From IMG/VR virus record IMGVR_UViG_3300016665_000824, positions 70,297 to 134,296 of that record: DNA of 64,000 nt; one strand, written 5' to 3'. Positions 1 to 64,000 of the stretch are shown piece by piece (the first letter of the stretch is position 1; every line of letters starts with the position of its first letter). The notes beneath the pieces were generated by a model. That model saw only the letters and a list, made by a program, of their open reading frames with translations, did no database searches and had not been told where the DNA came from. This DNA is from a virus. The position numbers were made by a program, and so were the translations under genes.

Positions 1-297
1 CAAGCTTTCGCCGCAACATCTACCCTAGCGAATGTGGCTAGTAGTGCGACATCAGTTAGCTTGTTAGCTGCCAACAATAACCGCAAAACAGCAATCATTC
101 TAAATGATTCGACTTCAGATTTATACGTTACTCTCAACGCAAGCGCCGCCAGTACGACGAATTATTCATTATTTTTAGCCGCTAAAGTTGGTAACACGCC
201 ATCATTTTTAGCTATAAATGGTGATGATTATTCGGGCGAAATTCGTGGAATTTGGAGTAGTGCTAATGGTTTCGCAAGAATTACGGAGGTCGTGTAA
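1..297 (+). CDS. virion structural protein, C-terminal part (5' end lies outside the window); tail-fibre-like
   Basis: Reading frame is open from nt 1 (no stop before the GTG at 34); Ser/Thr/Ala/Asn-rich low-complexity sequence typical of fibre proteins; stop at 295-297 overlaps start of next gene. Confidence 0.35.
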   Translation, partial: QAFAATSTLANVASSATSVSLLAANNNRKTAIILNDSTSDLYVTLNASAASTTNYSLFLAAKVGNTPSFLAINGDDYSGEIRGIWSSANGFARITEVV

Positions 298-1202
298 TGA
301 TTATTGTTAATAATTCCACTAGTGCTGCTGGCATTGGGAAAAACTATTTTAAGAATCCCAATTTTCAAGTAATCCAAGGCACTGCATCAGGGACGCTCGC
401 CAATTCCACAGCATTACCCACAGCATCACTAGGATACCTAGGTGAGACTGAATGGGGTATTGCGGCGGCGGGTGGCACTCCTGCTTATGCTTTTAGCTCA
501 GCGAATGAATCTGTTACCTTTACGGGTGCAGCATCAACTACCGCTATTTATTTGCTTCAAAGACTTGAAAGCAGAGATATTACTACTCTAGCCAACAAAC
601 TGGCGACAATTACTTTTAGTGCTGAGATATCTAATTCGCTGCTTACTTCGGTAATTTGGGAAGTATTTCGCCCTACTACCACTGCTGACACTCATGGCAC
701 AATTGGCACACCTACGCAGACATTGATTGCTAGTGGAACGTTCACCGTAAACTCAACGCTGACAAAGTATAGCGCCACATTTACCCTTCCTGCATTAGCT
801 GCTAATGGACTGGAGGTAAGACTAAGAGTAGGGGCGCAAACTTCTGGAACTTGGGTGGTGTCAAGGTTGCAATTAGAAGAAGGTAGTGTTGCTACTAACT
901 TCATTTGTGATGATTATTTGACTGAATTGAATCAATGTCAAAGATACTTTAGAAGATTATCAGATTATCTATATGTTTATTTTGGTACTACTGGTGTATT
1001 AAATAGTGAACGAATGCATTTAAATATGTTTGGTACTACTAGAATTAGAAATTTAATAGCACAAAATTCAATAGGTGGAACTGGAGTTACTATATCAGCA
1101 GGACTTAATGAAGATTCAACTAGAGCTAATTATATAAATAATGCTGGAGCTGGTTACTATGGTGGCAATCCATTATATACAGTGTCAGCACACATCCCTT
1201 AA
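297..1202 (+). CDS. putative tail fibre / receptor-binding protein
   Basis: 301 aa, Gly/Ala/Ser/Thr-rich N-terminal part; C-terminal third (about nt 900-1200) is strongly AT-rich with different codon usage; ATG overlaps previous stop (TAATGA). Confidence 0.4.
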
Positions 1203-1219
1203 AAATACAAATAAAAACA

Positions 1220-1600
1220 ATGGAATTTACATATAAACTAATACAAAATCAACCAAACTCCATCATAAGACTTGAAGATGGAGCAATTATCCCAGAAGGG
1301 CATAATGGTGATTGGCAACTTTACGAGGCATGGTTAGCTGAAGGAAATACGCCTGAAGCCGCTGATGCGCTGCCTATTGTAGTGCGGGAAATCGATGCTC
1401 GTAAACTGCGATTAGCTTTGCTTCAATTAGGGCATCTATCTACCGTCACTAGCGCTATTTCTAGCCTTGGTGAGGCTGCAATCATTGATTGGGAATATGC
1501 CACAATCATTCGCGAAGATTACCCTTTGGTACTGGCTTTGGCAAGCAATTTAAATTTGGATATTAAAGCAATATTTGATTTAGCGAATTCATTGGTGTAA
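1220..1600 (+). CDS. hypothetical protein (positionally fibre-associated, possible assembly chaperone)
   Basis: 126-aa ORF directly downstream of fibre-like gene; no recognisable motif. Confidence 0.35.
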
Positions 1601-1602
1601 TT

Positions 1603-2148
1603 GTGGCAGGAGATCTAATCCCAATCTTAAAGAGCTATTTTGATTTTGCGGTGATCGCGCAAATATCGGACAATAGAGGTACGGTTGGGATACCTTCTCA
1701 ATCAAATCCCCCCGACAGCAGCATCAGCCAGATCAGCACTGCTGCTGTCGGTAGTGCTGTCGTTGTTACTGCTCTTTTTAAATTGTTTGAAAAATTTGGA
1801 ACAAATGTAATTGATGGGCAAAAAAGCAGGCTTAGCCTTGATTTAAAGGCTAAAGAGCTAGAGCTAGAATTTGAAAAGGCTGAAAAGTTGGCAGCCAGAA
1901 AAGAGGAAGAGCGCAAAACTGAACTAATCGAACAAATACTGAATAACGCACTGTCACACGTTTACAGCACAGCCAAAGAAAACAAAGAAATTTACCATGA
2001 ATTGCTTGAAAAATTCCAAAAAAGTAACGAAATTAACGAGAAAGCTTGGAGCAAAATAGAAGAACAAAGCCAAGAAATCCATTTGTTAAACCAAACTTTA
2101 AAAGATGTTTTAGCGACGCTAAGTTTGAAAGATCGTCAAAAAACCTAA
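1603..2148 (+). CDS. hypothetical membrane-anchored coiled-coil protein
   Basis: One hydrophobic segment (AAVGSAVVVTALFKLF) followed by Lys/Glu-rich coiled-coil region. Confidence 0.35.
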   Translation: MAGDLIPILKSYFDFAVIAQISDNRGTVGIPSQSNPPDSSISQISTAAVGSAVVVTALFKLFEKFGTNVIDGQKSRLSLDLKAKELELEFEKAEKLAARKEEERKTELIEQILNNALSHVYSTAKENKEIYHELLEKFQKSNEINEKAWSKIEEQSQEIHLLNQTLKDVLATLSLKDRQKT

Positions 2149-2214
2149 AACAAAAGCCCAACTCAAGCTATGGCAAGAATTGGGCGTAGGTTACGGACAG
2201 GGGTGGCTATGGGG

Positions 2215-2634
2215 TCAGGCCATTCCTACTTGATCTTGACCAGATAACGTAGCGATCGCCAACCACTCCGCTAGTCCATCGGCAAATCCTTTGTCACTGT
2301 ATTCGTCAAGGCTGTAGATAGAGTCGATGCGATCACGCACCTCTTCTAGCGTCAAACCTTCTTTTTGCCATTGTTTTAGCTTTCGCCCAATCACTTGATT
2401 GAACTTCTCGATTTGTGGCGCTAGATTTTCTCTCGCCAACTCAGAAATGCGATCGCGCAAATCATTCTCTTCGATTTCGGAGATCTCATCGTCAAACCGT
2501 TGCAGATATTCGGGATTTTCTTGAGCAATGCGAACGCGGAGTAGCTGTATCGCATCATCGAACAGGATGTCGATTTCGTTAGGTGCGATCGCGTCAGTCC
2601 TATAGCCAAGCTTTTCTAATACTTCGAGTTTCAT
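2215..2634 (-). CDS. hypothetical protein
   Basis: 139-aa ORF, last gene of minus-strand structural block; stop overlaps start of upstream gene. Confidence 0.4.
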   Translation of the reverse strand: MKLEVLEKLGYRTDAIAPNEIDILFDDAIQLLRVRIAQENPEYLQRFDDEISEIEENDLRDRISELARENLAPQIEKFNQVIGRKLKQWQKEGLTLEEVRDRIDSIYSLDEYSDKGFADGLAEWLAIATLSGQDQVGMA

Positions 2635-3041
2635 ACCTCTACCGCCTTAACACCATAATCGAAACTGAGAAGCTTGATCAAAAAGCTTGGCAACTCATCT
2701 TCAAGTCTAGTAAATCCAGTCTCTGACTGCCCTTCAAGATACGTGTAAACGTAGTAGGGAGCTTCTTCTTGGAGTAAGAAATAAAATTGATATCCTTGAT
2801 GATCGTAAAAAACAATAGCTTCGTCAGGAAGTTCCTTTAAAAACCCATCCTCTTTGAGCAAAGATTTAAAAGCTGCTTTTACTTCGGAGCAAGAGTGAAC
2901 AAGCAGGGCTATCAACTTGTTGTTCTCGCCTAGTAGTAGTTCTGTACTCATAGACTGATGGAGTCGCTCAAACTCTTCGGTAGGAGCGTCGGAAAAATTT
3001 ATTCTTAGGAGATCCTGAACCTTATCGAAAACTATATACAT
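2631..3041 (-). CDS. hypothetical protein
   Basis: ORF 2631..3146; N-terminal 35 codons look non-coding (Arg/Gly-rich), so start moved to ATG at 3041 (MYIVFDK...). Confidence 0.4.
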   Translation of the reverse strand: MYIVFDKVQDLLRINFSDAPTEEFERLHQSMSTELLLGENNKLIALLVHSCSEVKAAFKSLLKEDGFLKELPDEAIVFYDHQGYQFYFLLQEEAPYYVYTYLEGQSETGFTRLEDELPSFLIKLLSFDYGVKAVEV

Positions 3042-3256
3042 TTTAATCCTAAATCCTTGGTGGCTTTGATAGCGTCCTTTTCTGAGTCGGCGGCGTACAG
3101 GCAAAACTTGTCGGCGATCGCCTGTACCTTCCATAGCCCTGCCCATCCCTGCTCGATCTCAACTGGTTCCTGTGTATTCACAATGTTGGTGGCACGAATC
3201 AAGGTGTTGCTGAGCAGGTGGGAGTTTTGAATATCTTCGAGTGTTAATTTTGCCAT
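3032..3256 (-). CDS. hypothetical small protein
   Basis: 74-aa ORF immediately downstream of putative portal gene; 10-nt overlap with next gene. Confidence 0.3.
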   Translation of the reverse strand: MAKLTLEDIQNSHLLSNTLIRATNIVNTQEPVEIEQGWAGLWKVQAIADKFCLYAADSEKDAIKATKDLGLKCI

Positions 3257-4912
3257 TTATTTGAGTCGTCCCTCAACCCACATCTTAGCAAAGGGAGAGT
3301 CCAAATCCTTAAACAACCGAGAAGCAATTTCTACAGCCGAAACGGAATCCTGTTTAACACCTTCTTCGGGAGGTGTATCTGCTTGACCCTGATCTGCACC
3401 TTGATCGCCAAAGTAGTCGCCACCTTGATCGCCGCCATATCCCTGTAGAGCTGCAAGCTCTTGTTGCTGCTTGGCTAATTCTTCATCCTGCTTCAGTTTT
3501 TCCCACGCTTCCTTATCGAGAGAGACCTCATAGGAGTACTCTGTTCCACCGTAGAGGCTAGCGCGAACTTCATCCTTAGTAATTGCTCCCGACTGGGTTT
3601 GCAGAGCGATAAGCATATTAGTGTGAGCAGTTTGGTTGGCTACTTCATCTTTGCGACTCTCTACATAGAGGGGTTTAAACTTATAAGACCATCCTTCAGG
3701 GATCTTACCCTTCGTAGGGCCATCTTGAGCGAGCCAAATATACTTGTAAAGCATATCCAACTTGCGGTGGCGATAATTCTGCTCTTGATAGGCAGCAACG
3801 GTCTTTGACCAAACCTGATCTTCGGTTTCTCCAGTACCACCTGCCGCTAACCCTTTTGGTCCACGCCCAAAGATCATTGTGTAAGGAATCCCCACCGCAG
3901 CAACCAAATCTTCTTGAAAGCTCGCTTTCATGTCGGACAAGCCTTGGTAGTTCCGCACTAGATAAGTAAGGTCATCTTCCGAGTCTACCGACACCGCCCC
4001 CAGCTTCCGCATCTGCATCTTCATGGCGCGAAACTGTTCTGAAAGAATGGTTAAAGCTTTTGGCACTCCATTGGTAGTGGCAGCTCCACCAGCAGCTTTT
4101 TCTTGGGCAAGATTTTGTTTGATCAGGTTTTGCAGGTTCTTCATCTTGTGGAGAAGAATCGTGTGATCTTGAATCATCTCCGCCATTGCGTCGGAGACTT
4201 TTGTGTAGCGAGCAATTTCTTTGAGTGCTGAGACGATTAGCGGATCGCCCCATCCACCCGTCGATCGCAACAATCTTGGAGGTAATCGAGAACCATCAAA
4301 TCGAATAATCCGCGATTTGTGAATTAAGTTGAACGAGGTGTAGTTTGAGCCTAACTTATCTATCTTGGATTTCGATTCTTGGGAGTAAAAGACCTGATAA
4401 AAGTCGGGGTCATCAGAGGGTGCATCAAGGTTTGGGAAATACGGGCGGATATCCTGCGGGTCAAGCTCGTAGATACCCTTGATGGTTTTAATTTTTGCCG
4501 TGTTAACTGGCTCGTTTGGGGGTAGCCCATCATCGATATTGACGAGAATAGCTGCGCCGCCATAAATATTCGCTAGCCAGTCAGCCTTATTAAATTTGTA
4601 TTTCGCTTCTATCCTTTCTTCGTACTGTTCAAAGGCTGTGGCAATCTTGCGATCAGTGTCCTTAACTAAGCTAATCTCAGTCCATTTTCTTGTTGCCTCG
4701 TCAGGAAACACCGAGACAATTTTCTTTCCTAGCCAGTCCCTAGATAGTTCTTCGAGGGCTTTGTAGCTTAGTCTGCGCCGATCGCCTGTGCTATTCATCC
4801 CCAGATCATTCTGAGCGAGCAGGTTGTTGTTGTACTCAGCCTCATAGAGCGCATCGATAATGGCTCCGTCTTGTCTCACATAGACTTCGGGATAATCTGT
4901 TTCTTTGGACAT
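3257..4912 (-). CDS. putative portal protein (large virion protein)
   Basis: 551 aa, acidic, C-terminal Gly/Asp/Gln-rich disordered tail, located in structural block; size and composition fit phage portals but no diagnostic motif verified. Confidence 0.4.
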   Translation of the reverse strand: MSKETDYPEVYVRQDGAIIDALYEAEYNNNLLAQNDLGMNSTGDRRRLSYKALEELSRDWLGKKIVSVFPDEATRKWTEISLVKDTDRKIATAFEQYEERIEAKYKFNKADWLANIYGGAAILVNIDDGLPPNEPVNTAKIKTIKGIYELDPQDIRPYFPNLDAPSDDPDFYQVFYSQESKSKIDKLGSNYTSFNLIHKSRIIRFDGSRLPPRLLRSTGGWGDPLIVSALKEIARYTKVSDAMAEMIQDHTILLHKMKNLQNLIKQNLAQEKAAGGAATTNGVPKALTILSEQFRAMKMQMRKLGAVSVDSEDDLTYLVRNYQGLSDMKASFQEDLVAAVGIPYTMIFGRGPKGLAAGGTGETEDQVWSKTVAAYQEQNYRHRKLDMLYKYIWLAQDGPTKGKIPEGWSYKFKPLYVESRKDEVANQTAHTNMLIALQTQSGAITKDEVRASLYGGTEYSYEVSLDKEAWEKLKQDEELAKQQQELAALQGYGGDQGGDYFGDQGADQGQADTPPEEGVKQDSVSAVEIASRLFKDLDSPFAKMWVEGRLK

Positions 4913-4961
4913 ATTCAGTGGCGATCGCGTATGTCCATCTGACAGGCGATCGCCACTGAAT
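4913..4961. repeat. perfect 16-bp inverted repeat (ATTCAGTG+HIP1 / HIP1+CACTGAAT) with 17-nt loop abutting the start codon of gene 3257..4912
   Basis: attcagtggcgatcgc ... gcgatcgccactgaat read directly from sequence. Confidence 0.6.
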
Positions 4962-4973
4962 CAGGAGTATTTG

Positions 4974-5013
4974 CTAAAAAAGCAAAACAGGACTGCGTTG
5001 GCAATCCTGTTTT
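4974..5013 (-). terminator. intrinsic terminator for minus-strand gene 5033..5767
   Basis: 9-bp perfect stem aaaacagga/tcctgtttt with 12-nt loop; on the minus strand it is followed by a U-run (plus-strand ctaaaaaag). Confidence 0.5.
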
Positions 5014-5032
5014 AGGTGATTCAGATCGGAAT

Positions 5033-5767
5033 CTATTCTGGGATGTCTATATCCCCAAGCGCTCTTATCTTCTCTCTAAACTCTATAAATGTCCTTACCA
5101 CGCCTATGTAGTCACTAAATCGAGTCTTAAGCTCAGAGACTTCTTTCTGGCTTAGCTGTAGAGACTCAATATAGTTTTGTTCTCGATCCTTGAGGTTCGC
5201 GTTCTCTTCCTTAAGATCCGCAATCTGTCTGCGTAGATCGGCGATCGCTATTAGGATCTGATCAATCTCCTCCTTTGTTATTGCGCTTGGAGGATCTTCA
5301 AACTCCCCATTCTGTAGGGCGATCGCGCCAATCTTCCGAATAGCTTCGCGGTACTGAAGTCTTTCTTTCTGGAGGTCGTAGGCACTTTTCTCGATCTTTG
5401 TATACTCTGCGTCAGTCACGTATGGAGGGGACTCCACTTCGACACACAGAAAGTTCGTGCCAATTCTTGCTAATCTATACCCAATCTCGGACTTAGCTCG
5501 ACGGATATGATTTATCTGGGATTCCAGCTTTGTATAGAACTCGTCGGTCTCAACGTCGGACGGAGAAAAACCTTCGTCTAGCAAGAGCCTGCCAAGATAA
5601 TCAATCTTTTTAGCGAATAGCTTCTTGGTTTCTACTGCTCGTTCGTAGTCTTCTAGCTGCTCAACATAGGTCTGTGCAAGCGTCTGAATACTCTCGTACT
5701 GCGATCGCGGAACGAACCACTTGGAAAGGATGTCGTTAATTAGATTCAAATCAATCCTCCAGCTCAT
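5033..5767 (-). CDS. hypothetical coiled-coil protein (possible scaffold/assembly protein)
   Basis: ORF 5033..5824; likely start at ATG 5767 (MSWRIDLN...); heptad-rich sequence. Confidence 0.4.
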   Translation of the reverse strand: MSWRIDLNLINDILSKWFVPRSQYESIQTLAQTYVEQLEDYERAVETKKLFAKKIDYLGRLLLDEGFSPSDVETDEFYTKLESQINHIRRAKSEIGYRLARIGTNFLCVEVESPPYVTDAEYTKIEKSAYDLQKERLQYREAIRKIGAIALQNGEFEDPPSAITKEEIDQILIAIADLRRQIADLKEENANLKDREQNYIESLQLSQKEVSELKTRFSDYIGVVRTFIEFREKIRALGDIDIPE

Positions 5768-6440
5768 CTGCGTCTGGGGGTGCGGGAGTGCTAACCACAG
5801 TAAGCCAATTAGCTTTTTGCTCAACTAAAGCCGCTTGATAGTCCTGCTCCTCAAGAGTGGAGAGATCGGGGCGCAACTCGGCTAGTTTTTCGTCAGGAAT
5901 GGCAATCAATTTTTCGGCAGTTTTGACTGCGGCGATTTCTTCGGGAGTTACTTGCTGCCCAGTGAGATCTTCTAGGGTTGGCGCTTCAGGAGTTTTTTCG
6001 CCGAAGCCTTTTTTCTTGCGAGATTTCTTTTCTGGTTGAGGCTCCTCCACTGCGGCTTCCGTATTTTGAGGTAACACCGCATTGATAAATTCAATCAGTT
6101 CAGTTGCACCCAAACTTGCTGGCAAGGTGGGGATTAGCTTTCTGAGATTATTCTCCAATGCTACGCGGGGATTCTTGGCGGGGTCTGGCTCGATTTCAGG
6201 GTCTAGGTTTAGAGAGAACAAGAAAGCCGAGTCGCGATCGCTAGATTGTGTTTCCACCATTAGATCCTGAAAGGCTTTTACGGGATCTTTGGTTGTTAGC
6301 GCCGACTCATAGGCTTTGGCGGACGAAATTTTTAAAAGCGACCAAATAATCTTGGTGGCAGGATCGATCGCGGCATCGCCAGAAACGAAGGGGTACTCAA
6401 CGCCGCGCACGGTGATAGTGTTACTCAACGAATTCTCCAT
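5751..6440 (-). CDS. hypothetical acidic protein
   Basis: 229-aa ORF, Glu/Pro-rich central region; tightly packed in structural block. Confidence 0.4.
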   Translation of the reverse strand: MENSLSNTITVRGVEYPFVSGDAAIDPATKIIWSLLKISSAKAYESALTTKDPVKAFQDLMVETQSSDRDSAFLFSLNLDPEIEPDPAKNPRVALENNLRKLIPTLPASLGATELIEFINAVLPQNTEAAVEEPQPEKKSRKKKGFGEKTPEAPTLEDLTGQQVTPEEIAAVKTAEKLIAIPDEKLAELRPDLSTLEEQDYQAALVEQKANWLTVVSTPAPPDADELED

Positions 6441-6951
6441 AAATATTTAGGTTTGACTGATATCGAAAAATCACGCCGAAGGGGATATCGACTATCCATG
6501 CAGGTGACTGCTCATACTGCGTCCTTATGGGCTGTCTTGGTACAGGGGTAATATCCCGTCCGTCCCATTCGACTCCTAAGAAGTTTTTGCTGGGGATTTT
6601 AAATCTGTTGTACTTCGCGATCGCGTGAGAGATGAACGCCAGTTCGACAGGAACTTTTTGTTTGTATTCAGTCTCGTTGGCATATCCTTTGATCGCCAAA
6701 ACCTCAATCCTTTGCATTCGATAAGCCCTGTTTGGGCTGTCGGGACGCTCAGAATCTTTGCCGTGGTCGCCAATTGAAGCTATGCCGACGGTCTCGCCTT
6801 CGATCACGTTGTAGTAATCCCCACTAGTGTCTAAGTGCAGCTCACTGATAATGTGTGCGACAAAGTGATTTATCGACTCGGTTATAAGCCCTTTGTAATA
6901 GTCTTCAAAGTTCATCGTGGCGATCGCAAAATATTGCCTTGATATTACCAC
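6421..6951 (-). CDS. hypothetical protein
   Basis: 176-aa ORF, overlaps downstream gene by 20 nt. Confidence 0.4.
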   Translation of the reverse strand: MVISRQYFAIATMNFEDYYKGLITESINHFVAHIISELHLDTSGDYYNVIEGETVGIASIGDHGKDSERPDSPNRAYRMQRIEVLAIKGYANETEYKQKVPVELAFISHAIAKYNRFKIPSKNFLGVEWDGRDITPVPRQPIRTQYEQSPAWIVDIPFGVIFRYQSNLNIYGEFVE

Positions 6952-7077
6952 AGAAATGCGTTATGGTTGTTATGCGATCGCCAAGTCTCAATTGGCAGGA
7001 AGAATGTCACTGGCGACAAACATAAGGATACGCGGCGAGATACTGGCGATCATCTTAAAAGAAATCGTAAAAACCAC

Positions 7078-7509
7078 ATGAAAGAACTTGAAAACAATAA
7101 AGATCTTGAATCTTTTCTAAAAGAGCTGCGAGAGCAGGCGGTTGCGGGTGACTTTGGTGTGGATGCTCTGCTTAACGAAGTAAGGAAAGCCGCAAAAAAG
7201 TGTGAAGAATTTAGGAATACAGAGTCTAGTCAGCCCAAGGATATTGAGTTTATTCAAGCTCTAATGCGATTTGCCGCTAACCAGCCCAGTCTTGCATTTC
7301 TAACCCCTTATTTTGGCAAACAAAAATCAGAAGAAGAAGTTCAGGCTATTTTTAAATCGTTGCTGCTTAGGGAGTTAGGAGAACTCAAACTCTCTGCTAA
7401 TCACCACAAAGCCAGTATTCAGTTCTATCAATATGAACTAAAAAGGAACGAGAGATATCGAGCAGACATAGAAGAAGCGATCTCCAGAAATTATCCAAAC
7501 CTAAAATAA
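7078..7509 (+). CDS. hypothetical protein
   Basis: ORF 6967..7509 begins at TTG; first ATG at 7078 (MKELENN...). Confidence 0.35.
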   Translation: MKELENNKDLESFLKELREQAVAGDFGVDALLNEVRKAAKKCEEFRNTESSQPKDIEFIQALMRFAANQPSLAFLTPYFGKQKSEEEVQAIFKSLLLRELGELKLSANHHKASIQFYQYELKRNERYRADIEEAISRNYPNLK

Positions 7510-7754
7510 TGAACTTGTATATTTCAATTCTGTCGTACCTATCCCTTGGAGTTGCCTATACTCTTCTGAGGTACAAATACCTTGAAGACAACTGTATTAG
7601 GGCTTTGCGAGACAATTTTTCTTATCTGGATTCACGAACTCAAAATCTTCTGCTAAAACAGGTTCTTTTCTCCGTCGTCTTGACTTATCCTCTGTTTATT
7701 CTTGGAGGCATTTGGGACTGGATATGCGATCGCTTTAATCCGCCCGAAGACTAA
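7509..7754 (+). CDS. small membrane protein
   Basis: 81 aa with two hydrophobic segments; ATG overlaps previous stop. Confidence 0.3.
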   Translation: MNLYISILSYLSLGVAYTLLRYKYLEDNCIRALRDNFSYLDSRTQNLLLKQVLFSVVLTYPLFILGGIWDWICDRFNPPED

Positions 7755-8485
7755 AACCCATCGGGGAAACAAACTCCCCGATCGCGCAGAATTCCCGCAA
7801 TATCATCCTTAACCCCTTCCCAGTATTCCCGATCAATCTTGCCGACTGCGACAGTCCGAGAAGTGGTCGGGAATTTTTGATCTTTCTCGGCATCTTTAGG
7901 ATCTCGCTGGAGGTTAGCAGCTTCCTCAAGAATATCCATGACCATGCCCATGCCAAAACTCTTAAGCACCGTATCGCCAGAGCCTTTGAAATTTAGATGT
8001 ACTGCGGCAATGATGCGAGCGTCCAAATTGCCTGTCGAGAGCGGTGCGGAAGGCTTGTCTTTGGACTGTTTGGGTTGACGACTTTGCTTGGCGGGATAGG
8101 TCAAACCCATCAACAATTGCAGTTGTGATAGACCAGGCATTTCCTGCTCGTAGCCAACGGGTTTAACTGGCTCGGTACAGAAGAAAAAGTTGTGGCGGGA
8201 CTTAGTGGTGAGATTGTCGATATTTAGGAGGCAGTCTGGCTGGGTGCGGCGAAATATCAGCGCGATCGCCTCTAAATGTTTGCGCGATCGATATACCAAG
8301 AACTGATGCACCGTAATTTCATCCTTTAATACTGCGTCGGGCGGATATACTGGTACACCCCTGATGAGTTCGAGCATGTCGTCGATAACAGGGATTAACT
8401 CGGAACGGGTATGAAAAGATGGTTCGCGAATAAATTCCCACGACTCGTCTTCATAGTTAATTTTCTGAGGATAAATTAAGGGCAC
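7751..8485 (-). CDS. hypothetical protein (structural block)
   Basis: 244-aa ORF. Confidence 0.4.
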   Translation of the reverse strand: MPLIYPQKINYEDESWEFIREPSFHTRSELIPVIDDMLELIRGVPVYPPDAVLKDEITVHQFLVYRSRKHLEAIALIFRRTQPDCLLNIDNLTTKSRHNFFFCTEPVKPVGYEQEMPGLSQLQLLMGLTYPAKQSRQPKQSKDKPSAPLSTGNLDARIIAAVHLNFKGSGDTVLKSFGMGMVMDILEEAANLQRDPKDAEKDQKFPTTSRTVAVGKIDREYWEGVKDDIAGILRDRGVCFPDGF

Positions 8486-9212
8486 TTACGGCTAAATTGT
8501 TGTTATCGAAAGCTAATCTCAAGGTGATGTTCTGCGCGTCGGCATCAAAAGCCTCAATTACGGGCAAAACATCCTTGATGACAACATGGTACGGCACTTC
8601 GCTTTTTATTGCCACAAGATTTAATTCGATGGGGGGTAAGGGCTGATTAGTGTTAACAACAACATCGTCCACCAAAACAACTGCCATTTGAGAGACGATC
8701 CGTTTGCCATAAAAGCTCCTGTTAACTTGAAAAGTACCATCGGGTGCGATCGCCACATCATTCCCATCGGTGTATTTGTCAGCAATCCGTAACGAAATAT
8801 TGTCGCAAAGAACTTTGGGCTGGTCGGTTGTATCGAGCTTATAGTTAGCCGTCAATCGCTGAGTTGGTTCTAGCCTGCCCGTACCATCTTGATTGACGTT
8901 GGCTTGAAACAAGTAGCGTTGGCGGTAGTTTTTGTGGACTTTGTAATCTGAGCCAGAGGCGATCGCCACAATCTCCGCGCTATTAACAGTCTCAAATGAC
9001 AATGCGACCACAGGCATTTTTACTGGCGTACTTTCCTGTGATCGCATCTTACCGAAAAACATTTTGTCCGAGCAGGCATCTCGAAAGATCTCCTGCTCGG
9101 AGATGGCGATCGCGCCCAAGGACGGATACGCCGAAACTACTCGGCTTGGCTCCAATACAAGCCAAGCGCGGTAGAACACCATATCGTCGAGACTAGACTC
9201 CACGGGCAGCAC
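8457..9212 (-). CDS. hypothetical protein (structural block)
   Basis: 251-aa ORF. Confidence 0.4.
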   Translation of the reverse strand: MLPVESSLDDMVFYRAWLVLEPSRVVSAYPSLGAIAISEQEIFRDACSDKMFFGKMRSQESTPVKMPVVALSFETVNSAEIVAIASGSDYKVHKNYRQRYLFQANVNQDGTGRLEPTQRLTANYKLDTTDQPKVLCDNISLRIADKYTDGNDVAIAPDGTFQVNRSFYGKRIVSQMAVVLVDDVVVNTNQPLPPIELNLVAIKSEVPYHVVIKDVLPVIEAFDADAQNITLRLAFDNNNLAVSALNLSSEN

Positions 9213-9906
9213 GTAAAGCCTTGATAGACTTGGCGTGTTTAGCAGGTGCTAGGGTAACAACACCACTAGCACTTGCGGCGGTGGGTTGAGCACCGTCGAA
9301 GGACTGGAAGTCCACGCTGACTTGGAAGTAAGCATCGGCATCACCAGAAACACCAGCATTGATATTGGTGGTAAAGATCTTGCCGTAGTTGGGTACACCG
9401 CTCGCAGCCGTCGCAACGGTCGTACTGGAAATTGTAAAAGATGTGCCAGTCTCGGTAACAGCGATCGTGTGGGCTTGACCAGGAACTACCGAGGTTACGG
9501 TAATCGTGTAAGGACTAGCGACAGAAGCGGTGCTGGCGTAGAGATAAGGATTGAGGTTGATTAGAGCCAAGACAATTTCGATTACATCAGCAAGGCTGTC
9601 GCCAGACTGAACCGTGTAAGTCAACTCGCGAGTCTTGGGAGATCCAGAACCGTCGGTTGCCGAGACAATAACAGTGTCGCCTGCGGTAGGAGATGTTGCG
9701 GCAATAGTAAAGGTGGAAACTTGAGCGATCGCGCTAGGGTTGAAAGATAGGTAGTGGTCAACTGTGTTGCGCTTGTTGGAGCCTACAAAGTTGACACTAG
9801 TTTGAGCGGTCAGAGGCAGTGTTGTAGGGGTCGAAGTGGTCGCGGTTTGACCGTAAGTAATCGAAGATACTGCTTGAGCCGAAGCTTCGGGGCTGTAGGA
9901 AGGCAT
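9193..9906 (-). CDS. Ser/Thr-rich virion surface protein (decoration or fibre-like)
   Basis: 237 aa, long Thr/Ser/Ala/Val tracts typical of beta-rich phage surface proteins; first gene of minus-strand block. Confidence 0.4.
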   Translation of the reverse strand: MPSYSPEASAQAVSSITYGQTATTSTPTTLPLTAQTSVNFVGSNKRNTVDHYLSFNPSAIAQVSTFTIAATSPTAGDTVIVSATDGSGSPKTRELTYTVQSGDSLADVIEIVLALINLNPYLYASTASVASPYTITVTSVVPGQAHTIAVTETGTSFTISSTTVATAASGVPNYGKIFTTNINAGVSGDADAYFQVSVDFQSFDGAQPTAASASGVVTLAPAKHAKSIKALRAARGV

Positions 9907-10055
9907 TGAAAGTAATCCTCATGAGGGAATCCCCCGATACTTTCAGTTAAATAAGAAGGCTGTTTTTTTTTAGAGGAATTAGCGAATGTTATTCCCTATT
10001 TACCCTCGTTCTTGAGGTAGAATTACTTCAATCGATAACAAGCAGGGGTCTTCAC

Positions 10056-10334
10056 TTGGTGATTACGCAACAACTACGGGGGCTAGAAAGCTTCCTGTCG
10101 GAACTATGCCCGTCACACGGATCTGGAATTGAATTAACTTCGATAGGCGATCGCGTCGTTAAAATTGCGTGTCAATACGAGGGTCACGCAAGAATTATTA
10201 GTGATCTGCTAAAGCTGCAAAAAAACATAGCCAAGCTCGAAGGGCTTGGCTATGAAAAAGCAATAATTGTCTTTGCCAGCGCGACAAAGAAAGAAGTTAT
10301 CTTGACCGTAGAGACCTGTGACTATCTTCCCTGA
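10056..10334 (+). CDS. hypothetical protein
   Basis: 92-aa ORF in divergent region; convergent overlap with 10297..11199. Confidence 0.3.
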   Translation: MVITQQLRGLESFLSELCPSHGSGIELTSIGDRVVKIACQYEGHARIISDLLKLQKNIAKLEGLGYEKAIIVFASATKKEVILTVETCDYLP

Positions 10335-11199
10335 TTGGCTCAAAGCCTAGTGGCGTTGCTAGCAGCTCCGCCACTGAATAGGGATCTCCATTCTCTTTCT
10401 TAAGGACTTCGAGCTTTGCTAGTTGCTTAACAATGCTCCTGATTTGTCCTAGATAAGAGCTTTCAGAGATTTTGTTTATGATCAGTTCTAGCTCCATCCT
10501 CACAAAGTTTTGTCCATCTTCGTTCATCTGATCGACTAGCGATCGCAGAACCCCGTCTTGAGTTATTCCTCTTAACGTCATTTGCTCTCTAACGTACTTA
10601 CTCAGCAAGTCAGAGATGGTTGTCTCGGATTCCATGCGGTTTTCTTTTGTAGGTATTGTCTTCGACTCTATAGCCTCGACCTTCTTCCGCGAGTCGGCGG
10701 AAGGCGCTTTACTGGCAACTATTAGCGGGATCTCCTTCCTTATCCACGCATTTTTGGGTAGTTTGCCATCATCATTCGTGTCTAAATAATCAAAAACGTT
10801 GTAATCCGAATCCACACTTCCCGTCATACAGAAGAGGAGGAATAATTTAGTCCAAGCTTCGTTCACTTTCGAGTCAGAATATCTTTGTTCTATTTCAAAT
10901 CCGCGAGCCATCTCAGTAAGCTCCCCCCGCAGCCTTTCCTGAGCGGAAAATCTGTCCTTAGCTGTCAAGTTTGTGCCGTCTAGTTTGAGCAGATAGATAA
11001 TAAACTGCTGCATGTAATTACCAAACTCCGCTTGGCTCATTACCATTACATCTTTACGATAGCGCGAGAACCATCTTGAAAATGCCTTAGATCGAATTTT
11101 TGTTCTAGGGTCGTCCTTCCCCTTCTTGAGACTGCCTTGCTTTTCTTTGTCTTTCACCATAGTTGCCGAAGGCATAATTTTCCTCTTGTTTTGCCACAA
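10297..11199 (-). CDS. hypothetical protein
   Basis: 300-aa ORF, Lys-rich N-terminus; isolated minus-strand gene between plus-strand blocks. Confidence 0.4.
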   Translation of the reverse strand: MWQNKRKIMPSATMVKDKEKQGSLKKGKDDPRTKIRSKAFSRWFSRYRKDVMVMSQAEFGNYMQQFIIYLLKLDGTNLTAKDRFSAQERLRGELTEMARGFEIEQRYSDSKVNEAWTKLFLLFCMTGSVDSDYNVFDYLDTNDDGKLPKNAWIRKEIPLIVASKAPSADSRKKVEAIESKTIPTKENRMESETTISDLLSKYVREQMTLRGITQDGVLRSLVDQMNEDGQNFVRMELELIINKISESSYLGQIRSIVKQLAKLEVLKKENGDPYSVAELLATPLGFEPIREDSHRSLRSR

Positions 11200-11226
11200 A
11201 ATTAAAACATTTTTACGTTATATATG

Positions 11227-11277
11227 GTATCCTTATGAGGTGTCCATATATTGGATCAAATCCTAGTATAAGGATAC
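11227..11277. promoter_or_regulatory. 10-bp perfect inverted repeat (gtatccttat / ataaggatac) in divergent intergenic region
   Basis: Read from sequence; lies between starts of 10297..11199 (-) and 11300.. (+), next to a TGCCACAAAATT motif at 11192. Confidence 0.4.
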
Positions 11278-11299
11278 ACCAAAAAACGGAAAAACGAGT

Positions 11300-11755
11300 A
11301 TGTCTAACTCTAGTTCTGCCACAAAATTGGCGATCGCAAGATTAAAAGGATCTGACCTGCCTATTTTTGTTCCAGTTTCAGTCTCTGAGAAAGTCGCAAC
11401 CCTAGTCAGGGAGTGTATTTTACAGTCCGACAGTTTAAAGATATTAAAAGTTACTACTACAGTTTACAACGAGCTTACTAAGCATTTAAAGCAGTACGAA
11501 AAGCCAAAATATACCATTCCTCAGTATCTTTTGATGCTCCTATATACGGTTTCTACTACTTCAGAATTGATCGAAAAACACAACAAGGGTTTAATTTCAG
11601 ATGACGAGTTTATTAACTGTATCAAAAACAACAAAAACGCAAACGGGACTAAAACCTCCCGCAAAATGGGTCGGAAGAAAGCAAGCGTTGATGCCAGCGA
11701 TCGCGCAGTACTTCCCCGCGAGGTTCACAAAAGAACCAGTTCCAAGGTTTCTTGA
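11300..11755 (+). CDS. hypothetical protein (3' end uncertain; overlaps MTase gene in another frame)
   Basis: 151-aa ORF; last ~40 codons look non-coding and overlap the Dam-like ORF. Confidence 0.3.
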   Translation: MSNSSSATKLAIARLKGSDLPIFVPVSVSEKVATLVRECILQSDSLKILKVTTTVYNELTKHLKQYEKPKYTIPQYLLMLLYTVSTTSELIEKHNKGLISDDEFINCIKNNKNANGTKTSRKMGRKKASVDASDRAVLPREVHKRTSSKVS

Positions 11756-12518
11756 TTTCAAAAAGGGTGTCGGCAATTTCCACGACCCTTTCGTTGGTAC
11801 TGGTAGTGCATTTTTGTATTTTGCGGATGGATTTCGAGGCGATCGCAAGATTTTTATTAGTGACAGTAATCCTGAACTCATTAATATTTGGCTGTGCATT
11901 CAAGCCGATCCTCTAAGGCTTTTAAGATCCTTGCTTGAATACAAGCGCCCTGTATTTAACAGCGCCGAATCGTACTATCACGAAAGGCAGATCTTCAATC
12001 AGCAGTTTAAAGGTTCTTACGACTACGAGCTAGCAGCAAGAATGATCTACTTAATTCAGGCTGGTTTCAATAGCCTATGGAGGGTTAACAGCGACGGTGA
12101 AATGAACACGCCTTTTGGCTCTCAGAAGCAAATTGCCCTTCTTACCGAGAATGATTTGACCGCGCTTTCGGTTCTCCTTCAAAAAGCGACAATCAAACAT
12201 CAGCCTTTTGAAGAGTCGCTAAAAGATGTACAACCCAATGATGTCGTCTATCTCGACCCGCCATACATTGAAGTCAAAAAGAATTCCTTCAATAAATACA
12301 CCACAAAAGGTTTTAGCAGAGAGCAGCAGATACTCCTCCGCCAAGAAGCCGATCGCCTGCACGATCTAGGCGCTTATGTATACGCCAGTAATAGCGATAC
12401 CCCCTTGAGTCGCGAAATTTGGTCGGGCTGGAAAATCGCAGAACTGACGAGATCGGGCTGCATGAACTCAGATGCAACCAAGCGTCAACGGGTTGGAGAG
12501 TTGTTATTTTATAAATAA
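11601..12518 (+). CDS. N6-adenine DNA methyltransferase, Dam family (D12 class)
   Basis: KWVGRK (cf. KWAGGK), FVGTGSAF SAM-binding motif, and DPPY catalytic motif (VVYLDPPYIE) in the translation. Confidence 0.8.
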   Translation: MTSLLTVSKTTKTQTGLKPPAKWVGRKQALMPAIAQYFPARFTKEPVPRFLDFKKGVGNFHDPFVGTGSAFLYFADGFRGDRKIFISDSNPELINIWLCIQADPLRLLRSLLEYKRPVFNSAESYYHERQIFNQQFKGSYDYELAARMIYLIQAGFNSLWRVNSDGEMNTPFGSQKQIALLTENDLTALSVLLQKATIKHQPFEESLKDVQPNDVVYLDPPYIEVKKNSFNKYTTKGFSREQQILLRQEADRLHDLGAYVYASNSDTPLSREIWSGWKIAELTRSGCMNSDATKRQRVGELLFYK

Positions 12519-12542
12519 AAAAAGCCAGTCGCGGGACTGGCT
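12516..12542 (-). terminator. hairpin with U-run on minus strand
   Basis: agccagtc-gcgg-gactggct preceded on plus strand by A7; would terminate minus-strand (antisense) transcripts inside a plus-strand gene block. Confidence 0.35.
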
Positions 12543-12618
12543 ACAGGTAAAACAACAAAAGACAACTAAGCGGAAATCAACATATACCGAGCATTTGTGG
12601 AGAACAGCTCAGGCACTT

Positions 12619-13122
12619 ATGGATATTAGCACAGAATTAAAACAAATCACTGTGAGATCGATGCGAGGAGGCAGCTTTTCGTTCGGTCCTCACGATATTC
12701 GAGTCGATCGCGGGTCGATCTTAGGCAATCCCTACGAGATGGCGAAAGATGAATCCAATCGCGATCGCGTATGCCTTGCCTACAAGCACTGGCTATTTGC
12801 AAATATTCGGTACTGGCTGGACATGAAAGAAAAAGGCATTGCAAAGGCTCTCTGGTGGCATATCGATCCAAAGAGCATAGCGATCGCCTCGGATTTAAGA
12901 ATTGCTCCGTCGTGGAAGCAGTTCACTGTTGCTCAGGTGGAGAGTGAATTTACTCGCCTCTGCTATGAAGCAACCCAGCACGATATCAACCTCATTTGCT
13001 GGTGCTTTCCAAAAGCTTGCCATGCGGATGTACTGCGAGCAGCCTTGATCTGGTACTACGAGGAGCATTACTTAAAGGAGTGCTCACGGATTGAAACGAC
13101 TATTAAAGAATTTTTTAGGTAA
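12619..13122 (+). CDS. DUF4326-family protein
   Basis: GNPY and CWCFPKACHADVL motifs resemble the DUF4326 signature as recalled (GNPF ... CWC.P..CH); start moved to ATG 12619 because upstream part of ORF 12472.. contains the hairpin. Confidence 0.45.
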   Translation: MDISTELKQITVRSMRGGSFSFGPHDIRVDRGSILGNPYEMAKDESNRDRVCLAYKHWLFANIRYWLDMKEKGIAKALWWHIDPKSIAIASDLRIAPSWKQFTVAQVESEFTRLCYEATQHDINLICWCFPKACHADVLRAALIWYYEEHYLKECSRIETTIKEFFR

Positions 13123-13127
13123 ACACT

Positions 13128-13394
13128 ATGAGAAAACAAGTCCACTATGCCGTTCGCGCCGTTAAAGCCTTGATGGATGGCGATGTTGTAACAATCGATG
13201 GGATGGATTATATCTATCAAGACGGGCAGATACTGATAAGGGCTACTCGCATTGAAGACGGCGTTGAGTCTGAAGTATGGCTGGGAGGAATGTGCTCCGA
13301 AATGAGTCTCGACTACTTTTTGAATTACTGCGCCAACAAAACTTTTGAAGATCAAGTTCTCGATTTTCCCGTAAAAATTCCATCACGGTACTAA
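13128..13394 (+). CDS. hypothetical protein
   Basis: 88-aa ORF. Confidence 0.4.
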   Translation: MRKQVHYAVRAVKALMDGDVVTIDGMDYIYQDGQILIRATRIEDGVESEVWLGGMCSEMSLDYFLNYCANKTFEDQVLDFPVKIPSRY

Positions 13395-13395
13395 T

Positions 13396-13605
13396 ATGAA
13401 TACACAAATTAAGCTCAGGCATTCCGTTGTTTTACCTACACCCCTAAAAGTTGGCGATCGCGTAGAAATCGCAGGTCCATCTCGCCACGTTGGAATTATT
13501 ACGGAGATTAAAGATAGTCCATATTCGGGGCTATCCTACAGCGTCAAGTTTGGCAGCAATATCCGTCTTGACCGTATCGCCCCAGAAGCCTTGACAAAGT
13601 TATGA
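13396..13605 (+). CDS. hypothetical protein
   Basis: 69-aa ORF, tightly spaced. Confidence 0.35.
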   Translation: MNTQIKLRHSVVLPTPLKVGDRVEIAGPSRHVGIITEIKDSPYSGLSYSVKFGSNIRLDRIAPEALTKL

Positions 13606-13934
13606 TTAAGAAGCGTCCAGCGATCGGGCGGCTAGTAAGGTTGCCAAGTAAAATCGTCACTGTTGTGGGGTATAAGGATGGGGTTTTTCTAGTCCGCGTC
13701 GGCACGGGAAAGACTCAGAAAATCACGGAATCGTTTCTTATGGCGCACGGCGTTCTTGTCGAGAAGGAGTGGCGCGAGGAGAAGAAGTCTGCACCCAAAC
13801 AGGAATACGTGAACCGAGAGTTTAAACGCTTCTTTGAGGAGCGAGCCGAAAGGGACTACCAAGAAAAAGTTCTTAAGGGCTTTAAGATTGAGGATGAAGT
13901 TATCGAAGGATTTGAGGCGATCGCGGAGGAATAA
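13602..13934 (+). CDS. hypothetical protein
   Basis: 110-aa Lys/Glu-rich ORF; ends in ...AIAEE with junction motif GCGATCGCGGAGGAATAAATG. Confidence 0.4.
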   Translation: MIKKRPAIGRLVRLPSKIVTVVGYKDGVFLVRVGTGKTQKITESFLMAHGVLVEKEWREEKKSAPKQEYVNREFKRFFEERAERDYQEKVLKGFKIEDEVIEGFEAIAEE

Positions 13935-14141
13935 ATGGATATCGAAGAACTTGTTGCCGCAGCATCCGTAAGTCGGCATATATATCTTGAGCGCGTCGGC
14001 AAAGGTAGGCTACCAAAAGGATTTCCCTGTGGTGAGCTAATGTGCGTTAATTCGGACGGCAACCGAACTTATTTATTTGATTCGGCGAAAGTCTTAAAGT
14101 GGTGTCGAAAGCAAAATAATCAGGCGATCGCGGAGGAATAA
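13935..14141 (+). CDS. hypothetical protein
   Basis: 68-aa ORF; ends ...AIAEE with same junction motif. Confidence 0.35.
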   Translation: MDIEELVAAASVSRHIYLERVGKGRLPKGFPCGELMCVNSDGNRTYLFDSAKVLKWCRKQNNQAIAEE

Positions 14142-14407
14142 TGCGAAAAATAGACAAGGACTACAGTTTTACAGAACGAGAGATTCAGGCGTTAATGTTG
14201 ATATGCACTATTGGACGAGAAGACTGGCTCACTAAAGAGGTGAAGGAGATATTGTCGCAATACATAAGCAGAAAGATGTATCACAGGACTGCTTCTCAAG
14301 TCTTTGCTCACAGAAAAAGAGTTCTGGGTTCTTTCCCTAGCAATGCGGGTAAATACTTACTTGAAAGGCGAACTAGCTTTATTGAGCGATCGCGGAGGAG
14401 TGAGTAA
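14141..14407 (+). CDS. hypothetical protein
   Basis: 88-aa ORF; ends ...RSRRSE within a third copy of GCGATCGCGGAGGA. Confidence 0.35.
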   Translation: MRKIDKDYSFTEREIQALMLICTIGREDWLTKEVKEILSQYISRKMYHRTASQVFAHRKRVLGSFPSNAGKYLLERRTSFIERSRRSE

Positions 14408-14413
14408 AAATAT

Positions 14414-14450
14414 AAAAAGACGATCCGACGTGAGATCGGATCGTCTTTTT
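14414..14450. terminator. bidirectional intrinsic terminator between convergent gene blocks
   Basis: Perfect 15-bp stem aaaaagacgatccga / tcggatcgtcttttt, 7-nt loop, A/T tracts on both sides. Confidence 0.7.
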
Positions 14451-14578
14451 ATATTTTGGTAGGCTGTGAAACAACTAATACAAAAGGGTTTTAGGGTATT
14501 GGAAGGAATTTTGGTAAGGTGTGAATCTCGCTGCTTTTTAATTACGCGAATACACGTAATTCATATTTACCAATACCT

Positions 14579-16336
14579 CTAGCTAGCGATCGCCATTAAT
14601 TTAGTCAACCCAGCCTTCCGCAACATCTCTTGCTGGAGCTTGGTTTGAAAATATGGCTTATCCTCAGCACTTGCTACTCGATACAGTTCCAGCCAGTATT
14701 TCTCCCGCTTCTCGCAGTGTATATGCTGAATCTTGGCGATCGCACGGTCAACCACTGCCTTGACATCGCCAGCGATCGCCTCTTGCATTGCGTAAGGTAT
14801 GTCCGAAAAGTCATCGTTCAGGAATTTATCCCACAGCGCACAGTGATCGTCATGGGCAAATTCGATCTCTTGAAGCAGGATATACCCCCGCAAATCGGGA
14901 TGATGGACAAAGGCTTTTAGTATCTGCATTTCGGCTAGTTGCAGAGCAGTATAACTGGGTTTTGCGGCAACCTGTGGTGATTCAGATCGGAATACCGATC
15001 GCGCAAGTCGATGTAAATCCTCCTCAATGCGTACGGCAAGGCGAGCATTTCCCTGAGCTAACTTCTGAGCACACTTATGGGTATAGTGGCTACGTCGGGC
15101 ATCCATCGGCAATGGGGCGAGTATTTGCGCGATCGCTTGATTAGCTCGCTGGAAGTCGGCAGAATTGTTAAGGTCTTTGCCCTTAATCTCAAGGTCAATT
15201 AACCAGTCAAGGTATAGCGGCGCTTCGCGGAGCAGCGATAAGTACGCTTCAGAACCATAAGTGGTTAGGTACTCGTCGGCATCTTTTTTGCCCTCAATGG
15301 TTAGTATCCGTAGATTTACCGTACCATCCAGAACTAGCTCTAGGACTTGACTTACGGCTTTTTTAGTTGCCGTAACACCTGCTTTGTCCGAGTCGAAGTT
15401 GCAAACTATACGCTTCGACTCAGTATGGCGTAAAACCTGTTTAATTTGAGCGGCGCTAAGCGCTGTGCCCATTGAGCCGACTGCATGGGTAATTCCATTT
15501 TGGTGCAGGGAAATCACGTCGAGGTGTCCTTCGACAATTACCGCCTCGTCGTTCTTGGCGATCGCCTCACAAGCTTTGTCTAGTCCAAACAGTAGTTCAC
15601 CCTTTTTGAACAACTCGGTTTCGGGCGAGTTGATATACTTTGCGCCGTCGTCCTCACCGCTTAGCGATCGCGCAGAAAATCCAACCACGCGACCACGGAT
15701 ATCGGCGATCGGGATAATCAGGCGATCGCGAAATCGGTCATAGTAGCCTTCGTTTTCTTTGCGAGGTATCGCCAACCCCAATTCTTCAAGAGTTTGAACG
15801 GGGATATTTAACTCGGCAAGGTTACTCCACCCCGCAGGCGCGTAACCGAGCTTGAACTTATTGCAGGTATCTCTGGTGATTTTGCGTTTTTCTAAGTAGG
15901 CAAGGGCTTTGGTGTTGAGCTGTTGCTGGTAGTAACGAGTGACTTTAGCTATTTGATCGAAGAGGTATTCCCTGTGCGATCGCTCCTTAACGATTTGCTC
16001 GGCATGTTCTGGCTCTTCGGTTCTTACTTCAACCCCGTAACGACCAGCCAAATCTAGTACGGCATCTGGGAACGATTTATGACCAATCTCCATCATAAAC
16101 TTGATCGCACCACCCGACGCACCGCAGTTATGGCAGTAATACATGCCTTTGCTGGGGTCTACCGAGAGGGCGCTGGGATTCGTGCCGTTGTGAAATGGGC
16201 AAGCGCCACGAAATGAGTGACCCGACCGCTTAAGTACGACGTTTTCGCTAACGACATCAACGATGTCGGCTTTGTCGTTTACTGCGGCGATCGTATCAGC
16301 ATGGATTCGGAATGATTTAGGTTTGGCGGATTGCAT
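14579..16336 (-). CDS. dnaG: DNA primase DnaG
   Basis: CHC2 zinc finger (CPFHNGTNPSALSV...YYCHNCGASGGAIKF) and TOPRIM-like EGHLDVISL segment. Confidence 0.85.
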   Translation of the reverse strand: MQSAKPKSFRIHADTIAAVNDKADIVDVVSENVVLKRSGHSFRGACPFHNGTNPSALSVDPSKGMYYCHNCGASGGAIKFMMEIGHKSFPDAVLDLAGRYGVEVRTEEPEHAEQIVKERSHREYLFDQIAKVTRYYQQQLNTKALAYLEKRKITRDTCNKFKLGYAPAGWSNLAELNIPVQTLEELGLAIPRKENEGYYDRFRDRLIIPIADIRGRVVGFSARSLSGEDDGAKYINSPETELFKKGELLFGLDKACEAIAKNDEAVIVEGHLDVISLHQNGITHAVGSMGTALSAAQIKQVLRHTESKRIVCNFDSDKAGVTATKKAVSQVLELVLDGTVNLRILTIEGKKDADEYLTTYGSEAYLSLLREAPLYLDWLIDLEIKGKDLNNSADFQRANQAIAQILAPLPMDARRSHYTHKCAQKLAQGNARLAVRIEEDLHRLARSVFRSESPQVAAKPSYTALQLAEMQILKAFVHHPDLRGYILLQEIEFAHDDHCALWDKFLNDDFSDIPYAMQEAIAGDVKAVVDRAIAKIQHIHCEKREKYWLELYRVASAEDKPYFQTKLQQEMLRKAGLTKLMAIAS

Positions 16337-16565
16337 CTTGATCTTCCCTATCTACGCGAGCTTCTCCCTCTAAAACTTTTTGCAGGTCTAAAACTCTGAA
16401 GCCGACTGGGTTGCACTGAGTTAACTTGGCTGCGTCATGGATGGCATGACCATACTCTTCGTAAATCTTTCCCTCTTCTACCCCCGCTTCGGCGCAGGCA
16501 GGGCCAGAATAAGGCTCGGAGGTGTAACGACTCGATTTATTGATGATGTACTTAGGCATATTCAC
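16317..16565 (-). CDS. hypothetical protein
   Basis: 82-aa ORF overlapping primase start by 20 nt. Confidence 0.35.
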   Translation of the reverse strand: MNMPKYIINKSSRYTSEPYSGPACAEAGVEEGKIYEEYGHAIHDAAKLTQCNPVGFRVLDLQKVLEGEARVDREDQDAIRQT

Positions 16566-16600
16566 CTCTTGAGAATCTTTTGTACGATCGCTTGTTGTCG

Positions 16601-16903
16601 TTAAACAAATAGGAAGGACTGAACTTCATCAGCCTTGGTTGCGACCAACGGCAAGTGCTGACGCAGTATCTTGTACCCTTGCATCTCCCAAGTCAAAGCA
16701 ATCCTCTCCGCTAGCTCTAAAGCGTCATAACAAGGATTTAATCGATGAAAAACACCGCTCAGTAATTCGTACCCACACTCAGGGGGGAGTTGCTCAAGAT
16801 CTTGGATTAGCTGAGTAATTTTAGTACTTACCGTGATACCACCTTGATTAACAAAAATAGTCGCGTCAAATGTTTTGCTTAGACCTTTCAAATTGATTGT
16901 CAT
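16601..16903 (-). CDS. hypothetical protein
   Basis: ORF 16601..16987; start moved to ATG 16903 (MTINLKG...). Confidence 0.35.
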   Translation of the reverse strand: MTINLKGLSKTFDATIFVNQGGITVSTKITQLIQDLEQLPPECGYELLSGVFHRLNPCYDALELAERIALTWEMQGYKILRQHLPLVATKADEVQSFLFV

Positions 16904-16913
16904 TTTGTTCTTC

Positions 16914-17378
16914 CTATATCTTTTGCGCGATCGCTTGCTTATGGATGCGATCGCTATGTGTTTGCACTGCCGCCAATTCCCGCTCAAGCTGATCGAATGT
17001 CACTCCATCCCTCTTGTCGCCGTCAACCACTGGGGTTAGTACGGGGTTGATAACTGGGGAGTAGACACACCAGCAGATAGCGATCATGTCGAACTCGGAA
17101 GACAATCCTTCAGCCTTAAAGACCTCTACCGAATCAACAACCCAATCGGACTTACGAGAATGTGTAGTCCCATCGTCACGCTGATGGGACTTGAGAGACT
17201 CGGTTACTGTTACTGGGTGGATAGGTCGATCGCCTTTCTTTGGCACGGGTTTTGATGAGTAGCTAAGAACCGTGTAGAGGATGTCGGTAAATAGATTGCA
17301 GTGAGTTAGCTTGCGATCGCTAGCACCCTCAGTTTGTCCCACTTTTGCCTTATAGATAATATATTTACTCACTGTCAT
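16914..17378 (-). CDS. hypothetical protein
   Basis: 154-aa ORF. Confidence 0.4.
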   Translation of the reverse strand: MTVSKYIIYKAKVGQTEGASDRKLTHCNLFTDILYTVLSYSSKPVPKKGDRPIHPVTVTESLKSHQRDDGTTHSRKSDWVVDSVEVFKAEGLSSEFDMIAICWCVYSPVINPVLTPVVDGDKRDGVTFDQLERELAAVQTHSDRIHKQAIAQKI

Positions 17379-17586
17379 TGTCTCCGTATGTTCTGGGGAA
17401 TTTTGCTTCGCCTTTGTAGAAGCAGTTGTGTGTCAGGATTGGATCTCTTGTCAGCTCGTAATGAGAGTAATCCCAATCGTATTTCTTAGCCATTTTTATA
17501 CATCTTTCTTCGCTTGACGCGCTGTGAGTTGTATAAAACTCCTGTTCTTCGTCGTCGTCATTCTGTGGCAAAATCTCGTTAGCCAT
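17365..17586 (-). CDS. hypothetical acidic protein
   Basis: 73-aa ORF, first gene of minus block divergent from XRE gene. Confidence 0.35.
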   Translation of the reverse strand: MANEILPQNDDDEEQEFYTTHSASSEERCIKMAKKYDWDYSHYELTRDPILTHNCFYKGEAKFPRTYGDNDSE

Positions 17587-17731
17587 TAGACCTCTCAGAT
17601 AGGTTTGTTTGGTTAGAGGTGATTGCTTGTTGAGAGCAGGCGATCGCCTCGATAGAAATATTATTGCAGAAGTATTGCCAAAACGTCAACTATTGTTTTA
17701 CACTTAGAGCATATTAATTCGGTGTAGCGAT

Positions 17732-17965
17732 ATGACTAGTTCTACTTTTGTTGTTGAAGTACCTGTAGAGGTCGGAGACCTACCCCAAAAAATATGGGAG
17801 GCTCGGAGACTTTGCCGACGCAATCATGTTGATTTGTGTAGGGATGCTGGCATAACCCGACAATATTGGACACAAATTGAGAAGGGGCAACGCAAATCAA
17901 TCCCTTTACACACACTAAGAAAAATAGAAAAAGCTTTAGGCGTTGATTTTGGTATTCAGGCTTAG
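17732..17965 (+). CDS. XRE-family helix-turn-helix transcriptional regulator (Cro/CI-like)
   Basis: ...LCRDAGITRQYWTQIEKGQRKSIPLHTLRKIEKALGV is a typical XRE HTH; divergent from minus-strand block. Confidence 0.6.
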   Translation: MTSSTFVVEVPVEVGDLPQKIWEARRLCRRNHVDLCRDAGITRQYWTQIEKGQRKSIPLHTLRKIEKALGVDFGIQA

Positions 17966-17970
17966 AAATT

Positions 17971-18327
17971 ATGAAAAAGTTAGACCCCGATGAAATTATC
18001 AACATCAGCTTTGGCTGGTGCTACTTACTTAAAAATGGCGATCGCGTCTGGGAGCAGGACGACGAAGCTATCTGGGCGCATGATGGTGAGGGTGAAATTC
18101 GGTGGGATCGTGTCAAGGATATTGAGGCGATCGCTGCTCAAGACCCCACCGCCAGATACTTGCTAGTTGTAGACGGAGCCATGTATTCGCGAATATACGA
18201 GCGCTTTGCAACTGGCTGGGTGCAGATTAGGCAGATGCTCGGATTTGCGGATGACTACAGCGCTGAGCTTTTTCAAGAAGAGTTGGAGCGGATTGTTCGT
18301 GAAAAGACATTGTGTTTTGTTGAATAG
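17971..18327 (+). CDS. hypothetical protein
   Basis: 118-aa ORF. Confidence 0.4.
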   Translation: MKKLDPDEIINISFGWCYLLKNGDRVWEQDDEAIWAHDGEGEIRWDRVKDIEAIAAQDPTARYLLVVDGAMYSRIYERFATGWVQIRQMLGFADDYSAELFQEELERIVREKTLCFVE

Positions 18328-18359
18328 GCTGCGATCGCATAAAAATCGAGGAGAAAACC

Positions 18360-18806
18360 ATGAGTTACGACGGGAACATTTACGAGGATGCTATGGAATC
18401 AATTTCACAGTTATCCTCAACGGAAAATCTTTTGTCTTGGGCTAAGAAACTGCGAGAGGCGGCTGAAGTCGAAACGTATCGCAGTCAGTTTTTGATAAAT
18501 ACAGCGTGGAATCTTGAGGAGTGCGCGTGGATGCCTGAGCTATTACAGCAGCTTGAGGATATGGGGATCAAAAGAAACACAATGTTTGGCGGCGCTCCGA
18601 CTGGGAGGGGGCAGACAGGATACTGGACCCATTTAGCCCCCAAGGACTGCGATTTCGATCCTTGTATCTCACCCGTGTTTGGTAAGACTGAGTATGAGTC
18701 ACTGAAAGAGGCGATCGCGCTGGAGGTACAAATCCGAGAGTATATGACTGGTTGGAGCAAAATACCCTTTGCTTGTTCTATACCTGCGGAAGTAGGCGAT
18801 CGCTAA
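18360..18806 (+). CDS. hypothetical protein
   Basis: 148-aa ORF. Confidence 0.4.
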   Translation: MSYDGNIYEDAMESISQLSSTENLLSWAKKLREAAEVETYRSQFLINTAWNLEECAWMPELLQQLEDMGIKRNTMFGGAPTGRGQTGYWTHLAPKDCDFDPCISPVFGKTEYESLKEAIALEVQIREYMTGWSKIPFACSIPAEVGDR

Positions 18807-19170
18807 TTTTTAATCCGCAACGTAATTTTGTTGTGCTATTGTTGTAATCACCAAAGAAGCAAATGAGAGACCCACCTGCTAAAAATAAGCAAAAAATAAA
18901 AGAGCCAACCGCCAAGTCGCTCTTTCATTCTTTGAAAATGATTGTTTGTTTCACTTCAGTTTCGGTTGTTCCTTCCACCTCGTCGTTTACACGCCTTGGC
19001 TGTTTGTGTTCAACACGACACTAATTTCCTGAATACTCTAACACATGGCGATCGCTTTGTGAAGGGGAATTTACGGAATTGGTGAAAAAACTGGAAGACA
19101 AGTGGTTTCTTGGGAATCTCAAGAACGCTTTGGTTGTTTTTTACACTTTAGTTTCGTAGGAAATTTAGTT

Positions 19171-19701
19171 ATGCTCTCAAGCGAAGAATACATACGCGAC
19201 AGACAAGACTTCGGTTGCTGGGAAGCCCGTATATTTTACTCCCCAGAATTAGATGCCGTTGTTGCGGCAGGTTTTATGGATGGGTTGATCTTCAACAAGG
19301 AAGAACTCTTCCAGCTAGGCTCATTACTCCTTGATGCCTCAATTAACGTTTCGGGTAAAGACATCTGCCACCTCAATAATCGGACATCGGCGAGAGGTCG
19401 TTCTGACAAGGATTTTTGGCTACAGCGCAAGAATAGATCTGGACTCGTGTATCTAATCAAGGCGATCGGGACTAACTACTACAAAATTGGTAGAACAAAA
19501 GATATTGAGACTAGATTAGAGACCCTGCAAAAGTCATCTCCATTCGACCTCTCGCTGATTCTTGCCATAGAAACATCAGACTCTTTGGCTCTAGAGAGGT
19601 ACTTCCACGATAAGTACAATGATTGTCGAGTTAGGGGTGAGTGGTTTGAGCTAGATGAGTATGCGATCGCTGAATTTATGAGCTACGAGGAGGTCGCGTG
19701 A
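19171..19701 (+). CDS. T5orf172-domain protein (GIY-YIG-like nuclease fold)
   Basis: C-terminal GLVYLIKAIGTNYYKIGRTKDIETRLETLQ ... ERYFHDKY...GEWFEL matches the T5orf172 pattern; start set at first ATG (ORF track starts at GTG 19102). Confidence 0.55.
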   Translation: MLSSEEYIRDRQDFGCWEARIFYSPELDAVVAAGFMDGLIFNKEELFQLGSLLLDASINVSGKDICHLNNRTSARGRSDKDFWLQRKNRSGLVYLIKAIGTNYYKIGRTKDIETRLETLQKSSPFDLSLILAIETSDSLALERYFHDKYNDCRVRGEWFELDEYAIAEFMSYEEVA

Positions 19702-20924
19702 TGAAAGGATACGAACAGACCTGCCCCAAAGTCGAAGCGATCGGGCAAATCAACTTTCACGGCGACGGTGTTTTTACGCCAAACAACTGGTATCACAACA
19801 TCTGTCACAAGAACGGTAAACCCTATCTCGAAGCAATAATTCTTCTTGCGGATATTGTTTCTTGGTATTTGCCCATCTACGAAAGAGATGAAGTCACTGG
19901 CAAGACGATTGGGGTCAGGAAAAAATTCAAGGCAGACAAACTCCAGCGAAACTACGACTCTTTTGCGGACCATTATGGCATGACCAAAGATCAAGCTAGA
20001 AATGCTCTGAAACACCTAGAAAGAGACGGACTCATAGACCTAGAGCTAAGAACAGTCGAAACTTCAGTACAAAAGCTTGGAAATGTTTTGTTTATCGGTG
20101 TTTACCCAGAAAAAATCAAGGATTACACTTTCACCCTCTCGCCAAAAGAACAGACCCCTGTGCTCACAGAAACCGATAGGGGTATCGACAGAAAAGCAGA
20201 GGGGTCTGCACAGAAACAGACAGCACTCCCCACAGAAGCCCAGACAAATACAGATCAATCTACAGATCTTTCTACTGATCAATCTACTAAAAATATAAGA
20301 GCGGATGAATTTTTTGCGATCGCTCCTTCGTCGCAAATCCAAGAAAATTCTTTTCCCGCACAAACAGAAAATCCGAGAATTGAAGAAACCCCAACACCCC
20401 CTACCCCCTCTTCCCCTTCCGCGCCCGAAAATATCGGCAAGGCGATCGCGCCCTCGGTAGCCACCTCAAAACAGGCAGAAGCGTATATGCAGTTTGAGCA
20501 GCGCTTTAGCCAACCAAAACCTCAAAACCGCCACGTACCCAAACTGCTTGTGGAGGCTGGCTATGCAGAATGGCACAACGGCAAACACCCGAACGACTGG
20601 CGCAAATCCTTGATAGATGTTTGCATCCAAAGGAAGAAAAAGCGTGGCGATGAAGCGACTGTAGGTGCAGCCACCGACTTTATTTTTAACGTAATGAAAG
20701 ACTGTATTTCCCTCGGATTCTGGGGTAAGTTCCAAGAGCTTGTTGATCAAGCCCTAAAGCTCGAAGCCGTCGAAGCGATCGCCGCACAACAAAAACAAAT
20801 TGAAGATCAGCGATTCGAGCAACAGCCAGTTGAATCTAACGCCCCCACAATGACTCTTGAACTTCGCAAGCAATATGCTGCCGAATTGAGACGTAAAGCC
20901 AACAACATGAGACTAATTGCTTAA
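19701..20924 (+). CDS. candidate replication initiation / helicase-loader protein
   Basis: 408 aa immediately upstream of and coupled to dnaB (TGATG overlap with previous stop); winged-helix-like N-terminus, low-complexity linker; function inferred from position only. Confidence 0.3.
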   Translation: MKGYEQTCPKVEAIGQINFHGDGVFTPNNWYHNICHKNGKPYLEAIILLADIVSWYLPIYERDEVTGKTIGVRKKFKADKLQRNYDSFADHYGMTKDQARNALKHLERDGLIDLELRTVETSVQKLGNVLFIGVYPEKIKDYTFTLSPKEQTPVLTETDRGIDRKAEGSAQKQTALPTEAQTNTDQSTDLSTDQSTKNIRADEFFAIAPSSQIQENSFPAQTENPRIEETPTPPTPSSPSAPENIGKAIAPSVATSKQAEAYMQFEQRFSQPKPQNRHVPKLLVEAGYAEWHNGKHPNDWRKSLIDVCIQRKKKRGDEATVGAATDFIFNVMKDCISLGFWGKFQELVDQALKLEAVEAIAAQQKQIEDQRFEQQPVESNAPTMTLELRKQYAAELRRKANNMRLIA

Positions 20925-20928
20925 AACT

Positions 20929-22656
20929 ATGAAAGACCCACAACAGATCCAAAGACTCAACGCTCAGATCGAACCTAGCAACGTTGAAGCCGAACAAACG
21001 ATCATTGCGGGGGTTTTTGAAGGTGGAAGCCTTCTTAGCCTAGTCGCCGACGCAATCACACCTGAGATGTTTTTTTCGAGCCTTCTAGGGGCATTTTTTA
21101 GGGCATCGTTGTTTTTGAGAAATAGCGATCGCGACATAAACACCCTAACCTTAGCCGCCGCGCTACAGGAGATGGGTTTTAAAGACTTTTACGGCTTTGA
21201 CAGTATCTCGGCGCTAGTCCACAACACCTATGCCGACATTATGGGCAGCACGTATATTCAAAGTCCAGCCCACTACGAATCTGCCGCCGCCCTAATCCGT
21301 GAAGCCTCCGTAAGGCGAGACCTGATTAAAGCTGGCAGAGCAGCGATCGCCGCAGCCTACGATCAAGAAATATCTGTGCTTGATGCCTGTACTAAAGCTC
21401 AAGATTTGATTGGGGATGCTATGACATCATCTCAGGTTCGTAGTACCGTGTTTGAGGTTGGTACAACCTACACAAACATGTGTGCGGAACTTCTCGATCC
21501 TCAAATTGGAGAGTTCAATCCCGTAATCCCCAGTGGTTATGCGGCGTGGGATGAAATGCTTGAAGGTGGTTTTCGGGGTGCTGAACTCGCGGTTATTGGT
21601 GGAGACTCGGCGATCGGTAAGTCGATGCTCTTGTTTGGTGCGGCATGGAATATGGCGAAATTCCTTTCGGATCAAGGTAGGGTGGGTTATATCGGCTCGA
21701 TGGAAATGTCCACTCGTAGCGTTGTGCATCGCTGGATTGCTTCCGAAGCGCAAGTGGCTTTATCTCGGATGCGTCGCCGAGAATTAAGCGAAGCCGATTG
21801 CGAAAGGATTATGAAGGCATCTAGCGCTGGCGAAATGTTGAATAACCTTGTAATTGACGAGGACAACAAGGCTACTATCCCCCAAATGCTTAACCGAGCC
21901 AAAGAATTTGCACGTAAACATGCTAGAAAATATGGCGGTAGCGGCGAGCTTGGCTTTATGGTTATCGACAACATCAAGATCGCCGAAAAAGGTGGTGACG
22001 ATTTCAACTTGGTTAACCGATACCTCAAAGATCTCAAGGGGATTGCAAAGGATTACAACATCCCGATAATCTCTTTGTCTCAGCTAACTAGAGAATCCCT
22101 GTTAAAAAGTTCTGACAAACGCCCTACTGTTGAGGGGTTGTATGGCGGCAAAGCGATTGAAGAAAATGCTGACGACATTTTTGGCTTGTATCGAGGTGTT
22201 AAGTACGACGATTTCTCTATCCCCACAAACCGAGCTGAGATTATTCGTCTGAAAGGTCGAAACTCAGACCAGTCAAAGGAAAATAGAACGATTTTGCTTG
22301 GCTTCAATGGCGCTCTTTCTACTTTTTACGACCTTGGCGAACCAAAACTAGCCCAAAAATCGGAGCAAAAACAAGCGATCGCCACACCAGTCACCGAAGA
22401 CATTAACTACTTCGGCGATCTCGAAGATGGATGTCAAGTTGTTCTGGATATTTCCTACTCAACACCTGAAGAAAAATCGGAGATCAGCGATCGTATCAAC
22501 GCAAAGCAGCTACCAAAGCCCAATGAAGTCTGTGGAGTAACCCGCCTAAGCGTTTGCGAAACTCCTGAAGTAGGTAAATTTGGGGTTGCCCACCTAATAC
22601 TGCCCGACAACTCCGAAATGAAGGTTGCAGTAGACGAATTGCGCCGAGTCAGTTAG
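20929..22656 (+). CDS. dnaB: replicative DNA helicase DnaB
   Basis: DnaB-like N-terminal domain (NVEAEQTIIAGVF), Walker A GGDSAIGKS, RecA-like core; start set at ATG 20929 (ORF track TTG 20917). Confidence 0.75.
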   Translation: MKDPQQIQRLNAQIEPSNVEAEQTIIAGVFEGGSLLSLVADAITPEMFFSSLLGAFFRASLFLRNSDRDINTLTLAAALQEMGFKDFYGFDSISALVHNTYADIMGSTYIQSPAHYESAAALIREASVRRDLIKAGRAAIAAAYDQEISVLDACTKAQDLIGDAMTSSQVRSTVFEVGTTYTNMCAELLDPQIGEFNPVIPSGYAAWDEMLEGGFRGAELAVIGGDSAIGKSMLLFGAAWNMAKFLSDQGRVGYIGSMEMSTRSVVHRWIASEAQVALSRMRRRELSEADCERIMKASSAGEMLNNLVIDEDNKATIPQMLNRAKEFARKHARKYGGSGELGFMVIDNIKIAEKGGDDFNLVNRYLKDLKGIAKDYNIPIISLSQLTRESLLKSSDKRPTVEGLYGGKAIEENADDIFGLYRGVKYDDFSIPTNRAEIIRLKGRNSDQSKENRTILLGFNGALSTFYDLGEPKLAQKSEQKQAIATPVTEDINYFGDLEDGCQVVLDISYSTPEEKSEISDRINAKQLPKPNEVCGVTRLSVCETPEVGKFGVAHLILPDNSEMKVAVDELRRVS

Positions 22657-22681
22657 TAAAAAGCCCACGAGACCCATTCTT

Positions 22682-23263
22682 GTGGGCAAAAACACACAAA
22701 ATTACAACAAAACTATGCAAGAAGAAATCTCACAACAGGAAATCGCTGCGATCGCAGCCGCAAAACTGAAAAGAATGCAGCGATCGCAACAACAAGAGCC
22801 GATAACGAAGGTCGAGCCAAAAACTCCAAGTCCCGCACCAGCAAAACAGTCAAAATCAGCAACAAACAGCTACTGGAACAAACCTCAAAGCAGCATCGAC
22901 ATCGTGAAAAACCCCAAGCACGTTGCCGATATTTACACCATGACCCCGTGGATACCCCAGCCACAGGTAGATGATATCTGCGCGATCGCCGAAAGACCCT
23001 ACGGCGACTGGATAGACCTCGAAGCGCAGCATATCGAAGGCAAGTGGGATAGGCAAAGATTCATTGAGTCAGCCTATAACTGGCCTTTCCGCGCCAAGAT
23101 GCGATGTGTTGAAATTTCTGAGGACGGACTGATGGCAACAGTATCCGTCTCAGGAGTCCGCAAACGATTACCACTAGTGTGTTTATGGGAGATGAATGAA
23201 ATAGTTGACACTATGACTAATAGTGAGTATGATGAATCTTGGTTTCAGGTAAGACAATTATGA
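22682..23263 (+). CDS. hypothetical protein
   Basis: 193-aa ORF; its 3' end contains an internal promoter-like element. Confidence 0.4.
   Translation: MGKNTQNYNKTMQEEISQQEIAAIAAAKLKRMQRSQQQEPITKVEPKTPSPAPAKQSKSATNSYWNKPQSSIDIVKNPKHVADIYTMTPWIPQPQVDDICAIAERPYGDWIDLEAQHIEGKWDRQRFIESAYNWPFRAKMRCVEISEDGLMATVSVSGVRKRLPLVCLWEMNEIVDTMTNSEYDESWFQVRQL
23205..23233 (+). promoter_or_regulatory. sigma70-type promoter (TTGACA-N17-TATGAT)
   Basis: Canonical -35 and -10 hexamers with 17-nt spacer about 27 nt upstream of ATG 23260. Confidence 0.45.
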
Positions 23264-23574
23264 CAAAGACTTTAATCTGTAGAGAGATTAAGTGCCTGTA
23301 TTTCGACGTTTCAGACCCAATGAGTTCTGGTTGTAAATTCTACGAAAGCGCTCGTCAATGTCACCTACTGTCTGGGATGCTTTCTACTGAAAAGACAGCA
23401 CTGGCGACTGACTACGAAATAATTGCTGAAGATTTGTATACGGCTGAAGACCTGATCAGGGTTGAAAACGATTTTTACATTAAATGTTCTGAAAAGTATT
23501 TACGCGATTGTGAGCTTCAGGGGCTTACACCTGAACCCGTAAGAGAAAATGTTCGAGCATGGTTTCGTAGATGA
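23260..23574 (+). CDS. hypothetical Cys-containing protein
   Basis: ORF 23239..23574; start at ATG 23260 downstream of promoter. Confidence 0.4.
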   Translation: MTKTLICREIKCLYFDVSDPMSSGCKFYESARQCHLLSGMLSTEKTALATDYEIIAEDLYTAEDLIRVENDFYIKCSEKYLRDCELQGLTPEPVRENVRAWFRR

Positions 23575-23661
23575 CTCCAGCAACTAAAGCAAGATTCACA
23601 AATAGGCGATCGCCTTCTCTGCCTCGTTTTTTAACATTTTGTGGCAGTTAAAAGAAAATGT

Positions 23662-23690
23662 TTGACAGTATGCCTAGTAGTGTGTATGAT
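23662..23690 (+). promoter_or_regulatory. sigma70-type promoter (TTGACA-N17-TATGAT), second copy
   Basis: Same hexamers and spacing as 23205-23233; about 80% identical 50-bp context; 26 nt upstream of ATG 23716. Confidence 0.45.
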
Positions 23691-23715
23691 GGTATTTAGT
23701 TTCAGGTAAAACAAT

Positions 23716-24234
23716 ATGACGAATAGCTTGGCTGTGACCTACCAATCGCTCCCACAGAAAGAACAGCTTGAGATACTAGCAGGAGTATCACACCTTATGA
23801 TAAAGGTAATGGCAGGTAAAATCCCAACAACAGAAGAGATGGACTTGGCTTCAAAAGCCCAGACCCATCCAAGCCTATTTTTAAAATGCTTCTCTGCCGA
23901 ACTTATGGGAGAGGAGTGGAGACCAAAGCTATTGCCTCAAGGCGGAGAAGGGTATATTATTCGCTGGAAATCCGATGAATACGAAGAGGTAGAGACCGAC
24001 TCCTATCCCTTTAAAAAGAGGGTTTACAAAGAAGAGGGCAATGGACTTGAAATCCAAAGCTACGAGCAGGCGATCGCCAATTGTGAATTTCTAAATAAGC
24101 AATACCCAGAGAGGACTTACTGGCACTTCTGGGTAAACCAAGACATCCTCAACAACGCAGAAAGCGAGGGTCTTCAACTCATAGACACTGTTGCTCAGCA
24201 TCTCTTTGAGGCTCTATCACAGGCTCATGGTTAG
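23716..24234 (+). CDS. hypothetical protein
   Basis: 172-aa ORF downstream of promoter copy 2. Confidence 0.4.
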   Translation: MTNSLAVTYQSLPQKEQLEILAGVSHLMIKVMAGKIPTTEEMDLASKAQTHPSLFLKCFSAELMGEEWRPKLLPQGGEGYIIRWKSDEYEEVETDSYPFKKRVYKEEGNGLEIQSYEQAIANCEFLNKQYPERTYWHFWVNQDILNNAESEGLQLIDTVAQHLFEALSQAHG

Positions 24235-24237
24235 TTT

Positions 24238-24528
24238 ATGACCCCAGAAACTAGAGCGCGATTCAAAGAATGGGCGATCGCCTACTGGAAGAAAAATCCA
24301 AAGTTACTGAAGCCACCCGATGACTTTCTCACGCAAGGACAGCAGTTGGCGATCGCTATCTACCATGCCATTCCCGCCGATGGGAAGTTTATTAAAGCTG
24401 ATGCGATCGCTACTAAGCTCAAACGCAAAACCAGACAAATAGAAGAGATTCTGGGGCTAATCAAAGAGCCGTGGCATCTCAAGTCAAGTAAAAACAACAA
24501 GGAAGGAGGATATACGAGAAATGAGTGA
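24238..24528 (+). CDS. hypothetical protein
   Basis: 96-aa ORF. Confidence 0.35.
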   Translation: MTPETRARFKEWAIAYWKKNPKLLKPPDDFLTQGQQLAIAIYHAIPADGKFIKADAIATKLKRKTRQIEEILGLIKEPWHLKSSKNNKEGGYTRNE

Positions 24529-24793
24529 CACAGTTGGTTTGATTTTTGGTAAGGAAGATAGCAGGACAGAGCAGGAAATCTCTGAGCTTGCGGAGGTCGT
24601 AAAAGCGGCTGGAATTAAGAGAAACCCTGCCATGTTTGCAAGATTTATTTACACACTCGACAAGACAAAAACCTGTCACCCGTCGATTGACCGTGAAGCC
24701 TTTCTGCTAACACTTCAAGAAGTATGGGAAGAGAAGGGACTCCAAGGACTTTCTCTCGCTGAAGAAATATATCAAAGAGGTTTTACAAGATGA
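24521..24793 (+). CDS. hypothetical protein
   Basis: 90-aa ORF. Confidence 0.35.
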   Translation: MSDTVGLIFGKEDSRTEQEISELAEVVKAAGIKRNPAMFARFIYTLDKTKTCHPSIDREAFLLTLQEVWEEKGLQGLSLAEEIYQRGFTR

Positions 24794-25527
24794 TTGAAAG
24801 GCAAGTTAAACTGCTGGTTCTAGACAAAGACGGTACACTCGTTCGCCCCAAATCTGGCAATACCTTCGTCCAGCACCCCGAAGATCAGGAGCTAATCGAA
24901 GGAGTGGCTGAAGCTATTCAGAGGTATGTTGCTGATGGATGGCAGTTGGCGATCGCGTCAAATCAGGGTGGATGCGAAGTGCGATGGTGTCACCCCGCCG
25001 AATTACCTGTAGGTAGTTACTGCAATGTAGATAACATTGCCATCAAGGTTGAATACCTTCAAGACACTGGTGAGTTTATACTCGTAAATGGGCATCACCC
25101 ACTACCAAAAACTAGGTTTGCGAAGTTCCAATACAAGACTCTCGGCATAGCGATCGCAGAGATGCAGTATGCGATGAAGCTGATCGGCATTCAGTATCAT
25201 GGTCTATTCTGTCCAGACATGCAAGGGAATGAATGCTACATGACTTCGGACTTTGCTGCTCCGCCATTACACAAGGTTGATAGATACAAACACTTAATAG
25301 GCTCGTTCCGTAAGCCCAGTGGTGGAATGTTGCTAGCATTAAAGCAGCACTTTGAAACACATCTTGATGATGTTGATCGGCTGCTCATGATCGGCGATCG
25401 TCCCGAAGATTTGGGATCGGCTCAAGCCGCAGGATTCGATTTTGTGTGGGCAGAAGACTGGCGAAATAACGAACTAGACAAAGTTCTGCCCTACAGGAGC
25501 GAAGAATGGATCGCTCTGAACTCCTAA
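24790..25527 (+). CDS. HAD-superfamily (subfamily IIIA-like) phosphatase
   Basis: Motif I LDKDGTL, motif II ASNQGG, conserved Lys in FRKPSGGML, motif IV MIGDRPED; same fold as polynucleotide 3'-phosphatases and GmhB. Confidence 0.6.
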   Translation: MIERQVKLLVLDKDGTLVRPKSGNTFVQHPEDQELIEGVAEAIQRYVADGWQLAIASNQGGCEVRWCHPAELPVGSYCNVDNIAIKVEYLQDTGEFILVNGHHPLPKTRFAKFQYKTLGIAIAEMQYAMKLIGIQYHGLFCPDMQGNECYMTSDFAAPPLHKVDRYKHLIGSFRKPSGGMLLALKQHFETHLDDVDRLLMIGDRPEDLGSAQAAGFDFVWAEDWRNNELDKVLPYRSEEWIALNS

Positions 25528-25805
25528 CTCGCATCCAAGTCCAGCGAATGTGGCTAGAGGACATCCGTGGCAAGTCTCTAGCTCCTCAGTTGGAGATTTG
25601 GAAGAACAAATACCTTGCCGCAAATAATCTCACGCATCTGGATGCTCAGGGGCTGGAGCAACTGCTTAAGGCTCTTGAGTCTATGACTAAGGCTACGGTG
25701 AGTAACGCCGAGGAATTGGATAGTCAGATGCGCGAGAGGATTAAGAGTGGCGACTACTCGATTCGATTTGTTGAAAAGATTGTTGAAGATGATGAATATT
25801 TTTAG
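25506..25805 (+). CDS. hypothetical protein
   Basis: 99-aa ORF; 3' end carries 29-bp repeat R1. Confidence 0.35.
   Translation: MDRSELLTRIQVQRMWLEDIRGKSLAPQLEIWKNKYLAANNLTHLDAQGLEQLLKALESMTKATVSNAEELDSQMRERIKSGDYSIRFVEKIVEDDEYF
25776..25804. repeat. 29-bp direct repeat R1 copy a (aagattgttgaagatgatgaatattttta)
   Basis: Identical copy at 26321-26349. Confidence 0.7.
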
Positions 25806-25824
25806 GAGGAGGTAAACCCCAACC

Positions 25825-26040
25825 ATGCGAAACGCCTACTTAACACTTTTTGTGATCAACACCCGTTCAGGACTCGCAGTTAATTATTCAATCAATACCG
25901 CAGCCGACCAGAAGGAGGCTAGAGCCGATGCTCTACTACTCATCGATGAGAGATATCGAGGTCAAAATATTCAGGTTCTAGAAACATCTATTATTCCAAA
26001 CGAAGTTATCGATCAGGTTTATGAGTCTCGACACGAGTAA
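25825..26040 (+). CDS. hypothetical protein
   Basis: 71-aa ORF. Confidence 0.35.
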   Translation: MRNAYLTLFVINTRSGLAVNYSINTAADQKEARADALLLIDERYRGQNIQVLETSIIPNEVIDQVYESRHE

Positions 26041-26059
26041 ACTCGATCGCCACTTTTTC

Positions 26060-26088
26060 AGATCTGAATTACCACAAAAGCACAATGA
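26060..26088. repeat. 29-bp direct repeat R2 copy a (agatctgaattaccacaaaagcacaatga)
   Basis: Identical copy at 26801-26829; both include a start codon. Confidence 0.7.
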
Positions 26089-26318
26089 TTTTAGAGGCCT
26101 ATTATGAAACGTGGGTATCTCGCCCCATTCAAAAGAGAGCTAAAGGTCGAGCCACCTATAGTAAGCCGCAGTGGGAGCATACCTCAGACACAGAAGAAGA
26201 GGCGATCGCTCACAACAAGATGCTTTCGGCTTACTACCCCGACTGGAAGATTGAAATCAGGGCTGTCGAACAAAAACGAGAATACTGGGATGTCAAGACT
26301 GCGGCAGTTCGAGATTAA
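26085..26318 (+). CDS. hypothetical protein
   Basis: 77-aa ORF starting inside R2 copy a. Confidence 0.35.
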   Translation: MILEAYYETWVSRPIQKRAKGRATYSKPQWEHTSDTEEEAIAHNKMLSAYYPDWKIEIRAVEQKREYWDVKTAAVRD

Positions 26319-26320
26319 AG

Positions 26321-26349
26321 AAGATTGTTGAAGATGATGAATATTTTTA
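26321..26349. repeat. 29-bp direct repeat R1 copy b
   Basis: Identical to 25776-25804. Confidence 0.7.
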
Positions 26350-26359
26350 AGAGGTTAAT

Positions 26360-26851
26360 ATGGCAAGTGTCAAGCATTATTTAAGTTGCCCAGCTAAGCC
26401 CTACGAAGAAGGGATACCCTTATACTCCGATCGCCTGAGAGAATGGTTTCACGATATCGGTGATGTCTGGGAATACTACGAAGATCAGATCGGAGAAGAT
26501 GAGGATATTGATCTTGAATGGGCGGAAGCCAAGCAATCGCCTCAAGGTATTTGTGAAATGGCTCGTCTTTTCTTAGGTAGACCAGTTTATTTGCCGTGGG
26601 CTGAGATTCCTGAATTTGATCTACCTGATGGTGTTGACGATATCTCGGAAATACTGCCGCCAAGCCACGAGATCAACATAAAACTTGCCGAGTTAAACAA
26701 GCTTATCGAAGAAACAAAGCTGGTTGTTTGCTACGAGGAGTCTAGCTACCGCCCAGATCCAGAAACCTTGGACTTTAAGTGCGCGATCGTCGCTTTTTTT
26801 AGATCTGAATTACCACAAAAGCACAATGAAAGCTCGACAGTTCGAGATTAA
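26360..26851 (+). CDS. hypothetical acidic protein
   Basis: 163-aa ORF; 3' end runs through R2 copy b. Confidence 0.35.
   Translation: MASVKHYLSCPAKPYEEGIPLYSDRLREWFHDIGDVWEYYEDQIGEDEDIDLEWAEAKQSPQGICEMARLFLGRPVYLPWAEIPEFDLPDGVDDISEILPPSHEINIKLAELNKLIEETKLVVCYEESSYRPDPETLDFKCAIVAFFRSELPQKHNESSTVRD
26801..26829. repeat. 29-bp direct repeat R2 copy b
   Basis: Identical to 26060-26088. Confidence 0.7.
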
Positions 26852-27080
26852 ATTTAGAAACCATCCAGAGTGCGATCGCCTAGTCGAAGCCACCAGTCAT
26901 GCCAAAGCCAAGATGAAGCTCGCCTACGAGTTGGTTGAGGCGGGAGTATTTAATACTTTTGGAGAGGCTTTACTGGCGATCGCCACCTGCCGAGTCTTAC
27001 AGCCAATGAAGCGAGGGAAACCCGAAGGGTGGTATCGGGTGAACCCTAAACGAAAAACAACAAGGAACAAAAAGCAGTGA
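26826..27080 (+). CDS. hypothetical basic protein
   Basis: ORF 26724..27080; start moved to ATG 26826 inside R2 copy b (MKARQFEIKF...). Confidence 0.35.
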   Translation: MKARQFEIKFRNHPECDRLVEATSHAKAKMKLAYELVEAGVFNTFGEALLAIATCRVLQPMKRGKPEGWYRVNPKRKTTRNKKQ

Positions 27081-27643
27081 TTGACAAAACAAGATTAGAA
27101 ATAGCGAACAAGGTCTTAGCAGTACTCAGTGAGTCTTATCGTAAGACTGAGTTTGTAGTTAGCGATCGCAACCGACTTTACCTGAACTGGTTCGATTATT
27201 ACGGCAAGGCATATAGTCGTCCTTGGGCAACAAGATGTGGCTCGGCGTATCCAAGCTGGAGCGACAAACTGTCTTGCGGCGGCACGATGATGACGGCGAT
27301 CGCGCAGTTGGCTTTATGGGTTCGCGGATTGCCTTGCTACCCCATTCAGACTTGGGAGTATTGGTGCGGAGAGACGGTTGGAATGAGAGGTGGGGAGAAA
27401 ATTCTTCCACTCTTAAGGGACAGTGGCTGTTATCCCGATGGACTTAGTTGTGCTTTTTGTGGGGCTAGGGATGTCGAGAGGGATTGGTATTGGTTCTCGC
27501 CTCACCCTAAGCACTCTGGGTTTGGATGCCAGCGCCCAGAATGCCAGCCAATTATAGATCTTAGGAATAGTTTGGACGTAAAACAACAAAATCGCGTCAA
27601 AAGAATTTTATCCTCGCAACGTATCCCTGCTTCCGTAAAATAG
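27077..27643 (+). CDS. hypothetical Cys/Trp-rich protein
   Basis: 188 aa with many Cys and Trp (CGSAYPSW, CAFCG, CQRPEC); GTG start. Confidence 0.4.
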   Translation: MIDKTRLEIANKVLAVLSESYRKTEFVVSDRNRLYLNWFDYYGKAYSRPWATRCGSAYPSWSDKLSCGGTMMTAIAQLALWVRGLPCYPIQTWEYWCGETVGMRGGEKILPLLRDSGCYPDGLSCAFCGARDVERDWYWFSPHPKHSGFGCQRPECQPIIDLRNSLDVKQQNRVKRILSSQRIPASVK

Positions 27644-27790
27644 TTTGATCGGTAACGTAAATTTGTGGCAATATTAACAGAAGCGTTTCAAGAACAATGA
27701 ACAAACTAATTGCCTATCTGGTAAACAAAATCGAATCTGCTTACCACACTGCAAGATTCCTGCTATCTATACTTAAATTGGAGTTTCCCC

Positions 27791-28105
27791 ATGCTAGACC
27801 CCATAGAGCTACAGGTCAGTATTTTCGAGATGGAGTTCACGCAGGCGATCGCGCACCAATCCCTCCCAGAAGCAAGAAAGGCAGTAGCCGATTATTTGCA
27901 GCTACTGGAGCACAAGAAGGACTCGACAATCAGGCTGAGACCCCAAGTGACATCCTTGGTTTCTGGGCTGGAGACCCTCTCGATAGATTTACTAATTCAA
28001 TCAACCGAAAGTCGGGAGGAACTCAAGGCGATCGCGGTAAGGATTTGCAGGATGTTGCTGAAACTAAACACGCTGCTCAAGGAAGCGGTGAGCGGGATCT
28101 GCTAA
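27791..28105 (+). CDS. hypothetical helical protein
   Basis: 104-aa ORF; overlapping 212-aa ORF 27697..28335 in another frame looks non-coding through this stretch. Confidence 0.35.
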   Translation: MLDPIELQVSIFEMEFTQAIAHQSLPEARKAVADYLQLLEHKKDSTIRLRPQVTSLVSGLETLSIDLLIQSTESREELKAIAVRICRMLLKLNTLLKEAVSGIC

Positions 28106-28331
28106 CCCAGCAGGACATTATCCTAGACAAGATGCGTCGGAAGCAATCGGAATTTGAAGACTACTACGTTTTTAGCACTCACGACATAGTGACCCTATGT
28201 GAGGACAGTCATCTGGACTGGGACTTGGCTTTTGACCAGCTAATAGCTTTAAACAAGAGGAATCTAGTTGCTATAAATCCGACATATTGCGATCGCACAG
28301 GCAAATTTATCGGATTGTTGTGGGGTTTAAA

Positions 28332-29276
28332 ATGAGTAAAACCGTAGCCACGATGTATTCTGGCTTTGGCGGAGTTGATCAGGGTTTCGTTTTGGCAGGG
28401 TATACGCCAGTCTTTGCGATCGATAACAATCCTGATGCAGTAGCGGTTTATATCGAGAATTTTGGCAACCACTGTCTAGAGAAGGACGTTTGTGAGTTTG
28501 ATTATTCAAGAGTTAAAGCAGATCACCTCCATGCTTCTCCAAGCTGCAAAGAGTTTAGTAGCGCCAATCACCGTAGTAGCGAAACCGATCTCGATATTCG
28601 ATGCGCCCAAGCTACGGTTAAGGCGATCGCACAGATAAACCCTCAAACATTTTCCCTCGAAAATGTAAAGCAGTACGCTAAGTCTAAGTCTTTTGATTTG
28701 ATTAGGCGATCGCTACGAGAAATGGGCTACGCCTGCAACGTAACCGTAGTCAACGCGAAGGATTTCGGTGTATCCCAATCACGAGAAAGGCTAATTCTTC
28801 GAGCATGGGTTAAATCCCGCAAACGCCCTAGACCTTTGGCGTTGTACAAACAGTGTTTAACAATGGGGTGGCATGACGCGATCGCCGATTTAATCCCCAC
28901 TCTCAAACCACAACCATTGAATAATTGGCAGCTAGCCTCTCTTGAGGAGCAGGGTATAGACCCCACCAACCTAACTGCACTGGTTAGCAAAGATGGGTCT
29001 CGCAAGAAAAAAGGCTTTAAAAATACTTTTGCCTTGGTAATCCCCTCGTCCAAGCCTTGCCCAACCCTCAAGGCAATGGGGCATAATCAGCACTGTCAGC
29101 AGTATTCGATTGTGGTTAACGGTGTTGGTTATCGGATTTCTACCGAGGCGATCGCGAGACTAATGAGCTTTCCCGACTCATTCAAATTCTCAGGAGTGAA
29201 TTATAAAGACTGTATGGGTTTAGGTAATGCAGTACCGCCATTATTGGTAAGAGCGATCGCGGAAAGTTTTGCTTAA
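28332..29276 (+). CDS. DNA (cytosine-5)-methyltransferase
   Basis: Motif I YSGFGG, motif IV PSCKEFS (Pro-Cys catalytic dipeptide), ENV, QSRER, GNAV; start at ATG 28332. Confidence 0.8.
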   Translation: MSKTVATMYSGFGGVDQGFVLAGYTPVFAIDNNPDAVAVYIENFGNHCLEKDVCEFDYSRVKADHLHASPSCKEFSSANHRSSETDLDIRCAQATVKAIAQINPQTFSLENVKQYAKSKSFDLIRRSLREMGYACNVTVVNAKDFGVSQSRERLILRAWVKSRKRPRPLALYKQCLTMGWHDAIADLIPTLKPQPLNNWQLASLEEQGIDPTNLTALVSKDGSRKKKGFKNTFALVIPSSKPCPTLKAMGHNQHCQQYSIVVNGVGYRISTEAIARLMSFPDSFKFSGVNYKDCMGLGNAVPPLLVRAIAESFA

Positions 29277-29309
29277 AAATCCATAAAACTACCACAAAAT
29301 CGAGTTATC

Positions 29310-29579
29310 ATGAAGGAATCTGATTTAGACAATGCGATCACGCAGGCAGAACAGTTTTTAATTCTCGCAAAAGAGCTAAAAGCTGGCTTTCAAGCTCAGA
29401 AGAAGGTGATCGCCGAGGCAGAAGCCGAGGTGATTCGCGAAAATCTATCTGAGACATACGCGGAAAATAAAATCTTTTTCGCCCGTTACAACAACAAGAT
29501 GGAGGGAACGAGACTAATGGGTGCAGTAAAGCATTCCTGTGTTACCCTCTCCCTCTTTTTAGCAAAGCTGAGGAAATAA
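29310..29579 (+). CDS. hypothetical protein
   Basis: 89-aa ORF. Confidence 0.35.
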   Translation: MKESDLDNAITQAEQFLILAKELKAGFQAQKKVIAEAEAEVIRENLSETYAENKIFFARYNNKMEGTRLMGAVKHSCVTLSLFLAKLRK

Positions 29580-29821
29580 TGACCCAGTATATACAGACCG
29601 AATTCTGCCTTGATTTAAGGCAAGGTGATACCGAATCACTGCCTACATGGATGAAAAGCGTAGGCGATCGCCCACCGATTCTCCCTTTAAAACCACTCTC
29701 AATTCAATTGCCACTATTCGATACAACACCCTATGCCTCAACCCAAGCTCCTGCTAAAACCAAAACCGCCAGAGGCGATCGCTATAAGCAAGTTGCTATT
29801 TCGACCCCGCAACACCTCTAG
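29579..29821 (+). CDS. hypothetical protein
   Basis: 80-aa ORF coupled to previous (stop/start overlap). Confidence 0.3.
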   Translation: MTQYIQTEFCLDLRQGDTESLPTWMKSVGDRPPILPLKPLSIQLPLFDTTPYASTQAPAKTKTARGDRYKQVAISTPQHL

Positions 29822-30179
29822 CCCCAACCAGTCCCGCAGATTGATGTCTGATGGTCTGGTTGCTCACTATCCCGTACACGCCGAAGCAAGCTTGGTAATT
29901 ACTGAATATACCTCCGAGATACTTCAGGAGCACCAGTCTTGCTTGGGTAAGGGTATTGATCACTTCGCGATCGCTATCTACTGGGGTAACAAAATCCGTA
30001 TTGAGGCTAAACCCCTTGAGTGATTGCGCTGGCTACAGGATTCTAATTGGCGTACTGCTTTTTGGAAAGAGTTAGGCGATCGGGCGGAGAGCTATAACCC
30101 CACCACCCATCTCAATATCGGGTACATCTCTGGAGATGGGTTGGGATGCACAAAATTACAGGCGATTTTGGAGGTGTGA

Positions 30180-30686
30180 TTGATACTTGTAGACAGGCAA
30201 ATAAGAAGGTTGTGCGAACAAGGAATGGTAACACCTTTCGACCCATCCCTTCTCAACTCTCACTCTATCGATGTCCGAATAGGCGATCGCGCCAAGATTG
30301 AAGACGGAGAAGATCTTAAGGATATTCACTTGGATTGGTACGACAAGGAGAACCCCTACAAGGTTAGACCCAACCAGTTCTTCCTATCCTGTACCCTAGA
30401 ACTTGTTGACATCCCCCCTAATATCGCGGCAGAGTTTCGACTCAAATCTACCAGAGCGAGAGAAGGTTGGGTTCATGCTCTGGCGGTATGGATAGATGGT
30501 GGGTTTAACGGCTCTATTACTCTTGAGTTGGGCAATGCTCGTCAACACAAAAGCCTACCCATATACACGGGTATGAAAATTGGTCAGTTGATATTTCACG
30601 AAACTGAGACCCCTGACGTTAGCTACGCAGAAGTCGGGAGGTATAACGGCTATACCACGGTGCAGGAGGCTAAGCCAGATGCCTAG
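30180..30686 (+). CDS. dcd: dCTP deaminase family protein (dUTPase superfamily)
   Basis: N-terminal LVDRQIRRL...VTPFDPSLLNSHSIDVRIG resembles Dcd; TTG start 6 nt after GGAGGT. Confidence 0.65.
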   Translation: MILVDRQIRRLCEQGMVTPFDPSLLNSHSIDVRIGDRAKIEDGEDLKDIHLDWYDKENPYKVRPNQFFLSCTLELVDIPPNIAAEFRLKSTRAREGWVHALAVWIDGGFNGSITLELGNARQHKSLPIYTGMKIGQLIFHETETPDVSYAEVGRYNGYTTVQEAKPDA

Positions 30687-31071
30687 ACGTAAAAACTACT
30701 CTGTTCCAGAACCACCACCGATCGCAACCGATGAACCCGCAATCATCGACCTAGCAATCGAGGATATTGAAACCTATGGTGGTGAATTTAAGATACTTAT
30801 TCCCCACCTGCGCGATCGCCTAGCTATGGGCATAGCTAAACATGGTACTCCCCTCCAGAAATCCAACGGGCGAAACCATAGGGTCGATGGATTTCAAGAG
30901 CTTGAAGACTTTATTGCTTACATGAAGCAAGGTCTTGAGCGAGGGGATGAGGAGATGAGGTGGTTTTATTATCAAGGGCTTATCCTTGCCACCGATTTCG
31001 CCAAGCTCCTAGAGGGCAAGCAATTTAACTACAACGTCAAGAAGAAAACCGTACTAAGACCAAACGAATAG
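30679..31071 (+). CDS. hypothetical protein
   Basis: 130-aa ORF. Confidence 0.4.
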   Translation: MPRRKNYSVPEPPPIATDEPAIIDLAIEDIETYGGEFKILIPHLRDRLAMGIAKHGTPLQKSNGRNHRVDGFQELEDFIAYMKQGLERGDEEMRWFYYQGLILATDFAKLLEGKQFNYNVKKKTVLRPNE

Positions 31072-31077
31072 GAGCCA

Positions 31078-31410
31078 GTGATGACCACAAAGAAGACAAT
31101 CCCGCAAGAGCCAAAGATTGATTTTGCCTTAATTGCAGAGGCGATCGCCTTTAAAACCCACGATGCTATACGAAGCGCCTTGAGATCTACCGATTCTCTA
31201 TATGTGGAGAAGGCTTCCGAGGTAGCGATCGGGGACTTGGTGGCAAATATTTCCGATCTAACCGTGGGTGCTAGCTGTCTAGATAGCGTCGGCACGGTAC
31301 TGGAGATTCGGGATGGCGAAATCGAAGTTCGCCGCATAGATGGAGTTACTTGGTGTGTGCTCCCTGCGATCGGTACTTATGTTGCGGCAAAAGGGGTTAG
31401 TAATGGTTGA
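31078..31410 (+). CDS. hypothetical protein
   Basis: 110-aa ORF. Confidence 0.4.
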   Translation: MMTTKKTIPQEPKIDFALIAEAIAFKTHDAIRSALRSTDSLYVEKASEVAIGDLVANISDLTVGASCLDSVGTVLEIRDGEIEVRRIDGVTWCVLPAIGTYVAAKGVSNG

Positions 31411-31615
31411 TTTTTTTGGCGTAGCGATCGGTAAATACTATCGCAATATTAAAACTGGAGACATATACCAAGTAGTTCTTCTTTCATTTTCATCTGAGTT
31501 GGGTACGGAACTTCTAGTTAGCTATAAGAAACAAGGAGACGCGCTTCCTTGGACTCGTCCCTTAGCTCTTTTTATTATTAAATTTGAGGAGGTCGGAAGT
31601 AATGTTCCAGCCTAA
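31403..31615 (+). CDS. DUF1653-like small protein
   Basis: GKYYRNIKTGDIYQVV ... LPWTRPLALF resembles the DUF1653 pattern; start at ATG 31403. Confidence 0.35.
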   Translation: MVDFFGVAIGKYYRNIKTGDIYQVVLLSFSSELGTELLVSYKKQGDALPWTRPLALFIIKFEEVGSNVPA

Positions 31616-32456
31616 AGTAACGATTATTGCCGACAGCGTAAATCCGTGGGGGACGAGGCTGACCTCCTTTGCTCTTACCTATCCACGGTTTATACATGCA
31701 GAAATGTTGCGGCACAGAGTCTTTTCTCGCTGTGTATCAAGTTCACGGGCTATTCCGATCGCCAAGATGATCAAAGCTGTCGAAGAAGCCGATCTGTATC
31801 CAGTCTTTTGGGGTGCAGCGCAAAAAGGCATGGCGGCTGACCACGAAATTAAAGAGGAAGATAAATGGTACGCGATCGCTATATGGGACGAACACAGAAA
31901 AGCGACCATAGAAGCGGTCAAAAAGCTCTCCGACTTGGAACTGCACAAGCAAATTCCGAATAGACTGCTAGAACCATTTGCGCCAGTAACCGAACTGGTC
32001 ACGGCAACTGAATATCAAAATTTCTTTGAGCTGCGAGATCACCCTGCGGCTCAGCCAGAAATTCAGGCGATCGCCAAGCTAATGCGTAAAGCATATACGG
32101 AAGGCAAACCCAAAGAGTGCGAGCTAGGTCAATGGCACATCCCGTTCATAGACCCAGAGAAAGACAAGGATTTAGATCCTGAAATTGTACTTAAGGTTGC
32201 GGTCGGTCGGTGCGCCAGAGTGAGCTATCTAACTCATGACGGCATTCGAGATCCACAGGAGGATGTCAGATTGTGCGATCGCCTATGGAATAGCAAGCCA
32301 AAGCACCTGTCTCCGTTTGAACACGTAGCAAGGGTCGCTCCTTGGAAAACCAAGAACGATAACTTTGATGAATGGGCTAGCCTACGCCATGAGCTAAAGG
32401 TTGGCGCATTAATTTATGAGAATGGAAAAATCAAGGAGGGTCGTCGTGCTAAATAA
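31602..32456 (+). CDS. thyX: FAD-dependent thymidylate synthase ThyX
   Basis: ThyX signature RHRxxSxxxxSxR present (LRHRVFSRCVSSSRAIP); GAGGAGG upstream of ATG 31602. Confidence 0.85.
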   Translation: MFQPKVTIIADSVNPWGTRLTSFALTYPRFIHAEMLRHRVFSRCVSSSRAIPIAKMIKAVEEADLYPVFWGAAQKGMAADHEIKEEDKWYAIAIWDEHRKATIEAVKKLSDLELHKQIPNRLLEPFAPVTELVTATEYQNFFELRDHPAAQPEIQAIAKLMRKAYTEGKPKECELGQWHIPFIDPEKDKDLDPEIVLKVAVGRCARVSYLTHDGIRDPQEDVRLCDRLWNSKPKHLSPFEHVARVAPWKTKNDNFDEWASLRHELKVGALIYENGKIKEGRRAK

Positions 32457-32895
32457 CGAACAGATTGAAGCGATCGCCGAATCTCTTTATTGTAAAACCA
32501 GTGACGGTTTTTGGGAAGACTCACCTCCCGAAAAGAAACAATCAGTCAAGGAGGGAATAGCTTTTATCGCAAACAGAGCGATCGCTATCCAATCAGAGCA
32601 AGACCGCCGCAGCTTCATCGCCGTCGGGAAGTATATCGGCGTTACATTCACCTCTGAGACCGACGTGGTTTCCGCAGTCTACGACAAGCTCGACGAAATC
32701 ATGACGGTGTTTAGAGAGCATAGTCAAGAGATTGCGATCGCGCAGCAAATTAAAACCTTGAACAATCTACTGGAGAAATATGTCAAGCAACAGGAAGCCT
32801 CGCCTATTTGTACAGGGGCAGTGGGTGAAGAAACGGGAAGATCCTTTTGTGCTGGAGAAGAGTGCGTCGGAGGCTCTGAGGATTCAAACCTCTAG
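32416..32895 (+). CDS. hypothetical protein
   Basis: 159-aa ORF; 3' portion overlaps next ORF. Confidence 0.3.
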   Translation: MRMEKSRRVVVLNNEQIEAIAESLYCKTSDGFWEDSPPEKKQSVKEGIAFIANRAIAIQSEQDRRSFIAVGKYIGVTFTSETDVVSAVYDKLDEIMTVFREHSQEIAIAQQIKTLNNLLEKYVKQQEASPICTGAVGEETGRSFCAGEECVGGSEDSNL

Positions 32896-33100
32896 GAGAG
32901 GTGAATCCAACTACGGCGTTGTTATTTCGTCAACAGAAAACAACAAAATTAACACAAAACTACGGATTTTATTTTACCCTCAAGGTAAGATAGAGGAGGT
33001 TGCAAAGAGTCGGCTAGACTTTGCGATCGCCCCTACTGATATCAATAGCGCTAGCCATAAATTTTTGGATACTTACAATGAACGAATTAGAACTGCTTAA
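32780..33100 (+). CDS. hypothetical protein
   Basis: 106-aa ORF, overlapping neighbours; true boundaries uncertain. Confidence 0.3.
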   Translation: MSSNRKPRLFVQGQWVKKREDPFVLEKSASEALRIQTSRRGESNYGVVISSTENNKINTKLRILFYPQGKIEEVAKSRLDFAIAPTDINSASHKFLDTYNERIRTA

Positions 33101-33515
33101 CCAAAAGGTCGCAGAAAAAGCTGGCTGGATTGACATTCACGAATGGAGTCCTAACCCTAAATACCCGCGTCCGCGAAAATCTTACAAAGGAACAAACCCT
33201 GCCCATCCTGAACTAGGGGCTTTTATCCCAAACTATGTCGAGGACTTGACCGCGATCGCAAAGGTATTCACCTCCCTAGGTATTGAATGGACTCTCTCCA
33301 GCATTGGACACGCAAACACCGTAGACCCAGAAGAGATAATAACTTCTGGACTGTGTGACAGTCCCGCGATCGCACTTTGCCAACTCCTAATAAACATTGA
33401 TCCCGAACCGATAAAACCCAAAGTCGAATGCGAAAAGTGTAAGACTGCTCCTAGAGACTTTCAGGCAGAAGCAGCGAAAAACAATTCTGGAGTTATCGAG
33501 GTGAGTTTTGGATGA
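33078..33515 (+). CDS. hypothetical protein
   Basis: ORF 33021..33515; start moved to ATG 33078 (MNELELLNQ...). Confidence 0.4.
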   Translation: MNELELLNQKVAEKAGWIDIHEWSPNPKYPRPRKSYKGTNPAHPELGAFIPNYVEDLTAIAKVFTSLGIEWTLSSIGHANTVDPEEIITSGLCDSPAIALCQLLINIDPEPIKPKVECEKCKTAPRDFQAEAAKNNSGVIEVSFG

Positions 33516-33769
33516 TGACTGTCGAGTATTCCATGCCCTGTCCACATTGCGGCGAACCTGCAACCCATAAGATTGGATTCACAAAGAAGACTGGTTATCG
33601 AAGATTCAGGTGTCCTACATGTGGCAAAAACTTTAGTAACTCTCCCCATCCCAAGGGTAGCCGCCCTCACGGAGAGGAGCCTAAGCCTAAGTCTGTAATT
33701 GCAATGCGATCGCGTCAAAAGAAAAAACAAGAAGCTCTGCTCGCAAAAGAAAATCATGAAATTAGCTAG
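33512..33769 (+). CDS. C4 zinc-ribbon protein
   Basis: CPHCGEPATH ... CPTCGKNF followed by basic tail. Confidence 0.4.
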   Translation: MMTVEYSMPCPHCGEPATHKIGFTKKTGYRRFRCPTCGKNFSNSPHPKGSRPHGEEPKPKSVIAMRSRQKKKQEALLAKENHEIS

Positions 33770-34043
33770 ACTACAAAAAATATTCGAGGAATTACAGACG
33801 GCTCAAAAGGAGGAGTGCGGGTTTGGGGATACCACTCCTTACTCACTCCTGATTGAGCGGATGCTTCAAGACGAAGATTCTGATTTCTGCCTAATGATTG
33901 TCGAGAGAGCGATCAACATCGGAAGAAAGAAAGAAGGGATCTTTGATCGCCAAAACCCTGAACCTGTTGTGCCAGTGATTGCTCCTGTTAAGAGAGGGCG
34001 GAAGCCCAAGGCTCAAGCAATATATGGAGCGACGGATGGCTAA
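33756..34043 (+). CDS. hypothetical protein
   Basis: ORF 33699..34043; start at ATG 33756. Confidence 0.35.
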   Translation: MKLARLQKIFEELQTAQKEECGFGDTTPYSLLIERMLQDEDSDFCLMIVERAINIGRKKEGIFDRQNPEPVVPVIAPVKRGRKPKAQAIYGATDG

Positions 34044-34503
34044 GCGATCGCAACCTCAACCACTTCTATCCGACGAAGAATTAAGGGACTATGCGATCGC
34101 CAAGTATATCGGGAACTTGCTTAAAGCGGAGAACGAGTCAATTGTTTTTCGCTTGCAAGGCTCGGTAGTACCCAAAGCACGACCAAGAGTGACTAAAACT
34201 GGTCAGGCATATATACCCCCGAACTATCGAGCATGGAAAGAAGAGGCGATCGCGTGTTTGAGAGGGATTAAGTTTCTCTACCCGCAGCACACTTTCCCGC
34301 TCGAACAAGCTAACGCCATGTTCACCCTTGACGGCAAGCATAGCCGAGGCAGTGACGGAGACAATATTTCTGGGGCATTAAATGATGCTCTAGTACAGGC
34401 AGGGATAATGAAGGAAGACAATCTACTCCATATTCCTGAGCAGGCGGTTATTTTGAATTATGACAAGACGCGATCGCCATCCACATTAATTGTTTTGTAC
34501 TAG
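34036..34503 (+). CDS. rusA: Holliday-junction resolvase RusA-like
   Basis: VPKARPRV ... DGDNISGALNDALVQAGIMKEDNLL resembles the RusA catalytic-core pattern (DxDN...K...D.L). Confidence 0.5.
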   Translation: MAKRSQPQPLLSDEELRDYAIAKYIGNLLKAENESIVFRLQGSVVPKARPRVTKTGQAYIPPNYRAWKEEAIACLRGIKFLYPQHTFPLEQANAMFTLDGKHSRGSDGDNISGALNDALVQAGIMKEDNLLHIPEQAVILNYDKTRSPSTLIVLY

Positions 34504-34507
34504 AACT

Positions 34508-34864
34508 ATGTCTATAAAAGTAAAAATCCTCCCAAAAGATGTTCTATGGCCACCCGAATTAGAGGGCTATGGTTTTGATGTTACTTCTGCCGACGTAGGT
34601 ATCTGTGGAAAGAATGCCTATTGCCGTCTTCGGCGCTCTAAAATGAAGGCTGTTGAAGCGCTGTTTAGGGCGATCAAAGGCCAACAGAATTGTTCCGCGA
34701 TATCAAGCGTGAATTTTGGCAGCTACTTTAGCGCTTCCTATAACGCGGACGGATCTATAACCTCAAGACCAAGAACAATGATGATCGATGGTGAGGAATA
34801 CCTTGAATCATACATAGAAATCAATTACAGCTATCCGATCGCGATCATTGATCCCGTCGATTAA
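34508..34864 (+). CDS. hypothetical protein
   Basis: ORF 34490..34864; start at ATG 34508. Confidence 0.35.
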   Translation: MSIKVKILPKDVLWPPELEGYGFDVTSADVGICGKNAYCRLRRSKMKAVEALFRAIKGQQNCSAISSVNFGSYFSASYNADGSITSRPRTMMIDGEEYLESYIEINYSYPIAIIDPVD

Positions 34865-34944
34865 CTGACGTATATTTGTGGTAGTATTATTTTATTAGGC
34901 GATCGCCACAAGAATCGCATTAAACTTTTATCAGGTGAATAAAT

Positions 34945-35301
34945 ATGAGTTATCCCCAAGACAGGGAGACTGCTAATGACTATCAAGAGTATGTCGTGAA
35001 GTATTCTAAGGGTTATGCTATCTATGGAACCGCAAATGCGTTGCCAGTCTATTCGCTCGGACTTGCTGGAGAAACTGGAGAAGTCTCAGAACTGTTGAAG
35101 CGGCATTTTAGAGGTGACGATGTTAGCCCTGAAGCCTTTAAGGAAAAACTAACGCTCGAACTGGGTGATGTAATTGCCTATGCAGCGCTAATTGCCCATT
35201 CTTTTGATATCCGCTTGGATGACGTGCTTCAGGCTAATCTGCACAAGGCGGCTAAACGAAACGCCGCAAATACTCAACTAGGATCGGGAAGCGATCGCTA
35301 A
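34945..35301 (+). CDS. MazG-like nucleotide pyrophosphohydrolase
   Basis: AGETGEVSELLKRH and ELGDVIAYAALIA motifs typical of the MazG/all-alpha NTP-PPase fold. Confidence 0.5.
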   Translation: MSYPQDRETANDYQEYVVKYSKGYAIYGTANALPVYSLGLAGETGEVSELLKRHFRGDDVSPEAFKEKLTLELGDVIAYAALIAHSFDIRLDDVLQANLHKAAKRNAANTQLGSGSDR

Positions 35302-35303
35302 CT

Positions 35304-35657
35304 ATGGCTACACAACTAGTCCACTATGAATATCTCTGTCACGGTAAGGCGTGGAAGATGCTCGCAGTAATTGGTGAACAGTTACTAAGCTACGATCAGC
35401 TATCAAGAAAGTACTTGGAGTTTGAGGGCGATTTCACTGGCGTTGTTACTACACCTGAAAAATGGGATATAGACACAACCTTGGAGGAGTTCACAAGGGC
35501 TGGAGCTATTTGTCAACGAAACACATTACTTGGAGTCAAATATTCACTCCCTCCTGAAGTCCTCGCCCTGAGCACTGACCCTCATTCTTACGAAGCTTGG
35601 GCGACCGTATTTAGCCGAGCCTCCTTTGACGACTGGAAGACGTTACCCAAAAACTAA
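35304..35657 (+). CDS. hypothetical protein
   Basis: 117-aa ORF. Confidence 0.4.
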   Translation: MATQLVHYEYLCHGKAWKMLAVIGEQLLSYDQLSRKYLEFEGDFTGVVTTPEKWDIDTTLEEFTRAGAICQRNTLLGVKYSLPPEVLALSTDPHSYEAWATVFSRASFDDWKTLPKN

Positions 35658-35663
35658 CTAACT

Positions 35664-36119
35664 ATGAACAAACTTATATTGTCGCCCCTGACGCTGTTGG
35701 AGGGGAGAGCATCTAACACTAAAGACTCTACCCGATTTGATGGCGTGGGGTCATTCCATGAAGCCTATGGCGATCGCGCAGTTCGCCAGATTCACATCCT
35801 TGCATTTGGCAAGACGGCTGAGCGATTGAAGGATATCGTGATCGGTAGCAAGCTGGAAACCTCTGGTGAATACCGTAGCGAGACAAGAGATCTTGGTAAT
35901 GGCAGAAAAGAATATCTGAATATATTCTTGATCAACAAAATCACTAGGGTTGGCAAACCATCTGAGGTTAGCGAAGCCATTGAAGTCGAACAAGAGGCGA
36001 TCGCGCCAGTAGTTGAGGCTAAGAAAGTGGCGCAGAAGACAAAGGTTGCTCCTGTTTATACACCACCCGCAGTAACAGACAGTACTGCCGACATAGATCT
36101 AGGGGACATCCCCTTTTAA
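35664..36119 (+). CDS. SSB-like protein (divergent OB-fold paralogue)
   Basis: Ends with the SSB-type C-terminal tail ...DLGDIPF; sits immediately upstream of canonical ssb. Confidence 0.4.
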   Translation: MNKLILSPLTLLEGRASNTKDSTRFDGVGSFHEAYGDRAVRQIHILAFGKTAERLKDIVIGSKLETSGEYRSETRDLGNGRKEYLNIFLINKITRVGKPSEVSEAIEVEQEAIAPVVEAKKVAQKTKVAPVYTPPAVTDSTADIDLGDIPF

Positions 36120-36133
36120 TTCAGGAGAATATA

Positions 36134-36496
36134 ATGATAAACGAAGCTATTTTTGTTGGCAGAGTAGGCAGAAATCCCGATATCAAATATTTTGAATCGG
36201 GCAAGTGTAACGCGACGTTATCGATCGCTGTTAATCGTAAAGGCAAAGACCTCCCTCCCGACTGGGTGAACCTTGTTGCATGGGAGAAGACCGCCGAAGT
36301 CTTTGCTCAGTACGTTCGTAAGGGCGACCTTATCGAGGTTGAAGCTAATCTAAAATTTGAGACATGGGAAGATCGCCAGACAGGGGAGCCTAGATCTAAA
36401 GCCGTGTTCCAAGTCGAGAGGTTAGGCTTGCTAGGTAAATCAAGAGGCAGTAGCCAGAATGATGCCGACTACGGAGACTATGACGACGACTTCTAG
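36134..36496 (+). CDS. ssb: single-stranded DNA-binding protein
   Basis: OB-fold N-terminus (AIFVGRVGRNPDIKYFESGK...), acidic tail ...DYGDYDDDF. Confidence 0.8.
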   Translation: MINEAIFVGRVGRNPDIKYFESGKCNATLSIAVNRKGKDLPPDWVNLVAWEKTAEVFAQYVRKGDLIEVEANLKFETWEDRQTGEPRSKAVFQVERLGLLGKSRGSSQNDADYGDYDDDF

Positions 36497-36677
36497 TCCA
36501 TGCGATCGCTGCCGACACAACAGCGATCGCTACTGCAAGATTCTTGATGTGGCGATCGCTGAATATCCTCCCTGCCAGTATTGGTATCACAAAGCCCCTC
36601 ATAGCAGGGGTATAGAATTACAACTAACAACAATTGAGGAGTTAATTAATGCACACAAAGCTAAAGCTCTCGCATGA
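36480..36677 (+). CDS. small Cys-rich protein
   Basis: ORF 36459..36677; CDRCRH...C...C pattern; overlaps ssb 3' end. Confidence 0.3.
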   Translation: MTTTSSPCDRCRHNSDRYCKILDVAIAEYPPCQYWYHKAPHSRGIELQLTTIEELINAHKAKALA

Positions 36678-36960
36678 TGAGATGGTGGTATTGGCGGCGA
36701 TCGCTGATCAGGAATTAATGTTCTCCGAAATAAAAGAAGAAATAGGCGAATCCTGTCAAGAGGTCTTTGGTGGCAGCAACCTAAATGGGATGGTTCTTCT
36801 TCAGGGATTGATTGACAAGGGACATGTACTAAGAACATCTCCATTCAGATCGTCTCTCTTCCGTCCCTACCCACACTATTACTATAAGATCGCACCAGAA
36901 ACCCTCTCGCTAAACCATCCGCCATATTCTTATGAAAGCTGGAGAAACTTAAGTGAGTAA
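36649..36960 (+). CDS. hypothetical protein
   Basis: 103-aa ORF. Confidence 0.35.
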   Translation: MHTKLKLSHDEMVVLAAIADQELMFSEIKEEIGESCQEVFGGSNLNGMVLLQGLIDKGHVLRTSPFRSSLFRPYPHYYYKIAPETLSLNHPPYSYESWRNLSE

Positions 36961-37183
36961 AAAGTCTGTCTACTGGCTAGATGAAGAATACTATCTTTAT
37001 GAACTGGAGGAGTGTGACTCTGACGAATATTTCGCCACTCTAGAAATAGACGAAGACTTTCTTCAAAAGTATCGTGACATCAAAAAGGAGTGTCTTGAGA
37101 TGCAAAACCAAATTTCAAGAATGATCTGCAAGCAACATCCGCAGGAATGCCCTATCGTGAATTACAAGCCCGAAGATGAATAA
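36953..37183 (+). CDS. hypothetical acidic protein
   Basis: 76-aa ORF. Confidence 0.35.
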   Translation: MSKKSVYWLDEEYYLYELEECDSDEYFATLEIDEDFLQKYRDIKKECLEMQNQISRMICKQHPQECPIVNYKPEDE

Positions 37184-38372
37184 AATTATTTGGAAAGGCG
37201 ATCGCTTTGAATGCAGTAGCCCCGAACTAGAAGGCGCAAAATGGCAAGTCCTAGCTTCTAACCATTTAAAGCTAAGGGATTTCATGGTTTGCTACGATTT
37301 GCGTCTCGACGAGTTTATATGCCACGCTGATCGCAGTATCACAATTCTTAAACTCAAGGAGGATCTGTCTTTTGCGGAGTTTCCGATCGCCGATGAAGGC
37401 GCAGGTTTTAATATTTGCTTTCACTTGGGAGCTTATGCGATCGCGTCAATGAATCTCGGTCAAAAGCTTGAGATCTGCGCGTACTCATTTAAGCCCTTAC
37501 TGCATCCAGTACTGTTTCAAGGTTTGGGTAAATGGTTTCGCGATCGCAGATCTTCTACTATTGATAGGAAATGTCCTTATTTTAGTGGCAGTTACGAGCT
37601 TAAGTGCGCGGTCAATCCTTCGTTGCCTTGTAATGAATGTGCCGAGGCTTCTGCAAGCTTCAGAGAGAATCTATTCGTATGGACTGCCGCCGATTTAGGC
37701 GATCGCATCCCTAGTGGCTTTGATTGGTTTAAAGCCATTGAGGATACCGTTAATCAAGGTCGAGGTTTCGACGAGATGAGACAAGCTTTTTGGGCAGCAC
37801 AAGAATCAATGCGATCGCAGATGGTAGAGATTCCTCGTATGGTCATAGGCGTAGATGAGGGTTCTGGGCAGGATACTACTGCGATCGCAATGGGACTCAC
37901 TACTGAAGATGGAACTATTCTTACTGACGGTCTTGAGATCCGAGCAAATATTTCCGAGGCTGAGGCAAAAATAGAGGTAGCGATTACCAAACTTCAAGTC
38001 GCGGCTCATAAACTTCTCGATCAAAGATTGTTGGATGTATGTCAGCACGGACTAAGCGATCACATTACACCTCTACCGCCCAGACTTGAGGAGGAACGTC
38101 AACGGTATACGGAGGAGAGGAAACGGGCGAGGATCTGGTCTCACTTTGAAGGAGTAGTGGTATATCCTCAGCCCCACAGAATGCCAACGCCTCAAGAACT
38201 TTATGGCTTGTCAACGAATACCGAGGAAGACCTCTCTAGTCGGCTAGGACTATCCCCAGAAGAGATGGCGGAGCATAAGGCTAACGGGACATTGTTTGCT
38301 GAATTGCATAGGCGATGGCTACTAAAAAGAAACAATAGGCTTGATATTCACGATGAAAATATTCAAGGATAA
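37176..38372 (+). CDS. hypothetical protein
   Basis: 398-aa ORF, Cys-containing N-terminal half; no motif recognised. Confidence 0.45.
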   Translation: MNKIIWKGDRFECSSPELEGAKWQVLASNHLKLRDFMVCYDLRLDEFICHADRSITILKLKEDLSFAEFPIADEGAGFNICFHLGAYAIASMNLGQKLEICAYSFKPLLHPVLFQGLGKWFRDRRSSTIDRKCPYFSGSYELKCAVNPSLPCNECAEASASFRENLFVWTAADLGDRIPSGFDWFKAIEDTVNQGRGFDEMRQAFWAAQESMRSQMVEIPRMVIGVDEGSGQDTTAIAMGLTTEDGTILTDGLEIRANISEAEAKIEVAITKLQVAAHKLLDQRLLDVCQHGLSDHITPLPPRLEEERQRYTEERKRARIWSHFEGVVVYPQPHRMPTPQELYGLSTNTEEDLSSRLGLSPEEMAEHKANGTLFAELHRRWLLKRNNRLDIHDENIQG

Positions 38373-38501
38373 AGAAACCTTTGGTGAACCTACGTGGATT
38401 TGTTTCCACGACTGTTACATGTACACAGATGCGACATTCTGGGGCTTGATCGCTCAGATGCTGCGTGAGTGGAATGACGGCAAAAATCTTATAGGGTAGA
38501 T

Positions 38502-38864
38502 ATGGGTACTTGGACTGCATTTGTATTTAACGCGGTAATCAAAGATGATTCTGCCGCTAGTAGTTGGTTCTTGATTGAGCTTGATAATAAATTAGAGCAA
38601 TTTCGCGATCGCCGAAGCTGTTACTTTCCTGCGGTAAAGCATTACGCCGTATTTAAGCAAGAGCCTACCGAGTGCTACGAAGTTGAGAATACTGTGTCGA
38701 TTTGCTGTTCGACTAAAAACTATCACAACAAAATTGAAGGCTTCTTGGATTGGATTAATCCCCATCTTGCGGAATGGCAAAAGCCGACTCAGTGTCTTGG
38801 CTATAAGCAGGTTATGGAGAACGAAAATCCGCCAGAGTTTATTTTTCGGAGGGTCTATGACTAG
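38502..38864 (+). CDS. hypothetical protein
   Basis: 120-aa ORF. Confidence 0.4.
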   Translation: MGTWTAFVFNAVIKDDSAASSWFLIELDNKLEQFRDRRSCYFPAVKHYAVFKQEPTECYEVENTVSICCSTKNYHNKIEGFLDWINPHLAEWQKPTQCLGYKQVMENENPPEFIFRRVYD

Positions 38865-39090
38865 AGAAGATGCTGAAGAATGCTTAGCTAAAAATCTAAA
38901 GGTTGTAACGCGCTATGGGCTAGGCGAAATTATTTCGATCGCCAAGAAAAGCGACCCAGTACAATGGGCAGAGATAAAACAACTTGACCGCGATCGCCAG
39001 TTTGAAGTACCCAGATGTCTATACCTATCGAGCATCAGCAGATATACTGCTGTTTTGGTTGAGCAAAGTGAAGTAGAAAGTATTTTTTAA
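38857..39090 (+). CDS. hypothetical protein
   Basis: ORF 38683..39090; start at ATG 38857 overlapping previous stop; last plus-strand gene before packaging block. Confidence 0.35.
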   Translation: MTREDAEECLAKNLKVVTRYGLGEIISIAKKSDPVQWAEIKQLDRDRQFEVPRCLYLSSISRYTAVLVEQSEVESIF

Positions 39091-40715
39091 TATCCCGATC
39101 GCCACACGATATCCATCAGAGTTTCCCTACCAGCGAAAGCAATAACACAAGCGTCACTACAATTAGGCGATCGCCCCAATCTACGAATAGTTTTAGAAGC
39201 CTTATCCTCAATGCGTAACTTCGCGTTGGGGGTTTCTTCGTAGTAGACGTTACTAAAGTCCGTCATCAGATATTCTTCCTCCTCTAGTGGTGCGATCGCC
39301 GATATATCGTCATTGCCATCGGCAGCAGCAAAGAATTCACGCAGTTTCCAATACCATTGAGCCTTCCAGTTCATATATAGCTGATCGAAGTCTTGGTTGG
39401 CATCTTCTTCTACCGCATCACCAAAGTTAGCTGCCCATACTTGCGCTCCCCATCCGCGATCGAGCAAGTAAGCTAATGTACCCGAACCAACACCCGTGGC
39501 ATCTATACCCACTTTACAGTTAGGATAGACGCGCAGATATTCTTCCTCAATGATTTGGGCAATACGAATAACGTCTTTGCGATCGCCTACACAGGGGATA
39601 ACCCTCGCGATCTTAAGCACATTACCTTGAAACCCACAAATAGCATGGTCATCACTCATGGAGCCGACATCTACACCAAAACTCCAAGGTGTATTGACAT
39701 TGATAATTGTTTCCCACAGATCGGGATTGAGATCGTATCTTGCCCGTGCCGCAACAAAGTAGCTCTTGGGAAGTATAGACGCGCCACCCGATTCCGAGAA
39801 CAAGCCCTCAATACGAGTCAGCCAGAAAGGTGAGTTTTCACCCTTCTTGATACGCATCCTTTCAATCCATGCGATCGAGATAGCACCCTTGATTACATCT
39901 CTGGGTAAGTCAGCATCCCATTCGGATTGAGGTTTGATTGGCTCGTCGCGAGAGTTGGGGTCATTAGGCGATCGCTTAATCTTTGCCTCGACCTCTGGTT
40001 TAAGTCGGTGCATCCCATCAAGATGCAGGTCGTAAGCCCATTCAACATTTGGGTGCTGCCATGCACTGCATCTGATATGGCTGAGGTTGCAAGCAGTATA
40101 GAAAGGGGAGTCACATCTGGTTGGGTTGCCAATACGAAGAATCTTATTTTGTTCCCCTGTAAGACAGCTTTCTAGGGAGGTATCTACGGCAGGACTGATA
40201 CCACAGGCTTCATCTTCAATAATAAGCATTCGTTCTGAGTGGATACCCTGCGCTGCCGAATCATTATGGTCACTACTGGAAAAGCCGTATGCCTCAACCC
40301 CTTCTTCGAGGAATACCCGCAGCTCATTTCTCTTGCCGCCGAGCTTCTTCTTGTGTTTGTCGTATAGACGACGGACAACGCCCCAAAGCAACTTAGTAAC
40401 CTGTCGGTGAGTTGGTGCGGTAGAGATAACAAGCGATCGCACAGCAAATACCGCCCAGAGGACTAACCACCCACTCAAGTATGTCTTGCCTAAACCGTGG
40501 CAGGCGGCAACATTGGTAACACGCTTGTTCTTGACCGATTCAAGAATGGTGATCTGTTGTCCCGTGATAACAATATCGGGTTCAAGGTATCGAATAAATC
40601 CTTCGGGGTCGTCGGCAAATCGGGTTAAGTCTTCACCGATCGCCACATCCCCCTCATTACCTGATACCAGCTTAATCTGCGTATTACAGCTCGTCTTCAG
40701 TCTCGCAAAGCCCAC
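39087..40715 (-). CDS. terminase large subunit
   Basis: Walker A ACHGLGKT, Walker B LIIEDEA, C-terminal RNase-H-like nuclease segment (FGVDVGSMSDD ... VGIDATGVGSG). Confidence 0.7.
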   Translation of the reverse strand: MGFARLKTSCNTQIKLVSGNEGDVAIGEDLTRFADDPEGFIRYLEPDIVITGQQITILESVKNKRVTNVAACHGLGKTYLSGWLVLWAVFAVRSLVISTAPTHRQVTKLLWGVVRRLYDKHKKKLGGKRNELRVFLEEGVEAYGFSSSDHNDSAAQGIHSERMLIIEDEACGISPAVDTSLESCLTGEQNKILRIGNPTRCDSPFYTACNLSHIRCSAWQHPNVEWAYDLHLDGMHRLKPEVEAKIKRSPNDPNSRDEPIKPQSEWDADLPRDVIKGAISIAWIERMRIKKGENSPFWLTRIEGLFSESGGASILPKSYFVAARARYDLNPDLWETIINVNTPWSFGVDVGSMSDDHAICGFQGNVLKIARVIPCVGDRKDVIRIAQIIEEEYLRVYPNCKVGIDATGVGSGTLAYLLDRGWGAQVWAANFGDAVEEDANQDFDQLYMNWKAQWYWKLREFFAAADGNDDISAIAPLEEEEYLMTDFSNVYYEETPNAKLRIEDKASKTIRRLGRSPNCSDACVIAFAGRETLMDIVWRSGY

Positions 40716-41271
40716 CGCTTAGTACCTCCCTGATAGTTGTTTGCGCTTGATCGGCGATCGCCATAATCGTCTCGGCTTTGGACTGCGGTAGTATTCCCTC
40801 GTTAGCCATTTGCGTCGCTAGTACATCGATTGTTGTCCGAGGTATCGCTGGCATAATCATCTCGATAATCTTGGGAGGGCAGCGCAGGATAACCTCGTTA
40901 GTAGTCTCTACCTCGTCAATGCAATCTAAGACTAATTCATCGGGCTTTTTCTTGTTTGGGACATACCGAGTCCTTTTAGTTCGAGAGGTGGTAGTCCTTG
41001 GAGACTTGTGGCAGGTTAAATAGTCTTCTACGCAAGCCTTAGCTAAGTTAATAAAGTAATCGGGCTGCGATCGCCTGTAGGCTAGTAGCGCGTCGTCAAT
41101 TTCTTCGCTCAGAGTTGGACACTCCTGTCTCAATCTGAGATACGTGTCTTTCGATAGAATACGAGGATCGTTTTTATAAATGGATTCGACCTCACCAGTT
41201 ATCCTGATGCGGTCTTTTATCTCCTTTATTAATGCGGGAGTTACCTGCTTGATTACGCCTTTCTTAGCCAT
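40684..41271 (-). CDS. candidate terminase small subunit
   Basis: 195-aa basic protein directly upstream of and overlapping the TerL gene; assignment by position only. Confidence 0.35.
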   Translation of the reverse strand: MAKKGVIKQVTPALIKEIKDRIRITGEVESIYKNDPRILSKDTYLRLRQECPTLSEEIDDALLAYRRSQPDYFINLAKACVEDYLTCHKSPRTTTSRTKRTRYVPNKKKPDELVLDCIDEVETTNEVILRCPPKIIEMIMPAIPRTTIDVLATQMANEGILPQSKAETIMAIADQAQTTIREVLSGGLCETEDEL

Positions 41272-41302
41272 TCATCGACGAAAGCATGTCCTAACGCAGA
41301 TT

Positions 41303-41551
41303 CTAGCCGATTTTGTGGTAATAGCGATCGCATTCTGCTAATTCTGACTCAATATACTTAAGATCGGACTCAAGATGAGGGGACAGAGGATTTAGATGGG
41401 CGTATCTCATCTCGGCGGAATATCTTCTATAGAGGATCTTAAGCTCTTCCTTTGTTGGCTCAGGTAGCGATCGCCTAGCTCTGTCCTTGATCATTACATC
41501 GGAATACTGTTCAAAAGCCAATTTATTCATTACTGATTCTGCTGATCGCAT
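41303..41551 (-). CDS. hypothetical protein
   Basis: 82-aa ORF. Confidence 0.35.
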   Translation of the reverse strand: MRSAESVMNKLAFEQYSDVMIKDRARRSLPEPTKEELKILYRRYSAEMRYAHLNPLSPHLESDLKYIESELAECDRYYHKIG

Positions 41552-41829
41552 AACACCACATTGTCAAAAGAAAATGGGACTAACTCCCCGTTGTCGAAGC
41601 GAATCCACACCCTCTCACAAGCGATCGCCACTGTCTCTACGGTTGCCTCAAGCCCATACTTGCCATTGCCAGGGTATAGGCATACTACGCGATCGCCTTC
41701 TTCGGGAGTATATCTTCCGAGGCGTTTTAGAACTGTCTTTAGCTTGTGTATCATATTTTGCTTATTACTAACGGCAAGCCTGTTAGGAGATCGCATATTA
41801 ACGACAAACTTCAAGCTATAGACTTTCAA
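41530..41829 (-). CDS. hypothetical protein
   Basis: 99-aa ORF. Confidence 0.35.
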   Translation of the reverse strand: MKVYSLKFVVNMRSPNRLAVSNKQNMIHKLKTVLKRLGRYTPEEGDRVVCLYPGNGKYGLEATVETVAIACERVWIRFDNGELVPFSFDNVVLCDQQNQ

Positions 41830-42169
41830 AAGTTACAGCTTGATTAGCAAACATCCTGATCTGCTGAATCAACATCATTTTGTTTTCAGGGTTCGATTCT
41901 GCTTTGAGTTGATCATGCAGATTTAAAATCCACTCAGTAACCTTGACTGTGGATTCTTTTGCGGGGCTATCAAACAACCCTATGATTTGTGCGATCGCCT
42001 CCTTAGAGATTTCGTCCCACCCCATAGAGTCAATACTGCTAGCCAAAACAAAACTCAGCCTATTAACCGCTTCGTGTTTAGCTTTTCTATCCTCGGTTGT
42101 GGGCGGATGATATTTAAACCAATCACTCAACGGGATACCTAGATATAGTGCTTCCATAATTCTCCTCAA
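41816..42169 (-). CDS. hypothetical protein
   Basis: 117-aa ORF; first gene after the 0.65-kb ORF-free region. Confidence 0.4.
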   Translation of the reverse strand: MRRIMEALYLGIPLSDWFKYHPPTTEDRKAKHEAVNRLSFVLASSIDSMGWDEISKEAIAQIIGLFDSPAKESTVKVTEWILNLHDQLKAESNPENKMMLIQQIRMFANQAVTFESL

Positions 42170-42186
42170 ATGCTTTATAAAGGTAG

Positions 42187-42287
42187 GTTAAAACCCATCA
42201 GTTAAACCTTCAAGCACTGCCTTCAACAATATACGCGGCGCGTGTATCTCTGGCTTAGCTCTATTGATTTAACTGATGGGTTTTGCA
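42187..42287. repeat. 17-bp perfect inverted repeat (AAAACCCATCAGTTAAA) with ~60-nt spacer in leader of minus-strand operon
   Basis: gttaaaacccatcagttaaacc at 42187-42208 and gatttaactgatgggttttgc at 42267-42287. Confidence 0.6.
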
Positions 42288-42826
42288 GAGAGTGGATTTT
42301 GCCTTTTTAGGAGCGCCAAGTAATTAGTTTTGGAAGAACAATTACTAACAAACTTTTATGCGATCGCACAACATGGCTTTTTCCTGATTCCTACATAGGC
42401 TTTTACCCTGTAATGCCATGAATTTATAGGTTCAGCGATCGCATGGTAGACAGATTACTCTGTCCGCACTTTCTCTGGACAAGAAAGTAGTGGGATAATC
42501 AACCGCCAGCACCATATCTGGCATTCGTCACCACGAGGGCTTAAGGTGTGTGTTGCCACAGTTGATTGTTTGCTAGCGTACTGGAAAGGCGATCACTATT
42601 GCCTCATGACCACCTAAAACTCGCTCATATATTAAGGTTAGGCTTCGAGCAAGGCTTAATCTCAGGTCTAGCACCCCCTGTTCGACACCTTACTGCCGCA
42701 GGGACGGTGCGATCGCCTACCAACTAGGGAAATTTATTCAATAACCACACGGAGAGACCCCGACGTTCATTGATAGTGCGATCGCAACATAATTCTAACA
42801 CAGTCTTGTGGTGGTTCAGATCGGAA

Positions 42827-43309
42827 TTAGTTGGCTGCTCGACCACCACATCTAGTACCATCTGCGGCAGTCTGCCATGAGTATTGACAGTTTCCAGAGT
42901 ATCCAGAAGTGTTTGAGGGTGGATTGTCTAGCAAATAAACAGGCTTTTGCTGACAAGTTAAAGAAGCACTATCAAAGGTTGAATCCGTCGGGCAGGGGGC
43001 AGTACAAAGAGTCCCATCCCCACGTCTGTCGATAGTTCCTTTTGGGCAAGCACTACCAACCAGAAACCCTTGACTTGGAGAAGTTTTTTGTGATGAGGTT
43101 GGGATGCTTCTTGATTCGCTAGTCGTATTGATAGAAGTCCCATTGTTGCCCGTACATAGATGGTCCAGATTTACCAGAACCCCTCGGCTGTTGACCATAT
43201 AACACAAGGGCAAGTTGCTGGGTAGCCCCTCAAAAGGATCTTTAGCGATCGCTAGTTGAGGCAAGGCAAAAATAGTAACAAGAGACAACAAGACACCGAT
43301 CTTTTTCAA
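42827..43309 (-). CDS. secreted Cys-rich protein
   Basis: N-terminal signal-peptide-like segment (MKKIGVLLSLVTIFALPQLAIA), many Cys; a 42-nt inverted repeat (gtggtggt / accaccac) spans its stop codon. Confidence 0.45.
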   Translation of the reverse strand: MKKIGVLLSLVTIFALPQLAIAKDPFEGLPSNLPLCYMVNSRGVLVNLDHLCTGNNGTSINTTSESRSIPTSSQKTSPSQGFLVGSACPKGTIDRRGDGTLCTAPCPTDSTFDSASLTCQQKPVYLLDNPPSNTSGYSGNCQYSWQTAADGTRCGGRAAN

Positions 43310-43375
43310 GATTTCTTCCTCTTTTTAGAATATATAAATGATTATTTCACTAAAGCCCGATCATTGGGTAGGCAT

Positions 43376-44035
43376 CTAGCCTCCGTAATAGTCAGCACAT
43401 AAATACTCAAGCGATCGCCCTATTTTAACCGAGTAATTCTCACCCTCGATACTAGCTTCCTGCATCACCTTTTCTAAAGCCGCTCTCACGATCTCCACAG
43501 CGTCCGTAGGAACACTAAAGATCATTCGAGTGAATTCATCACTGGCTTCGGGAGGAGCTTTCTCCTTGGCGGCTTCGAGCATCTTGGCGAGACTTTCCTT
43601 TGTGTGAGGTGTGGGGAGATAAGCGCGATCGCCTAATTTCTTTTCAACCCTTTTGAGGGAAACACTTAGCTTAACTGGATCTTCTTCGCCGTGAGCCTTG
43701 GATGCGGAGGTGTATAACTCGTATTCTTCATCCTGTAAGCCCGTAATGACATTGCAATAGTAGTATTCCAGCCCCTCTAAGTATCTATGTTCGCCATTTA
43801 CAATCTCGTACTCACCCTCAATATGCGGATGGGGGCGAACAACAAGCGGCTCAATTTGGGTAAACATCTTTAAGCTCTCCCCCAAAGCCTTTTGGTGGTG
43901 AGGCTGCAAAACGTTTGAGTTCCAAGAGTTCGGATGTATCTTTGAGGTCTCAATCTTTACATTCCACTCTTTCTGGATTCGTTGCGCGATCGGTAGCGAA
44001 TAATCAATCTTCTTCGTCATCTTCATCCTCTTCAA
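43376..44035 (-). CDS. ParB-like nuclease-domain protein
   Basis: N-terminal segment (IHPNSW ... QIEPLVVRP ... YEIVNGEHRY) resembles the ParB N-terminal domain. Confidence 0.4.
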   Translation of the reverse strand: MKRMKMTKKIDYSLPIAQRIQKEWNVKIETSKIHPNSWNSNVLQPHHQKALGESLKMFTQIEPLVVRPHPHIEGEYEIVNGEHRYLEGLEYYYCNVITGLQDEEYELYTSASKAHGEEDPVKLSVSLKRVEKKLGDRAYLPTPHTKESLAKMLEAAKEKAPPEASDEFTRMIFSVPTDAVEIVRAALEKVMQEASIEGENYSVKIGRSLEYLCADYYGG

Positions 44036-45185
44036 ATTTCTTGGGCATAATTACCGATGTCAGGAATGATTCCTGCTCTACTCCGTCGCAAGGGCTAACC
44101 ATTACTAGCGGTCGAGTTCCCTCGTATACCTCCAGCTTAATGTGTTTTGATTTTGTGGTATCCAAAATATGCTGCAAGTATTTTATGTTGAACCGAGCAG
44201 CAAATCCTGACACGCCAACATCGCATGGCAGTGATTCTTCCACCCTGCCAACACCCGCAACTTCAGCAACAAGTATCAACTCATCACCCTTGATAGTGAT
44301 GTCAACCAAGTAGCTAGTAATCTCACCCTCACACAACGAAGCAACGGTCTTCAAGCTGGTAATCAGCTCTTTGCGATCGCACTTTACCGACCCAGACATC
44401 TCTTTGAGCCGTACGTTAACGAGACTCGATCGTACTGGTGGAAATGGTTGAGCAATTAGTGGTGAGATGATGGTTAGCGCGTGGCTATAAAACCAAATAT
44501 GGTTACTGGCTAAACGCACTTCAGTCTCTGCTTGGGTGATGTGCAGAACCTCTTTGAGCGATCGCGCAGGTATTGTCGCATTAATCAGCTTTTCACTCAA
44601 TTCGGGGTGGACAAATCTGATACAAGATCCTCGACAGCCATCGGTTGCTGTGAAGGATAGGAATCTCGTCGGGTCATCTTCACCATCAATGATTTCGTCG
44701 TACTCCGCTAGGTTCACACCCGTAAGTGCAGGCTTAGTTTCGTCGTTAGATACGAGCTTTAAGGTAGCCACAATGCCGTCCCGCAGTATATCTGTGGCGA
44801 TCGCAAAGGTGTCAGCATCAGTAATCTTGGGGGTGCTTGGGTATGAGTCGGCGCTGATAGTTGGTAGTGAGATTTTACTCTTACCACACTTAATAGTGGC
44901 AATACCTTCGGATACCTTGATTAAAACCTCTTCACCGTTGAGGGACTTTACCGCGTCGGAGAATCGCTTGGCATTGAGCGCGATCGCGCCCTCTTCTTTG
45001 ATACTATCGGAATCCTCTCTGCGGATTAGCCAAAGCTTTAGGTCGGTAGCTGTGATGGTGAAGAGATCGTTCTTCGCTTCGAGTCGAAAGTTTGTTAAGA
45101 TTTCCTGCGGTGGAGACTTAGAAACAGCTTCCTTTACTGCGTCCACCATCGATTTCAACGTTTTGAGAGGGAGTGTTAGTTGCAT
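44004..45185 (-). CDS. dnaN: DNA polymerase III beta sliding clamp
   Basis: 393 aa; N-terminus (LKTLKSMVDAV ... FTITATDLKLWL) matches DnaN pattern and length. Confidence 0.75.
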   Translation of the reverse strand: MQLTLPLKTLKSMVDAVKEAVSKSPPQEILTNFRLEAKNDLFTITATDLKLWLIRREDSDSIKEEGAIALNAKRFSDAVKSLNGEEVLIKVSEGIATIKCGKSKISLPTISADSYPSTPKITDADTFAIATDILRDGIVATLKLVSNDETKPALTGVNLAEYDEIIDGEDDPTRFLSFTATDGCRGSCIRFVHPELSEKLINATIPARSLKEVLHITQAETEVRLASNHIWFYSHALTIISPLIAQPFPPVRSSLVNVRLKEMSGSVKCDRKELITSLKTVASLCEGEITSYLVDITIKGDELILVAEVAGVGRVEESLPCDVGVSGFAARFNIKYLQHILDTTKSKHIKLEVYEGTRPLVMVSPCDGVEQESFLTSVIMPKKFEEDEDDEED

Positions 45186-45210
45186 TTAGTATTATTACCA
45201 CAAGATTGCG

Positions 45211-45444
45211 TTACAAAAAGTTATCAATAACATTCTTCGCTCTGGCGATCGCCGCTCCAGAAGTTGTTTCTCCGCAGTCATGGGTATTGTCGCTGAGAAC
45301 CCCCTTAAAGGCGCGATCACATACAAACCAGAAGTAGTGCGGAGGGTATTGAGGTGAAGCCTGCTCCGTAATAACAATGCCTTTCTTTTTGTATTTTTCG
45401 ACGGCAACAACGTGGACGGATTTAAACAGGTCTGGCGGTTTCAT
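45211..45444 (-). CDS. hypothetical protein
   Basis: 77-aa ORF. Confidence 0.3.
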   Translation of the reverse strand: MKPPDLFKSVHVVAVEKYKKKGIVITEQASPQYPPHYFWFVCDRAFKGVLSDNTHDCGETTSGAAIARAKNVIDNFL

Positions 45445-45479
45445 TTTCTGCTCCTAAACTCTTTGGATGATTGTTATCG

Positions 45480-45983
45480 CTATTCAAAAACCGAGTGGCA
45501 AACGAGACATACATAAGCAGCGATCGCGTAGACATACTTATACTCCGATGGGAGGAATGTCGGTTGCAATAGGGCATATCCAAAGACTCCTGTGAAAACA
45601 AAGGCGATCGCTGCCACCATCTTTTTACCGATCAGTTTTGCCCATAGGTTGGCAAGACCTAAAACCAGCAACCAGAAAAGTAGTGACGGACGGAGCAACA
45701 GCCAGTTAACGAAGAATCTAACCGCATGGATGTCATGCCTGCGATGGAATAATCTAGAAACAGGGTGGACTATGCCGTGGTGAACGAAGTTACTTAAGGG
45801 TATGCAGTCTCGAAGTAGTAACTCGCGAGAAAGATTAGCGTAGGTCATGTGATGGGTCTGATTAGATTTTAGGAACGGGAATACAGCACACCTGTCGAAC
45901 ATAATGCTACGAAATTTTCGAGACTTCTGCTGCCAATCTTTTGAATGAATGTAGGCTTGATAATCTACTCTTACTTTTGTCAT
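45480..45983 (-). CDS. integral membrane protein with His-box-like motifs
   Basis: Hydrophobic C-terminal half; HHGIVH and HRRHDIH motifs; last gene of coupled operon. Confidence 0.4.
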   Translation of the reverse strand: MTKVRVDYQAYIHSKDWQQKSRKFRSIMFDRCAVFPFLKSNQTHHMTYANLSRELLLRDCIPLSNFVHHGIVHPVSRLFHRRHDIHAVRFFVNWLLLRPSLLFWLLVLGLANLWAKLIGKKMVAAIAFVFTGVFGYALLQPTFLPSEYKYVYAIAAYVCLVCHSVFE

Positions 45984-47128
45984 TGTTTTTTGAATCTCTT
46001 ATAAACAGTTTCTGTATACTCAGCAATACTGGGGTAGGAGTTTCCACCATAGGTTTGGGGACGAGTGTTGTTAAATAGAGCTGGATCTCCCGAATACCAA
46101 ATCGAAGCAGCCTTCCGAATTTGTTCTTCTTCGGATTTCGATGTTGGGGCGACCTGTTTTAGAGCTTCCTCTAACTTGCAGTCAATGATCTTGACCTGCT
46201 TAGTCTTGTCTTTAAGGAATTCCTGTTCGGTTAATGGAGAGCCGAGGCATTGAGTACTCCACGACTTGATGTTTTCAGGCATTATCTGCCCATAACCCAA
46301 TGCGCCGCTATCTGCATTGATAGCTTTATGGTCGTGGTTTGATTCTTGACCAGCGATCGCATTACGAAGTCTCTCAACGACAGGTTTGGCTGGAGCCTTG
46401 GTCGGCTCTGTCCCCTGCAATAACCACGAGACAATACCTCTTGGAGGATTAATCAACTCGCCCTTGAACTTAACTCCGACGTGCAGGTGTGGACCGCTAG
46501 ATGCTCCCGAATTTCCAGATTTGGCAATCATCGATCCGACGGGATGCCTACCTGAATAGCACTCGTTTAAGTGGAATAACTGGATTTCATATTCGGGTAG
46601 CAGAGGGCTGGTTACATAAGCTGCCACCCCTTCTGGCGGATTGAATGGGCTGAACGGGCAGGCAACATCTACAAAACCGTCATGAAATGCACTTTTAGAG
46701 CCTAATTTCCCGATCGCGTAAACAGGAGTTCCAACTGGAGTTGCGATGTCAACGCCTTTGTGGTCTTCGCTACATGATGGGCATGGTTTTTCTCTCTTAC
46801 CAAAGCCAGAAGTGACTTCATAGCCAAGTATTTTGTCCCCAACTTTAAGTGGCTCGTTAAAGTCCTCATCGGGCTTGAAGTTAACTTCAAGAGATGTCTT
46901 TGCGACTGTTGGTAGTCCCAGAAACCTGTAAGCCCACTTAACCGAATCGTTTGCTGGCTTGTAGAGGATCGCGATCGCAATTAACGCGATCGCGAATAAT
47001 TTACCGTTTCTCCAGCGAGTCTCCTTTGCTTCGAGCTTCTCGTGGTAAACGATCTGAAACTCTTTGCTGGTTTCCTCCAGTTTCGGTTTTGGTGGTAGAA
47101 GGGGTCTCTTCTGGTGGCTTAAAACCAT
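45980..47128 (-). CDS. membrane-anchored bifunctional peptidoglycan hydrolase (M23 peptidase + lytic transglycosylase)
   Basis: N-terminal TM segment (LFAIALIAIAILY); M23 motifs HKGVDIATPVGTPVYA and SGPHLHVGV; SLT-like segment GQESNHD ... GALGYGQIMPEN. Confidence 0.7.
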   Translation of the reverse strand: MVLSHQKRPLLPPKPKLEETSKEFQIVYHEKLEAKETRWRNGKLFAIALIAIAILYKPANDSVKWAYRFLGLPTVAKTSLEVNFKPDEDFNEPLKVGDKILGYEVTSGFGKREKPCPSCSEDHKGVDIATPVGTPVYAIGKLGSKSAFHDGFVDVACPFSPFNPPEGVAAYVTSPLLPEYEIQLFHLNECYSGRHPVGSMIAKSGNSGASSGPHLHVGVKFKGELINPPRGIVSWLLQGTEPTKAPAKPVVERLRNAIAGQESNHDHKAINADSGALGYGQIMPENIKSWSTQCLGSPLTEQEFLKDKTKQVKIIDCKLEEALKQVAPTSKSEEEQIRKAASIWYSGDPALFNNTRPQTYGGNSYPSIAEYTETVYKRFKKQ

Positions 47129-47567
47129 ATCTAATAGGCTCGTCTAGACCTTGATCGAGTTGCACGTAAAGTTGTTTGGTTGAGTTGGTAAGGAATTTAA
47201 GATAAGTAACCGATCCTTTCTTGCCTTCACAAAAATAGTTGGGGAATTCTTTGAGAACCTGTCTTGTTGTTTTACCTTCAAGCTTGAGGGCTTGACTCAT
47301 TGGTACAGGTATTGTCTGAGATGAAGTGGTAAGGCAATCTTCGGTGTTGCCATCGAGTACTTTTGCTAGCTGTGTCTCCGCGATCGGGCGGAGATCTACG
47401 AAGGCGAGATAGCCTTCTTCTGGAAGATTTAAAGAAATAGCGATAAGCGCACCTAGCAGCAATGCGTTTATCGCTATGTCACGTTTTTTCATTGGTTTAG
47501 CGACGCTCAGCCCTTGCTTGACGAGGAGAAAATGCCACATCGTCATTTTTTTTAGTGTTCTCGGCAA
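47001..47567 (-). CDS. hypothetical exported protein
   Basis: Signal/TM-like N-terminus; 3' part overlaps hydrolase gene in another frame (boundary uncertain). Confidence 0.35.
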   Translation of the reverse strand: MPRTLKKMTMWHFLLVKQGLSVAKPMKKRDIAINALLLGALIAISLNLPEEGYLAFVDLRPIAETQLAKVLDGNTEDCLTTSSQTIPVPMSQALKLEGKTTRQVLKEFPNYFCEGKKGSVTYLKFLTNSTKQLYVQLDQGLDEPIRYGFKPPEETPSTTKTETGGNQQRVSDRLPREARSKGDSLEKR

Positions 47568-48015
47568 CGATGTCGTTAACCTTTTTTTCTGCGATCACAC
47601 CAGTAAACTCTTTAACCGCAGAAACTCCGTTAAAAGCCCATGCGTTAGGCATTCCACCAGCTTCCGAGGTAGTGAGATAACGAGGCGTGGGATTGAAAAA
47701 ACTAAGAAGAGCCATAATGCCCATAGGAATAACCACGATCGCTGTGCATCCGTATAGAAGCGCCCATCGTTTGTTGCTCAAAACAGAGTCTATAAATGCT
47801 CTAGCGGAAACGATGATTGCCTGATGCTGATCTTTGTCGATCAAGTAAACTCTTTTACCTGATTCAAGTCCATCAACAAGACCATCACCGTTGATATCGC
47901 CACTAAAAGCCGTCTTACCTGCTTTCCCGTAAACAACAATATCGCATTCTGCTCGTTTCATTGTCATTGGTTTTCCTCCTCCACCGCCCTGTGGCGGCAT
48001 ATTTCCTGCGTTCAT
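47497..48015 (-). CDS. hypothetical membrane protein
   Basis: Gly-rich N-terminus and one TM segment (WALLYGCTAIVVIPMGIMALL). Confidence 0.4.
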   Translation of the reverse strand: MNAGNMPPQGGGGGKPMTMKRAECDIVVYGKAGKTAFSGDINGDGLVDGLESGKRVYLIDKDQHQAIIVSARAFIDSVLSNKRWALLYGCTAIVVIPMGIMALLSFFNPTPRYLTTSEAGGMPNAWAFNGVSAVKEFTGVIAEKKVNDIVAENTKKNDDVAFSPRQARAERR

Positions 48016-48018
48016 GTT

Positions 48019-49362
48019 TTAAGCCGTTCTTGGAAACAGCACTAGGTTGTCTTTACCGATCGCGAGGATTCTATCAAGAGCTTCCTCCACCGATTCTTCA
48101 GTGACTTCCGACTTCTCGGAATCAAACCTGAAGCCGTCCAGATGCTTGAGATCTGGCATTAATGCAATCTTGGGTATACCCATTGTGGTTAGCAATACTG
48201 GGCGATCGCCTTGCTTCTTAGCCATTGCGATCGCATCTCCAAGCATCCCCGCAAGAGATAATCTTTGCTGCTTATTAGGGAATAGTTTTGCATCGGCAAG
48301 AGCTGCTTCAATGGGCCTATAGCCAACATCATTCTTTTCACCCATGCGACCTAGCGCAAGAACTGAGAAGCAGCCTCGCACTGGGTCGCTGAAGCCAATT
48401 TGAGTACAAAGGTGAGTTTGCGCGACAAGAATAAGGCGAACACACATCTCTCTTCCCATAGCAACTATCTGATTGAGCATTCCAAAAAATTCTGCCTCTC
48501 TTTTTGAGGAAGCAATCATGTCTTGTAGTACCCACCACTCGTCAAGGATTAGATATTGAGGGGCAAAGACTGGGCGCTTCCCGCCTTCTCGTAATATCTT
48601 TTGTACTGCGCGAATCCTATTCTTCATGATCTTAAAGGCGCGGCTAATCTGCTCGGAAGCAGCATCAAGCTGCTCGTCTTGCGTGTCTTGATCTAAGTAG
48701 GTGACGATGCCATCTTCGCTTTGAAGCCCTAGCCAGTCCGTTGTCTTTGGATCGACAATACCGAATTTAGAAGCGGGGTTGATCTTCTTTATTCGCTGGA
48801 TAAGCGCCTTTAGCAAGGTAGACTTACCCGCGCCAGACTTGGTGGCAATCAGTACATGAAGATCTGTGTGAGCCACCTCGCCGATAATATCTCCAGTAAA
48901 CACTCCTTTCGAGTACTCGGTAACAGCTATAGGCTCTTCGTCCGTATAAGGCTCGTCATCAAACTGAGGAGGTCTAACTGCTGCTACTGGTTGAGGGCGA
49001 GGCGCGGATGTGCGCTGAACATTGGTATTGCGAATAATTACTGGGGCAGCAACTTGCTGTTGAGCGTGAGGCAGAGCTACTGGAGTCTCCTCGCCTTTGG
49101 GTTGTTCATCTTCAAGGTTGCTTGCCAAGCCGACACCTGACGCGATCGCCATGCCAAGAAAAGCCAAAGTAGCAATAGGATTATTGTAGGAACTGGGCTG
49201 AAGTACAGCCTGTTGCCCATGATCGTTAACACTTGAGTCTACCCTCCTGTATTCGTCTGCGGACTTAAATAGGACATCTCTCGGTAATACCGACCATCCA
49301 GCAGCTCCTAGCCATGCTGCACAGCTAATGCCTAATAGTAGGTTTACTGTTGACTTCTTCAT
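48019..49362 (-). CDS. membrane-anchored P-loop ATPase, FtsK/SpoIIIE/VirD4-like
   Basis: N-terminal TM segments, Pro/Gln-rich linker, Walker A TKSGAGKST, Walker B YLILDEWW. Confidence 0.55.
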   Translation of the reverse strand: MKKSTVNLLLGISCAAWLGAAGWSVLPRDVLFKSADEYRRVDSSVNDHGQQAVLQPSSYNNPIATLAFLGMAIASGVGLASNLEDEQPKGEETPVALPHAQQQVAAPVIIRNTNVQRTSAPRPQPVAAVRPPQFDDEPYTDEEPIAVTEYSKGVFTGDIIGEVAHTDLHVLIATKSGAGKSTLLKALIQRIKKINPASKFGIVDPKTTDWLGLQSEDGIVTYLDQDTQDEQLDAASEQISRAFKIMKNRIRAVQKILREGGKRPVFAPQYLILDEWWVLQDMIASSKREAEFFGMLNQIVAMGREMCVRLILVAQTHLCTQIGFSDPVRGCFSVLALGRMGEKNDVGYRPIEAALADAKLFPNKQQRLSLAGMLGDAIAMAKKQGDRPVLLTTMGIPKIALMPDLKHLDGFRFDSEKSEVTEESVEEALDRILAIGKDNLVLFPRTA

Positions 49363-50093
49363 AGCTTCTTGTTCAGTTTTCCAGCTTGGGCATTGGGGCT
49401 GGACTCGATTAGGTCTAGCCTTATTCTTTGAAGCTCGTCAAGATTGCTTCTTACTACTTCTGGAGCGGTTTCAACCAGTTCAACTCTTCCCTCGCGAGCC
49501 GCCTCAATAGCTAAAAGATTTGCGTTTGCGAGAATCATCTCCTTGGCATCTCTAGCGCGAGAAGCAGCTTGCTGGCGAGCTAGCCAAGCGTCTCGTTTTC
49601 TGTTTAGATCGCAGTCAATCCCTTTCTCGGATCGAAGGCAGTCTTTATCGTTTTTATCCTTGACCGCTTTGTTTGCGGCTTGGAGATAATCATTCGCTAG
49701 AATTTTTATTGCAGCGTCCGTGTCTTTGTCTAAGGCTGCTTTAGCACCAGCTTTCGCCTCGCTAAAACTAATCTTTTTGCCTTCTAAAGATTTTTGGAGC
49801 AACTCCTCGGATCTTTGGTCAAAGGATTTAGGAACGAAAGGATCTATTCTTTCTGCGGGTTTGGGTTGGCTGTTGACCACTGCCGCGATCGCAATAACAG
49901 TAGAGACAACGCCTAGCCCGATATATATTAAGTTTTTTGGAGTAGCCCAAGCGAGGTTCGACTGAGCGGGTGCTGTAGCTGCGGGTGTCGTGGGAGCAAG
50001 TCGGCTGGGCTGTCTTTCTGTGATTCGAGGGGTAGCGATTGGAGTATCCGCTACTTCCTCAAACTCATCTTGCATTGCGGCAGTGTCAAGCAT
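49359..50093 (-). CDS. membrane-anchored coiled-coil protein
   Basis: Pro-rich N-terminus, TM segment (IYIGLGVVSTVIAIAAVV), Lys/Ala-rich coiled coil. Confidence 0.4.
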   Translation of the reverse strand: MLDTAAMQDEFEEVADTPIATPRITERQPSRLAPTTPAATAPAQSNLAWATPKNLIYIGLGVVSTVIAIAAVVNSQPKPAERIDPFVPKSFDQRSEELLQKSLEGKKISFSEAKAGAKAALDKDTDAAIKILANDYLQAANKAVKDKNDKDCLRSEKGIDCDLNRKRDAWLARQQAASRARDAKEMILANANLLAIEAAREGRVELVETAPEVVRSNLDELQRIRLDLIESSPNAQAGKLNKKL

Positions 50094-50095
50094 AT

Positions 50096-50458
50096 CTACC
50101 TCCCCGCCGAAGGAAGAAATTGACTGATTGGGCGGTTCGTAGGAAGAAAAGGATTGTCTTCCGAGTTGTTCACGCCAGTAAAAAAATCACCGAGAACTTC
50201 TCCGCTATAGGCGATCGCGTCAGGGAGTTTTTGAATTACGTTGAGCGCAATCTGTTCTCCAACCGCAAAGGCGATCGTTCCTGCGATTTCATTGCCGACT
50301 TGAGTTCCGACTGTGCCAACCTGAGTGCGAACCTGCATTTGTACCTGTTCTGGGGTTAGAAGGGCGGACTGGGGAGCAGTAGCCCTAACATCTTCTACAG
50401 GAGTTACATCTAGCAAGGCTTGCTCTTCTTCGGTTAAATGAGCGTTATCTTTGGACAT
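50096..50458 (-). CDS. hypothetical protein
   Basis: 120-aa ORF, coupled. Confidence 0.35.
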   Translation of the reverse strand: MSKDNAHLTEEEQALLDVTPVEDVRATAPQSALLTPEQVQMQVRTQVGTVGTQVGNEIAGTIAFAVGEQIALNVIQKLPDAIAYSGEVLGDFFTGVNNSEDNPFLPTNRPISQFLPSAGR

Positions 50459-50720
50459 CTTCGTATGTACTCTCTAAAAAATCTGAACATTTTTGGTAAT
50501 TAGACAGGGCAGCTTTTTTTGTAAAACCTCTTGCTTTGAGGCTGGTCTCTTTTCCGATTGCGGCTATCTGTCTTGCAGTTTTAAGACCGCAAGGAGATTT
50601 GATTCTTACTCCTCTCTTCTTTAAAAGGCGGTATCCCCAATCCTTAAAAGTCCCAAAAGGTATGCCAATCTGCTCTGCCCACTCGTGAAGGTGGCGTTCT
50701 ACTTGGCTTGTTTGCGTCAT
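50445..50720 (-). CDS. hypothetical basic protein
   Basis: 91-aa ORF, coupled. Confidence 0.35.
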   Translation of the reverse strand: MTQTSQVERHLHEWAEQIGIPFGTFKDWGYRLLKKRGVRIKSPCGLKTARQIAAIGKETSLKARGFTKKAALSNYQKCSDFLESTYEDVQR

Positions 50721-50908
50721 AGGTCTTCAAAGTTTTCTGGAACAAGGTCGAACGAATCAAAGTTTGCGAGCTGAGATTCTACCTGTTCTAGTTCCAAGCT
50801 AAGATTCTGGGCATCTTCTCCTTGACTCTGTAACTCAGAGATAGACCTCTTAAGTTGATACTTTCTATTAAATAATGATCTAATCAACTCGTCTTGGGCG
50901 TTTTGCAT
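50717..50908 (-). CDS. hypothetical coiled-coil protein
   Basis: 63-aa ORF, first gene of coupled operon. Confidence 0.3.
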   Translation of the reverse strand: MQNAQDELIRSLFNRKYQLKRSISELQSQGEDAQNLSLELEQVESQLANFDSFDLVPENFEDL

Positions 50909-50930
50909 AAGCTTTATGGATAAATATTCG

Positions 50931-50986
50931 TCTGATTAGACTGTCCGATCACCTGTCCAATGGACATCTGATTAGACTGTCCGATC
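50931..50986. promoter_or_regulatory. two 20-bp direct repeats (TCTGATTAGACTGTCCGATC), candidate operator
   Basis: Copies at 50931-50950 and 50967-50986 in the divergent region between the operon start (50908) and RHH gene (51089). Confidence 0.45.
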
Positions 50987-51088
50987 AGAATAAAATTAGT
51001 GTACTTAAGTTATTCGCACTTGTCAACAAAATAGTAGAAACTCGTTTTGAATGCGCTAATATTGGGCAATTCAACCTATTAAGACCTT

Positions 51089-51352
51089 ATGAGCGTCACT
51101 CAGACTGCGCGTTTCCCCGATGATTTACATGCTGCATTGAAAGAACACTGCGATCGCACAGGAAATAGCGCCAACGCAGAAATAATCCTCGCAGTGCGAA
51201 AACATCTGGGTATGCCAACAGTCGAAGATCGTCTCGATAGTCTTGAAGAGGGATTGAGAAAATGTATTGATAGGTTGAATAGGCTAGAGGCTAGCGCGAT
51301 CGCCACTCAGCAATCTTCCGACACCGATATTCGGTCCAGTGCGGATGATTAG
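51089..51352 (+). CDS. ribbon-helix-helix (Arc/MetJ/CopG-type) transcriptional regulator
   Basis: N-terminal TARFPDDLHAALKEHCDRTGNSANAEIILAVRKHL fits beta-strand/helix/helix RHH pattern. Confidence 0.45.
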   Translation: MSVTQTARFPDDLHAALKEHCDRTGNSANAEIILAVRKHLGMPTVEDRLDSLEEGLRKCIDRLNRLEASAIATQQSSDTDIRSSADD

Positions 51353-51593
51353 TCGGCGTGTACCAATTTTCATATTTGTAAGTACCCTTTGACCTGTTGC
51401 AAGGCGTACAAGCTGGTACGGTATTTGCAAAGTCGTCGCTACCCGAATCATGGCGCGGAATGATATGGTCTAGTCCGTTTGCCTCGTTACCGCAGTAGGC
51501 ACATTTATAGTCAAACTCTTGGAACGTATAATCTCTAATCTTTTGCAAAACATCTTTTTTCCTAATGCAGTCAGATAGGGATATATAGAGCAT
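51291..51593 (-). CDS. HNH endonuclease
   Basis: CAYCG ... LDHIIP ... ACTPCNRSKG HNH motif; start set at ATG 51593 (ORF track 51638). Confidence 0.7.
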   Translation of the reverse strand: MLYISLSDCIRKKDVLQKIRDYTFQEFDYKCAYCGNEANGLDHIIPRHDSGSDDFANTVPACTPCNRSKGTYKYENWYTPTNHPHWTEYRCRKIAEWRSR

Positions 51594-51709
51594 ATTCAAT
51601 ACCCATGTTTTGACAATGCTGCCACAAAATTGAAACAAGTGCGGCGATCGCTACAGATTTGGCGAACCAAATATCGCTATACTGACACAAGAAGATTTTT
51701 AAAAACTAA

Positions 51710-51916
51710 ATGCTTAAGTACAAACAAGCTGAAGTGGCGATCGCTCCCAACGGTTCGTGCGAAATTCTTTGGGGAAATAACCACCCCACAATGGCTGGAA
51801 TGAAGCAAGATGTACATCTGCCTGAAGAGATCAAGGGCCACCTTGTTGCAGTAAATCAGTACGTCAGTCAGTACATTGATATCGTGACGGAGCCAGCAGA
51901 TGTCTTGGACTTATAG
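51710..51916 (+). CDS. hypothetical protein
   Basis: 68-aa ORF. Confidence 0.35.
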   Translation: MLKYKQAEVAIAPNGSCEILWGNNHPTMAGMKQDVHLPEEIKGHLVAVNQYVSQYIDIVTEPADVLDL

Positions 51917-52145
51917 AGTCTGCCGTGATTTTGAACCTAATGGGGAAGAGTTCCTCAGTATTCGCGAATGCTGGGTTAGAGAGGGCGCTTCCCCTCCCTA
52001 TAAAGACGAGGACTATACTTCTTGGTCTGCCGAGCCTATTTCTGTGGTCGGAGATAATCTTGAAGAGCTGGCATGGAAGCTAGAGAAGATGGCGATCGCT
52101 CTGAAGAAAAACATTCTTGATATACCACGCGATCGCCCTGAGTAA
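51900..52145 (+). CDS. hypothetical protein
   Basis: 81-aa ORF. Confidence 0.35.
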   Translation: MSWTYRVCRDFEPNGEEFLSIRECWVREGASPPYKDEDYTSWSAEPISVVGDNLEELAWKLEKMAIALKKNILDIPRDRPE

Positions 52146-52188
52146 ATGCACAAGAAATCCCGAAATCGTGTGCATGTTTATTCAATAT

Positions 52189-52241
52189 ACACAAGCAACC
52201 CGCCAAGCCTCTCTACGATGCTGAAACTGGCGGGTTGCTTG
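52189..52241. terminator. stem-loop between convergent genes
   Basis: cacaagcaacccgcc ... ggcgggttgcttgtg, ~14-bp stem with ~23-nt loop, followed by T-rich tgttgtg. Confidence 0.45.
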
Positions 52242-52249
52242 TGTTGTGA

Positions 52250-52633
52250 TTATACCTGAGTGGCGAAGTATTTAGAGGCGATCGCGATAAGCCTTAATTG
52301 TTCGCTGGGATAAATCCCTGAAGGTCCAACTGCCTCATATAGTCTCTTTAGCACCTCAGCTTTGCCGTACTCGGAAATCAGTAAAGCCCATCCAAGTACA
52401 TGTAGCTGGAACAAAAGCTCTTTCTGGAGCCGTTCCTTATGAGCTGTACTCTTACCCTTAAACGTCGGATGTCGAACCTCTCGTACTCGCAGCTTGTTTT
52501 TCGGGAAGGAAATGTAGAGACTTGAGGTTAGGTATTCATCTATCAGAACGAGAAGTTCTTGGCGATCTTTTTGTAAGAGTTCTGCTTGCATAGACATACT
52601 CAAAAACCTTTGTATTTCTGCCAAGAAGTCCAA
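52250..52633 (-). CDS. hypothetical protein
   Basis: 127-aa ORF. Confidence 0.4.
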   Translation of the reverse strand: MDFLAEIQRFLSMSMQAELLQKDRQELLVLIDEYLTSSLYISFPKNKLRVREVRHPTFKGKSTAHKERLQKELLFQLHVLGWALLISEYGKAEVLKRLYEAVGPSGIYPSEQLRLIAIASKYFATQV

Positions 52634-53190
52634 AGGTTTTTTACTTCAATACCCTTTTTCTTGGCATATTTCACACAGTTAGCCGTACCACCTCTCGACC
52701 CGTCCCATAGTGCGAGCATTCTGTTAGCCCGATCGCACATCCACTCATTCCTAATCTGCATCGCCGCAGCCGAGTATGGCACATCAGGGCAATGCACGGC
52801 GATCGCCTTGTCGCAGATATACTGCCATTGGTCTTGCTGCGACTGACTCCACTTAAATGAGTGGTTTAAGCAAGGTACTGCGGCGACGAGAGGTATTTCT
52901 AATTCGATCGCTGCTAATGCGATCGCGGTGTCCCATCCCAAAGCCATGCCAGAAATAACAATTACAGGTCTTTCTTGCATCAAGGCATTCTTAGCAAGGG
53001 TAGTAAGTCTGGGCAGGGTTAAGGATTCGTATTGACTCCACGTACTTTGCAGCTTCTGGGGGCGATGTCCTGTGCCAGCAACGACTAATTGCCCGTCGGT
53101 AAGATCGAGTTTAATGTCGGAGGAGTCTGATTCGCTACCTATAGGAATATTAACTTGGAGCCAGTGATCGGTGATTGATATTGTTTTCAT
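52600..53190 (-). CDS. SLOG-superfamily protein (DUF1273/YpsA- or DprA-like Rossmann fold)
   Basis: VVAGTGHRP, VIVISGMALGWDTAIALAA and GSRGGTANCV motifs. Confidence 0.4.
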   Translation of the reverse strand: MKTISITDHWLQVNIPIGSESDSSDIKLDLTDGQLVVAGTGHRPQKLQSTWSQYESLTLPRLTTLAKNALMQERPVIVISGMALGWDTAIALAAIELEIPLVAAVPCLNHSFKWSQSQQDQWQYICDKAIAVHCPDVPYSAAAMQIRNEWMCDRANRMLALWDGSRGGTANCVKYAKKKGIEVKNLWTSWQKYKGF

Positions 53191-53465
53191 TCTAAAATCC
53201 CTGCGCTTACTAGGTCTGGTTTTAGATCTCTGACGGCTTCGCTCATGGTTTTTACGATTTTATTTCGTTTCACCAAGAGGGATCTAATCTCGCCTGCTTT
53301 GGTTGTTGAGTCGTATAGAGCGAACCTCCCCCCTTGCAAGAGTTCGTCAGCGATCGCTTCAAATTCTGCGGACAAAACCCTGAAGTCCTCAGCTAAAAGC
53401 TTTGCCTCGGCAACAGCTTCTAGAAACTCGTCAAGTCTCTCAAGCCTCCAGTCTTTTTGTGTCAT
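53187..53465 (-). CDS. hypothetical protein
   Basis: 92-aa ORF. Confidence 0.35.
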   Translation of the reverse strand: MTQKDWRLERLDEFLEAVAEAKLLAEDFRVLSAEFEAIADELLQGGRFALYDSTTKAGEIRSLLVKRNKIVKTMSEAVRDLKPDLVSAGILE

Positions 53466-53836
53466 TGCTTCTTAAAACCTTCAAAAGGGATATAAGGCTC
53501 TTGCTCCATCCACTGCTTAAGGCGATCGCGGGCAAAAGCTTCTCGATATTGCGGTGGAACAAGACTAACTTCCTGTGCTGCTGCTTCGTACTTGTCTAAC
53601 TCGGCGATCGCATCATCAGCCGACATTCTCCCAAACAGTACTTCCTGATTAAGTAACGCATACTGAAGTTCGTACATTAATTCAGGATCTGTGGGCGTAT
53701 ATTCGGGAACAAGCTTGGACAGGTCTTCAATCGCACTGCACCAGTGTTGGTCGCTGGAGCAAGGTGCATCATCGGCTTTGACTCGTGACCATAACAAGTT
53801 GACAAGGATTAATTCGAGTTGTTTAGGATCTGCCAT
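53462..53836 (-). CDS. hypothetical protein
   Basis: 124-aa ORF. Confidence 0.4.
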   Translation of the reverse strand: MADPKQLELILVNLLWSRVKADDAPCSSDQHWCSAIEDLSKLVPEYTPTDPELMYELQYALLNQEVLFGRMSADDAIAELDKYEAAAQEVSLVPPQYREAFARDRLKQWMEQEPYIPFEGFKKQ

Positions 53837-54344
53837 GTGGGTAATACGAAAAACTATTGGGGAATATAGAACCTATTAGCAAGGAAATACCTGTATCGAC
53901 GTAGTTGCAAATAGCAAATACTTCTTTCTTATTTAGGTCTAAGAATGGCAAGTCTTCCTTGAGAAACGCCTCAATACGCTTGGTAAAGATTACGCAGTTA
54001 TCGGGGCAAAAACGCTCAATATTGCCTGCGTCTACTGCTATATATCTTTTATGGTCGGCAAAGAAGAAGCTTTGGGCGTTATAAGCGCTACCAAAGTCAA
54101 TAACCGTCCAGTGCGTCGGGATTATCTTGGATAAGTAGTAGTAAGTATCGACAAACCCAAGAAAGCTTGGTTCGATATCGACGTATTCTTGGTTGAACAC
54201 GCGATCGCCCTGCTCTTTAGGCAGCAAAGCCAACAGTTTGGCATTGATCGATTCAGCTTCTTGCCAGCGAAGGGCATTGTCATTAGGTATTATCATCGTC
54301 ATACTCCTCACGATCGCGTGCTTCTTGTTCTTGGTAGCCACCAA
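53823..54344 (-). CDS. hypothetical protein
   Basis: 173-aa ORF. Confidence 0.4.
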   Translation of the reverse strand: MVATKNKKHAIVRSMTMIIPNDNALRWQEAESINAKLLALLPKEQGDRVFNQEYVDIEPSFLGFVDTYYYLSKIIPTHWTVIDFGSAYNAQSFFFADHKRYIAVDAGNIERFCPDNCVIFTKRIEAFLKEDLPFLDLNKKEVFAICNYVDTGISLLIGSIFPNSFSYYPHGRS

Positions 54345-54522
54345 AAGTCAGCAACATCCCACGGATTACGGACAGATTAACTTCATTGGATGAATACTTT
54401 TTAGTCGGGAGGGATTCTTCTAAGTGATCAAGGGTGTCCCGAACCCTGTAAATTAGCCGCAGCCACTCAGGAATTTCTAGAATTATTGCTGACGCGATCG
54501 CGTAAAGGACTATTAGGTTCAT
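54283..54522 (-). CDS. hypothetical protein
   Basis: 79-aa ORF, overlaps neighbour. Confidence 0.3.
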   Translation of the reverse strand: MNLIVLYAIASAIILEIPEWLRLIYRVRDTLDHLEESLPTKKYSSNEVNLSVIRGMLLTFGGYQEQEARDREEYDDDNT

Positions 54523-54942
54523 TTACAGAAGCTCCTTAGAGAAGAAAGTTGTTTCTTTAGCCACGTCGATATCGACAGGATGAAGACCAACCGCCAACGA
54601 CTCTAAAGCCTCACTCGCGTTACTAGGATCTACTACCCACGTTTTTGCGTCAACTTCGGGCACTTGAGACCAGTATCTTTGCAACCACTTTAACCAGCCG
54701 TTGCGAGAAAACGGTTTAGGCGGATCGATTGCCGCCAATTTTTCAACAGCTTCTTTTACAAGGATCGCATCCTCTTCTAGGCTTGCTGAGTCAATCCAGA
54801 AACCGCATTTTTTGCAGTAAACAATATAGTTGCCACTGCGCTTTGAGATCTGAATCCCCAAAGAAATGGTCTTGCGAGCAAATCCTTGACTAACTTTTCC
54901 GTAGTTAGGATCGATCGCTTTCCGTCTTTTAGCTTCACCCAT
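54523..54942 (-). CDS. hypothetical protein
   Basis: 139-aa ORF with CKKCG pattern. Confidence 0.4.
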   Translation of the reverse strand: MGEAKRRKAIDPNYGKVSQGFARKTISLGIQISKRSGNYIVYCKKCGFWIDSASLEEDAILVKEAVEKLAAIDPPKPFSRNGWLKWLQRYWSQVPEVDAKTWVVDPSNASEALESLAVGLHPVDIDVAKETTFFSKELL

Positions 54943-55192
54943 TAAATTTCTCCCTTGATGTTAATTCGTATAGTCCCATCTCTTCAGTTATCCTAACCAA
55001 CTCACTCAAAGCGTCCATCCTCGCAACCTTCTCCTTGGCTCGCTCAACTTCTTCAAGCATTTCACCATAGGCGAATGGTTCGTATTGCTCAATCGCCTTT
55101 GCGAGGCGATCGCGATCTAATTCATCCAAGGCAGACTTAAATTTGAGATAGGCGATCGCCTCGTTTAGATTGCTTGGTAGTTGGGTTCTCAT
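54935..55192 (-). CDS. hypothetical protein
   Basis: 85-aa ORF. Confidence 0.35.
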   Translation of the reverse strand: MRTQLPSNLNEAIAYLKFKSALDELDRDRLAKAIEQYEPFAYGEMLEEVERAKEKVARMDALSELVRITEEMGLYELTSREKFNG

Positions 55193-55295
55193 TGCGATAC
55201 CACTTATTTATTATTAAAAAATACATAGAAGAAATGCGGCAATTCATATTAAATGAATTACGCTCAACTCCTGAAAAGTGCAAGATATTTCGTAG

Positions 55296-56387
55296 TTAAT
55301 TATGTGTTAAGGGGGTTATCTTGGAGGTTTTAGCACCCTCCTCAGAAAGCCTTGCTAGGTAAGCAGACACCCGCCGTCGCAAACTTTTTTTCGACAGTAA
55401 ATCATACTCTTTTTCAAAGATACAGCAAAGTGATTTGTAAAACAAGTTTTTATACTTGAAATAATGAGTATTCACCCTTTCTGCATCAGCAAAATGTCGA
55501 GACAGATAATAGGAATAGTTTACTTCCGCATTGGAGTCTGTTTGACAAATATGTACTCGTCTCAATCTACTGAGAGACCTGCGATCGCGTACTTCTTCGT
55601 CAATGGCTCGAATCGCATCAAGGATCTCAAGGTCATCGCTAAATGGTTCGGCGGCTTGATGGATCTCTTTTAAGTAGGAGTCCCATCGCCGAGTTAGCGA
55701 TCGCTCCTTGAGATGATTTGATATGGTTCGAGCTGTGACTCCCAATGACTTAGCTATTTCTAGCTGAGAAGCGCCATAAGGTACGAAGTTCTCGTTAGTA
55801 TAAATCCTGTCCTTAGATACTGCCTCAACACCCTCAATCCCCATAGAACATAATTCAGAGGCTTGGAGTTTTAGCAAGTCCTTTGCAGGTACTAACCTGA
55901 GTTTTTTCTTTACTTTGCGCTGCTTGTTTTTTTCTTTTTCTGCCAGTCCAGCAGCAAATTTAGAACGAGCTTGTTTTGCAAGTAATTCGGCGCGAGTACA
56001 GTGATACTTAACTTGAGTGATCTGAATCGGACTTAGTTCGACTATCGACCCAAGTTTGGCAACATCATGTTGTTTGCAGACCTTGCCAATACTTGTGTAT
56101 CGCACCCATGCTCGACCTTCTGGTAGCCACCGATAATCGATAAGCAATCCAGCTTTGTGAGACTCCCTAATCCATTTTTTGAGTGTGTCGGGTTTTACGC
56201 CGCAATCACTCGCCAAATGACTGATATTGAATTTAACCCAGCCTTTCCCGCGATCGCTTCTAGATGAAAACTGATCTAGCCCACGCACGACATGCCAAAT
56301 ATTTACTGCGCCGATCGCATGATTTTTGATCACGGCGTAGAGAATATTTGTGTAAGTTGTGGCAATTATGGGGTAATATAGTTTCAT
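55296..56387 (-). CDS. winged-helix/HTH DNA-binding protein, candidate plasmid-type replication initiator
   Basis: 363 aa with two HTH-like segments (IWHVVRGLDQFSS... and SQLEIAKSLGVTARTISNHL); Rep role inferred from neighbourhood (par genes, tandem repeats). Confidence 0.3.
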   Translation of the reverse strand: MKLYYPIIATTYTNILYAVIKNHAIGAVNIWHVVRGLDQFSSRSDRGKGWVKFNISHLASDCGVKPDTLKKWIRESHKAGLLIDYRWLPEGRAWVRYTSIGKVCKQHDVAKLGSIVELSPIQITQVKYHCTRAELLAKQARSKFAAGLAEKEKNKQRKVKKKLRLVPAKDLLKLQASELCSMGIEGVEAVSKDRIYTNENFVPYGASQLEIAKSLGVTARTISNHLKERSLTRRWDSYLKEIHQAAEPFSDDLEILDAIRAIDEEVRDRRSLSRLRRVHICQTDSNAEVNYSYYLSRHFADAERVNTHYFKYKNLFYKSLCCIFEKEYDLLSKKSLRRRVSAYLARLSEEGAKTSKITPLTHN

Positions 56388-56526
56388 CTGAGCGCTACTA
56401 TCGCTTGGGTCTGCATCTCATCAGGTTGATTAAGGAATTGAGCCTCCTTAGCCAACTGGCAGTAAAAACAATATAACACAAAACCCCCGCAAACAACTTA
56501 TTCTTGTGGGGGTTTTGTTGTAAAAT

Positions 56527-57237
56527 ATGTTTATGCGATCGCGTATCTCACTACCGATCGCTGACCATCCAACCATACTGGACAGTAAAAATATTATGTC
56601 ATACATAGACAGCCTGAAAGTAACTGCGAAGAAACATGCAATAATACAGGATATTATTTCTAGGTGCTGGAATTACTGTGTTCAACCACCCAAGAGACTC
56701 AATTCTGAGATACTTAACCATCCTGACATCATCAGCCTTATTGACCATAGCTGGGATAGCAGTATTGTTGGGCTAAACGAGTACCAAAAGCTTGTATTTT
56801 CCCTTGTCAGTGAAGGGGTAAGCGTTAGAAGCGAGTACCCTCTTTGTTTTCACGACATCTTTGTTAGGTTTCTATCGGAGATGTGCCCACTAAGCCAAAG
56901 GATTTCGATAGAGGAGAACTCTATCGACGAGATACACTTAAAATTTCCAGCCAAAAGAGGGATTTATTTTTGCTTGCGTACGGTTATTGGCTTTCGCCTT
57001 GACGGTTTTAAAAACGAAGTTTGGTATGTCGGGAAGTCGGGAAATTTTAGAGAGAGGTGGAAAAGTCACCACAAGTTTGAGGCTTTAAAGGCTATCAAGA
57101 ACGTTGCAGTGTGTTGGCTGCCCCTCGAAGATTACTCTGATGAGCAGCTAAGCTACGCAGAAGAAGTATATATTTACATGCTTCAACCCGTATTTAATGG
57201 CACTTCCAAGCCTGAAAGGTGTCTAGTGGTTAACTAA
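56527..57237 (+). CDS. GIY-YIG nuclease-domain protein
   Basis: C-terminal KRGIYFCL ... VWYVGKSGNFRERWKSHH ... EEVYIYMLQPVFN fits GIY-YIG. Confidence 0.5.
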   Translation: MFMRSRISLPIADHPTILDSKNIMSYIDSLKVTAKKHAIIQDIISRCWNYCVQPPKRLNSEILNHPDIISLIDHSWDSSIVGLNEYQKLVFSLVSEGVSVRSEYPLCFHDIFVRFLSEMCPLSQRISIEENSIDEIHLKFPAKRGIYFCLRTVIGFRLDGFKNEVWYVGKSGNFRERWKSHHKFEALKAIKNVAVCWLPLEDYSDEQLSYAEEVYIYMLQPVFNGTSKPERCLVVN

Positions 57238-57250
57238 CAAACAGTCTAAT

Positions 57251-57296
57251 AGCCAGACAAAAAAAGATCCGAAACTGGATCTTTTTTTGTCTGGCT
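57251..57296. terminator. bidirectional intrinsic terminator
   Basis: Perfect 20-bp stem agccagacaaaaaaagatcc / ggatctttttttgtctggct with 6-nt loop, between convergent genes. Confidence 0.7.
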
Positions 57297-57342
57297 TGGT
57301 TTTCAACAAAAAAGCACCCCGCCTAAACGAGATGCTTTTCAC

Positions 57343-57912
57343 TTACCTTGGCAGATCCCTCACGATCGCCCTAACAATCCCCTCGAACTCTCGTTCTATA
57401 AGCATGAAAGACTCCTGCCTCGACTCCGCTCGCCTAGCCATAACGGCATCAAATATCTCCGCGTCGCGTTGCTTCAATACTAATGCTGGCTCAGTATTCG
57501 GCGAGAAGCCCCTAACGTAATACGGGAAATAATCAACCCTCCAGTACCGCACTAAGCCATCGTCGGGATTGAGGAAATCTACAGGCGCGATCACCGTGTA
57601 AATAAAGTCCAAATTAATCCCGTCTAGCTCGACCTCCTCCTCGCATTGAGGGCAGATCCATCCCCGTTGAATGGTTGCATTGTCAGGTATTGAGGTGACT
57701 GGGGCTTCAGAACAGATGTGATAGACCAAATACTTGCGGGTAAACCTTCTAGGGTAATCCTTTACAAAGCTATCTAGTAATGCGATCGCCTCTACTCTTT
57801 TTAATCCCAATCTTTGGGCTGCGACATGCGGCTGAGTCCAATCTCCCACCGAACGGAAGATATCTTGGAGGGCGCTCCTCTGGCTATCGGTCAAGCTGGT
57901 TTCGATATACAT
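57343..57912 (-). CDS. hypothetical protein
   Basis: 189-aa ORF with CPQCEEE pattern. Confidence 0.4.
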   Translation of the reverse strand: MYIETSLTDSQRSALQDIFRSVGDWTQPHVAAQRLGLKRVEAIALLDSFVKDYPRRFTRKYLVYHICSEAPVTSIPDNATIQRGWICPQCEEEVELDGINLDFIYTVIAPVDFLNPDDGLVRYWRVDYFPYYVRGFSPNTEPALVLKQRDAEIFDAVMARRAESRQESFMLIEREFEGIVRAIVRDLPR

Positions 57913-57985
57913 AAAATTTTGCTACAGTGAATACATAAAATTGCCACAAATCTGCGATAATTCGACATCGTTTCAAAATAAACCC

Positions 57986-58195
57986 ATGTCAATTTGCGGA
58001 ATCTGTGGCGCGGAAGAAGATAACGGCAACATTTCTTTGGAGTTCGATCGCAAGCGAGGTCTCATCACCTCCAACAGAGATGTTCACTTTACGAAATGCT
58101 GCCAACACGCGATCGCCAAGGGTCGAACAGGATGCCCAAATAAAAAGGGCAAAGTCCTTGACCTGCCCTATCTACGTGTCCGACCTATTGTTTAG
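57986..58195 (+). CDS. small Cys-rich protein
   Basis: ORF 57941..58195 starts at TTG; first ATG at 57986 (MSICGICGAEED...); TGCCACAAA motif upstream. Confidence 0.35.
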   Translation: MSICGICGAEEDNGNISLEFDRKRGLITSNRDVHFTKCCQHAIAKGRTGCPNKKGKVLDLPYLRVRPIV

Positions 58196-58440
58196 CTCCA
58201 CGCCAGCTTGTAGCCACAACCCTTGGCGATCGCTCCAGCTTGGTCAAGAGTATCAAAGCCACAAACATTGCGAATGTTCAAATCTGTGTGACTGATCAAG
58301 CCGACTAAATAGTAGCGATCGTCTGGTCCTAGTTCGTAGTTCAAAGTCCCTTGCATAGCCTCCTCCTCGCGAATATCACGCGCTTTTGTGCTAAATTTAT
58401 GGCAATACTAACACAATAGGCGGAATACTGCCACAAAAAA

Positions 58441-58692
58441 ATGCCAAAAGGGATTAAGAAAATTAAAAGAGGGGTGGGGCAGCCTCGGAAGTACAGAAAG
58501 TCGAAGTGTCCACACTGCAAGTCGCACTGGCATACCAGTAATGGAGGCGGGCGCGAAAAGTGTAATGACTGCGGCAAGACATGGGCTAAGAGGAAGGGTG
58601 ATGACGAGCTATTGGCAGCACCACCCGCATCCGTCACCACAAAGAAAAAGGAAGCCCCCGTCAGTATCGCAGATCAAAGACCTGCTGCTTGA
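58441..58692 (+). CDS. C4 zinc-ribbon protein
   Basis: CPHCKSHW ... CNDCGKTW; CTGCCACAAAAAA directly before the ATG. Confidence 0.4.
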   Translation: MPKGIKKIKRGVGQPRKYRKSKCPHCKSHWHTSNGGGREKCNDCGKTWAKRKGDDELLAAPPASVTTKKKEAPVSIADQRPAA

Positions 58693-58757
58693 AAACCACG
58701 ATATTGTCGCTGAGGCGATCACACAAATAACTATTGAAGAAGGTCAAGTAAAAGGCT

Positions 58758-59033
58758 ATGTCAAGGAAGAAGGCAGGTGGTACAAGTTCACCATCTATAA
58801 GTGTTGATCCACTCCGCGCTGAGTTGGACGAGATTTTTAGCGAGTTTCCGAGCGGGGCGGCGATCGCCTATGGATTCCTAAAAACAGAAAGCTCTAGCCC
58901 GTTTATCCAGATTGGTGATGGGGTGAATGTCTGGAGGGTGCGAAGAAATGCCGTCGATTTCTATATTAATGGTGTTAGCGATCGCGTAGAACTCAAATGG
59001 ACGAAGAACAGCAACCAGAACATCGAACCATAA
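58758..59033 (+). CDS. hypothetical protein
   Basis: 91-aa ORF; overlaps next ORF. Confidence 0.3.
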   Translation: MSRKKAGGTSSPSISVDPLRAELDEIFSEFPSGAAIAYGFLKTESSSPFIQIGDGVNVWRVRRNAVDFYINGVSDRVELKWTKNSNQNIEP

Positions 59034-59575
59034 CGCAGATGTGGAATACCCTTCTTGAACAAGACCCAAGGTTCAAGATGGTAGTGGACTTAGCAACCCC
59101 ACGAGGTAATCGCAAAAATGTGATGCCCCTCACCCGCGAGAATGTTCGGATTGCCTTCGCCGCATTTAATGACGGTATTGCTGAGCAGTTAACCGACTTG
59201 GCGATCGCCTGTTTTAACCGTTCCCACTCTCCTCGATTCGTCACCACCGATGAAGGTGATGAATTTATTGAAACTAGCGAAGAAGAAATCTATTATCAAT
59301 GGGAGCCTGAAGCGGCTTTGAGGATCTGCAACCAACGCCTTGATGGGTTTCTAATTGAGATCAGCGATCGTGGCACTATTACCAAATTTAAGTACGAGCG
59401 ACCACCTTTCCTGTATCCTCACGGCTGGGCCTATCAACCAACCATGCCCGAAGTTCCCGACGATCCTGAATGCTGCACGTTATTTGATCGAAGAAGCCAT
59501 GCTCGTCGCCGTCGAAGATTTGGGAATGTCGGCGACAAGTATGACCTGCATGGTAAAGCGTGGAAGAAGGGTTAA
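58997..59575 (+). CDS. hypothetical protein
   Basis: 192-aa ORF. Confidence 0.35.
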   Translation: MDEEQQPEHRTITQMWNTLLEQDPRFKMVVDLATPRGNRKNVMPLTRENVRIAFAAFNDGIAEQLTDLAIACFNRSHSPRFVTTDEGDEFIETSEEEIYYQWEPEAALRICNQRLDGFLIEISDRGTITKFKYERPPFLYPHGWAYQPTMPEVPDDPECCTLFDRRSHARRRRRFGNVGDKYDLHGKAWKKG

Positions 59576-59823
59576 GGCAGTATCCTGTCCAGCAGGTAGA
59601 TAATTAAGTGCATAGCCTTAACATTCCTGTTCGCGCAGTATATCTTCAGGCGAGTATGCAGTGAAGCAGGTAGATCAACCGTGATCCGCACAGTCCGCTC
59701 CTTCTCCCCTTCCACGGGCAACCCATCCAAAATATTTCCCGCAGTATTGTTTGTGTTCAGATCGGAATTAGCCTTGATAAAATTCTGCTCAATTGTTTCG
59801 GTAAGAGGTATACGCTTAGACAC
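59572..59823 (-). CDS. ParG-like ribbon-helix-helix protein (candidate centromere-binding partner of ParA)
   Basis: C-terminal RITVDLPASLHTRLKIYCANRNVKAMHLIIYLLDRIL is RHH-like; immediately downstream of and overlapping parA. Confidence 0.45.
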   Translation of the reverse strand: MSKRIPLTETIEQNFIKANSDLNTNNTAGNILDGLPVEGEKERTVRITVDLPASLHTRLKIYCANRNVKAMHLIIYLLDRILP

Positions 59824-60448
59824 AGCTCAGCACCTCCTCAAATAAAGCTTCGTACTCTGCCGCCGAATCTTGGGCGGCTTTGCTGTTTAATCCCCAGACA
59901 GTTGTGCGTTGACCAGACGAGTCGGCGATCGCCTGTTTCTGGTGAATCACTGTTTCTAACAATGGGATAACCGATATGGCTTTTAAGGTGGCGATCGCCT
60001 CTTCCTTGAGCATGGTTCGAGGGACTGCGCGGTTTAAAAAGAATGCGGCTCTGGGTAAACCCCCTCGCACTGACTGAGCTTGCAGTATTAGCTTTACTGA
60101 GTCCATTGCCGAGTTGAGGTCTAACCTTGTTGGTTGACATGGAACAATTGCTAGATCAGTTCTTAGTAGGATTGCGCGAGTTACCTCCGACAAGTTGGCG
60201 GGACCATCGAGGATTAAGTAGTCGCTCTTTAGGGCTGGTATTTTGTCGAGAATGCTGTCGGAATCGGACATGATTGTATATGCGATCGGAGTGGCGATCG
60301 TGCCTGCCCATTTACTTGAAGATTGCTGACCATCGGCATCGACCAGGATTACGTCTTTATCGTGGCGGCGCAGATACTCTGCCAAGTGGACTGAAGTGGT
60401 GGACTTGCCACAACCACCTTTTTGATTGACCAACGAGATTACAGTCAT
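59816..60448 (-). CDS. parA: partition ATPase ParA (small, type Ib-like)
   Basis: Deviant Walker A NQKGGCGKST, 210 aa. Confidence 0.8.
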   Translation of the reverse strand: MTVISLVNQKGGCGKSTTSVHLAEYLRRHDKDVILVDADGQQSSSKWAGTIATPIAYTIMSDSDSILDKIPALKSDYLILDGPANLSEVTRAILLRTDLAIVPCQPTRLDLNSAMDSVKLILQAQSVRGGLPRAAFFLNRAVPRTMLKEEAIATLKAISVIPLLETVIHQKQAIADSSGQRTTVWGLNSKAAQDSAAEYEALFEEVLSCV

Positions 60449-60597
60449 AGTTATTCGTGGGAGTATTACCTCCGCGCATTAAACCATGATCGTTGCGATA
60501 CTGCAATCAGTAAGTACTGAAGGTGTCCGCGCAAACGTTATTTGTGATGCTGGAAGCTTTACTGGGAAAGGGTTTTAGAATGTCCTTGCAAATAAGA

Positions 60598-60798
60598 TTA
60601 GTTGACTGACCTTATTTTAAAATGCTTGCAATTCACTGGGCAGCGATCGCCTAACCAAGATGCTTCGGTATGGACGTGGAGATCGCTAGTTTTCCAGATT
60701 TGTGGGTTATAGCAATGGTCGGCGCAATCGGGGCTGTACGACTCCCACTTCGGATTAACCCCGTTCCAGTAACAGTCGAGTCGGGTTTCGGTGTGCAT
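60598..60798 (-). CDS. hypothetical Cys-rich protein
   Basis: 66-aa ORF. Confidence 0.3.
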   Translation of the reverse strand: MHTETRLDCYWNGVNPKWESYSPDCADHCYNPQIWKTSDLHVHTEASWLGDRCPVNCKHFKIRSVN

Positions 60799-60801
60799 GT
60801 C

Positions 60802-61050
60802 CTACCAGAACCAATTATCGTAGAAAGTTATAGTCAAGCAAAAAGCAAGTAGTTCAAGCCCAAACTGGATCTCTCCAGTATCGTCATAACAAAATATCCT
60901 AAGCCATGTCTCTGGATAGGAATGTGTGATTTGAAAATCTAGCTTAACCAACGGGATCTGACTAGGCTCAATCAGTATCCAAGCATTGTCCTGATATGGC
61001 AGCTCGTATGGATTGTTGTGGTCGTATTCAAATTTTTTGATTTTGAACAT
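60802..61050 (-). CDS. hypothetical protein
   Basis: 82-aa ORF. Confidence 0.3.
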   Translation of the reverse strand: MFKIKKFEYDHNNPYELPYQDNAWILIEPSQIPLVKLDFQITHSYPETWLRIFCYDDTGEIQFGLELLAFCLTITFYDNWFW

Positions 61051-61250
61051 AAATATTAAAAAGCGATCGCCAATAGGCTATGTGATTTTTACGATTCTAA
61101 ACTTGATATCTCGATATGTCCGACGCAAAGATGACAGCTCCACCTTGGCTTCTTTCTTGTCGTACTGATACTTATTTTGTCTAACCCATACGTTAGGCTG
61201 CTCAAACTTTGTTACTAACTTTTCAATTGCGTACATCGTTGTAACTGGTT

Positions 61251-61440
61251 TAAAAAGCGATCGCTATCCTGAAGAGAGGTGGATAGGCGATCGCAAAATG
61301 TACATCATGAAAAATCCTCTCCCCACAATCTTAACTTGGATTCGCATTAAAAAGCGATCGCTATCCTGAAGAGAGGTGGACAGGCGATCGCTAAAATGAT
61401 TATCTAACATGACCTCTCCCCACAATTTTAACTTGATTTT
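61251..61440. repeat. two tandem ~97-bp repeats, each with a pair of HIP1 sites
   Basis: taaaaagcgatcgctatcctgaagagaggtgga(t/c)aggcgatcgc ... cctctccccacaat(c/t)ttaacttg at 61251 and 61348; ORF-free region upstream of the par operon. Confidence 0.6.
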
Positions 61441-61594
61441 GTGGCAAAAAAATACCGACGTCCTGTGGAGTGGTGGACGACGGGCTATGTAATCTCGATG
61501 GTCTGGAAATATTCTACGCGGTTTTGTGGCGCTTTTATTATCGAATCCCGCATTTAATCGATAATAACGAGAAAATTATTCCTAGATATTATCA

Positions 61595-62068
61595 GTGCCA
61601 ATAACAACCACCATGACTCTCGACTACACCCTCGGATATCTCACGGCAACCTTTGACTCCAACGATTCCCACGGCAAGAGTAGCTCGCCCGAATATGCCG
61701 TGTGGAAATCAATGGTGAACCGATGTACCAATAAGTCGAATAACAACTACGTCAACTATGGCGGTAAGGGTGTCACGGTATCAAAGGAGTGGCGAGACTT
61801 CGAGCAGTTCTACAAGGACATGGGGAAGAAGCCTGCGGGGGCATCGCTGGATAGAATTGACCCGAAGAAGGGCTACAGCAAAGGTAATTGCCGATGGGCT
61901 GAAGCTGGCGATGCTGGCGCGAGGACAAACGATGTGTATATCAAGGTGGGCGGGAAGAAAAAACGGCTCAAGGATGTTGCTGCGGCGAAGGGGTTGAAGG
62001 AGGATACCCTGCGGAAGCGGGTTAATCGAGGGATGGACATGAAGACTGCGGTGACGAAGAAGGCGTAA
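61595..62068 (+). CDS. phage-family DNA-binding protein (HNH_3/AP2-like fold)
   Basis: YAVWKSMVNRC ... YGGKGVTVSKEW ... SLDRIDPKKGYSKGNCRWA motif common in phage genes; G-rich codon usage and no HIP1, unlike surroundings. Confidence 0.4.
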   Translation: MPITTTMTLDYTLGYLTATFDSNDSHGKSSSPEYAVWKSMVNRCTNKSNNNYVNYGGKGVTVSKEWRDFEQFYKDMGKKPAGASLDRIDPKKGYSKGNCRWAEAGDAGARTNDVYIKVGGKKKRLKDVAAAKGLKEDTLRKRVNRGMDMKTAVTKKA

Positions 62069-62892
62069 ATACGTTTTAAATCTCAAGAAAGCTCTCATTT
62101 GTTAACAGTAACTGGAAGATTTCTTTGTAAAAGACCTAATAAAAAAGACCTAGCTCGATCCGTGATCCAGAGATCCAAAATCTCCACGTCCAAAACAGTT
62201 AACTTTTTGAGTGATTCAGGGGGTTGCTATTGGGAATTTTCGCGCGTGTGCATAGAAATAGCAAATTTGACCGTCAAAAAAATAAGCTTTATAGTGTCAT
62301 CACTTAGCTGTGTGACAGGCATCTAAGTAAGGGCTTTACAGTTCTCTAGTCACTTATATATGGCTAGCAAGCGTAAACAAAGGAATAGTAAAGACAGCTA
62401 ACAAGCTGTTTGTAACTAGGGTAGAAATTCGGTTAAGTAGCTACGAAGAAACATAGCTACTTTGAACTTAAGAAAGAGTTTTTTGTTTGCGGGTTTTAAT
62501 GCCTCACTTGCAAGGTAGATAGGATGAACAAAGAGATTAAACAGTGAATTAACACGGTATAGGCTGTAACTAGTAGATAAAGCACTCTAAGCTCAAACAA
62601 CGATCGCACTAAGTTAAACGGTTACTTAGTAAAGCGATCGCACTCATTCCCATTGCTTACGAGATAGGCAAAAAGTGAGGGAATAAAGCGATCGGCGATC
62701 GGGTAGTTCGATCCCGTCATGGGTAAGGACTACAGCACTTAGGAATAGCTCTAAAGTAGCTAGGGTTAAGTGAGTTAGTAGCTATTTGCGAGTAATAGCT
62801 TAAGCGTAGGTACTAATCACTTCATACGCAAATTAGATCAAAGAGATAAACCGTTAAAACTATTCACACTATATTTTTTGAGGGTTAAAACC

Positions 62893-63405
62893 ATGTCTAA
62901 TCTTAATACTGAGTTTTCCGAATTGATTGCGATCGCTGATTTTCACGGTGTAAGCATTGATGAAGCAGTTGCGCTAAAAACTGCTAGCGAAAGCGCTAGT
63001 AAAAAGCTTACTCGTAATCTTTCTACAGCGATCGCTGATCGTCTTGTTGCGACAATCGAAAATGATTGGAGCGCTACTAACTCTAATTATCTTGATGTGC
63101 TAACTCGTAGAATGCAACGCGCTAACCGTAAAGAACGCTTAGCCGATCCTGTTGCAAAACTTGAAGCACCCGTTGAAGTAGTAGTTGAAGCACCCGTTGA
63201 GACTGAAAAAGTTACCGTTGAAGCACCCGTTGAAGTAGTAGTTGAAGCACCCGTTGAGACAGCTATCGACAGATCACCAACGCAGGCACGCCGCAAACGT
63301 GGCGCTACAGTTGCAACGGTTGAAGCACTCGCACCCGTTGAGACTGAAAAAGTTACCGTTGAAGCACCCGTTGCGAGAAAAACTAGATCACGTAGAGCTA
63401 AGTAA
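62893..63405 (+). CDS. protein with tandem EAPVE(V/T) peptide repeats
   Basis: ORF 62878..63405; start at ATG 62893; nucleotide tandem repeats at about 63166-63380 encode repeated EAPVEVVVEAPVETEKVTV units. Confidence 0.45.
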   Translation: MSNLNTEFSELIAIADFHGVSIDEAVALKTASESASKKLTRNLSTAIADRLVATIENDWSATNSNYLDVLTRRMQRANRKERLADPVAKLEAPVEVVVEAPVETEKVTVEAPVEVVVEAPVETAIDRSPTQARRKRGATVATVEALAPVETEKVTVEAPVARKTRSRRAK

Positions 63406-63414
63406 AGCTCTTAG

Positions 63415-63455
63415 CACCCCGATCGCTTATCCTATGGCGATCGGGGTGTTTTTTT
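63415..63455 (+). terminator. intrinsic terminator
   Basis: 12-bp stem caccccgatcgc / gcgatcggggtg, 10-nt loop, followed by T7. Confidence 0.75.
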
Positions 63456-63479
63456 GTTAGCCCCTACCCTATTAATCCA

Positions 63480-63980
63480 ATGAGAAACAAAGCAAAAGAA
63501 ATTAACTCTCTGAAGTCACAAGGCTTTACACTTCACACCGATCGCAAGTTTTCTAAACACCAGCTCCCCGATCGCTCTGATGTCTCTCTATCTCAAAACA
63601 GCAAAAAATCATCACACAATAAACCCGTCCATGCTAACGAAATTTCTACGGTAGTAGACAGCTTTAATACCTCCATAGGTCAGTTTGTGATCCTGCGATC
63701 AGGCAGGATCTCTTTCTATATCAAGGGGATATCTAGGGATGTAACAGTCATTATGTCATCTCTAAGAGATGAAGAAAGCGCTATTGCTGAATACAAAGGA
63801 TTGCCAATTACTCCTATACATATAGGAGGAAAACTTAGAATTAACCCTAGCAAGGTAGTAGAGCGTTACAACCACGCGATCGCTAGATGTCAAGAGTCAT
63901 ATTTCCTTTACTTAGCAAGTATAGGAAAACAAGTTAACCCAGAAAGGGAATTACTAAGATCTTTGATGAGATTAGGGTAA
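63480..63980 (+). CDS. hypothetical protein
   Basis: 166-aa ORF. Confidence 0.4.
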   Translation: MRNKAKEINSLKSQGFTLHTDRKFSKHQLPDRSDVSLSQNSKKSSHNKPVHANEISTVVDSFNTSIGQFVILRSGRISFYIKGISRDVTVIMSSLRDEESAIAEYKGLPITPIHIGGKLRINPSKVVERYNHAIARCQESYFLYLASIGKQVNPERELLRSLMRLG

Positions 63981-64000
63981 ACAAGGCAATAAAAAAAGCA

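Follow-up and report, generated by a model that had tools for sequence, protein, structure and literature searches.

How much of the DNA at the start of this window, by which we mean the whole 64-kb stretch of phage sequence analysed, is resident, and how much came from elsewhere? From the absence of the HIP1 motif over nt 1-2250 and an AT-rich 3' third in a fibre-like gene, the first-pass annotation had proposed a recently acquired receptor-binding module and mosaic evolution of host range. It is accepted that phages change hosts through modular tail-fibre exchange, and a finding of this kind is therefore expected. We consider it very probable that the stretch belongs to a recently acquired, mosaic four-gene tail-fibre operon that entered a HIP1-rich cyanophage from viruses of different composition.

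HIP1 distribution

The 64-kb window holds 186 copies of HIP1 (GCGATCGC), where shuffles predict 1.1; they are spaced 344 bp apart on average and begin at 2252, bearing out the earlier remark that the motif recurs every few hundred bp and is missing from the first 2250 nt. This leading interval, nt 1-2251, is the longest HIP1 gap within the window and, taken as the largest of 187 gaps, is not significant under uniform placement (P=0.22). The gap is cut off by the window start; followed onto the source contig (ENA ERZ27292652 k141_20893, locus L001), it measures 2998 bp, from window position -746 to 2252 (negative positions lie upstream of the window); 0.037 gaps of that length are expected in 73.7 kb, and the significance of the gap comes from this extension. 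The upstream edge falls within a 509-aa gene, and three HIP1 sites are present in the initial 490 nt of that gene. Across 953 HIP1-free codons, 0 coding HIP1 sites were observed and about 8.0 were expected (P=3e-4). In cyanobacteria, a shortage of HIP1 coupled with deviant codon usage is an accepted indicator of recent xenology (Delaye et al., 2011, PMC3025956), and both are found here, the cassette having a GC3 of 0.307 where its own amino acids and the synonymous usage of the background predict 0.46 (z=-9.5).

On its own, a stretch without HIP1 is no evidence that DNA is foreign, since the fibre open reading frame and the native portal gene lack HIP1 for reasons of protein sequence. Nearly all HIP1-compatible peptides in the recipient genome are written as HIP1, and the region contains zero HIP1-compatible tripeptides; the fibre gene likewise carries no HIP1 in any of seven HIP1-rich backgrounds (14.1 expected). 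The absence of HIP1 from the fibre gene is thus a family trait and largely a protein-sequence effect, and the case for recency rests on other signals. The portal gene served as an internal control: it is native, though HIP1-free for 1807 bp (the second-longest gap in the window), and has a GC3 of 0.474, one HIP1-compatible motif and 13 GATC sites. Half-HIP1 sequences at A-I or I-A dipeptides are found at 9 of 33 positions in fibre genes of HIP1-rich backgrounds versus 2 of 68 in HIP1-poor ones, with 0 of 4 in the window fibre copy and 1 of 10 in the whole module, counts that are not significant for the window copy alone. The single one-mismatch HIP1 of the cassette is at 1651, in the 181-aa gene.

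Gene content and boundaries of the cassette

Four plus-strand genes are set between minus-strand head genes (Table 1), in the order 509-aa protein, 301-aa tail fibre, 126-aa fibre-assembly-like protein and 181-aa membrane/coiled-coil protein, and are flanked by genes for the portal, a Mu-F-like protein, a tail-completion protein and a minor head protein. The first gene starts at window position -1232 (L001 8472), and its N-terminal 55 aa are 34% identical to the first cassette gene of L037, a relative in the backbone.

Table 1. Features of the cassette and of the adjoining backbone, in window positions.
Feature	Position	Strand	Basis or property
First cassette gene, last 98 codons	1..297	+	Gene call on source contig; HIP1-free, GATC-free C-terminal domain
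Tail-fibre / receptor-binding protein gene, 301 aa (predicted)	297..1202	+	Homology and predicted fold
Conserved fibre N-terminal domain, aa 15-200	339..896	+	Beta-sandwich resembling carbohydrate-binding modules
AT-rich exchangeable sub-module	821..1380	+	Identity tract to L051, dS contrast, GC3
Hypervariable patch 1, aa 230-239	984..1013	+	Codon alignment of five DNA relatives
Hypervariable patch 2, aa 256-267	1062..1097	+	Codon alignment of five DNA relatives
Hypervariable patch 3, aa 280-283	1134..1145	+	Codon alignment of five DNA relatives
Tail-fibre-assembly-like protein, 126 aa	1220..1600	+	Directly 3' of the fibre gene in all relatives
Last cassette gene, 181 aa	1603..2148	+	ORF and translation; one hydrophobic segment, long coiled-coil region
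Right junction with conserved backbone	2208..2634	-	Similarity to backbone relatives restarts at 2208
First backbone gene, 139 aa	2215-2634	-	Carries the first HIP1, 2252
Portal gene, internal control	3257..4912	-	PF06381, E=1.5e-57

The product of the 301-aa gene, earlier called fibre-like, is identified by homology and predicted fold as a tail fibre or receptor-binding protein: it matches phrog_4492 (tail fiber, E=5.8e-19), is 52% identical by tblastn to the tail-fibre protein of cyanophage S-2L (E=1e-25), with further tblastn matches to S-CRM01, S-N03 and B3, has more than 1258 homologues, and yields an AlphaFold (AF2) model (pLDDT ~83) that matches predicted BFVD tail fibres at E=8e-25 to 1e-25. 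Foldseek searches of the PDB with the N-terminal domain returned CBM4, CBM22, CBM16 and CBM61 (TM 0.55-0.72 on target), and this domain retains about 80% amino acid identity in most of 120 homologues, with a dN/dS of 0.1-0.2. The N-terminus of the 126-aa protein matches a 'tail fiber assembly-like protein' encoded beside the S-2L tail-fibre gene; it also matches phrog_20370 and phrog_6034, neither of which has an assigned function. For the 181-aa protein the sole family match is a weak one, to phrog_856 (E=0.008).

Blastn alignment to L035, L036 and L037 places the left junction with the backbone at window position -1214. A 24-nt 'inverted repeat' at L001 8472 and 12937 consists merely of two similar gene starts. 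Within the cassette, promoter-like sites are fewer than in shuffles, and a scan of 2149-2214 gave no convincing terminator.

Base composition, codon usage and GATC

The suggested check of GC and codon usage found the composition to be far from uniform. GC is 0.402 in nt 1-2250 versus 0.456 elsewhere, a value within the bottom 0.3% for windows of 2250 bp, and four of the five lowest-GC3 genes among 110 belong to the cassette. The reported AT-rich 3' third of the fibre gene is equally clear: at 951-1250, GC drops to 0.29, lower than in any other 300-bp interval of the window, and over 897-1199, the C-terminal domain of the fibre, GC3 is only 0.119 (z=-7.2), below the minimum of 0.24 among 1073 background 100-codon windows. 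The AT-rich tract, from about 885 to about 1300, runs beyond the fibre stop codon into the next gene. The N-terminal domain has a GC3 of 0.325 in the window and is low, 0.21-0.35, in every background.

Depletion of GATC is an additional signal, absent from the first-pass annotation. GATC is two-fold enriched in the recipient genome, with 14.9 +/- 3.7 sites per 1.8 kb in the background, and falls to 0-4 per 1.8 kb solely over the cassette, where the only sites are in the 181-aa gene (1612, 1653, 1731 and 2131). The phage has Dam-like and C5 methyltransferases, which may act on GATC and CGATCG.

Relatives of the backbone and of the cassette

Four loci are close relatives in the backbone (L035-L037 and L039; portal 96-97% identical in amino acids, 81-91% in nucleotides), and L038 is a more distant one (80% and 67-79%). 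All five align with the phage up to window position -1214 and again from about 2208, from where blastn identity to L035, L036 and L037 is 80.6%; in L036 and L037 the interval is occupied by a different cassette, 6.7 kb long and with about ten genes. Sharing in the other direction is the reciprocal: thirteen loci with related fibre genes have nothing else in common with the 74 kb of phage, one of them (L045) having a backbone with a Mu-type portal. Other sequence at the same site in the nearest relatives, high-identity copies in unrelated genomes and deviant composition together mark the cassette as a mosaic module, and the mosaic evolution proposed at the outset is upheld by this pattern.

The two nearest copies show where the pieces change partner. 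L042 matches the window from -38, at 94% over -38 to 896 and 98-100% over 1-342, and L040 matches at 94% over 339-1342, rising to 97-100% over 523-942 and 1183-1302; the flanks of both are unrelated to the window phage, and both are HIP1-free and GATC-poor (GATC observed/expected 0.2). These two donor-like contigs, of only 1.5 and 3.4 kb, are mostly the module itself, so the signature of a donor genome is read mainly from L048, L004 and L007, which are just 68-88% identical. L048, recovered with an exact 23-mer from 1-342, is of the GATC-free type, with 88% identity to window 1-342 and 1 GATC in 7.9 kb, and the relatives L004, L007 and L017 have 0 GATC in 13-21 kb. Phages of the L040, L042 and L048 type come from SRR21892037, SRR20852507 and IMGVR 2222084011_000056. 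In the assembly-like gene, the window reads A-I-S (GCT ATT TCT) versus a HIP1-encoded A-I-A in the HIP1-rich loci L002 and L010.

A nucleotide search of window 1-8000 against cultured phages, run in 'distant' mode, gave zero matches, and the relatives come from metagenomes. The genome collection contributed one locus only, in Phormidium tenue FACHB-1050, and the portal is nearest to those of S-CBS4, CL131 and PaV-LD at about 30% identity.

An exchangeable sub-module with hypervariable patches

The sub-module in Table 1 opens with the final 25 codons of the N-terminal domain, takes in the C-terminal domain and the spacer, and closes 53 codons into the assembly-like gene. Its identity to L051, leaving aside the hypervariable patches, is 93-100% in a sharp-edged tract that spans the spacer and stops at about 1380, beyond which identity is 35-45%. 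In the same gene pairs, dS in the C-terminal domain is 3-7 times below that in the N-terminal domain (0.02-0.26 vs 0.16-1.3), GC3 of the C-terminal domain is 0.10-0.18 in all five carriers, and across 120 homologues the identities of the two domains are uncorrelated (r=-0.19). The proposal of a recently acquired module thus stands as regards acquisition and the separate exchange of the 3' third, but has to be enlarged, as all four genes of the cassette, with sub-modules nested among them, make up the foreign unit.

Codon changes in the three patches are nonsynonymous and often involve two bases, and the framework codons between them are nucleotide-identical, even across fibre genes whose N-terminal domains have a dS above 1. 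The dN/dS of the C-terminal domain is about 5 for the window against L040 and against L049, and L040 and L049 differ there by 10 nonsynonymous and 0 synonymous changes. A protein search with the C-terminal domain alone gave one 100-aa match and did not recover known close relatives, so it is uninformative on the origin of the tip; an exact 23-mer from the domain had zero matches in viral contigs.

Proposed origin and alternative explanations

We propose that nt 1-2148 and the 1.2 kb upstream form a self-contained operon, occupying a hypervariable slot between head-morphogenesis genes and built through homologous recombination at conserved junctions. These junctions are placed at the opening ~18 nt of the first gene, position -38, the start of the fibre N-terminal domain (~340), the boundary between N- and C-terminal domains (~820-900), the 'SAHIP-stop' with the 5' end of the assembly gene (~1190-1380), and the end of the operon at 2208. 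Segments would be drawn from a pool of related fibre genes circulating among phages with different signatures, some HIP1/GATC-rich, some neutral and some GATC-free. The stretch between about -38 and 2200 would have newly arrived from HIP1-free, GATC-avoiding phages of lower GC, with the resident signature still absent from it, and transfer probably ran in that direction. The AT-rich tip domain and the 5' part of the assembly gene are probably a still younger module that spread across diverged fibre genes, its exposed tip patches presumably under diversifying selection. The C-terminal domain probably contacts the receptor, and a swap of the cassette would then be expected to alter host range.

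Could the cassette instead be long resident, its low HIP1, GC3 and GATC reflecting constraints on these particular genes, for instance a beta-rich protein with no room for AIA, xDR or RSx, high expression late in infection, or codons chosen for folding? The missing compatible tripeptides, the HIP1-free fibre frames of all seven HIP1-rich relatives, the low GC3 of the N-terminal domain in every background and the likewise HIP1-free native portal would fit, as would the anticorrelation between HIP1 frequency and transcript abundance in Synechococcus elongatus (Xu et al., 2018, PMC5861425). We nevertheless judge long residence very unlikely. Constraint by amino acids, named at the outset as what could undo the claim, accounts for the absence of HIP1 from the fibre frame but not for GC3, GATC or the patterns of sharing among relatives: the discordance between cassette and backbone is already indicated by the different cassette in the closest backbone relatives and by the thirteen loci that share the cassette alone. 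Unrelated backbones hold pieces of the cassette at 97-100% identity, higher than the 81-91% that separates this backbone from its nearest relatives. Resident copies show half-HIP1 sequences, GATC and a HIP1-encoded AIA that the window copy is without, GC3 and GATC are both normal in the portal control, and the sharp edges of the identity tracts span a non-coding spacer. The same discordance could be manufactured if a metagenome assembly had joined reads of at least two co-occurring phages at shared sequence, and indeed the source is a k141 short-read assembly in which switches between L042-like and L040-like sequence sit where both are more than 85% identical, so that the finest of them (343-522) could be strain chimeras. 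For the cassette as a whole we find this scarcely credible: with backbone on either side, a chimera would take two independent false joins, no long identical repeat is present at -1214, -38 or 2208, other HIP1-rich phage contigs and the Phormidium tenue contig also hold a HIP1-free member of the fibre family in HIP1-rich DNA, and L036 and L037 show the same slot to be a fibre cassette site.

The variable 3' third raises a separate question, whether it is diversified by a dedicated mechanism such as a diversity-generating retroelement (DGR), other templated hypermutation or an invertible, shufflon-type switch. Near-identical alleles do vary in the three patches only, with flanks that are 100% identical, and almost all changes are nonsynonymous, with many codons altered at two positions. 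Against this, blastn with 851-1260 (word size 7) returned only the self-match in the 74 kb, which thus hold neither a template-like repeat nor an alternative copy of the C-terminal domain, a separate repeat search likewise gave no template repeat, no open reading frame in the 74 kb has a reverse-transcriptase YxDD motif, and no RVT family occurs among the genes called around the fibre in L001, L041 and L045. Dozens of adenines in the variable stretch (aa 230-283) are invariant across five alleles, which is incompatible with adenine-specific mutagenesis, and structure prediction gives a beta-sandwich rather than the C-type lectin fold. A DGR was rejected on the lack of a template repeat and a reverse transcriptase in these 74 kb and the absence of adenine-specific variability; a switch of the Gin, Cin or Min type was rejected as well, with no relevant inverted repeats in L001 7000-13000, no alternative C-termini found nearby and no recombinase among the genes neighbouring the cassette. 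We judge such a mechanism very unlikely. A different dedicated process, neither DGR nor invertase, acting through targeted diversification or micro-cassette conversion, is also highly improbable, and ordinary mutation, selection and recombination are preferred for the patches.

Comparison with known systems

Modular tail-fibre evolution is well known from tailed phages, in T-even gp37/gp38, lambdoid Stf/Tfa and the H-G or S-U pairs of P2 and Mu. The present cassette resembles these in its conserved proximal part and exchangeable distal receptor-binding part, in the co-transfer of a neighbouring assembly or chaperone gene, in exchange at conserved linkers, and in hypervariable segments within a conserved framework with glycine-rich motifs, here GAGYYGG. 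It has no sequence homology to those proteins, and its fibre differs in being short (301 aa), with a CBM-like N-terminal domain and a small beta-sandwich tip; in addition, exchange is readable here, unlike in those systems, as a change in a host-imposed HIP1/GATC signature. In Bordetella phage BPP-1, a DGR acts on the tip of the tail fibre, Mtd. As in that protein, variation falls in the last ~70 residues of the receptor-binding protein and at codon positions one and two, but the 74 kb of the present phage hold no reverse transcriptase or template repeat, adenine specificity is absent, and the fold differs.

Closer counterparts are the tail fibres of cyanophages S-2L, S-CRM01, S-N03 and B3/B23 in GenBank, whose N-terminal domains are homologous over aa 3-222 (31-52%); in S-2L the fibre gene is followed by the assembly-like gene in the same order. 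None of them matches the window C-terminal domain, and their genomes are unrelated to this backbone. The xenologues of Synechococcus elongatus PCC 7942 were recognised by the same combination of few HIP1 sites and deviant codon usage, with a caveat shared here that selection can exclude HIP1 from some genes (Delaye et al., 2011, PMC3025956). In our case the recipient is a phage genome and not a chromosome, and relatives with an alternative cassette or with the same one confirm the conclusion independently.

The case is a well documented but ordinary example of phages exchanging host-recognition parts. Its recipient has an extreme and easily read HIP1/GATC signature, which makes new DNA recognisable at the level of single bases. 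Half-sites, the step from AIS to AIA and the return of GATC allow copies of the fibre family to be placed on a scale from unameliorated to partly ameliorated, and this ranking offers an ordering of transfers with which to trace gene flow among freshwater cyanophages whose hosts impose opposite GATC rules.

Description

The window comes from a tailed cyanophage or prophage (genes in the Table); its portal protein shares only some 30% identity with the portals of S-CBS4, CL131 and PaV-LD. A plus-strand operon of four genes lies amid minus-strand head genes, and nucleotides 1-2148 cover its distal three and a half genes; the remainder lies upstream on the source contig (negative coordinates), and we refer to the whole as the cassette. 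Homology and modelling indicate that its 301-aa protein is a tail fibre, as it matches phrog_4492 (E=6e-19), shares 52% identity with the cyanophage S-2L protein annotated as tail fibre, and also matches fibres of S-CRM01, S-N03 and B3/B23. AlphaFold predicts two beta-sandwich domains (pLDDT 83): the N-domain fold resembles carbohydrate-binding modules CBM4, CBM16 and CBM22, and predicted viral tail fibres match the model as a whole (E=8e-25). For the 126-aa protein, the match is the 'tail fiber assembly-like protein' encoded directly 3' of the S-2L fibre gene, and a homologue of this assembly gene lies 3' of the fibre gene in every relative examined. In cyanobacteria, methyltransferases of the N6-adenine and C5-cytosine classes recognise GATC and CGATCG inside HIP1; D12- and C5-type genes also occur near the fibre cassettes of relatives L041 and L045.

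Table. Genes of the window phage and contigs matching adjoining parts of its cassette (window coordinates)
Feature	Position (nt)	Strand	Details
Cassette gene 1		plus	509-aa protein
Cassette gene 2	N-domain 339-896; C-domain 897-1199	plus	301-aa putative fibre
Cassette gene 3	1220-1600	plus	126-aa protein
Cassette gene 4		plus	181-aa protein; one hydrophobic segment and coiled coil
Portal	3257-4912	minus	
D12-class N6-adenine DNA methyltransferase (predicted)	11601-12518	plus	PF02086, E=7e-43
Primase	14579-16336	minus	
DnaB-like helicase	20917-22656	plus	
C5-cytosine methyltransferase (predicted)	28287-29276	plus	PF00145, E=1e-39
ThyX-type thymidylate synthase domain	31584-32456	plus	PF02511, E=6e-13; among replication genes
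Large terminase	39087-40715	minus	
Sliding-clamp-like protein	44004-45185	minus	
Contig L042 (3.4 kb)	-38 to 896		94% identity, 98-100% over 1-342; HIP1 0, GATC 3
Contig L040 (1.5 kb, GC 0.35)	339-1342		94% identity, 97-100% over 523-942 and 1183-1302; HIP1 0, GATC 1

Five viral contigs share the phage backbone, with portal identities of 96-97% (L035-L037, L039) and 80% (L038), and nucleotide identities over shared backbone of 81-91% and 67-79%, respectively. None aligns with the window phage between -1214 and ~2208. On the left, alignment of L036 and L037 stops at -1214, 18 nt into the first cassette gene; on the right, it resumes at ~2208, just ahead of the first minus-strand backbone gene, in all except L039, a contig that breaks off within the portal gene. 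In L036 and L037 the slot is filled by a different cassette, 6.7 kb long with about ten fibre-like genes (L037 12289-19107; L036 3854-10502). Recognisable similarity to the cassette of the window phage is limited to the N-terminal ~55 residues of the first gene product (34% identity), as would fit a conserved attachment end. Among the products of this alternative cassette are a 291-aa protein carrying a collagen-like repeat, GDKGDKGDQG, and paralogous pairs of proteins about 220-240 aa long; its HIP1 density, 1.4-1.8 sites per kb, is below that of its flanks (2.6-2.9 per kb). Reciprocally, 13 loci with related fibre genes have no other nucleotide similarity to 74 kb of the window phage, and some are clearly other backbones, such as L045, with a Mu-type portal and a tape-measure gene beside the fibre.

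The cassette itself is composed of pieces. Two short contigs from different samples, L042 and L040, match its adjoining parts at identities above those between the backbone and its nearest relatives, with unrelated flanks, and a 7.9-kb viral contig (L048; 0 HIP1, 1 GATC) is 88% identical over -39 to 320. Across 120 homologues, there is no correlation between N-domain and C-domain (tip) identity to the window protein (r=-0.19): in 91 the N-domain is 77-93% identical and the C-domain unrelated, and homologues of the same C-domain type have N-domain identities anywhere from 64 to 100%. DNA comparison of four close alleles (L040, L049, L050, L051) gave N-domain dS of 0.16-1.4 (dN/dS 0.1-0.2) and C-domain dS of just 0.0-0.33 for the same pairs, and C-domain GC3 is 0.10-0.18 in all carriers, regardless of N-domain or contig composition. 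In L051 the high-identity tract is sharp-edged: it starts at ~821, includes the spacer and stops at ~1380 within the assembly gene, with 35-45% identity beyond. Together these patterns mark the AT-rich tip and the 5' third of its assembly gene as a module that spreads separately. Every C-domain type, unrelated ones included, terminates in (S/A)-A-H-I-P and a stop codon (window 1188-1199), and conservation extends into the 5' end of the following assembly gene (88.6% identity to L005 over 1188-1366), giving the variable tip a conserved right-hand flank.

GC content is 0.402 over nt 1-2250 and 0.456 in the remainder of the window, and 300-bp GC has its window-wide minimum of 0.29 at 951-1250. 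For the cassette, amino-acid content and background synonymous usage predict a GC3 of 0.46; the observed value is 0.307 (z=-9.5), and all four genes fall within the five lowest-GC3 genes of 110. GC3 of the C-domain (0.119) is lower than the minimum of 1073 background 100-codon windows, bearing out the first-pass annotation's description of an AT-rich fibre 3' third with deviant codon usage. A signal missed there is GATC, ~two-fold enriched in this genome (14.9 +/- 3.7 per 1.8 kb in the background) and reduced to 0-4 solely over the cassette, with a single site, right at the edge, from -234 to 1611. The first cassette gene keeps HIP1 or GCGATC half-sites at background density in its part upstream of about -236. 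Three whole loci of the same fibre family (L004, L007, L017; 13-21 kb) have 0 GATC versus 49-76 expected, an avoidance that is the reverse of the enrichment in the window phage.

The 64-kb window contains 186 HIP1 sites (GCGATCGC; 1.1 expected from shuffles; mean spacing 344 bp), and phage-wide density is 2.9 sites per kb (e.g. 2252-64000). Its reported absence from nt 1-2250 is confirmed, with the first site at 2252. This terminal 2251 bp is the longest gap in the window, followed by 1807 bp at the portal gene; for the maximum of 187 gaps between uniformly placed sites, such a length is unremarkable (P=0.22). The fibre protein was located on ENA contig ERZ27292652 k141_20893 (134,398 bp), of which 10 kb on each side of the gene were taken (L001). 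The full HIP1-free interval there is 2998 bp (-746 to 2252), longer because the window edge truncates it, and begins within the 509-aa gene, which has three HIP1 sites in its first 490 nt. Only 0.037 gaps of 2998 bp are expected in 73.7 kb, and 8.0 HIP1 sites in the 953 HIP1-free codons (P=3e-4).

Outside the cassette, HIP1 encodes A-I-A in 100/102 cases, [SGCR]-D-R in 43/57 and x-R-S-[LPHQR] in 30/43. The proteome has 102 A-I-A tripeptides where 9 are expected, an 11-fold excess; this and the near-total HIP1 encoding show that HIP1 pressure shapes the phage's protein sequences. The HIP1-free region has no HIP1-compatible tripeptides, fibre ORFs in seven HIP1-rich backgrounds contain 0 sites versus 14.1 expected in total, and the native portal gene has 0 HIP1 over 1.8 kb, yet normal GC3 (0.474) and GATC (13). 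Absence from the fibre ORF is therefore a family property, not a clock: the gap is real and longer than the window shows, but this absence by itself is no evidence of recency. The portal gap (3122-4920) contains just one HIP1-compatible peptide and recurs in relative L037.

Unlike full HIP1 sites, synonymous-level marks do discriminate between fibre copies. At A-I/I-A dipeptides, half-HIP1 is used in 9/33 cases in fibre genes of HIP1-rich backgrounds, near the genome-wide 33% of the window phage, in 2/68 in HIP1-poor backgrounds, and in 0/4 in the window copy. One assembly-gene position reads A-I-A, encoded by HIP1, in L002 and L010, A-I-S (GCT ATT TCT) in the window, and A-V-S in L004 and L007, two relatives free of GATC. 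Considered jointly, these marks, GC3, GATC and the comparisons with relatives indicate a recent arrival of the window copy, still without amelioration. HIP1 scarcity with deviant codon usage was introduced as a sign of recent xenology in Synechococcus elongatus (Delaye et al., PMC3025956), with the same caveat about selection as here.

Constraint or expression could offer another account of the signature: Xu et al. (PMC5861425) report that abundant transcripts of Synechococcus elongatus have fewer HIP1, and amino-acid constraint largely accounts for the HIP1-free fibre ORF; the GC3, GATC and comparative signals remain. Neither constraint nor expression by itself accounts for the reciprocal sharing, for nearly identical pieces lying in foreign backbones, or for how the window copy differs from resident copies and from the portal. 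Assembly chimerism is an unlikely source of the mosaic: it needs two false joins without long identical repeats, and the family sits in the same way in further HIP1-rich phage contigs and in one contig of a Phormidium tenue genome. The first-pass reading of a recently acquired receptor-binding module was essentially right in view of the sharing pattern and composition, but the unit is a nested mosaic cassette, not the fibre C-terminus alone. Modular exchange of receptor-binding parts is well known, and this cassette is a well-resolved new example from a little-studied freshwater cyanophage group.

Differences within the tip cluster at aa 230-239, 256-267 and 280-283 and are nearly all nonsynonymous, often with two bases of a codon changed; C-domain dN/dS is about 5 in the closest pairs (L040 versus L049: 10 nonsynonymous, 0 synonymous). 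This pattern of multi-base hypervariable codons inside a nucleotide-identical framework is only partly explained. It raised the possibility of a diversity-generating retroelement (DGR), but each defining feature tested argues against one: 74 kb contain no template repeat and no reverse-transcriptase motif, genes around the fibre gave no Pfam hit to that enzyme, many adenines are invariant within the variable stretch, and the predicted fibre fold is non-lectin. An invertible switch was likewise rejected, with no inverted repeats in L001 7000-13000 and no alternative tips in 74 kb. A second low-GC3 gene group lies at 62099-63980 (62878-63405, 0.28; 63480-63980, 0.37; 62099-62326, 0.38); its genes have no Pfam matches and no GATC depletion, and it adjoins a 1250-bp HIP1 gap (61384-62634).

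What the first reader, a model, noticed from the sequence alone, without database searches (positions are those of the whole stretch)
4913..4961. HIP1-based 16-bp perfect palindrome abutting the putative portal start codon
ATTCAGTG-GCGATCGC ... GCGATCGC-CACTGAAT forms a 16-bp inverted repeat ending one nucleotide before the portal ATG (minus strand). As RNA it would sequester the ribosome-binding region; as DNA it is a candidate protein-binding site. HIP1 is here part of a larger designed-looking structure.
Basis: seen in the sequence. Interest (0 to 1): 0.4.

Follow-up and report, generated by a model that had tools for sequence, protein, structure and literature searches.

The report
Conserved HIP1 hairpin before phage portal gene
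Two copies of the cyanobacterial HIP1 octamer form a very stable stem-loop right against the start codon of a cyanophage portal gene; related phages keep it, so it is probably a small expression-control element, but its function is untested.

Summary
ATTCAGTGGCGATCGC (4913-4928) and its reverse complement (4946-4961) are a perfect 16-nt inverted repeat with a 17-nt spacer. It abuts the ATG (4912-4910, minus strand) of a 551-aa Phage_portal_3 protein. The window is a cyanophage genome with 186 HIP1 sites. Only this one of 36 nearby HIP1 pairs has extended flank complementarity (8/8; null maximum 5).

All 12 other distinct portal leaders examined, down to 45% protein identity, have HIP1 or a one-base variant 6-9 nt before the ATG. 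Eleven also keep the partner HIP1. The stem beyond HIP1 varies. It is perfect here and has two G.U pairs in the 96% relatives. In an 80% relative it is a re-written 22-bp stem that includes the AUG. Elsewhere it is short or absent. The leader runs palindromic motif, intrinsic terminator, hairpin, ATG, and is as conserved as the coding sequence.

The most likely reading is an RNA stem-loop in the portal leader that occludes an SD-less initiation region. Evidence for RNA over DNA is modest. A second HIP1-pair cassette that brackets a promoter keeps a DNA-level role possible. Interest is moderate, and it is a new member of a known kind.

The parts
4946..4961 (-). 5' arm of the hairpin in the portal-sense RNA: AUUCAGUG plus HIP1 (GCGAUCGC)
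   Evidence: The flank is homologous in relatives (ATTnAGGTA consensus).
4929..4945 (-). 17-nt loop CUGUCAGAUGGACAUAC. It has a conserved UGUCAGAU(G/A)G core and a small inner 4-bp helix (UGUC/GACA).
   Evidence: TGTCAGAT is invariant in 8 distinct near-group sequences. The inner helix is 93.8% paired in sense and 46.9% in antisense.
4913..4928 (-). 3' arm: HIP1 plus CACUGAAU, ending at position -1 of the portal start codon
   Evidence: It carries two C-to-T changes (G.U in sense RNA) in L003, L004, L005, L007 and L012.
3257..4912 (-). Portal protein gene (551 aa), ATG at 4912-4910. The CDS contains no HIP1.
   Evidence: PF06381 at E 1.5e-57 and phrog_146. N-terminus conserved. HIP1 positions.
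4973..5014 (-). Intrinsic-terminator-like hairpin (stem 5014-4983) with T-run CTTTTTTAGC, 11 nt upstream of the HIP1 hairpin
   Evidence: 14 pairs, loop of 4, T tail; fold. The stem covaries in L006, L019 and L026.
5020..5031 (-). GATC-centred 12-nt palindrome TTCCGATCTGAA, directly after the upstream gene's stop codon. It marks the start of the conserved portal module.
   Evidence: Seven copies with at most 1 mismatch in the window against 0.2 expected. Present at about -119 in all near-group relatives. The homology block begins here.
5033..5749 (-). Upstream gene (238 aa as called on the source contig), coiled-coil, unknown function. Its 3' part is not homologous between relatives.
   Evidence: gene calls; only coiled-coil-type Pfam hits below threshold.
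6913..6981 (-). Second HIP1-pair cassette: HIP1 (6981-6974), 46 nt containing an extended -10-like TGGTAATAT (6950-6942), HIP1 (6927-6920), CACG, then the ATG (6915-6913) of a 164-aa gene that heads the operon leading to portal
   Evidence: (I17). The TGnTA(A/G)TAT element and the ATG-proximal HIP1 are conserved in L005, L025, L006 and L024. L024 lacks the distal HIP1.

Best explanation
The element is a cis-acting RNA stem-loop in the 5' leader of the portal mRNA, built from two HIP1 octamers.

The leader reads, in the portal sense: palindromic motif, intrinsic terminator, about 20 nt, hairpin, AUG. Transcripts that reach the portal gene carry a hairpin whose 3' arm occupies the stretch just upstream of the AUG, where the 30S subunit must bind. 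This gene has no Shine-Dalgarno sequence. With the upstream terminator, the hairpin would keep portal synthesis low, or make it depend on an opening step. That step could be nuclease processing, a helicase or ribosome, or a factor that reads the conserved loop UGUCAGAU(G/A)G.

Shown here: the structure, its unusual stability, its position, its conservation, and its single-copy status.

Inferred: that it acts as RNA, that it lowers or gates translation, and what would relieve it.
For: - Predicted sense RNA fold is -33.9 kcal/mol, z -7.0. It is the most structured of 110 gene starts.
- The stem ends at -1 of a start codon fixed by N-terminal conservation.
- All 13 distinct portal leaders, at 96% to 45% protein identity, fold a HIP1:HIP1 hairpin 6-9 nt or less from the AUG.
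- In L006 the outer stem is re-written: C-G to U-A, G-C to A-U, and one inserted G-C pair. It grows to a perfect 22 bp that includes the AUG. L003 shows the G.U intermediate at one of these pairs.
- One-sided changes mostly keep pairing only in the sense strand. Examples are L003 (two G.U), L022 (two G.U) and GUGAUCGC in L025 and L027.
- The sense fold is more stable than the antisense fold in 7 of 8 near-group sequences.
- Cells paired are 92.9% in sense and 78.6% in antisense.
- The covariance model scores 82 bits in sense and 19.6 in antisense.
- The loop core is invariant.
- The leader is as conserved as the CDS and travels with the portal module.
- Spacers of 17-32 nt make cruciform extrusion in duplex DNA unlikely (established knowledge).
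Against: - The 8-bp HIP1 core never varies, so it gives no covariation signal. Shuffle controls are not significant.
- The strand asymmetry comes almost entirely from a weak 4-bp inner helix. It is absent in the far group.
- The outer extension is weak or missing in L019, L022, L024, L025 and L026.
- HIP1 sites are generally conserved between cyanobacterial genomes for unknown DNA-level reasons (PMC5861425).
- A hairpin this stable should nearly abolish translation of an essential protein, so a relief step must be assumed.
- No transcription start is known. In the far group a sigma70-like promoter (TTGACA-N16-GACATT) would start transcription inside the first HIP1 and truncate the stem.
- In the window's second cassette a promoter-like element lies between the two HIP1s, so no RNA hairpin would form there.
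Confidence: 0.42

Rival explanations
1. DNA-level element. The HIP1 pair itself is the functional unit and brackets the gene start or promoter. It would be read by a HIP1/GATC-specific factor or by methylation state, acting on transcription initiation or promoter-proximal RNAP pausing. The extra stem bases are incidental.
For: - The HIP1 octamers are nearly invariant while their flanks drift.
- A second conserved cassette in the window places an extended -10-like TGGTAATAT between two HIP1s, with the proximal HIP1 4 nt before the ATG.
- Far-group phages carry the cassette twice, each after TTGACA-N16-GACATT.
- A GATC-centred palindrome recurs 7 times and sits in the same leader.
- The phage encodes a C5 methylase and a second methyltransferase.
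- The literature reports RNAP ChIP peaks in the 5' parts of transcripts enriched at HIP1 (PMC3219970), and a disputed claim that Sll1130 binds HIP1 (PMC6331805).
Against: - HIP1 is not enriched near gene starts in general (46 observed within +/-60 nt against about 44 expected).
- Centre-to-centre spacing of the two HIP1s is inconsistent between cassettes (25, 39-41 and 54-55 bp), so no common helical phasing.
- L024 lacks the distal HIP1 of the second cassette, and L013 has a decayed distal HIP1.
- This reading does not explain the perfect 8-14 bp outer extensions or the sense-strand wobble bias.
- Published work found no gene-level role for HIP1 (PMC5861425, PMC6331805).
Confidence: 0.22
2. 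5'-terminal mRNA stabiliser or processing element. The hairpin lies at or near the 5' end of the portal mRNA, either after initiation just upstream or after endonucleolytic cleavage in the U/A-rich spacer. It protects the mRNA from 5'-end-dependent decay, as the ompA 5' stem-loop does. Alternatively it is an RNase III-type processing site.
For: - In the far group the predicted start of transcription falls in the first HIP1. That would give a 5'-terminal stem of about 7 bp (inference).
- In the near group a terminator and an A/U-rich spacer precede the hairpin.
- The stems in the window (16 bp) and L006 (22 bp) are long enough for RNase III-type enzymes.
Against: - No 5' ends are known.
- A pure stabiliser should not pair with the start codon, as it does in L006, or abut it.
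- Stem length is not conserved (8-22 bp), which fits an RNase III site poorly.
Confidence: 0.15
3. No specific function. Two HIP1 sites persist in this leader because of the genome-wide force that maintains HIP1. The long perfect arms arose by an inverted duplication or template-switch 'palindrome correction' in some lineages and are decaying in others.
For: - HIP1 sites are broadly position-conserved in these phages and in cyanobacteria (PMC5861425).
- The extension is perfect in two lineages and poor in five.
- Perfect 16-22-bp stems without any wobble are more typical of recent copying than of long-term RNA selection.
- The covariation statistics are not significant.
- Quasipalindrome correction is an established mutational mechanism.
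Against: - No general tendency for HIP1 pairs to gain complementary flanks: 35 of 36 pairs are at the null level.
- The pair is the only HIP1 feature shared by near and far groups at 45% portal identity, although the upstream genes differ.
- The loop core is invariant and the leader is as conserved as the coding sequence.
- The position relative to the ATG is fixed.
Confidence: 0.15

Closest known systems
Initiation-region-sequestering leader hairpins of phage genes (T4 lysozyme gene e and soc early transcripts; MS2/Qbeta replicase operator hairpin; lambda N leader processed by RNase III). Recalled from established literature, not tested here.
   Same: A stable stem-loop abuts or includes the start codon of a phage gene. 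The stem sequence can change while pairing is kept. The loop sequence is conserved. The implied consequence is that translation needs an alternative transcript, processing, or a bound factor.
   Different: No relieving promoter, nuclease site or binding protein has been identified. There is no SD in the stem. The stem core is a host-type hyperabundant octamer that is invariant rather than covarying. Function is untested.
HIP1 (Highly Iterated Palindrome 1, GCGATCGC) of cyanobacteria
   Same: Exact octamer, present at host-like density in the phage (1 per 344 bp). Site positions are conserved between relatives, as reported for cyanobacterial genomes (PMC5861425).
   Different: Published analyses found no gene-level, RNA-motif or promoter-linked role for HIP1 (PMC5861425, PMC6331805). 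Here a specific pair sits at a fixed distance from a start codon, with extended pairing and a conserved loop.
5'-terminal stabilising stem-loops (ompA-type)
   Same: A stable hairpin in the leader close to the coding start. In the far group it is possibly at the very 5' end of the transcript.
   Different: The 5' end is unknown. The hairpin touches the start codon, which ompA-type stabilisers do not.
Intrinsic terminators and REP/MITE-like palindromic repeats
   Same: A G+C-rich inverted repeat in an intergenic region, next to a true terminator-like hairpin.
   Different: The loop is 17 nt with no U-tract after the stem, and the element is single-copy in 64 kb.

Membership tests
HIP1 element | Exact octamer GCGATCGC, strongly over-represented in the genome | tested here: met
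   Two exact copies at 4921-4928 and 4946-4953. There are 186 in the window against 1.1 expected.
Initiation-region-sequestering leader hairpin / translational operator | A stable stem-loop overlaps or abuts the start codon or ribosome-binding region on the sense strand | tested here: met
   The stem covers -49 to -1 at -33.9 kcal/mol. It is the most structured of 110 gene starts. The AUG is inside the stem in L006.
Initiation-region-sequestering leader hairpin / translational operator | The structure is conserved in relatives, with compensatory or wobble changes | tested here: inconclusive
   The HIP1:HIP1 hairpin is present in 13 of 13 distinct leaders. The outer stem is compensated between the window and L006, with G.U pairs in L003 and L022. 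The core is invariant and shuffle controls are not significant.
Initiation-region-sequestering leader hairpin / translational operator | The hairpin is part of the mRNA and changes translation; a relief mechanism exists | not testable with these tools
   This needs 5'-end mapping, reporter mutagenesis and structure probing.
Intrinsic (Rho-independent) terminator | G+C-rich stem, short loop (3-8 nt), followed by a U-tract | tested here: not met
   The loop is 17 nt and the stem is followed by AUAUGUCC. The scan does not call it. It calls the neighbouring hairpin at 5014-4983 instead.
Dispersed palindromic repeat (REP/MITE-like) | Many similar copies dispersed in the genome | tested here: not met
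   No other copy of the 16-mer with fewer than 2 mismatches. The loop motif is unique. The next-best covariance-model hit is 27.7 bits against 82.3.
RNase III processing site (T7 R1.1 / lambda N-leader type) | A roughly 20-bp or longer dsRNA helix, conserved in relatives | tested here: inconclusive
   16 bp here and 22 bp in L006, but only 8-11 bp in the other relatives. Cleavage cannot be tested.
CRISPR repeat mimic / solitary repeat unit | Full-length similarity to a host CRISPR repeat including its Cas6 hairpin, conserved among related phages | tested here: not met
   The 3' arm matches 13 of 16 positions of the 3' part of the Synechocystis I-D repeat (PMC3575380, Table 1). The arms are inverted rather than direct, the repeat's own hairpin is absent, and the ACUGAA part is not conserved in relatives.
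Any curated RNA family (Rfam 15) | Match at or near the gathering score | tested here: not met
   Only chance-level hits (17 bits or less, E above 2) in 4700-5300.
Symmetric DNA operator (dimeric protein site) | Half-site sequence conserved between relatives that share the binding protein | tested here: inconclusive
   The HIP1 halves are conserved, but the 8-nt outer halves change in sequence. No binding protein is known.

The most novel reading that the evidence does not exclude
In this cyanophage family, HIP1 may be a working part of reusable 'gene-start cassettes'. Each cassette has a distal HIP1, a promoter or leader, and a proximal HIP1 4-16 nt before the ATG. It occurs twice per genome in both the near and the far group. 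The paired octamers would act as a switch, either as an RNA hairpin or as a methylation- or factor-dependent DNA bracket, that sets expression of the portal operon. If so, it would be a first gene-level function for HIP1. It would also show a phage co-opting its host's genomic signature for regulation.
Probability: 0.12. Interest if true: 0.7.

Novelty: new member of a known kind. Interest (0 to 1): 0.4.

Why it matters
Portal protein is needed in only about 12 copies per virion. How tailed phages hold its expression down is known for only a few model phages, so this is a concrete, conserved and easily mutated candidate control element in an uncultured freshwater cyanophage lineage.

It is also one of the few places where HIP1, whose function has been debated for 30 years, sits at a fixed, conserved position relative to a gene start with extended base-pairing. 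Swapping the octamers while keeping the pairing would separate 'structure matters' from 'HIP1 sequence matters'.

If it proves to be only a by-product of HIP1 abundance, the finding is ordinary.

Tried and rejected
1. Mini-ORF coupling. The loop ATG (MDIRDRH*, stop 2 nt before the portal ATG) is ATA in L024, L025 and L026. It is in frame in L006 and out of frame elsewhere. Rejected.
2. Split-SD (T4 gene 38-like) arrangement. There is no SD upstream of the hairpin; the sequence there is CUCCU. Rejected.
3. HIP1 as an SD surrogate pairing with 16S GAUCAC. GUGAUCGC variants in L025 and L027 would improve the pairing. The spacing to the AUG equals an 11-16-nt SD spacer, which is too long. Kept only as a low-probability idea.
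4. Sigma70 promoter inside or around the portal hairpin. None was called. Candidate hexamers are not conserved, or they would place the transcription start inside the CDS.
5. Attenuator-type alternative pairing between the terminator and the HIP1 arm. It gives 7 bp in the window but is not conserved in L006.
6. Long-range pairing of loop UCAGAU with AUCUGA in the upstream palindrome. It gives 6 bp in the near group with no counterpart in the far group. Unsupported.
7. pac/cos site. The TerL-like gene is about 35 kb away.
8. CRISPR-repeat mimic. See the membership test.
9. MITE or REP. The element is single-copy.
10. A general 'HIP1 pairs grow complementary flanks' process. Not seen.
11. Searches that gave nothing useful:
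   - blastn of 3000-8000 against GenBank phages;
   - GTDB genome scans, which returned only one Pseudanabaena contig;
   - a loose DNA pattern scan of IMG/VR that returned about 120 unrelated loci;
   - the far-cassette pattern scan, which gave only the known contig;
   - literature searches for HIP1 hairpins in phages.

Full report
OBSERVATION

The plus strand at 4913-4961 reads ATTCAGTGGCGATCGC, then gtatgtccatctgacag, then GCGATCGCCACTGAAT. The repeat finder lists it as a 16-nt, 100% complementary inverted repeat with a 17-nt spacer (I8). The adjacent CAT at 4910-4912 is the ATG of a 551-aa minus-strand ORF. That ORF is a portal protein: PF06381 at E 1.5e-57 and phrog_146 at E 1.2e-74. Homologues from 96% to 45% identity all start within one or two residues of M-x-E-T...E..R.DG.IIDALY, so this ATG is the real start. 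The hairpin therefore ends at position -1.

CONTEXT

The window is a phage genome. It is densely packed with small genes and encodes:
- a primase;
- a DnaB helicase;
- a beta clamp;
- a TerL-like protein about 35 kb from the portal gene;
- a C5 cytosine methylase and a second methyltransferase;
- a tail-fibre-like protein.

It has no nucleotide-level relative among GenBank phages. The source is a 134-kb metagenome contig. HIP1 occurs 186 times against 1.1 expected, a host-like density of one per 344 bp.

On the portal-sense strand the 120-nt intergenic leader reads as follows:
- the stop codon of a coiled-coil gene;
- TTCCGATCTGAA;
- a terminator-like hairpin (5014-4983) with a T-run;
- AGCAAAUACUCCUG;
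- the HIP1 hairpin;
- the AUG.

There is no Shine-Dalgarno sequence. That is not unusual here, because only 22 of 96 crude gene calls have one.

IS IT MORE THAN CHANCE?

With this HIP1 density, any two neighbouring copies give an 8-bp stem. There are 36 pairs within 100 nt of each other. Their flanks are no more complementary than those of random HIP1 pairs (mean 2.3 against 2.1 matches out of 8). The exception is this pair, at 8 of 8. None of 5000 random pairs exceeded a run of 5.

The 16-mer and the loop motif are unique in the window. A covariance model built from relatives scores this site at 82 bits, and the next window hit, another HIP1 pair, at 27.7 bits. The sense RNA folds at -33.9 kcal/mol with z -7.0. 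Among 110 gene starts, the portal 5' region is the most structured (mean -10.9, sd 5.5). No Rfam family matches.

RELATIVES

I collected portal loci from IMG/VR, JGI, ENA, Logan and one Pseudanabaena assembly. This gave 13 distinct leader sequences.

The near group (84-96% portal identity, plus L006 at 80%) has this layout:
- HIP1;
- a 17-nt loop, YTGTCAGATRGnnnnAC;
- HIP1;
- 7-9 nt;
- ATG.

The far group (45-52%) has this layout:
- HIP1;
- 30-32 nt containing CATCAAAGT...TAAAY;
- HIP1;
- 6-7 nt;
- ATG.

Single-base variants occur: ACGATCGC in L019, and GTGATCGC in L025, L034 and L027. L013 has a decayed distal copy. All 13 fold a HIP1:HIP1 hairpin.

Cultured cyanophages with portals at about 30% identity (vB_AphaS-CL131, PaV-LD, S-CBS4) have no such pair.

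The homology block shared with every near-group relative starts exactly at the upstream stop codon and palindromic motif. The leader is as conserved at the nucleotide level as the portal CDS. The leader therefore belongs to the portal module and is under constraint.

WHAT VARIES

The stem outside HIP1 varies between lineages.
- The window has 8 perfect extra pairs.
- The 96% relatives carry two C-to-U changes in the 3' arm. Both give G.U pairs in the sense RNA and A.C mismatches in the antisense.
- L006 has ATTTAGGTA/TACCTAAAT in place of ATTCAGTG/CACTGAAT. That means C-G to U-A, G-C to A-U, and an inserted G-C pair. Its helix continues through the AUG to a perfect 22 bp at -42.4 kcal/mol.
- L003's G.U lies at one of the pairs that differs between the window and L006, as a wobble intermediate would.
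- L022 has a 3-bp extension with two G.U pairs.
- L019 has an interrupted extension.
- L024, L025 and L026 have little or none.

RNAalifold's consensus is HIP1 plus 2 bp, together with a 4-bp inner helix.

RNA OR DNA?

For RNA in the portal sense:
- The fold is more stable in sense than in antisense in 7 of 8 near-group sequences, for example -29.1 against -22.6 in L003 and -19.5 against -14.6 in L025.
- 92.9% of cells are paired in sense and 78.6% in antisense.
- Spacers of 17-32 nt disfavour cruciform extrusion.
- The outer arm sequences change while pairing is kept, which is not what a protein half-site does.

Against, or limiting:
- The asymmetry comes almost wholly from the small inner helix (93.8% against 46.9%).
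- The far group shows no such bias.
- The HIP1 core is invariant, so shuffle controls show no significant covariation.
- HIP1 sites are in general conserved for unknown, probably DNA-level, reasons (PMC5861425).

A SECOND KIND OF EVIDENCE CUTS THE OTHER WAY

The covariance model found a second cassette in far-group phages, just upstream of the gene that precedes portal (L030 778-858 and L031 1052-1132). Both far-group cassettes follow a sigma70-like TTGACA-N16-GACATT. That promoter would start transcription inside the first HIP1.

The window itself has a second conserved HIP1-pair cassette at 6981-6913(-). It reads HIP1, 46 nt containing the extended -10-like TGGTAATAT, HIP1, CACG, ATG. The ATG belongs to the first gene of the operon that leads to portal. 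There, only the proximal HIP1 would be in the mRNA. One relative (L024) lacks the distal copy. So 'a HIP1 a few bases before the ATG, with a partner upstream' recurs, and it is not always compatible with an RNA hairpin. HIP1 is not generally enriched at gene starts.

MECHANISM

I commit to the RNA reading for the portal element. I see it as a leader stem-loop that occludes an SD-less initiation region and, together with the upstream terminator, throttles or gates portal synthesis.

A hairpin of -30 kcal/mol or stronger against the AUG should be very inhibitory. Some relief is therefore implied, such as processing, a factor that recognises the invariant loop, or transcription starting within the element.

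I give three rivals:
- a DNA-level HIP1 bracket;
- a 5'-terminal stabiliser or processing site;
- a functionless by-product of HIP1 maintenance plus palindrome correction.

None is excluded. My probabilities are 0.42 for the main reading, then 0.22, 0.15 and 0.15 for the rivals.

COMPARISON WITH KNOWN SYSTEMS

It works most like the initiation-region-sequestering hairpins of phage genes. Examples are T4 e and soc early transcripts, the MS2 replicase operator and the lambda N leader. The relieving component that defines each of those systems is unknown here.

It is not:
- an intrinsic terminator (17-nt loop, no U-tract);
- a REP or MITE (single copy);
- an Rfam family;
- a CRISPR-repeat mimic. 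The 3' arm matches 13 of 16 positions of the Synechocystis I-D repeat 3' part (PMC3575380), which looks coincidental because relatives do not share it.

I found no report of HIP1-pair hairpins as leader structures. Published work found no RNA-level or promoter-level role for HIP1 (PMC5861425, PMC6331805). One study saw RNAP ChIP peaks at HIP1 in the 5' parts of transcripts (PMC3219970).

VERDICT

This is a real, statistically exceptional, conserved, single-copy structured leader element at the portal start. It is a new member of a known kind, and interest is moderate (0.4). There is a small chance (about 0.12) that it shows a genuine gene-level use of HIP1.

Noticed in passing
window 5020, 14981, 26057, 26798, 42815, 54843, 59756 (12 nt each): A GATC-centred 12-nt palindrome TTCAGATCTGAA occurs 7 times with at most 1 mismatch, against 0.2 expected (maximum 2 in 200 shuffles). 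It has a directional extension GATCTGAAyyACCACAA. Most copies lie just after a stop codon or before the next gene, in the gene's orientation. One copy heads the portal leader in all near-group relatives and marks the exact start of inter-phage homology. It is a candidate operator, promoter element or module-boundary sequence. The hairpin loop contains the half-site GTCAGAT, and the window's arms ATTCAGT/ACTGAAT match the half-sites at 6 of 7 positions.
   Followed up: partly
window 6913-6981 (minus strand): A second conserved HIP1-pair cassette: HIP1, 46 nt with an extended -10-like TGGTAATAT, HIP1, CACG, then the ATG of a 164-aa gene in a 15-nt divergent intergenic region. It is conserved in L005, L006 and L025. 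L024 lacks the distal HIP1.
   Followed up: partly
L030 778-858 and 1431-1506; L031 1052-1132 and 1430-1506; L161 5048-5120 and 5701-5767: Far-group phages carry two copies of a cassette: TTGACA-N16-GACATT-N-HIP1-N31-33-HIP1-N6-9-ATG. One sits before a 100-193-aa gene and one before portal. Only these two copies occur in 17.5 kb of L161.
   Followed up: partly
window 3257-4912: The 1.65-kb portal CDS contains no HIP1, although the genome average is one per 344 bp (Poisson P about 0.008). The same holds in nearly all near-group relatives. Far-group portals have conserved HIP1 sites at about +404 and about +1300.
   Followed up: no
whole window; 28287-29276(+) and 11601-12518(+): The phage genome has host-like HIP1 density (186 in 64 kb). 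It encodes a C5 cytosine methylase (PF00145, E 1e-39) and a second methyltransferase (phrog_56). These may modify the CGATCG and GATC cores of HIP1.
   Followed up: no
window 5033-5749 versus relatives (L001 about 2200-2877): The 3' half of the coiled-coil gene upstream of portal is not homologous between otherwise closely related phages, even where portal is 96% identical. This suggests a hypervariable or swapped module ending exactly at the stop codon.
   Followed up: partly
window 4913-4928: The 3' arm GCGATCGCCACTGAAT matches 13 of 16 positions of the 3' part of the Synechocystis I-D CRISPR1 repeat (GCGATCGGGACTGAAAC; PMC3575380). Relatives do not share the match, so it is probably coincidence.
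   Followed up: yes
window 13910-13937 and 14117-14143: Two adjacent small genes (68 and 88 aa) are each preceded by the same string GGCGATCGCGGAGGAATAA(A)TG, that is, HIP1 fused to a strong SD.
   Followed up: no
window 61250-61400: Two HIP1 pairs, each spaced 30 nt, repeat at a 97-nt interval with near-identical flanks (aaaaaGCGATCGCtatcctga ... gtggaYagGCGATCGC). This looks like a tandem duplication spanning two 52-53-aa ORFs.
   Followed up: no
L013 about 486-570: Another extended HIP1-based inverted repeat (CCATAGCGATCGCT / AGCGATCGCTATGG, 14 bp perfect, about 60-nt spacer) lies upstream of the far-group portal leader in L013. There the leader's own distal HIP1 has decayed.
   Followed up: no
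window 14981-14992, inside the primase gene 14579-16336(-): One copy of the palindromic motif lies inside the primase ORF after its last Pfam domain. An ATG follows about 55 nt downstream, which might be an internal start. The reading frame was not checked.
   Followed up: no

What the first reader, a model, noticed from the sequence alone, without database searches (positions are those of the whole stretch)
5025..59773. Strand-biased 13-24 nt motif TTCAGATCGGAAT present four times
The core TTCAGATCGGAAT occurs at 5028-5040 (intergenic, upstream of the putative portal gene), 14982-14994 (inside dnaG), 42814-42826 (3' end of the secreted-protein gene) and 59755-59767 (inside the ParG-like ORF). 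All four are in the same orientation and share extended flanks (TGTGGTGATTCAGATCGGAAT in copies 1 and 2; TTCAGATCGGAATTAG in copies 3 and 4). Four identical 13-mers by chance in 64 kb is very unlikely. Position does not respect gene boundaries, so this is not a simple promoter; it could be a recognition site for a DNA translocase, nuclease, packaging or recombination system.
Basis: seen in the sequence. Interest (0 to 1): 0.55.

Follow-up and report, generated by a model that had tools for sequence, protein, structure and literature searches.

The report
Dispersed palindromic protein-binding site in cyanophage
The repeated 13-mer is real, but it is the visible part of a 12-bp palindrome (TTCNGATCNGAA) spaced about every 10-17 kb along an uncultured freshwater cyanophage genome; it is most likely the docking site of a phage DNA-binding protein, and the reported strand bias does not hold up.

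Summary
TTCAGATCGGAAT occurs four times on the + strand (5020, 14981, 42815, 59756), against 0 expected. It is the only dispersed 13-mer outside the HIP1 repeat (GCGATCGC) with four or more copies.

The interpretation needs correcting. The functional unit is a dyad-symmetric core, TTC-N-GATC-N-GAA. The only two positions that give it an orientation are the ones that vary between relatives at homologous sites. A fifth exact copy 9.5 kb left of the window is inverted, so the strand bias is not a real property.

Strict sites are strongly enriched: 5 in the window against 0.14 expected, and 7 in 84 kb. They favour non-coding gaps (4 of 7 in 13% non-coding DNA) and are unusually evenly spaced (10-17 kb, P about 0.002). 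They are conserved at the same places across phage lineages. The 18-mer form is absent from every cyanobacterial representative genome.

One copy (42815) occupies the -35 region of a promoter (dyad, 11-12 nt, TGTGTTAGAAT) conserved in five lineages upstream of the terminase operon.

Best reading: a dispersed operator or anchor site for a phage-encoded dimeric DNA-binding protein, comparable to KorB O_B sites, N15 centromere repeats or P1 C1 operators. The binder is unidentified; a ParB/Spo0J-like gene sits directly behind one site. Moderately interesting.

The parts
5019..5032 (.). Site S1: ATTCAGATCGGAAT (core TTCAGATCGGAA, 5020-5031). On the sense (-) strand it reads TAG|ATTCCGATCTGAAT, directly after the stop codon of ORF 5033-5824 and directly before a terminator hairpin, about 110 nt upstream of the portal start codon.
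   Evidence: It is conserved in four lineages whose upstream C-termini cannot be aligned. The first variable base changes C to A in L336.
4983..5014 (-). Intrinsic terminator hairpin immediately 3' of S1 on the sense strand.
   Evidence: Relative L015 has different stem bases, but the stem is still formed.
14980..14993 (.). Site S2: ATTCAGATCGGAAT inside dnaG, read as V-F-R-S-E-S-P at codons 448-454.
   Evidence: The 13-mer is unchanged in relatives with 84% and 74% nucleotide identity, although synonymous changes occur just outside it.
26057..26068 (.). Site V1: TTCAGATCTGAA, a perfect palindrome. It lies in the 44-nt gap between two small + strand genes, ending 16 nt before an ATG.
26798..26809 (.). 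Site V2: TTTAGATCTGAA (1 mismatch). It is a paralogue of V1 and shares about 31 nt with it. The two lie in tandemly duplicated small-gene cassettes.
   Evidence: Relative L319 has a single copy, TTCAGATCTGAA.
42815..42826 (.). Site S3: TTCAGATCGGAA. The sense (-) strand reads TAATTCCGATCTGAA. It starts right at the stop codon of ORF 42827-43309 and occupies about -41 to -30 of the promoter listed next.
   Evidence: The dyad is kept in five lineages while the upstream gene is replaced.
42792..42802 (-). Extended -10 element TGTGTTAGAAT, 11-12 nt downstream of S3. It points into a 650-nt non-coding stretch and then the terminase operon (putative small subunit 40684-41271; large subunit 39087-40715).
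   Evidence: The block is invariant in the five-lineage alignment A2. The large-subunit call rests on PHROG phrog_2, 8e-28. In L351 a tRNA-Gly lies just downstream of the same promoter.
59756..59767 (.). Site S4: TTCAGATCGGAA inside the 83-aa RHH gene, read as N-S-D-L-N, about 55 nt after its start and just downstream of parA.
   Evidence: It is conserved in L131/L244 at 83% nucleotide identity.
54843..54854 (.). Doubtful 1-mismatch variant TTGAGATCTGAA inside ORF 54523-54942. One-mismatch sites occur at the background rate, so this may be chance.
43376..44035 (-). 219-aa protein with a ParB N-terminal-like domain, one gene upstream of S3. It is a candidate binder or partner; this is inference only.
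   Evidence: Pfam ParB_N 1.1e-4, below the family cut-off. PHROG 'ParB-like partition protein' 1.4e-10. The AlphaFold model was too poor to use (pLDDT 55.6).
11601..12518 (+). D12-class (Dam-type) N6-adenine DNA methyltransferase. It could methylate the central GATC of every site; this is inference.
   Evidence: Pfam MethyltransfD12, 6.9e-43.
59572..60448 (-). parA (59816-60448) plus the RHH gene (59572-59823). This partition-like pair suggests plasmid-like carriage of the phage.

Best explanation
The repeat is a 12-bp dyad-symmetric DNA site, TTC-N-GATC-N-GAA (often ATTC...GAAT). It is recognised on double-stranded DNA by a homodimeric, phage-encoded DNA-binding protein.

The sites form a dispersed operator or anchor network along a roughly 140-kb freshwater cyanosiphovirus genome, about one site per 10-17 kb. 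At the best-conserved copy (42815) the dimer would sit on the -35 region of the promoter that precedes the terminase operon, and so control it. Other copies lie in the short gaps at the edges of transcription units: before the portal gene, before a minor-head-protein operon, and before a ParB-like gene. A few lie inside genes.

What is shown and what is inferred:
- Shown: the symmetry, enrichment, placement, spacing, conservation and promoter association of the sites.
- Inferred: that a protein dimer binds them, and that the effect is on transcription. The direction of that effect, repression or activation, is unknown.
- Speculative: that the binder is the 657-aa ParB/Spo0J-like HTH protein encoded immediately downstream of site S0.
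For: 1. Enrichment. The window has 5 strict sites against 0.14 expected (0 of 100 shuffles). The 83.7-kb extended region has 7, against about 0.17 expected from its roughly 680 GATC sites. One-mismatch sites are at the background rate, so the family is sharp rather than fuzzy.

2. Dyad symmetry with free asymmetric positions. At homologous sites the arms and the GATC stay fixed, while the two N positions vary:
- S0: C,T; A,G; A,T
- S0b: A,T; C,T
- S1: C,T; A,T
- S3: C,T; G,G; A,T; G,T; A,G

3. Conservation of position. S0, S0b, S1 and S2 are kept in a relative of only 73-76% nucleotide identity. S3 is kept down to a lineage whose neighbouring protein is 46% identical.

4. Promoter association. 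In five lineages the arrangement dyad, 11-12 nt, TGTGTTAGAAT is the only conserved block between unrelated upstream genes and a variable downstream region. S0b overlaps the -35 of a promoter-like TTTAGA-16-GATAAT.

5. Placement. Four of 7 strict sites fall in the 13% of DNA that is non-coding (P = 0.007; 5 of 8 with S0b, P = 0.0015).

6. Lineage specificity. The 18-mer form is absent from every cyanobacterial representative genome; the 9 hits are in unrelated organisms, about the number expected by chance.

7. Different reading frames in the two genic window copies and negligible RNA hairpin energy argue against protein-coding or RNA-structure explanations.

8. Candidate binders exist. A ParB/Spo0J-like N-terminal domain plus first HTH helix starts 15 nt after S0 (PDB 1vz0, E = 6e-4, boxes II and III aligned). 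A second ParB_N-like protein lies one gene from S3.
Against: - No binding protein has been identified, and there are no experimental data.
- Three of 7 strict sites lie inside genes, and S1 sits between a stop codon and a terminator. Neither is a classical operator position.
- Only S3, and weakly S0b, can be tied to a promoter.
- Most sites are identical even at the 'free' positions within one genome. That is more uniform than typical operator sets and could instead point to recent spread or a stricter reader.
- An asymmetric 3' flank, (C)CACCAC(A/G)A, lies on the sense strand at several sites. A symmetric dimer does not explain it.
- Very even spacing fits a structural or segregation role at least as well as gene-by-gene regulation.
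Confidence: 0.45

Rival explanations
1. Centromere-like or clamp-loading sites. The dyads would be parS/O_B/N15-IR-type sites for a ParB-family protein that loads there and spreads or slides. The purpose would be segregation, compaction or long-range silencing of a plasmid-like phage genome, not control of adjacent promoters.
For: - A 12-14-bp palindrome with invariant arms is the format of parS, Noc and KorB sites, and of the four separate N15 IR sites. The N15 IRs have identical arms and variable central bases in the oligonucleotide sequences given in PMC7205306. The KorB site is given in PMC11790492.
- The sites are evenly tiled: gaps of 10-17 kb, CV 0.22, P = 0.0015. Further gaps of 9.6-9.9 kb are seen in relatives.
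- The sites occur regardless of coding context.
- The phage carries parA plus two ParB_N-like genes, one directly behind S0.
- ParB-fold fusions to DNA methyltransferases are reported to be common in phages (PMC12704722).
Against: - ParA is paired with an RHH protein, not with either ParB-like gene, and 97-nt repeats upstream of parA are a more conventional centromere candidate.
- The ParB-like assignments are weak: no Pfam hit for the 657-aa protein and an unusable structure model for the 219-aa protein.
- The intergenic bias and the fixed promoter register at S3 are not required by this model.
- The spacing statistic is post hoc and rests on 7-9 sites.
Confidence: 0.25
2. Recombination or mosaic-junction signal. 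The motif would be a hotspot or short homology block at which gene cassettes or gene ends are exchanged between related phages, in the manner of the PeSL cassettes of T4-type phages (recalled knowledge).
For: - At S1, four lineages have four unalignable C-terminal segments that all end in a stop codon abutting the dyad.
- At S3, different genes precede the dyad in different lineages.
- V1 and V2 flank a duplicated cassette that one relative lacks.
Against: - The other end of each replaced segment has no motif copy.
- S0, S2 and S4 have well-conserved flanks on both sides.
- The same pattern arises if the dyad is simply the first element of a conserved downstream regulatory block.
- The dyad symmetry and free central positions are not explained.
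Confidence: 0.1
3. Site for a sequence-specific nuclease or the packaging machinery, for example localized single-strand nicks as in T5 or phiKMV-type phages (recalled knowledge), or terminase recognition.
For: - A few long, exact, dispersed sites is the format of phage nick sites.
- The best-conserved copy lies upstream of the terminase genes.
- The central GATC together with a phage Dam-type methylase recalls the methylation-controlled P1 pac site (recalled knowledge).
Against: - The sites are symmetric and flip orientation between relatives, which is unlike strand-specific nick sites.
- About ten dispersed single copies is incompatible with a unique pac or cos site.
- Contig ends do not map to any site.
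Confidence: 0.08
4. RNA-level element in 3' UTRs or intercistronic spacers, acting on transcript processing, termination or translation.
For: - In the window lineage, every copy carrying the CACCAC flank has that flank on the sense strand (S0, S1, S2, S3, S4, V1, V2).
- Several copies abut stop codons or precede start codons by 1-16 nt.
Against: - The conserved positions are exactly the palindromic ones.
- In L080 the two asymmetric core bases are swapped (C,T to A,G), which makes the core its own reverse complement while the flanks stay in place.
- The copy at 70124 has the opposite sense orientation.
- The predicted RNA hairpin is 0 to -0.6 kcal/mol in 4 of 5 contexts.
- S3 lies upstream of its transcription start if the conserved -10 is real.
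Confidence: 0.05
5. Artefact or chance, for example Illumina adapter remnants (AGATCGGAAGAGC shares 9 nt with the motif).
For: There is a 9-nt identity to the adapter. The only literature matches to the strings are adapter-containing primers.
Against: - The same sites recur in independent assemblies from ENA, JGI and Logan and with different assemblers.
- They are in frame within conserved proteins.
- The sequence diverges from the adapter after 9 nt.
- No shuffle reproduces the count.
Confidence: 0.01

Closest known systems
KorB O_B operators of plasmid RK2 (ParB-family global regulator)
   Same: A short palindromic site, TTTAGCGGCTAAA (PMC11790492). From recalled knowledge, about a dozen copies are scattered over the replicon, some at promoters and some far from any promoter. 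Bound by a ParB-fold HTH protein that both regulates transcription and serves partition.
   Different: The sequences are unrelated. No KorA-like partner or KorB orthologue was identified here. The ParB-like candidates are remote and one carries a methyltransferase-like tail. The replicon is a 140-kb cyanophage, not a conjugative plasmid.
IR1-IR4 centromere sites of the linear phage-plasmid N15 (SopB sites)
   Same: Single palindromic sites with identical arms and variable central bases (GTGCGACC-NN-GGTCGCAC; PMC7205306). They occur as separate copies in a phage that is also a plasmid.
   Different: N15 uses a type Ia SopA/SopB pair. Here ParA is a short type Ib-like ATPase paired with an RHH protein. 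This phage has more sites, they show an intergenic bias, and one lies inside a promoter.
C1 repressor operators of phage-plasmid P1 (recalled knowledge)
   Same: Many copies of one operator dispersed over a roughly 90-kb phage-plasmid genome, controlling separate operons.
   Different: P1 operators are asymmetric 17-mers. The sites here are symmetric 12-14-mers, and no C1-like gene was identified.
T4 middle-promoter MotA boxes (recalled knowledge)
   Same: At S3 a phage-specific element replaces the -35 hexamer at a fixed 11-12 nt from a host-type -10 element.
   Different: MotA boxes are asymmetric and always promoter-linked. Only one of the sites here shows this register.

Membership tests
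ParB-family binding sites (parS / KorB O_B / Noc NBS / N15 IR) | Short (13-16 bp) palindromic site present in one to many copies on the replicon | tested here: met
   The site is TTCNGATCNGAA or ATTC...GAAT, with 7 strict copies in 84 kb.
ParB-family binding sites (parS / KorB O_B / Noc NBS / N15 IR) | A cognate ParB-fold protein with an HTH DNA-binding domain is encoded on the same element | tested here: inconclusive
   The 657-aa protein aligns to Spo0J (PDB 1vz0) over the GxxR and ENxxR-like boxes and the first HTH helix, E = 6e-4, but it has no Pfam hit. The 219-aa protein matches PHROG 'ParB-like' at 1e-10, but its model is poor.
ParB-family binding sites (parS / KorB O_B / Noc NBS / N15 IR) | The ParB gene is adjacent to its ParA partner | tested here: not met
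   parA (59816-60448) is followed by an RHH gene. The ParB-like genes lie about 16 kb and about 69 kb away.
ParB-family binding sites (parS / KorB O_B / Noc NBS / N15 IR) | Demonstrated specific binding and nucleotide-dependent spreading or sliding | not testable with these tools
   This needs EMSA, ChIP-seq or CTP-binding assays.
   The core is dyad-symmetric. Orientation is 5:1 in 84 kb, with the inverted copy at -9511. The asymmetric bases flip or vary at homologous sites.
Host repeat families (HIP1 variants, REP/MITE-like extragenic palindromes) | Many copies in the host chromosome, with a stable hairpin | tested here: not met
   The 18-mer was found in no cyanobacterial representative genome. 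It contains no GCGATCGC. The hairpin energy is 0 to -0.6 kcal/mol in most contexts.
Sigma-70-type promoter element | Fixed spacing to a -10 hexamer at every copy | tested here: not met
   Only S3 has a conserved extended -10 at 11-12 nt plus TGTGT. S0b overlaps a promoter-like site in another register. No such element is seen at S0, S1, S2, S4 or V1 on inspecting the sequences.
Mobile regulatory cassettes (PeSL-type) or integron attC-like cassette boundaries | A repeat copy at both ends of each exchanged cassette | tested here: not met
   The replaced segments at S1 and S3 have the motif at one end only.
Sequencing-adapter contamination | An adapter match of 12 nt or more, confined to one library or assembly | tested here: not met
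   Only 9 nt are shared. The sites recur in independent ENA, JGI, Logan and IMG/VR assemblies.

The most novel reading that the evidence does not exclude
The dyads are loading sites for a phage-encoded ParB/KorB-like nucleotide-dependent DNA clamp. In this reading the clamp is the 657-aa ParB-HTH protein with a methyltransferase-like tail, encoded right behind site S0. The sites would be tiled every 10-17 kb so that the whole 140-kb cyanophage chromosome is covered. This would be a genome-wide silencing, organising or marking system for plasmid-like (pseudolysogenic) carriage, with the terminase promoter as one direct target.
Probability: 0.15. Interest if true: 0.7.

Novelty: new member of a known kind. 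Interest (0 to 1): 0.4.

Why it matters
Freshwater cyanophages of this size have no described regulatory circuitry. The nearest isolates are Synechococcus phage S-CBS4, Aphanizomenon phage CL131 and Planktothrix phage PaV-LD, which share only about 28-31% portal identity.

A sharply defined, conserved site gives three things:
- a direct experimental handle for finding the master regulator or organiser of this phage lineage (DNA pull-down, DAP-seq);
- a probable control point of the packaging operon;
- a test of whether these phages persist as plasmids, given parA, the ParB-like genes and the evenly tiled sites.

If the ParB-clamp reading were right, it would extend long-range clamp-based regulation from plasmids to a phage. 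If it is an ordinary repressor operator, it is a useful but unsurprising annotation.

Tried and rejected
- Protein-coding motif: rejected. The two genic window copies use different frames.
- tRNA-like or att-site origin: rejected. The window has no tRNA and no cyanobacterial genome carries the 18-mer.
- Known RNA family: none at the sites. The only Rfam hit is abiF RNA at 52199.
- RNA hairpin: energetically negligible.
- Near-identical known phage or plasmid: none by megablast. Only distant portal hits were found.
- Literature search for the motif strings: only Illumina-adapter primers and one unrelated hit.
- IS200/IS605 link: the insertion seen in some relatives has boundaries unrelated to the motif.
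- General promoter hypothesis: -10-like elements at a fixed distance were looked for at all sites and found only at S3.
- Structure-based test of the 219-aa ParB_N-like protein: the AlphaFold model was too poor (pLDDT 55.6) for a fold search.
Relatives had to be picked out by their HIP1 density.
- Single-protein scans of IMG/VR and JGI: few relatives found.
- Resemblances to the 16S rRNA 3' end, boxA, SmtB and Cra operators and E. coli Chi: considered from memory only and dropped as untestable or ill-fitting.

Full report
**Observation**

The 13-mer TTCAGATCGGAAT occurs four times in the window, all on the + strand, at 5020, 14981, 42815 and 59756. None of 100 dinucleotide-preserving shuffles gave a single match.

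A census of all k-mers shows that every other 13-mer with four or more copies either contains the cyanobacterial HIP1 palindrome GCGATCGC or belongs to one coding tandem repeat at 63.1-63.4 kb. HIP1 occurs 186 times in the window. This motif is therefore the only dispersed non-HIP1 repeat of that length.

The shared flanks are slightly different from the description: copies 1 and 2 share GGTGATTCAGATCGGAAT, copies 2 and 3 share TGTGGTG, and copies 3 and 4 share ...GGAATTAG.

**What the replicon is**

The window is the reverse complement of about positions 50.5-114.5 kb of a 134,398-bp metagenomic contig, ENA ERZ27292652 k141_20893. Genes identified:

| Gene | Coordinates | Evidence |
|---|---|---|
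| Portal | 3257-4912 (-) | |
| DnaG primase | 14579-16336 (-) | |
| DnaB helicase | 20917-22656 (+) | |
| Beta clamp | 44004-45185 (-) | |
| Dam-type methyltransferase | 11601-12518 (+) | |
| ParA plus small RHH protein | 59572-60448 (-) | |
| Terminase large subunit | 39087-40715 (-) | PHROG phrog_2, 8e-28, |

Related contigs reach 139-141 kb. The nearest isolates are the cyanosiphoviruses S-CBS4, CL131 and PaV-LD, at only about 28-31% portal identity. Nothing near-identical is in the phage or plasmid collections. This is an uncultured, HIP1-rich freshwater cyanophage lineage with plasmid-partition-like genes. A distant portal relative is annotated in a Pseudanabaena genome.

**The real motif**

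I extended the window by 9.7 kb on the left and 10 kb on the right from the same contig. This gave a fifth exact 13-mer at window coordinate about -9500, in the opposite orientation, and a sixth core copy at 70124.

Inspection shows the motif is a near-palindrome, ATTC-N-GATC-N-GAAT. Searching for TTCNGATCNGAA gives these counts:

| Region or class | Observed | Expected |
|---|---|---|
| Window, strict sites | 5 | 0.14 (0 of 100 shuffles reach 5) |
| 83.7-kb extension, strict sites | 7 | about 0.17, from about 680 GATC sites |
| 83.7-kb extension, one mismatch | 4 | about 3 |

The strict sites are at -9511, 5020, 14981, 26057, 42815, 59756 and 70124. Because one-mismatch variants are at the background rate, the family is sharply defined. 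Two of the one-mismatch sites (-1340 and 26798) are nevertheless real, because relatives carry a strict site at the same position or at that of its paralogue.

**Comparative evidence**

Relatives were recovered from IMG/VR, JGI, ENA and Logan.

- A lineage only 73-76% identical in DNA (IMG/VR 3300046328_001165) has sites at the same four places examined: S0, S0b, S1 and S2.
- S4 is kept at 83% identity.
- S3 is kept in five lineages, down to one whose neighbouring ParB_N-like protein is 46% identical.
- Another site about 9.6-9.8 kb left of S0 is shared by two clades.
- Across these comparisons the arms (TTC/GAA) and the central GATC stay fixed, while the two N positions take C,T; A,G; A,T; G,G; and G,T at one and the same locus. 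In L080 the change at S0 converts the site into its own reverse complement while the flanks stay in place.
- The only positions that give the motif an orientation are therefore unconstrained. That removes the basis for a strand-specific signal. Four of four co-oriented copies has P = 0.125 in any case.
- Loci from two lineages with 45-50% portal identity show no site, including upstream of the portal gene.
- The 18-mer ATTCCGATCTGAATCACC occurs in no cyanobacterial representative genome. The 9 hits are in unrelated organisms, about the number expected by chance. The element is specific to this phage lineage and is not a host repeat.

**Placement**

- Four of the 7 strict sites lie in the 13% of the sequence that is non-coding (P = 0.007). 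With S0b the figure is 5 of 8 (P = 0.0015).
- S0 fills the 28-nt spacer between a stop codon and the start of a 657-aa gene.
- S0b lies 1 nt before the start of a minor-head-protein gene in a divergent intergenic region. It overlaps the -35 of a promoter-like TTTAGA-16-GATAAT on the other strand.
- S1 lies between a stop codon and an intrinsic terminator, 110 nt upstream of the portal gene.
- V1 sits in a 44-nt spacer.
- S2, S4 and the copy at 70124 are inside genes. S2 and S4 are read in different frames.
- The spacing is strikingly even. Gaps between strict sites are 14.5, 10.0, 11.1, 16.8, 16.9 and 10.4 kb (CV 0.22, P = 0.0015 against random placement). With S0b included, P = 0.005. This test is post hoc and rests on few sites. 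Gaps of 9.3-9.9 kb and 12.7-17.1 kb recur in relatives.

**The promoter at S3**

The gene upstream of S3 differs between lineages: a secreted 160-aa protein in the window and unrelated genes elsewhere. Homology resumes exactly at the dyad.

A five-lineage alignment shows two conserved blocks, TTYNGATCNGAA and TGTGTTA(G/A)(A/T)AT, separated by 11-12 nt. There is no conservation upstream of the dyad. The second block is a textbook extended -10 element. The dyad centre then falls at about -35, and there is no canonical -35 hexamer.

The promoter points into a non-coding stretch and then the terminase genes. In the most distant relative that stretch holds a tRNA-Gly. This is the strongest functional clue: a protein bound to the dyad would control this promoter.

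**Mechanism**

Dyad symmetry with unconstrained asymmetric positions is the signature of recognition of duplex DNA by a homodimer. Sharp specificity, a few exact sites per genome, intergenic bias and one copy in a promoter point the same way.

I therefore read the family as a dispersed operator or anchor network for a phage-encoded protein (confidence 0.45). The closest formal parallels are the KorB O_B sites of RK2 (PMC11790492), the four separate IR centromere sites of phage-plasmid N15, which also have invariant arms and variable central bases (PMC7205306), and the P1 C1 operators (recalled knowledge).

The binder is unknown. The 657-aa protein that starts 15 nt after S0 aligns to Spo0J (PDB 1vz0) across the GxxR and ENxxR-like boxes and the first HTH helix (E = 6e-4). 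It has a methyltransferase-like tail with a DPFxxSG motif, seen by eye. ParB-fold fusions to methyltransferases are reported to be common in phages (PMC12704722). A 219-aa ParB_N-like protein lies one gene from S3. These are leads, not tests: Pfam finds nothing in the 657-aa protein, and the structure model of the 219-aa protein was unusable. ParA is paired with an RHH protein, and 97-nt repeats upstream of parA are a more conventional centromere. Membership in the ParABS family is therefore not claimed.

**Rivals**

- A centromere or clamp-loading role (0.25) explains the even tiling and the indifference to coding context better than gene-by-gene regulation does. It is the most interesting reading.
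- A recombination-junction role (0.10) is suggested by S1 and S3, where variable upstream sequence ends in a stop codon abutting the dyad in every lineage. However, the other end of each replaced segment has no motif, and three other sites have conserved flanks on both sides.
- A nuclease or packaging role (0.08) cannot be excluded without virion DNA.
- An RNA-level role (0.05) is suggested by a sense-strand flank, (C)CACCAC(A/G)A, at several sites. It is contradicted by the symmetry of the constraint, by the swap of the two asymmetric core bases in L080, by the opposite sense orientation at 70124, and by hairpin energies near zero.
- Adapter contamination is excluded. Only 9 nt are shared with the Illumina adapter, and the sites recur in independent assemblies and in frame in conserved genes.

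**Unexplained**

- The stop codon (TAA or TAG) touching the dyad at S0, S1 and S3 in all lineages.
- The near-identity of the 'free' positions within one genome.
- The asymmetric flank.
- The regular spacing.

**Verdict**

The strand-bias interpretation is wrong. The element is a lineage-specific palindromic protein-binding site of a known general kind in an uncharacterised cyanophage group. Interest is moderate, and would be higher if the tiled ParB-clamp reading proved true.

Noticed in passing
window 52199-52235 (+): Rfam abiF RNA (RF03085) match at 46.9 bits against a gathering score of 37. It is the only Rfam hit in the window and suggests an abortive-infection-type or toxin-antitoxin-like RNA on the phage.
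   Followed up: no
whole window: The HIP1 palindrome GCGATCGC occurs 186 times in 64 kb (about 1 per 344 bp) and CGATCG 249 times, while GGCC occurs only 10 times. The phage genome carries the oligonucleotide signature of a HIP1-rich cyanobacterial host and looks depleted in GGCC sites.
   Followed up: partly
window 61219-61478: Three direct repeats with a 97-nt period lie in the 1.1-kb non-coding region upstream of parA. They are a candidate centromere or operator of the ParA/RHH pair.
   Followed up: no
window 63149-63377: Tandem 12- to 57-nt repeats (TTGAAGCACCCGTTGA...) lie inside ORF 62878-63405. They are a coding repeat (VEAPVE-type peptide), not iterons.
   Followed up: partly
window 25776-26870: Tandemly duplicated small-gene cassettes are bounded by two different repeats of about 30 nt: GAAGATTGTTGAAGATGATGAATATTTTTA at about 25776 and 26320, and the V1/V2 repeat at 26057 and 26798. 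Relative L319 lacks one cassette.
   Followed up: partly
L328, L330 and L331, about 2425-4100 (relatives; homologous to window about 10.3-11.2 kb): An IS200/IS605 element (Y1 TnpA plus TnpB/OrfB) replaces about 1 kb that is present in sister contigs L329, L332 and L333.
   Followed up: partly
L347 2647-2967; L349 3887-4135: Relatives encode proteins with an Acb2/Tad1-hairpin domain and a Tad2-like domain, which are anti-CBASS and anti-Thoeris sponge families. They lie next to the capsid genes.
   Followed up: no
window 39087-40715 (-): The terminase large subunit is recognisable only with PHROGs (phrog_2, 8e-28). Pfam gave no hit. The 195-aa ORF 40684-41271 that overlaps its start is probably the small subunit.
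   Followed up: partly
L351 1805-1875: A tRNA-Gly(TCC) lies about 55 nt downstream of the S3-type promoter in the most distant relative. The window has no tRNA gene.
   Followed up: partly
all motif copies: The motif contains AGATCGGAA, the first 9 nt of the Illumina adapter AGATCGGAAGAGC. Aggressive adapter trimming could clip reads at these sites and lower local coverage in metagenome assemblies.
   Followed up: no
L336 14610-15752; L347 17873-18901: Relatives carry a PAS-EAL (cyclic-di-GMP phosphodiesterase-like) gene among the structural genes.
   Followed up: no
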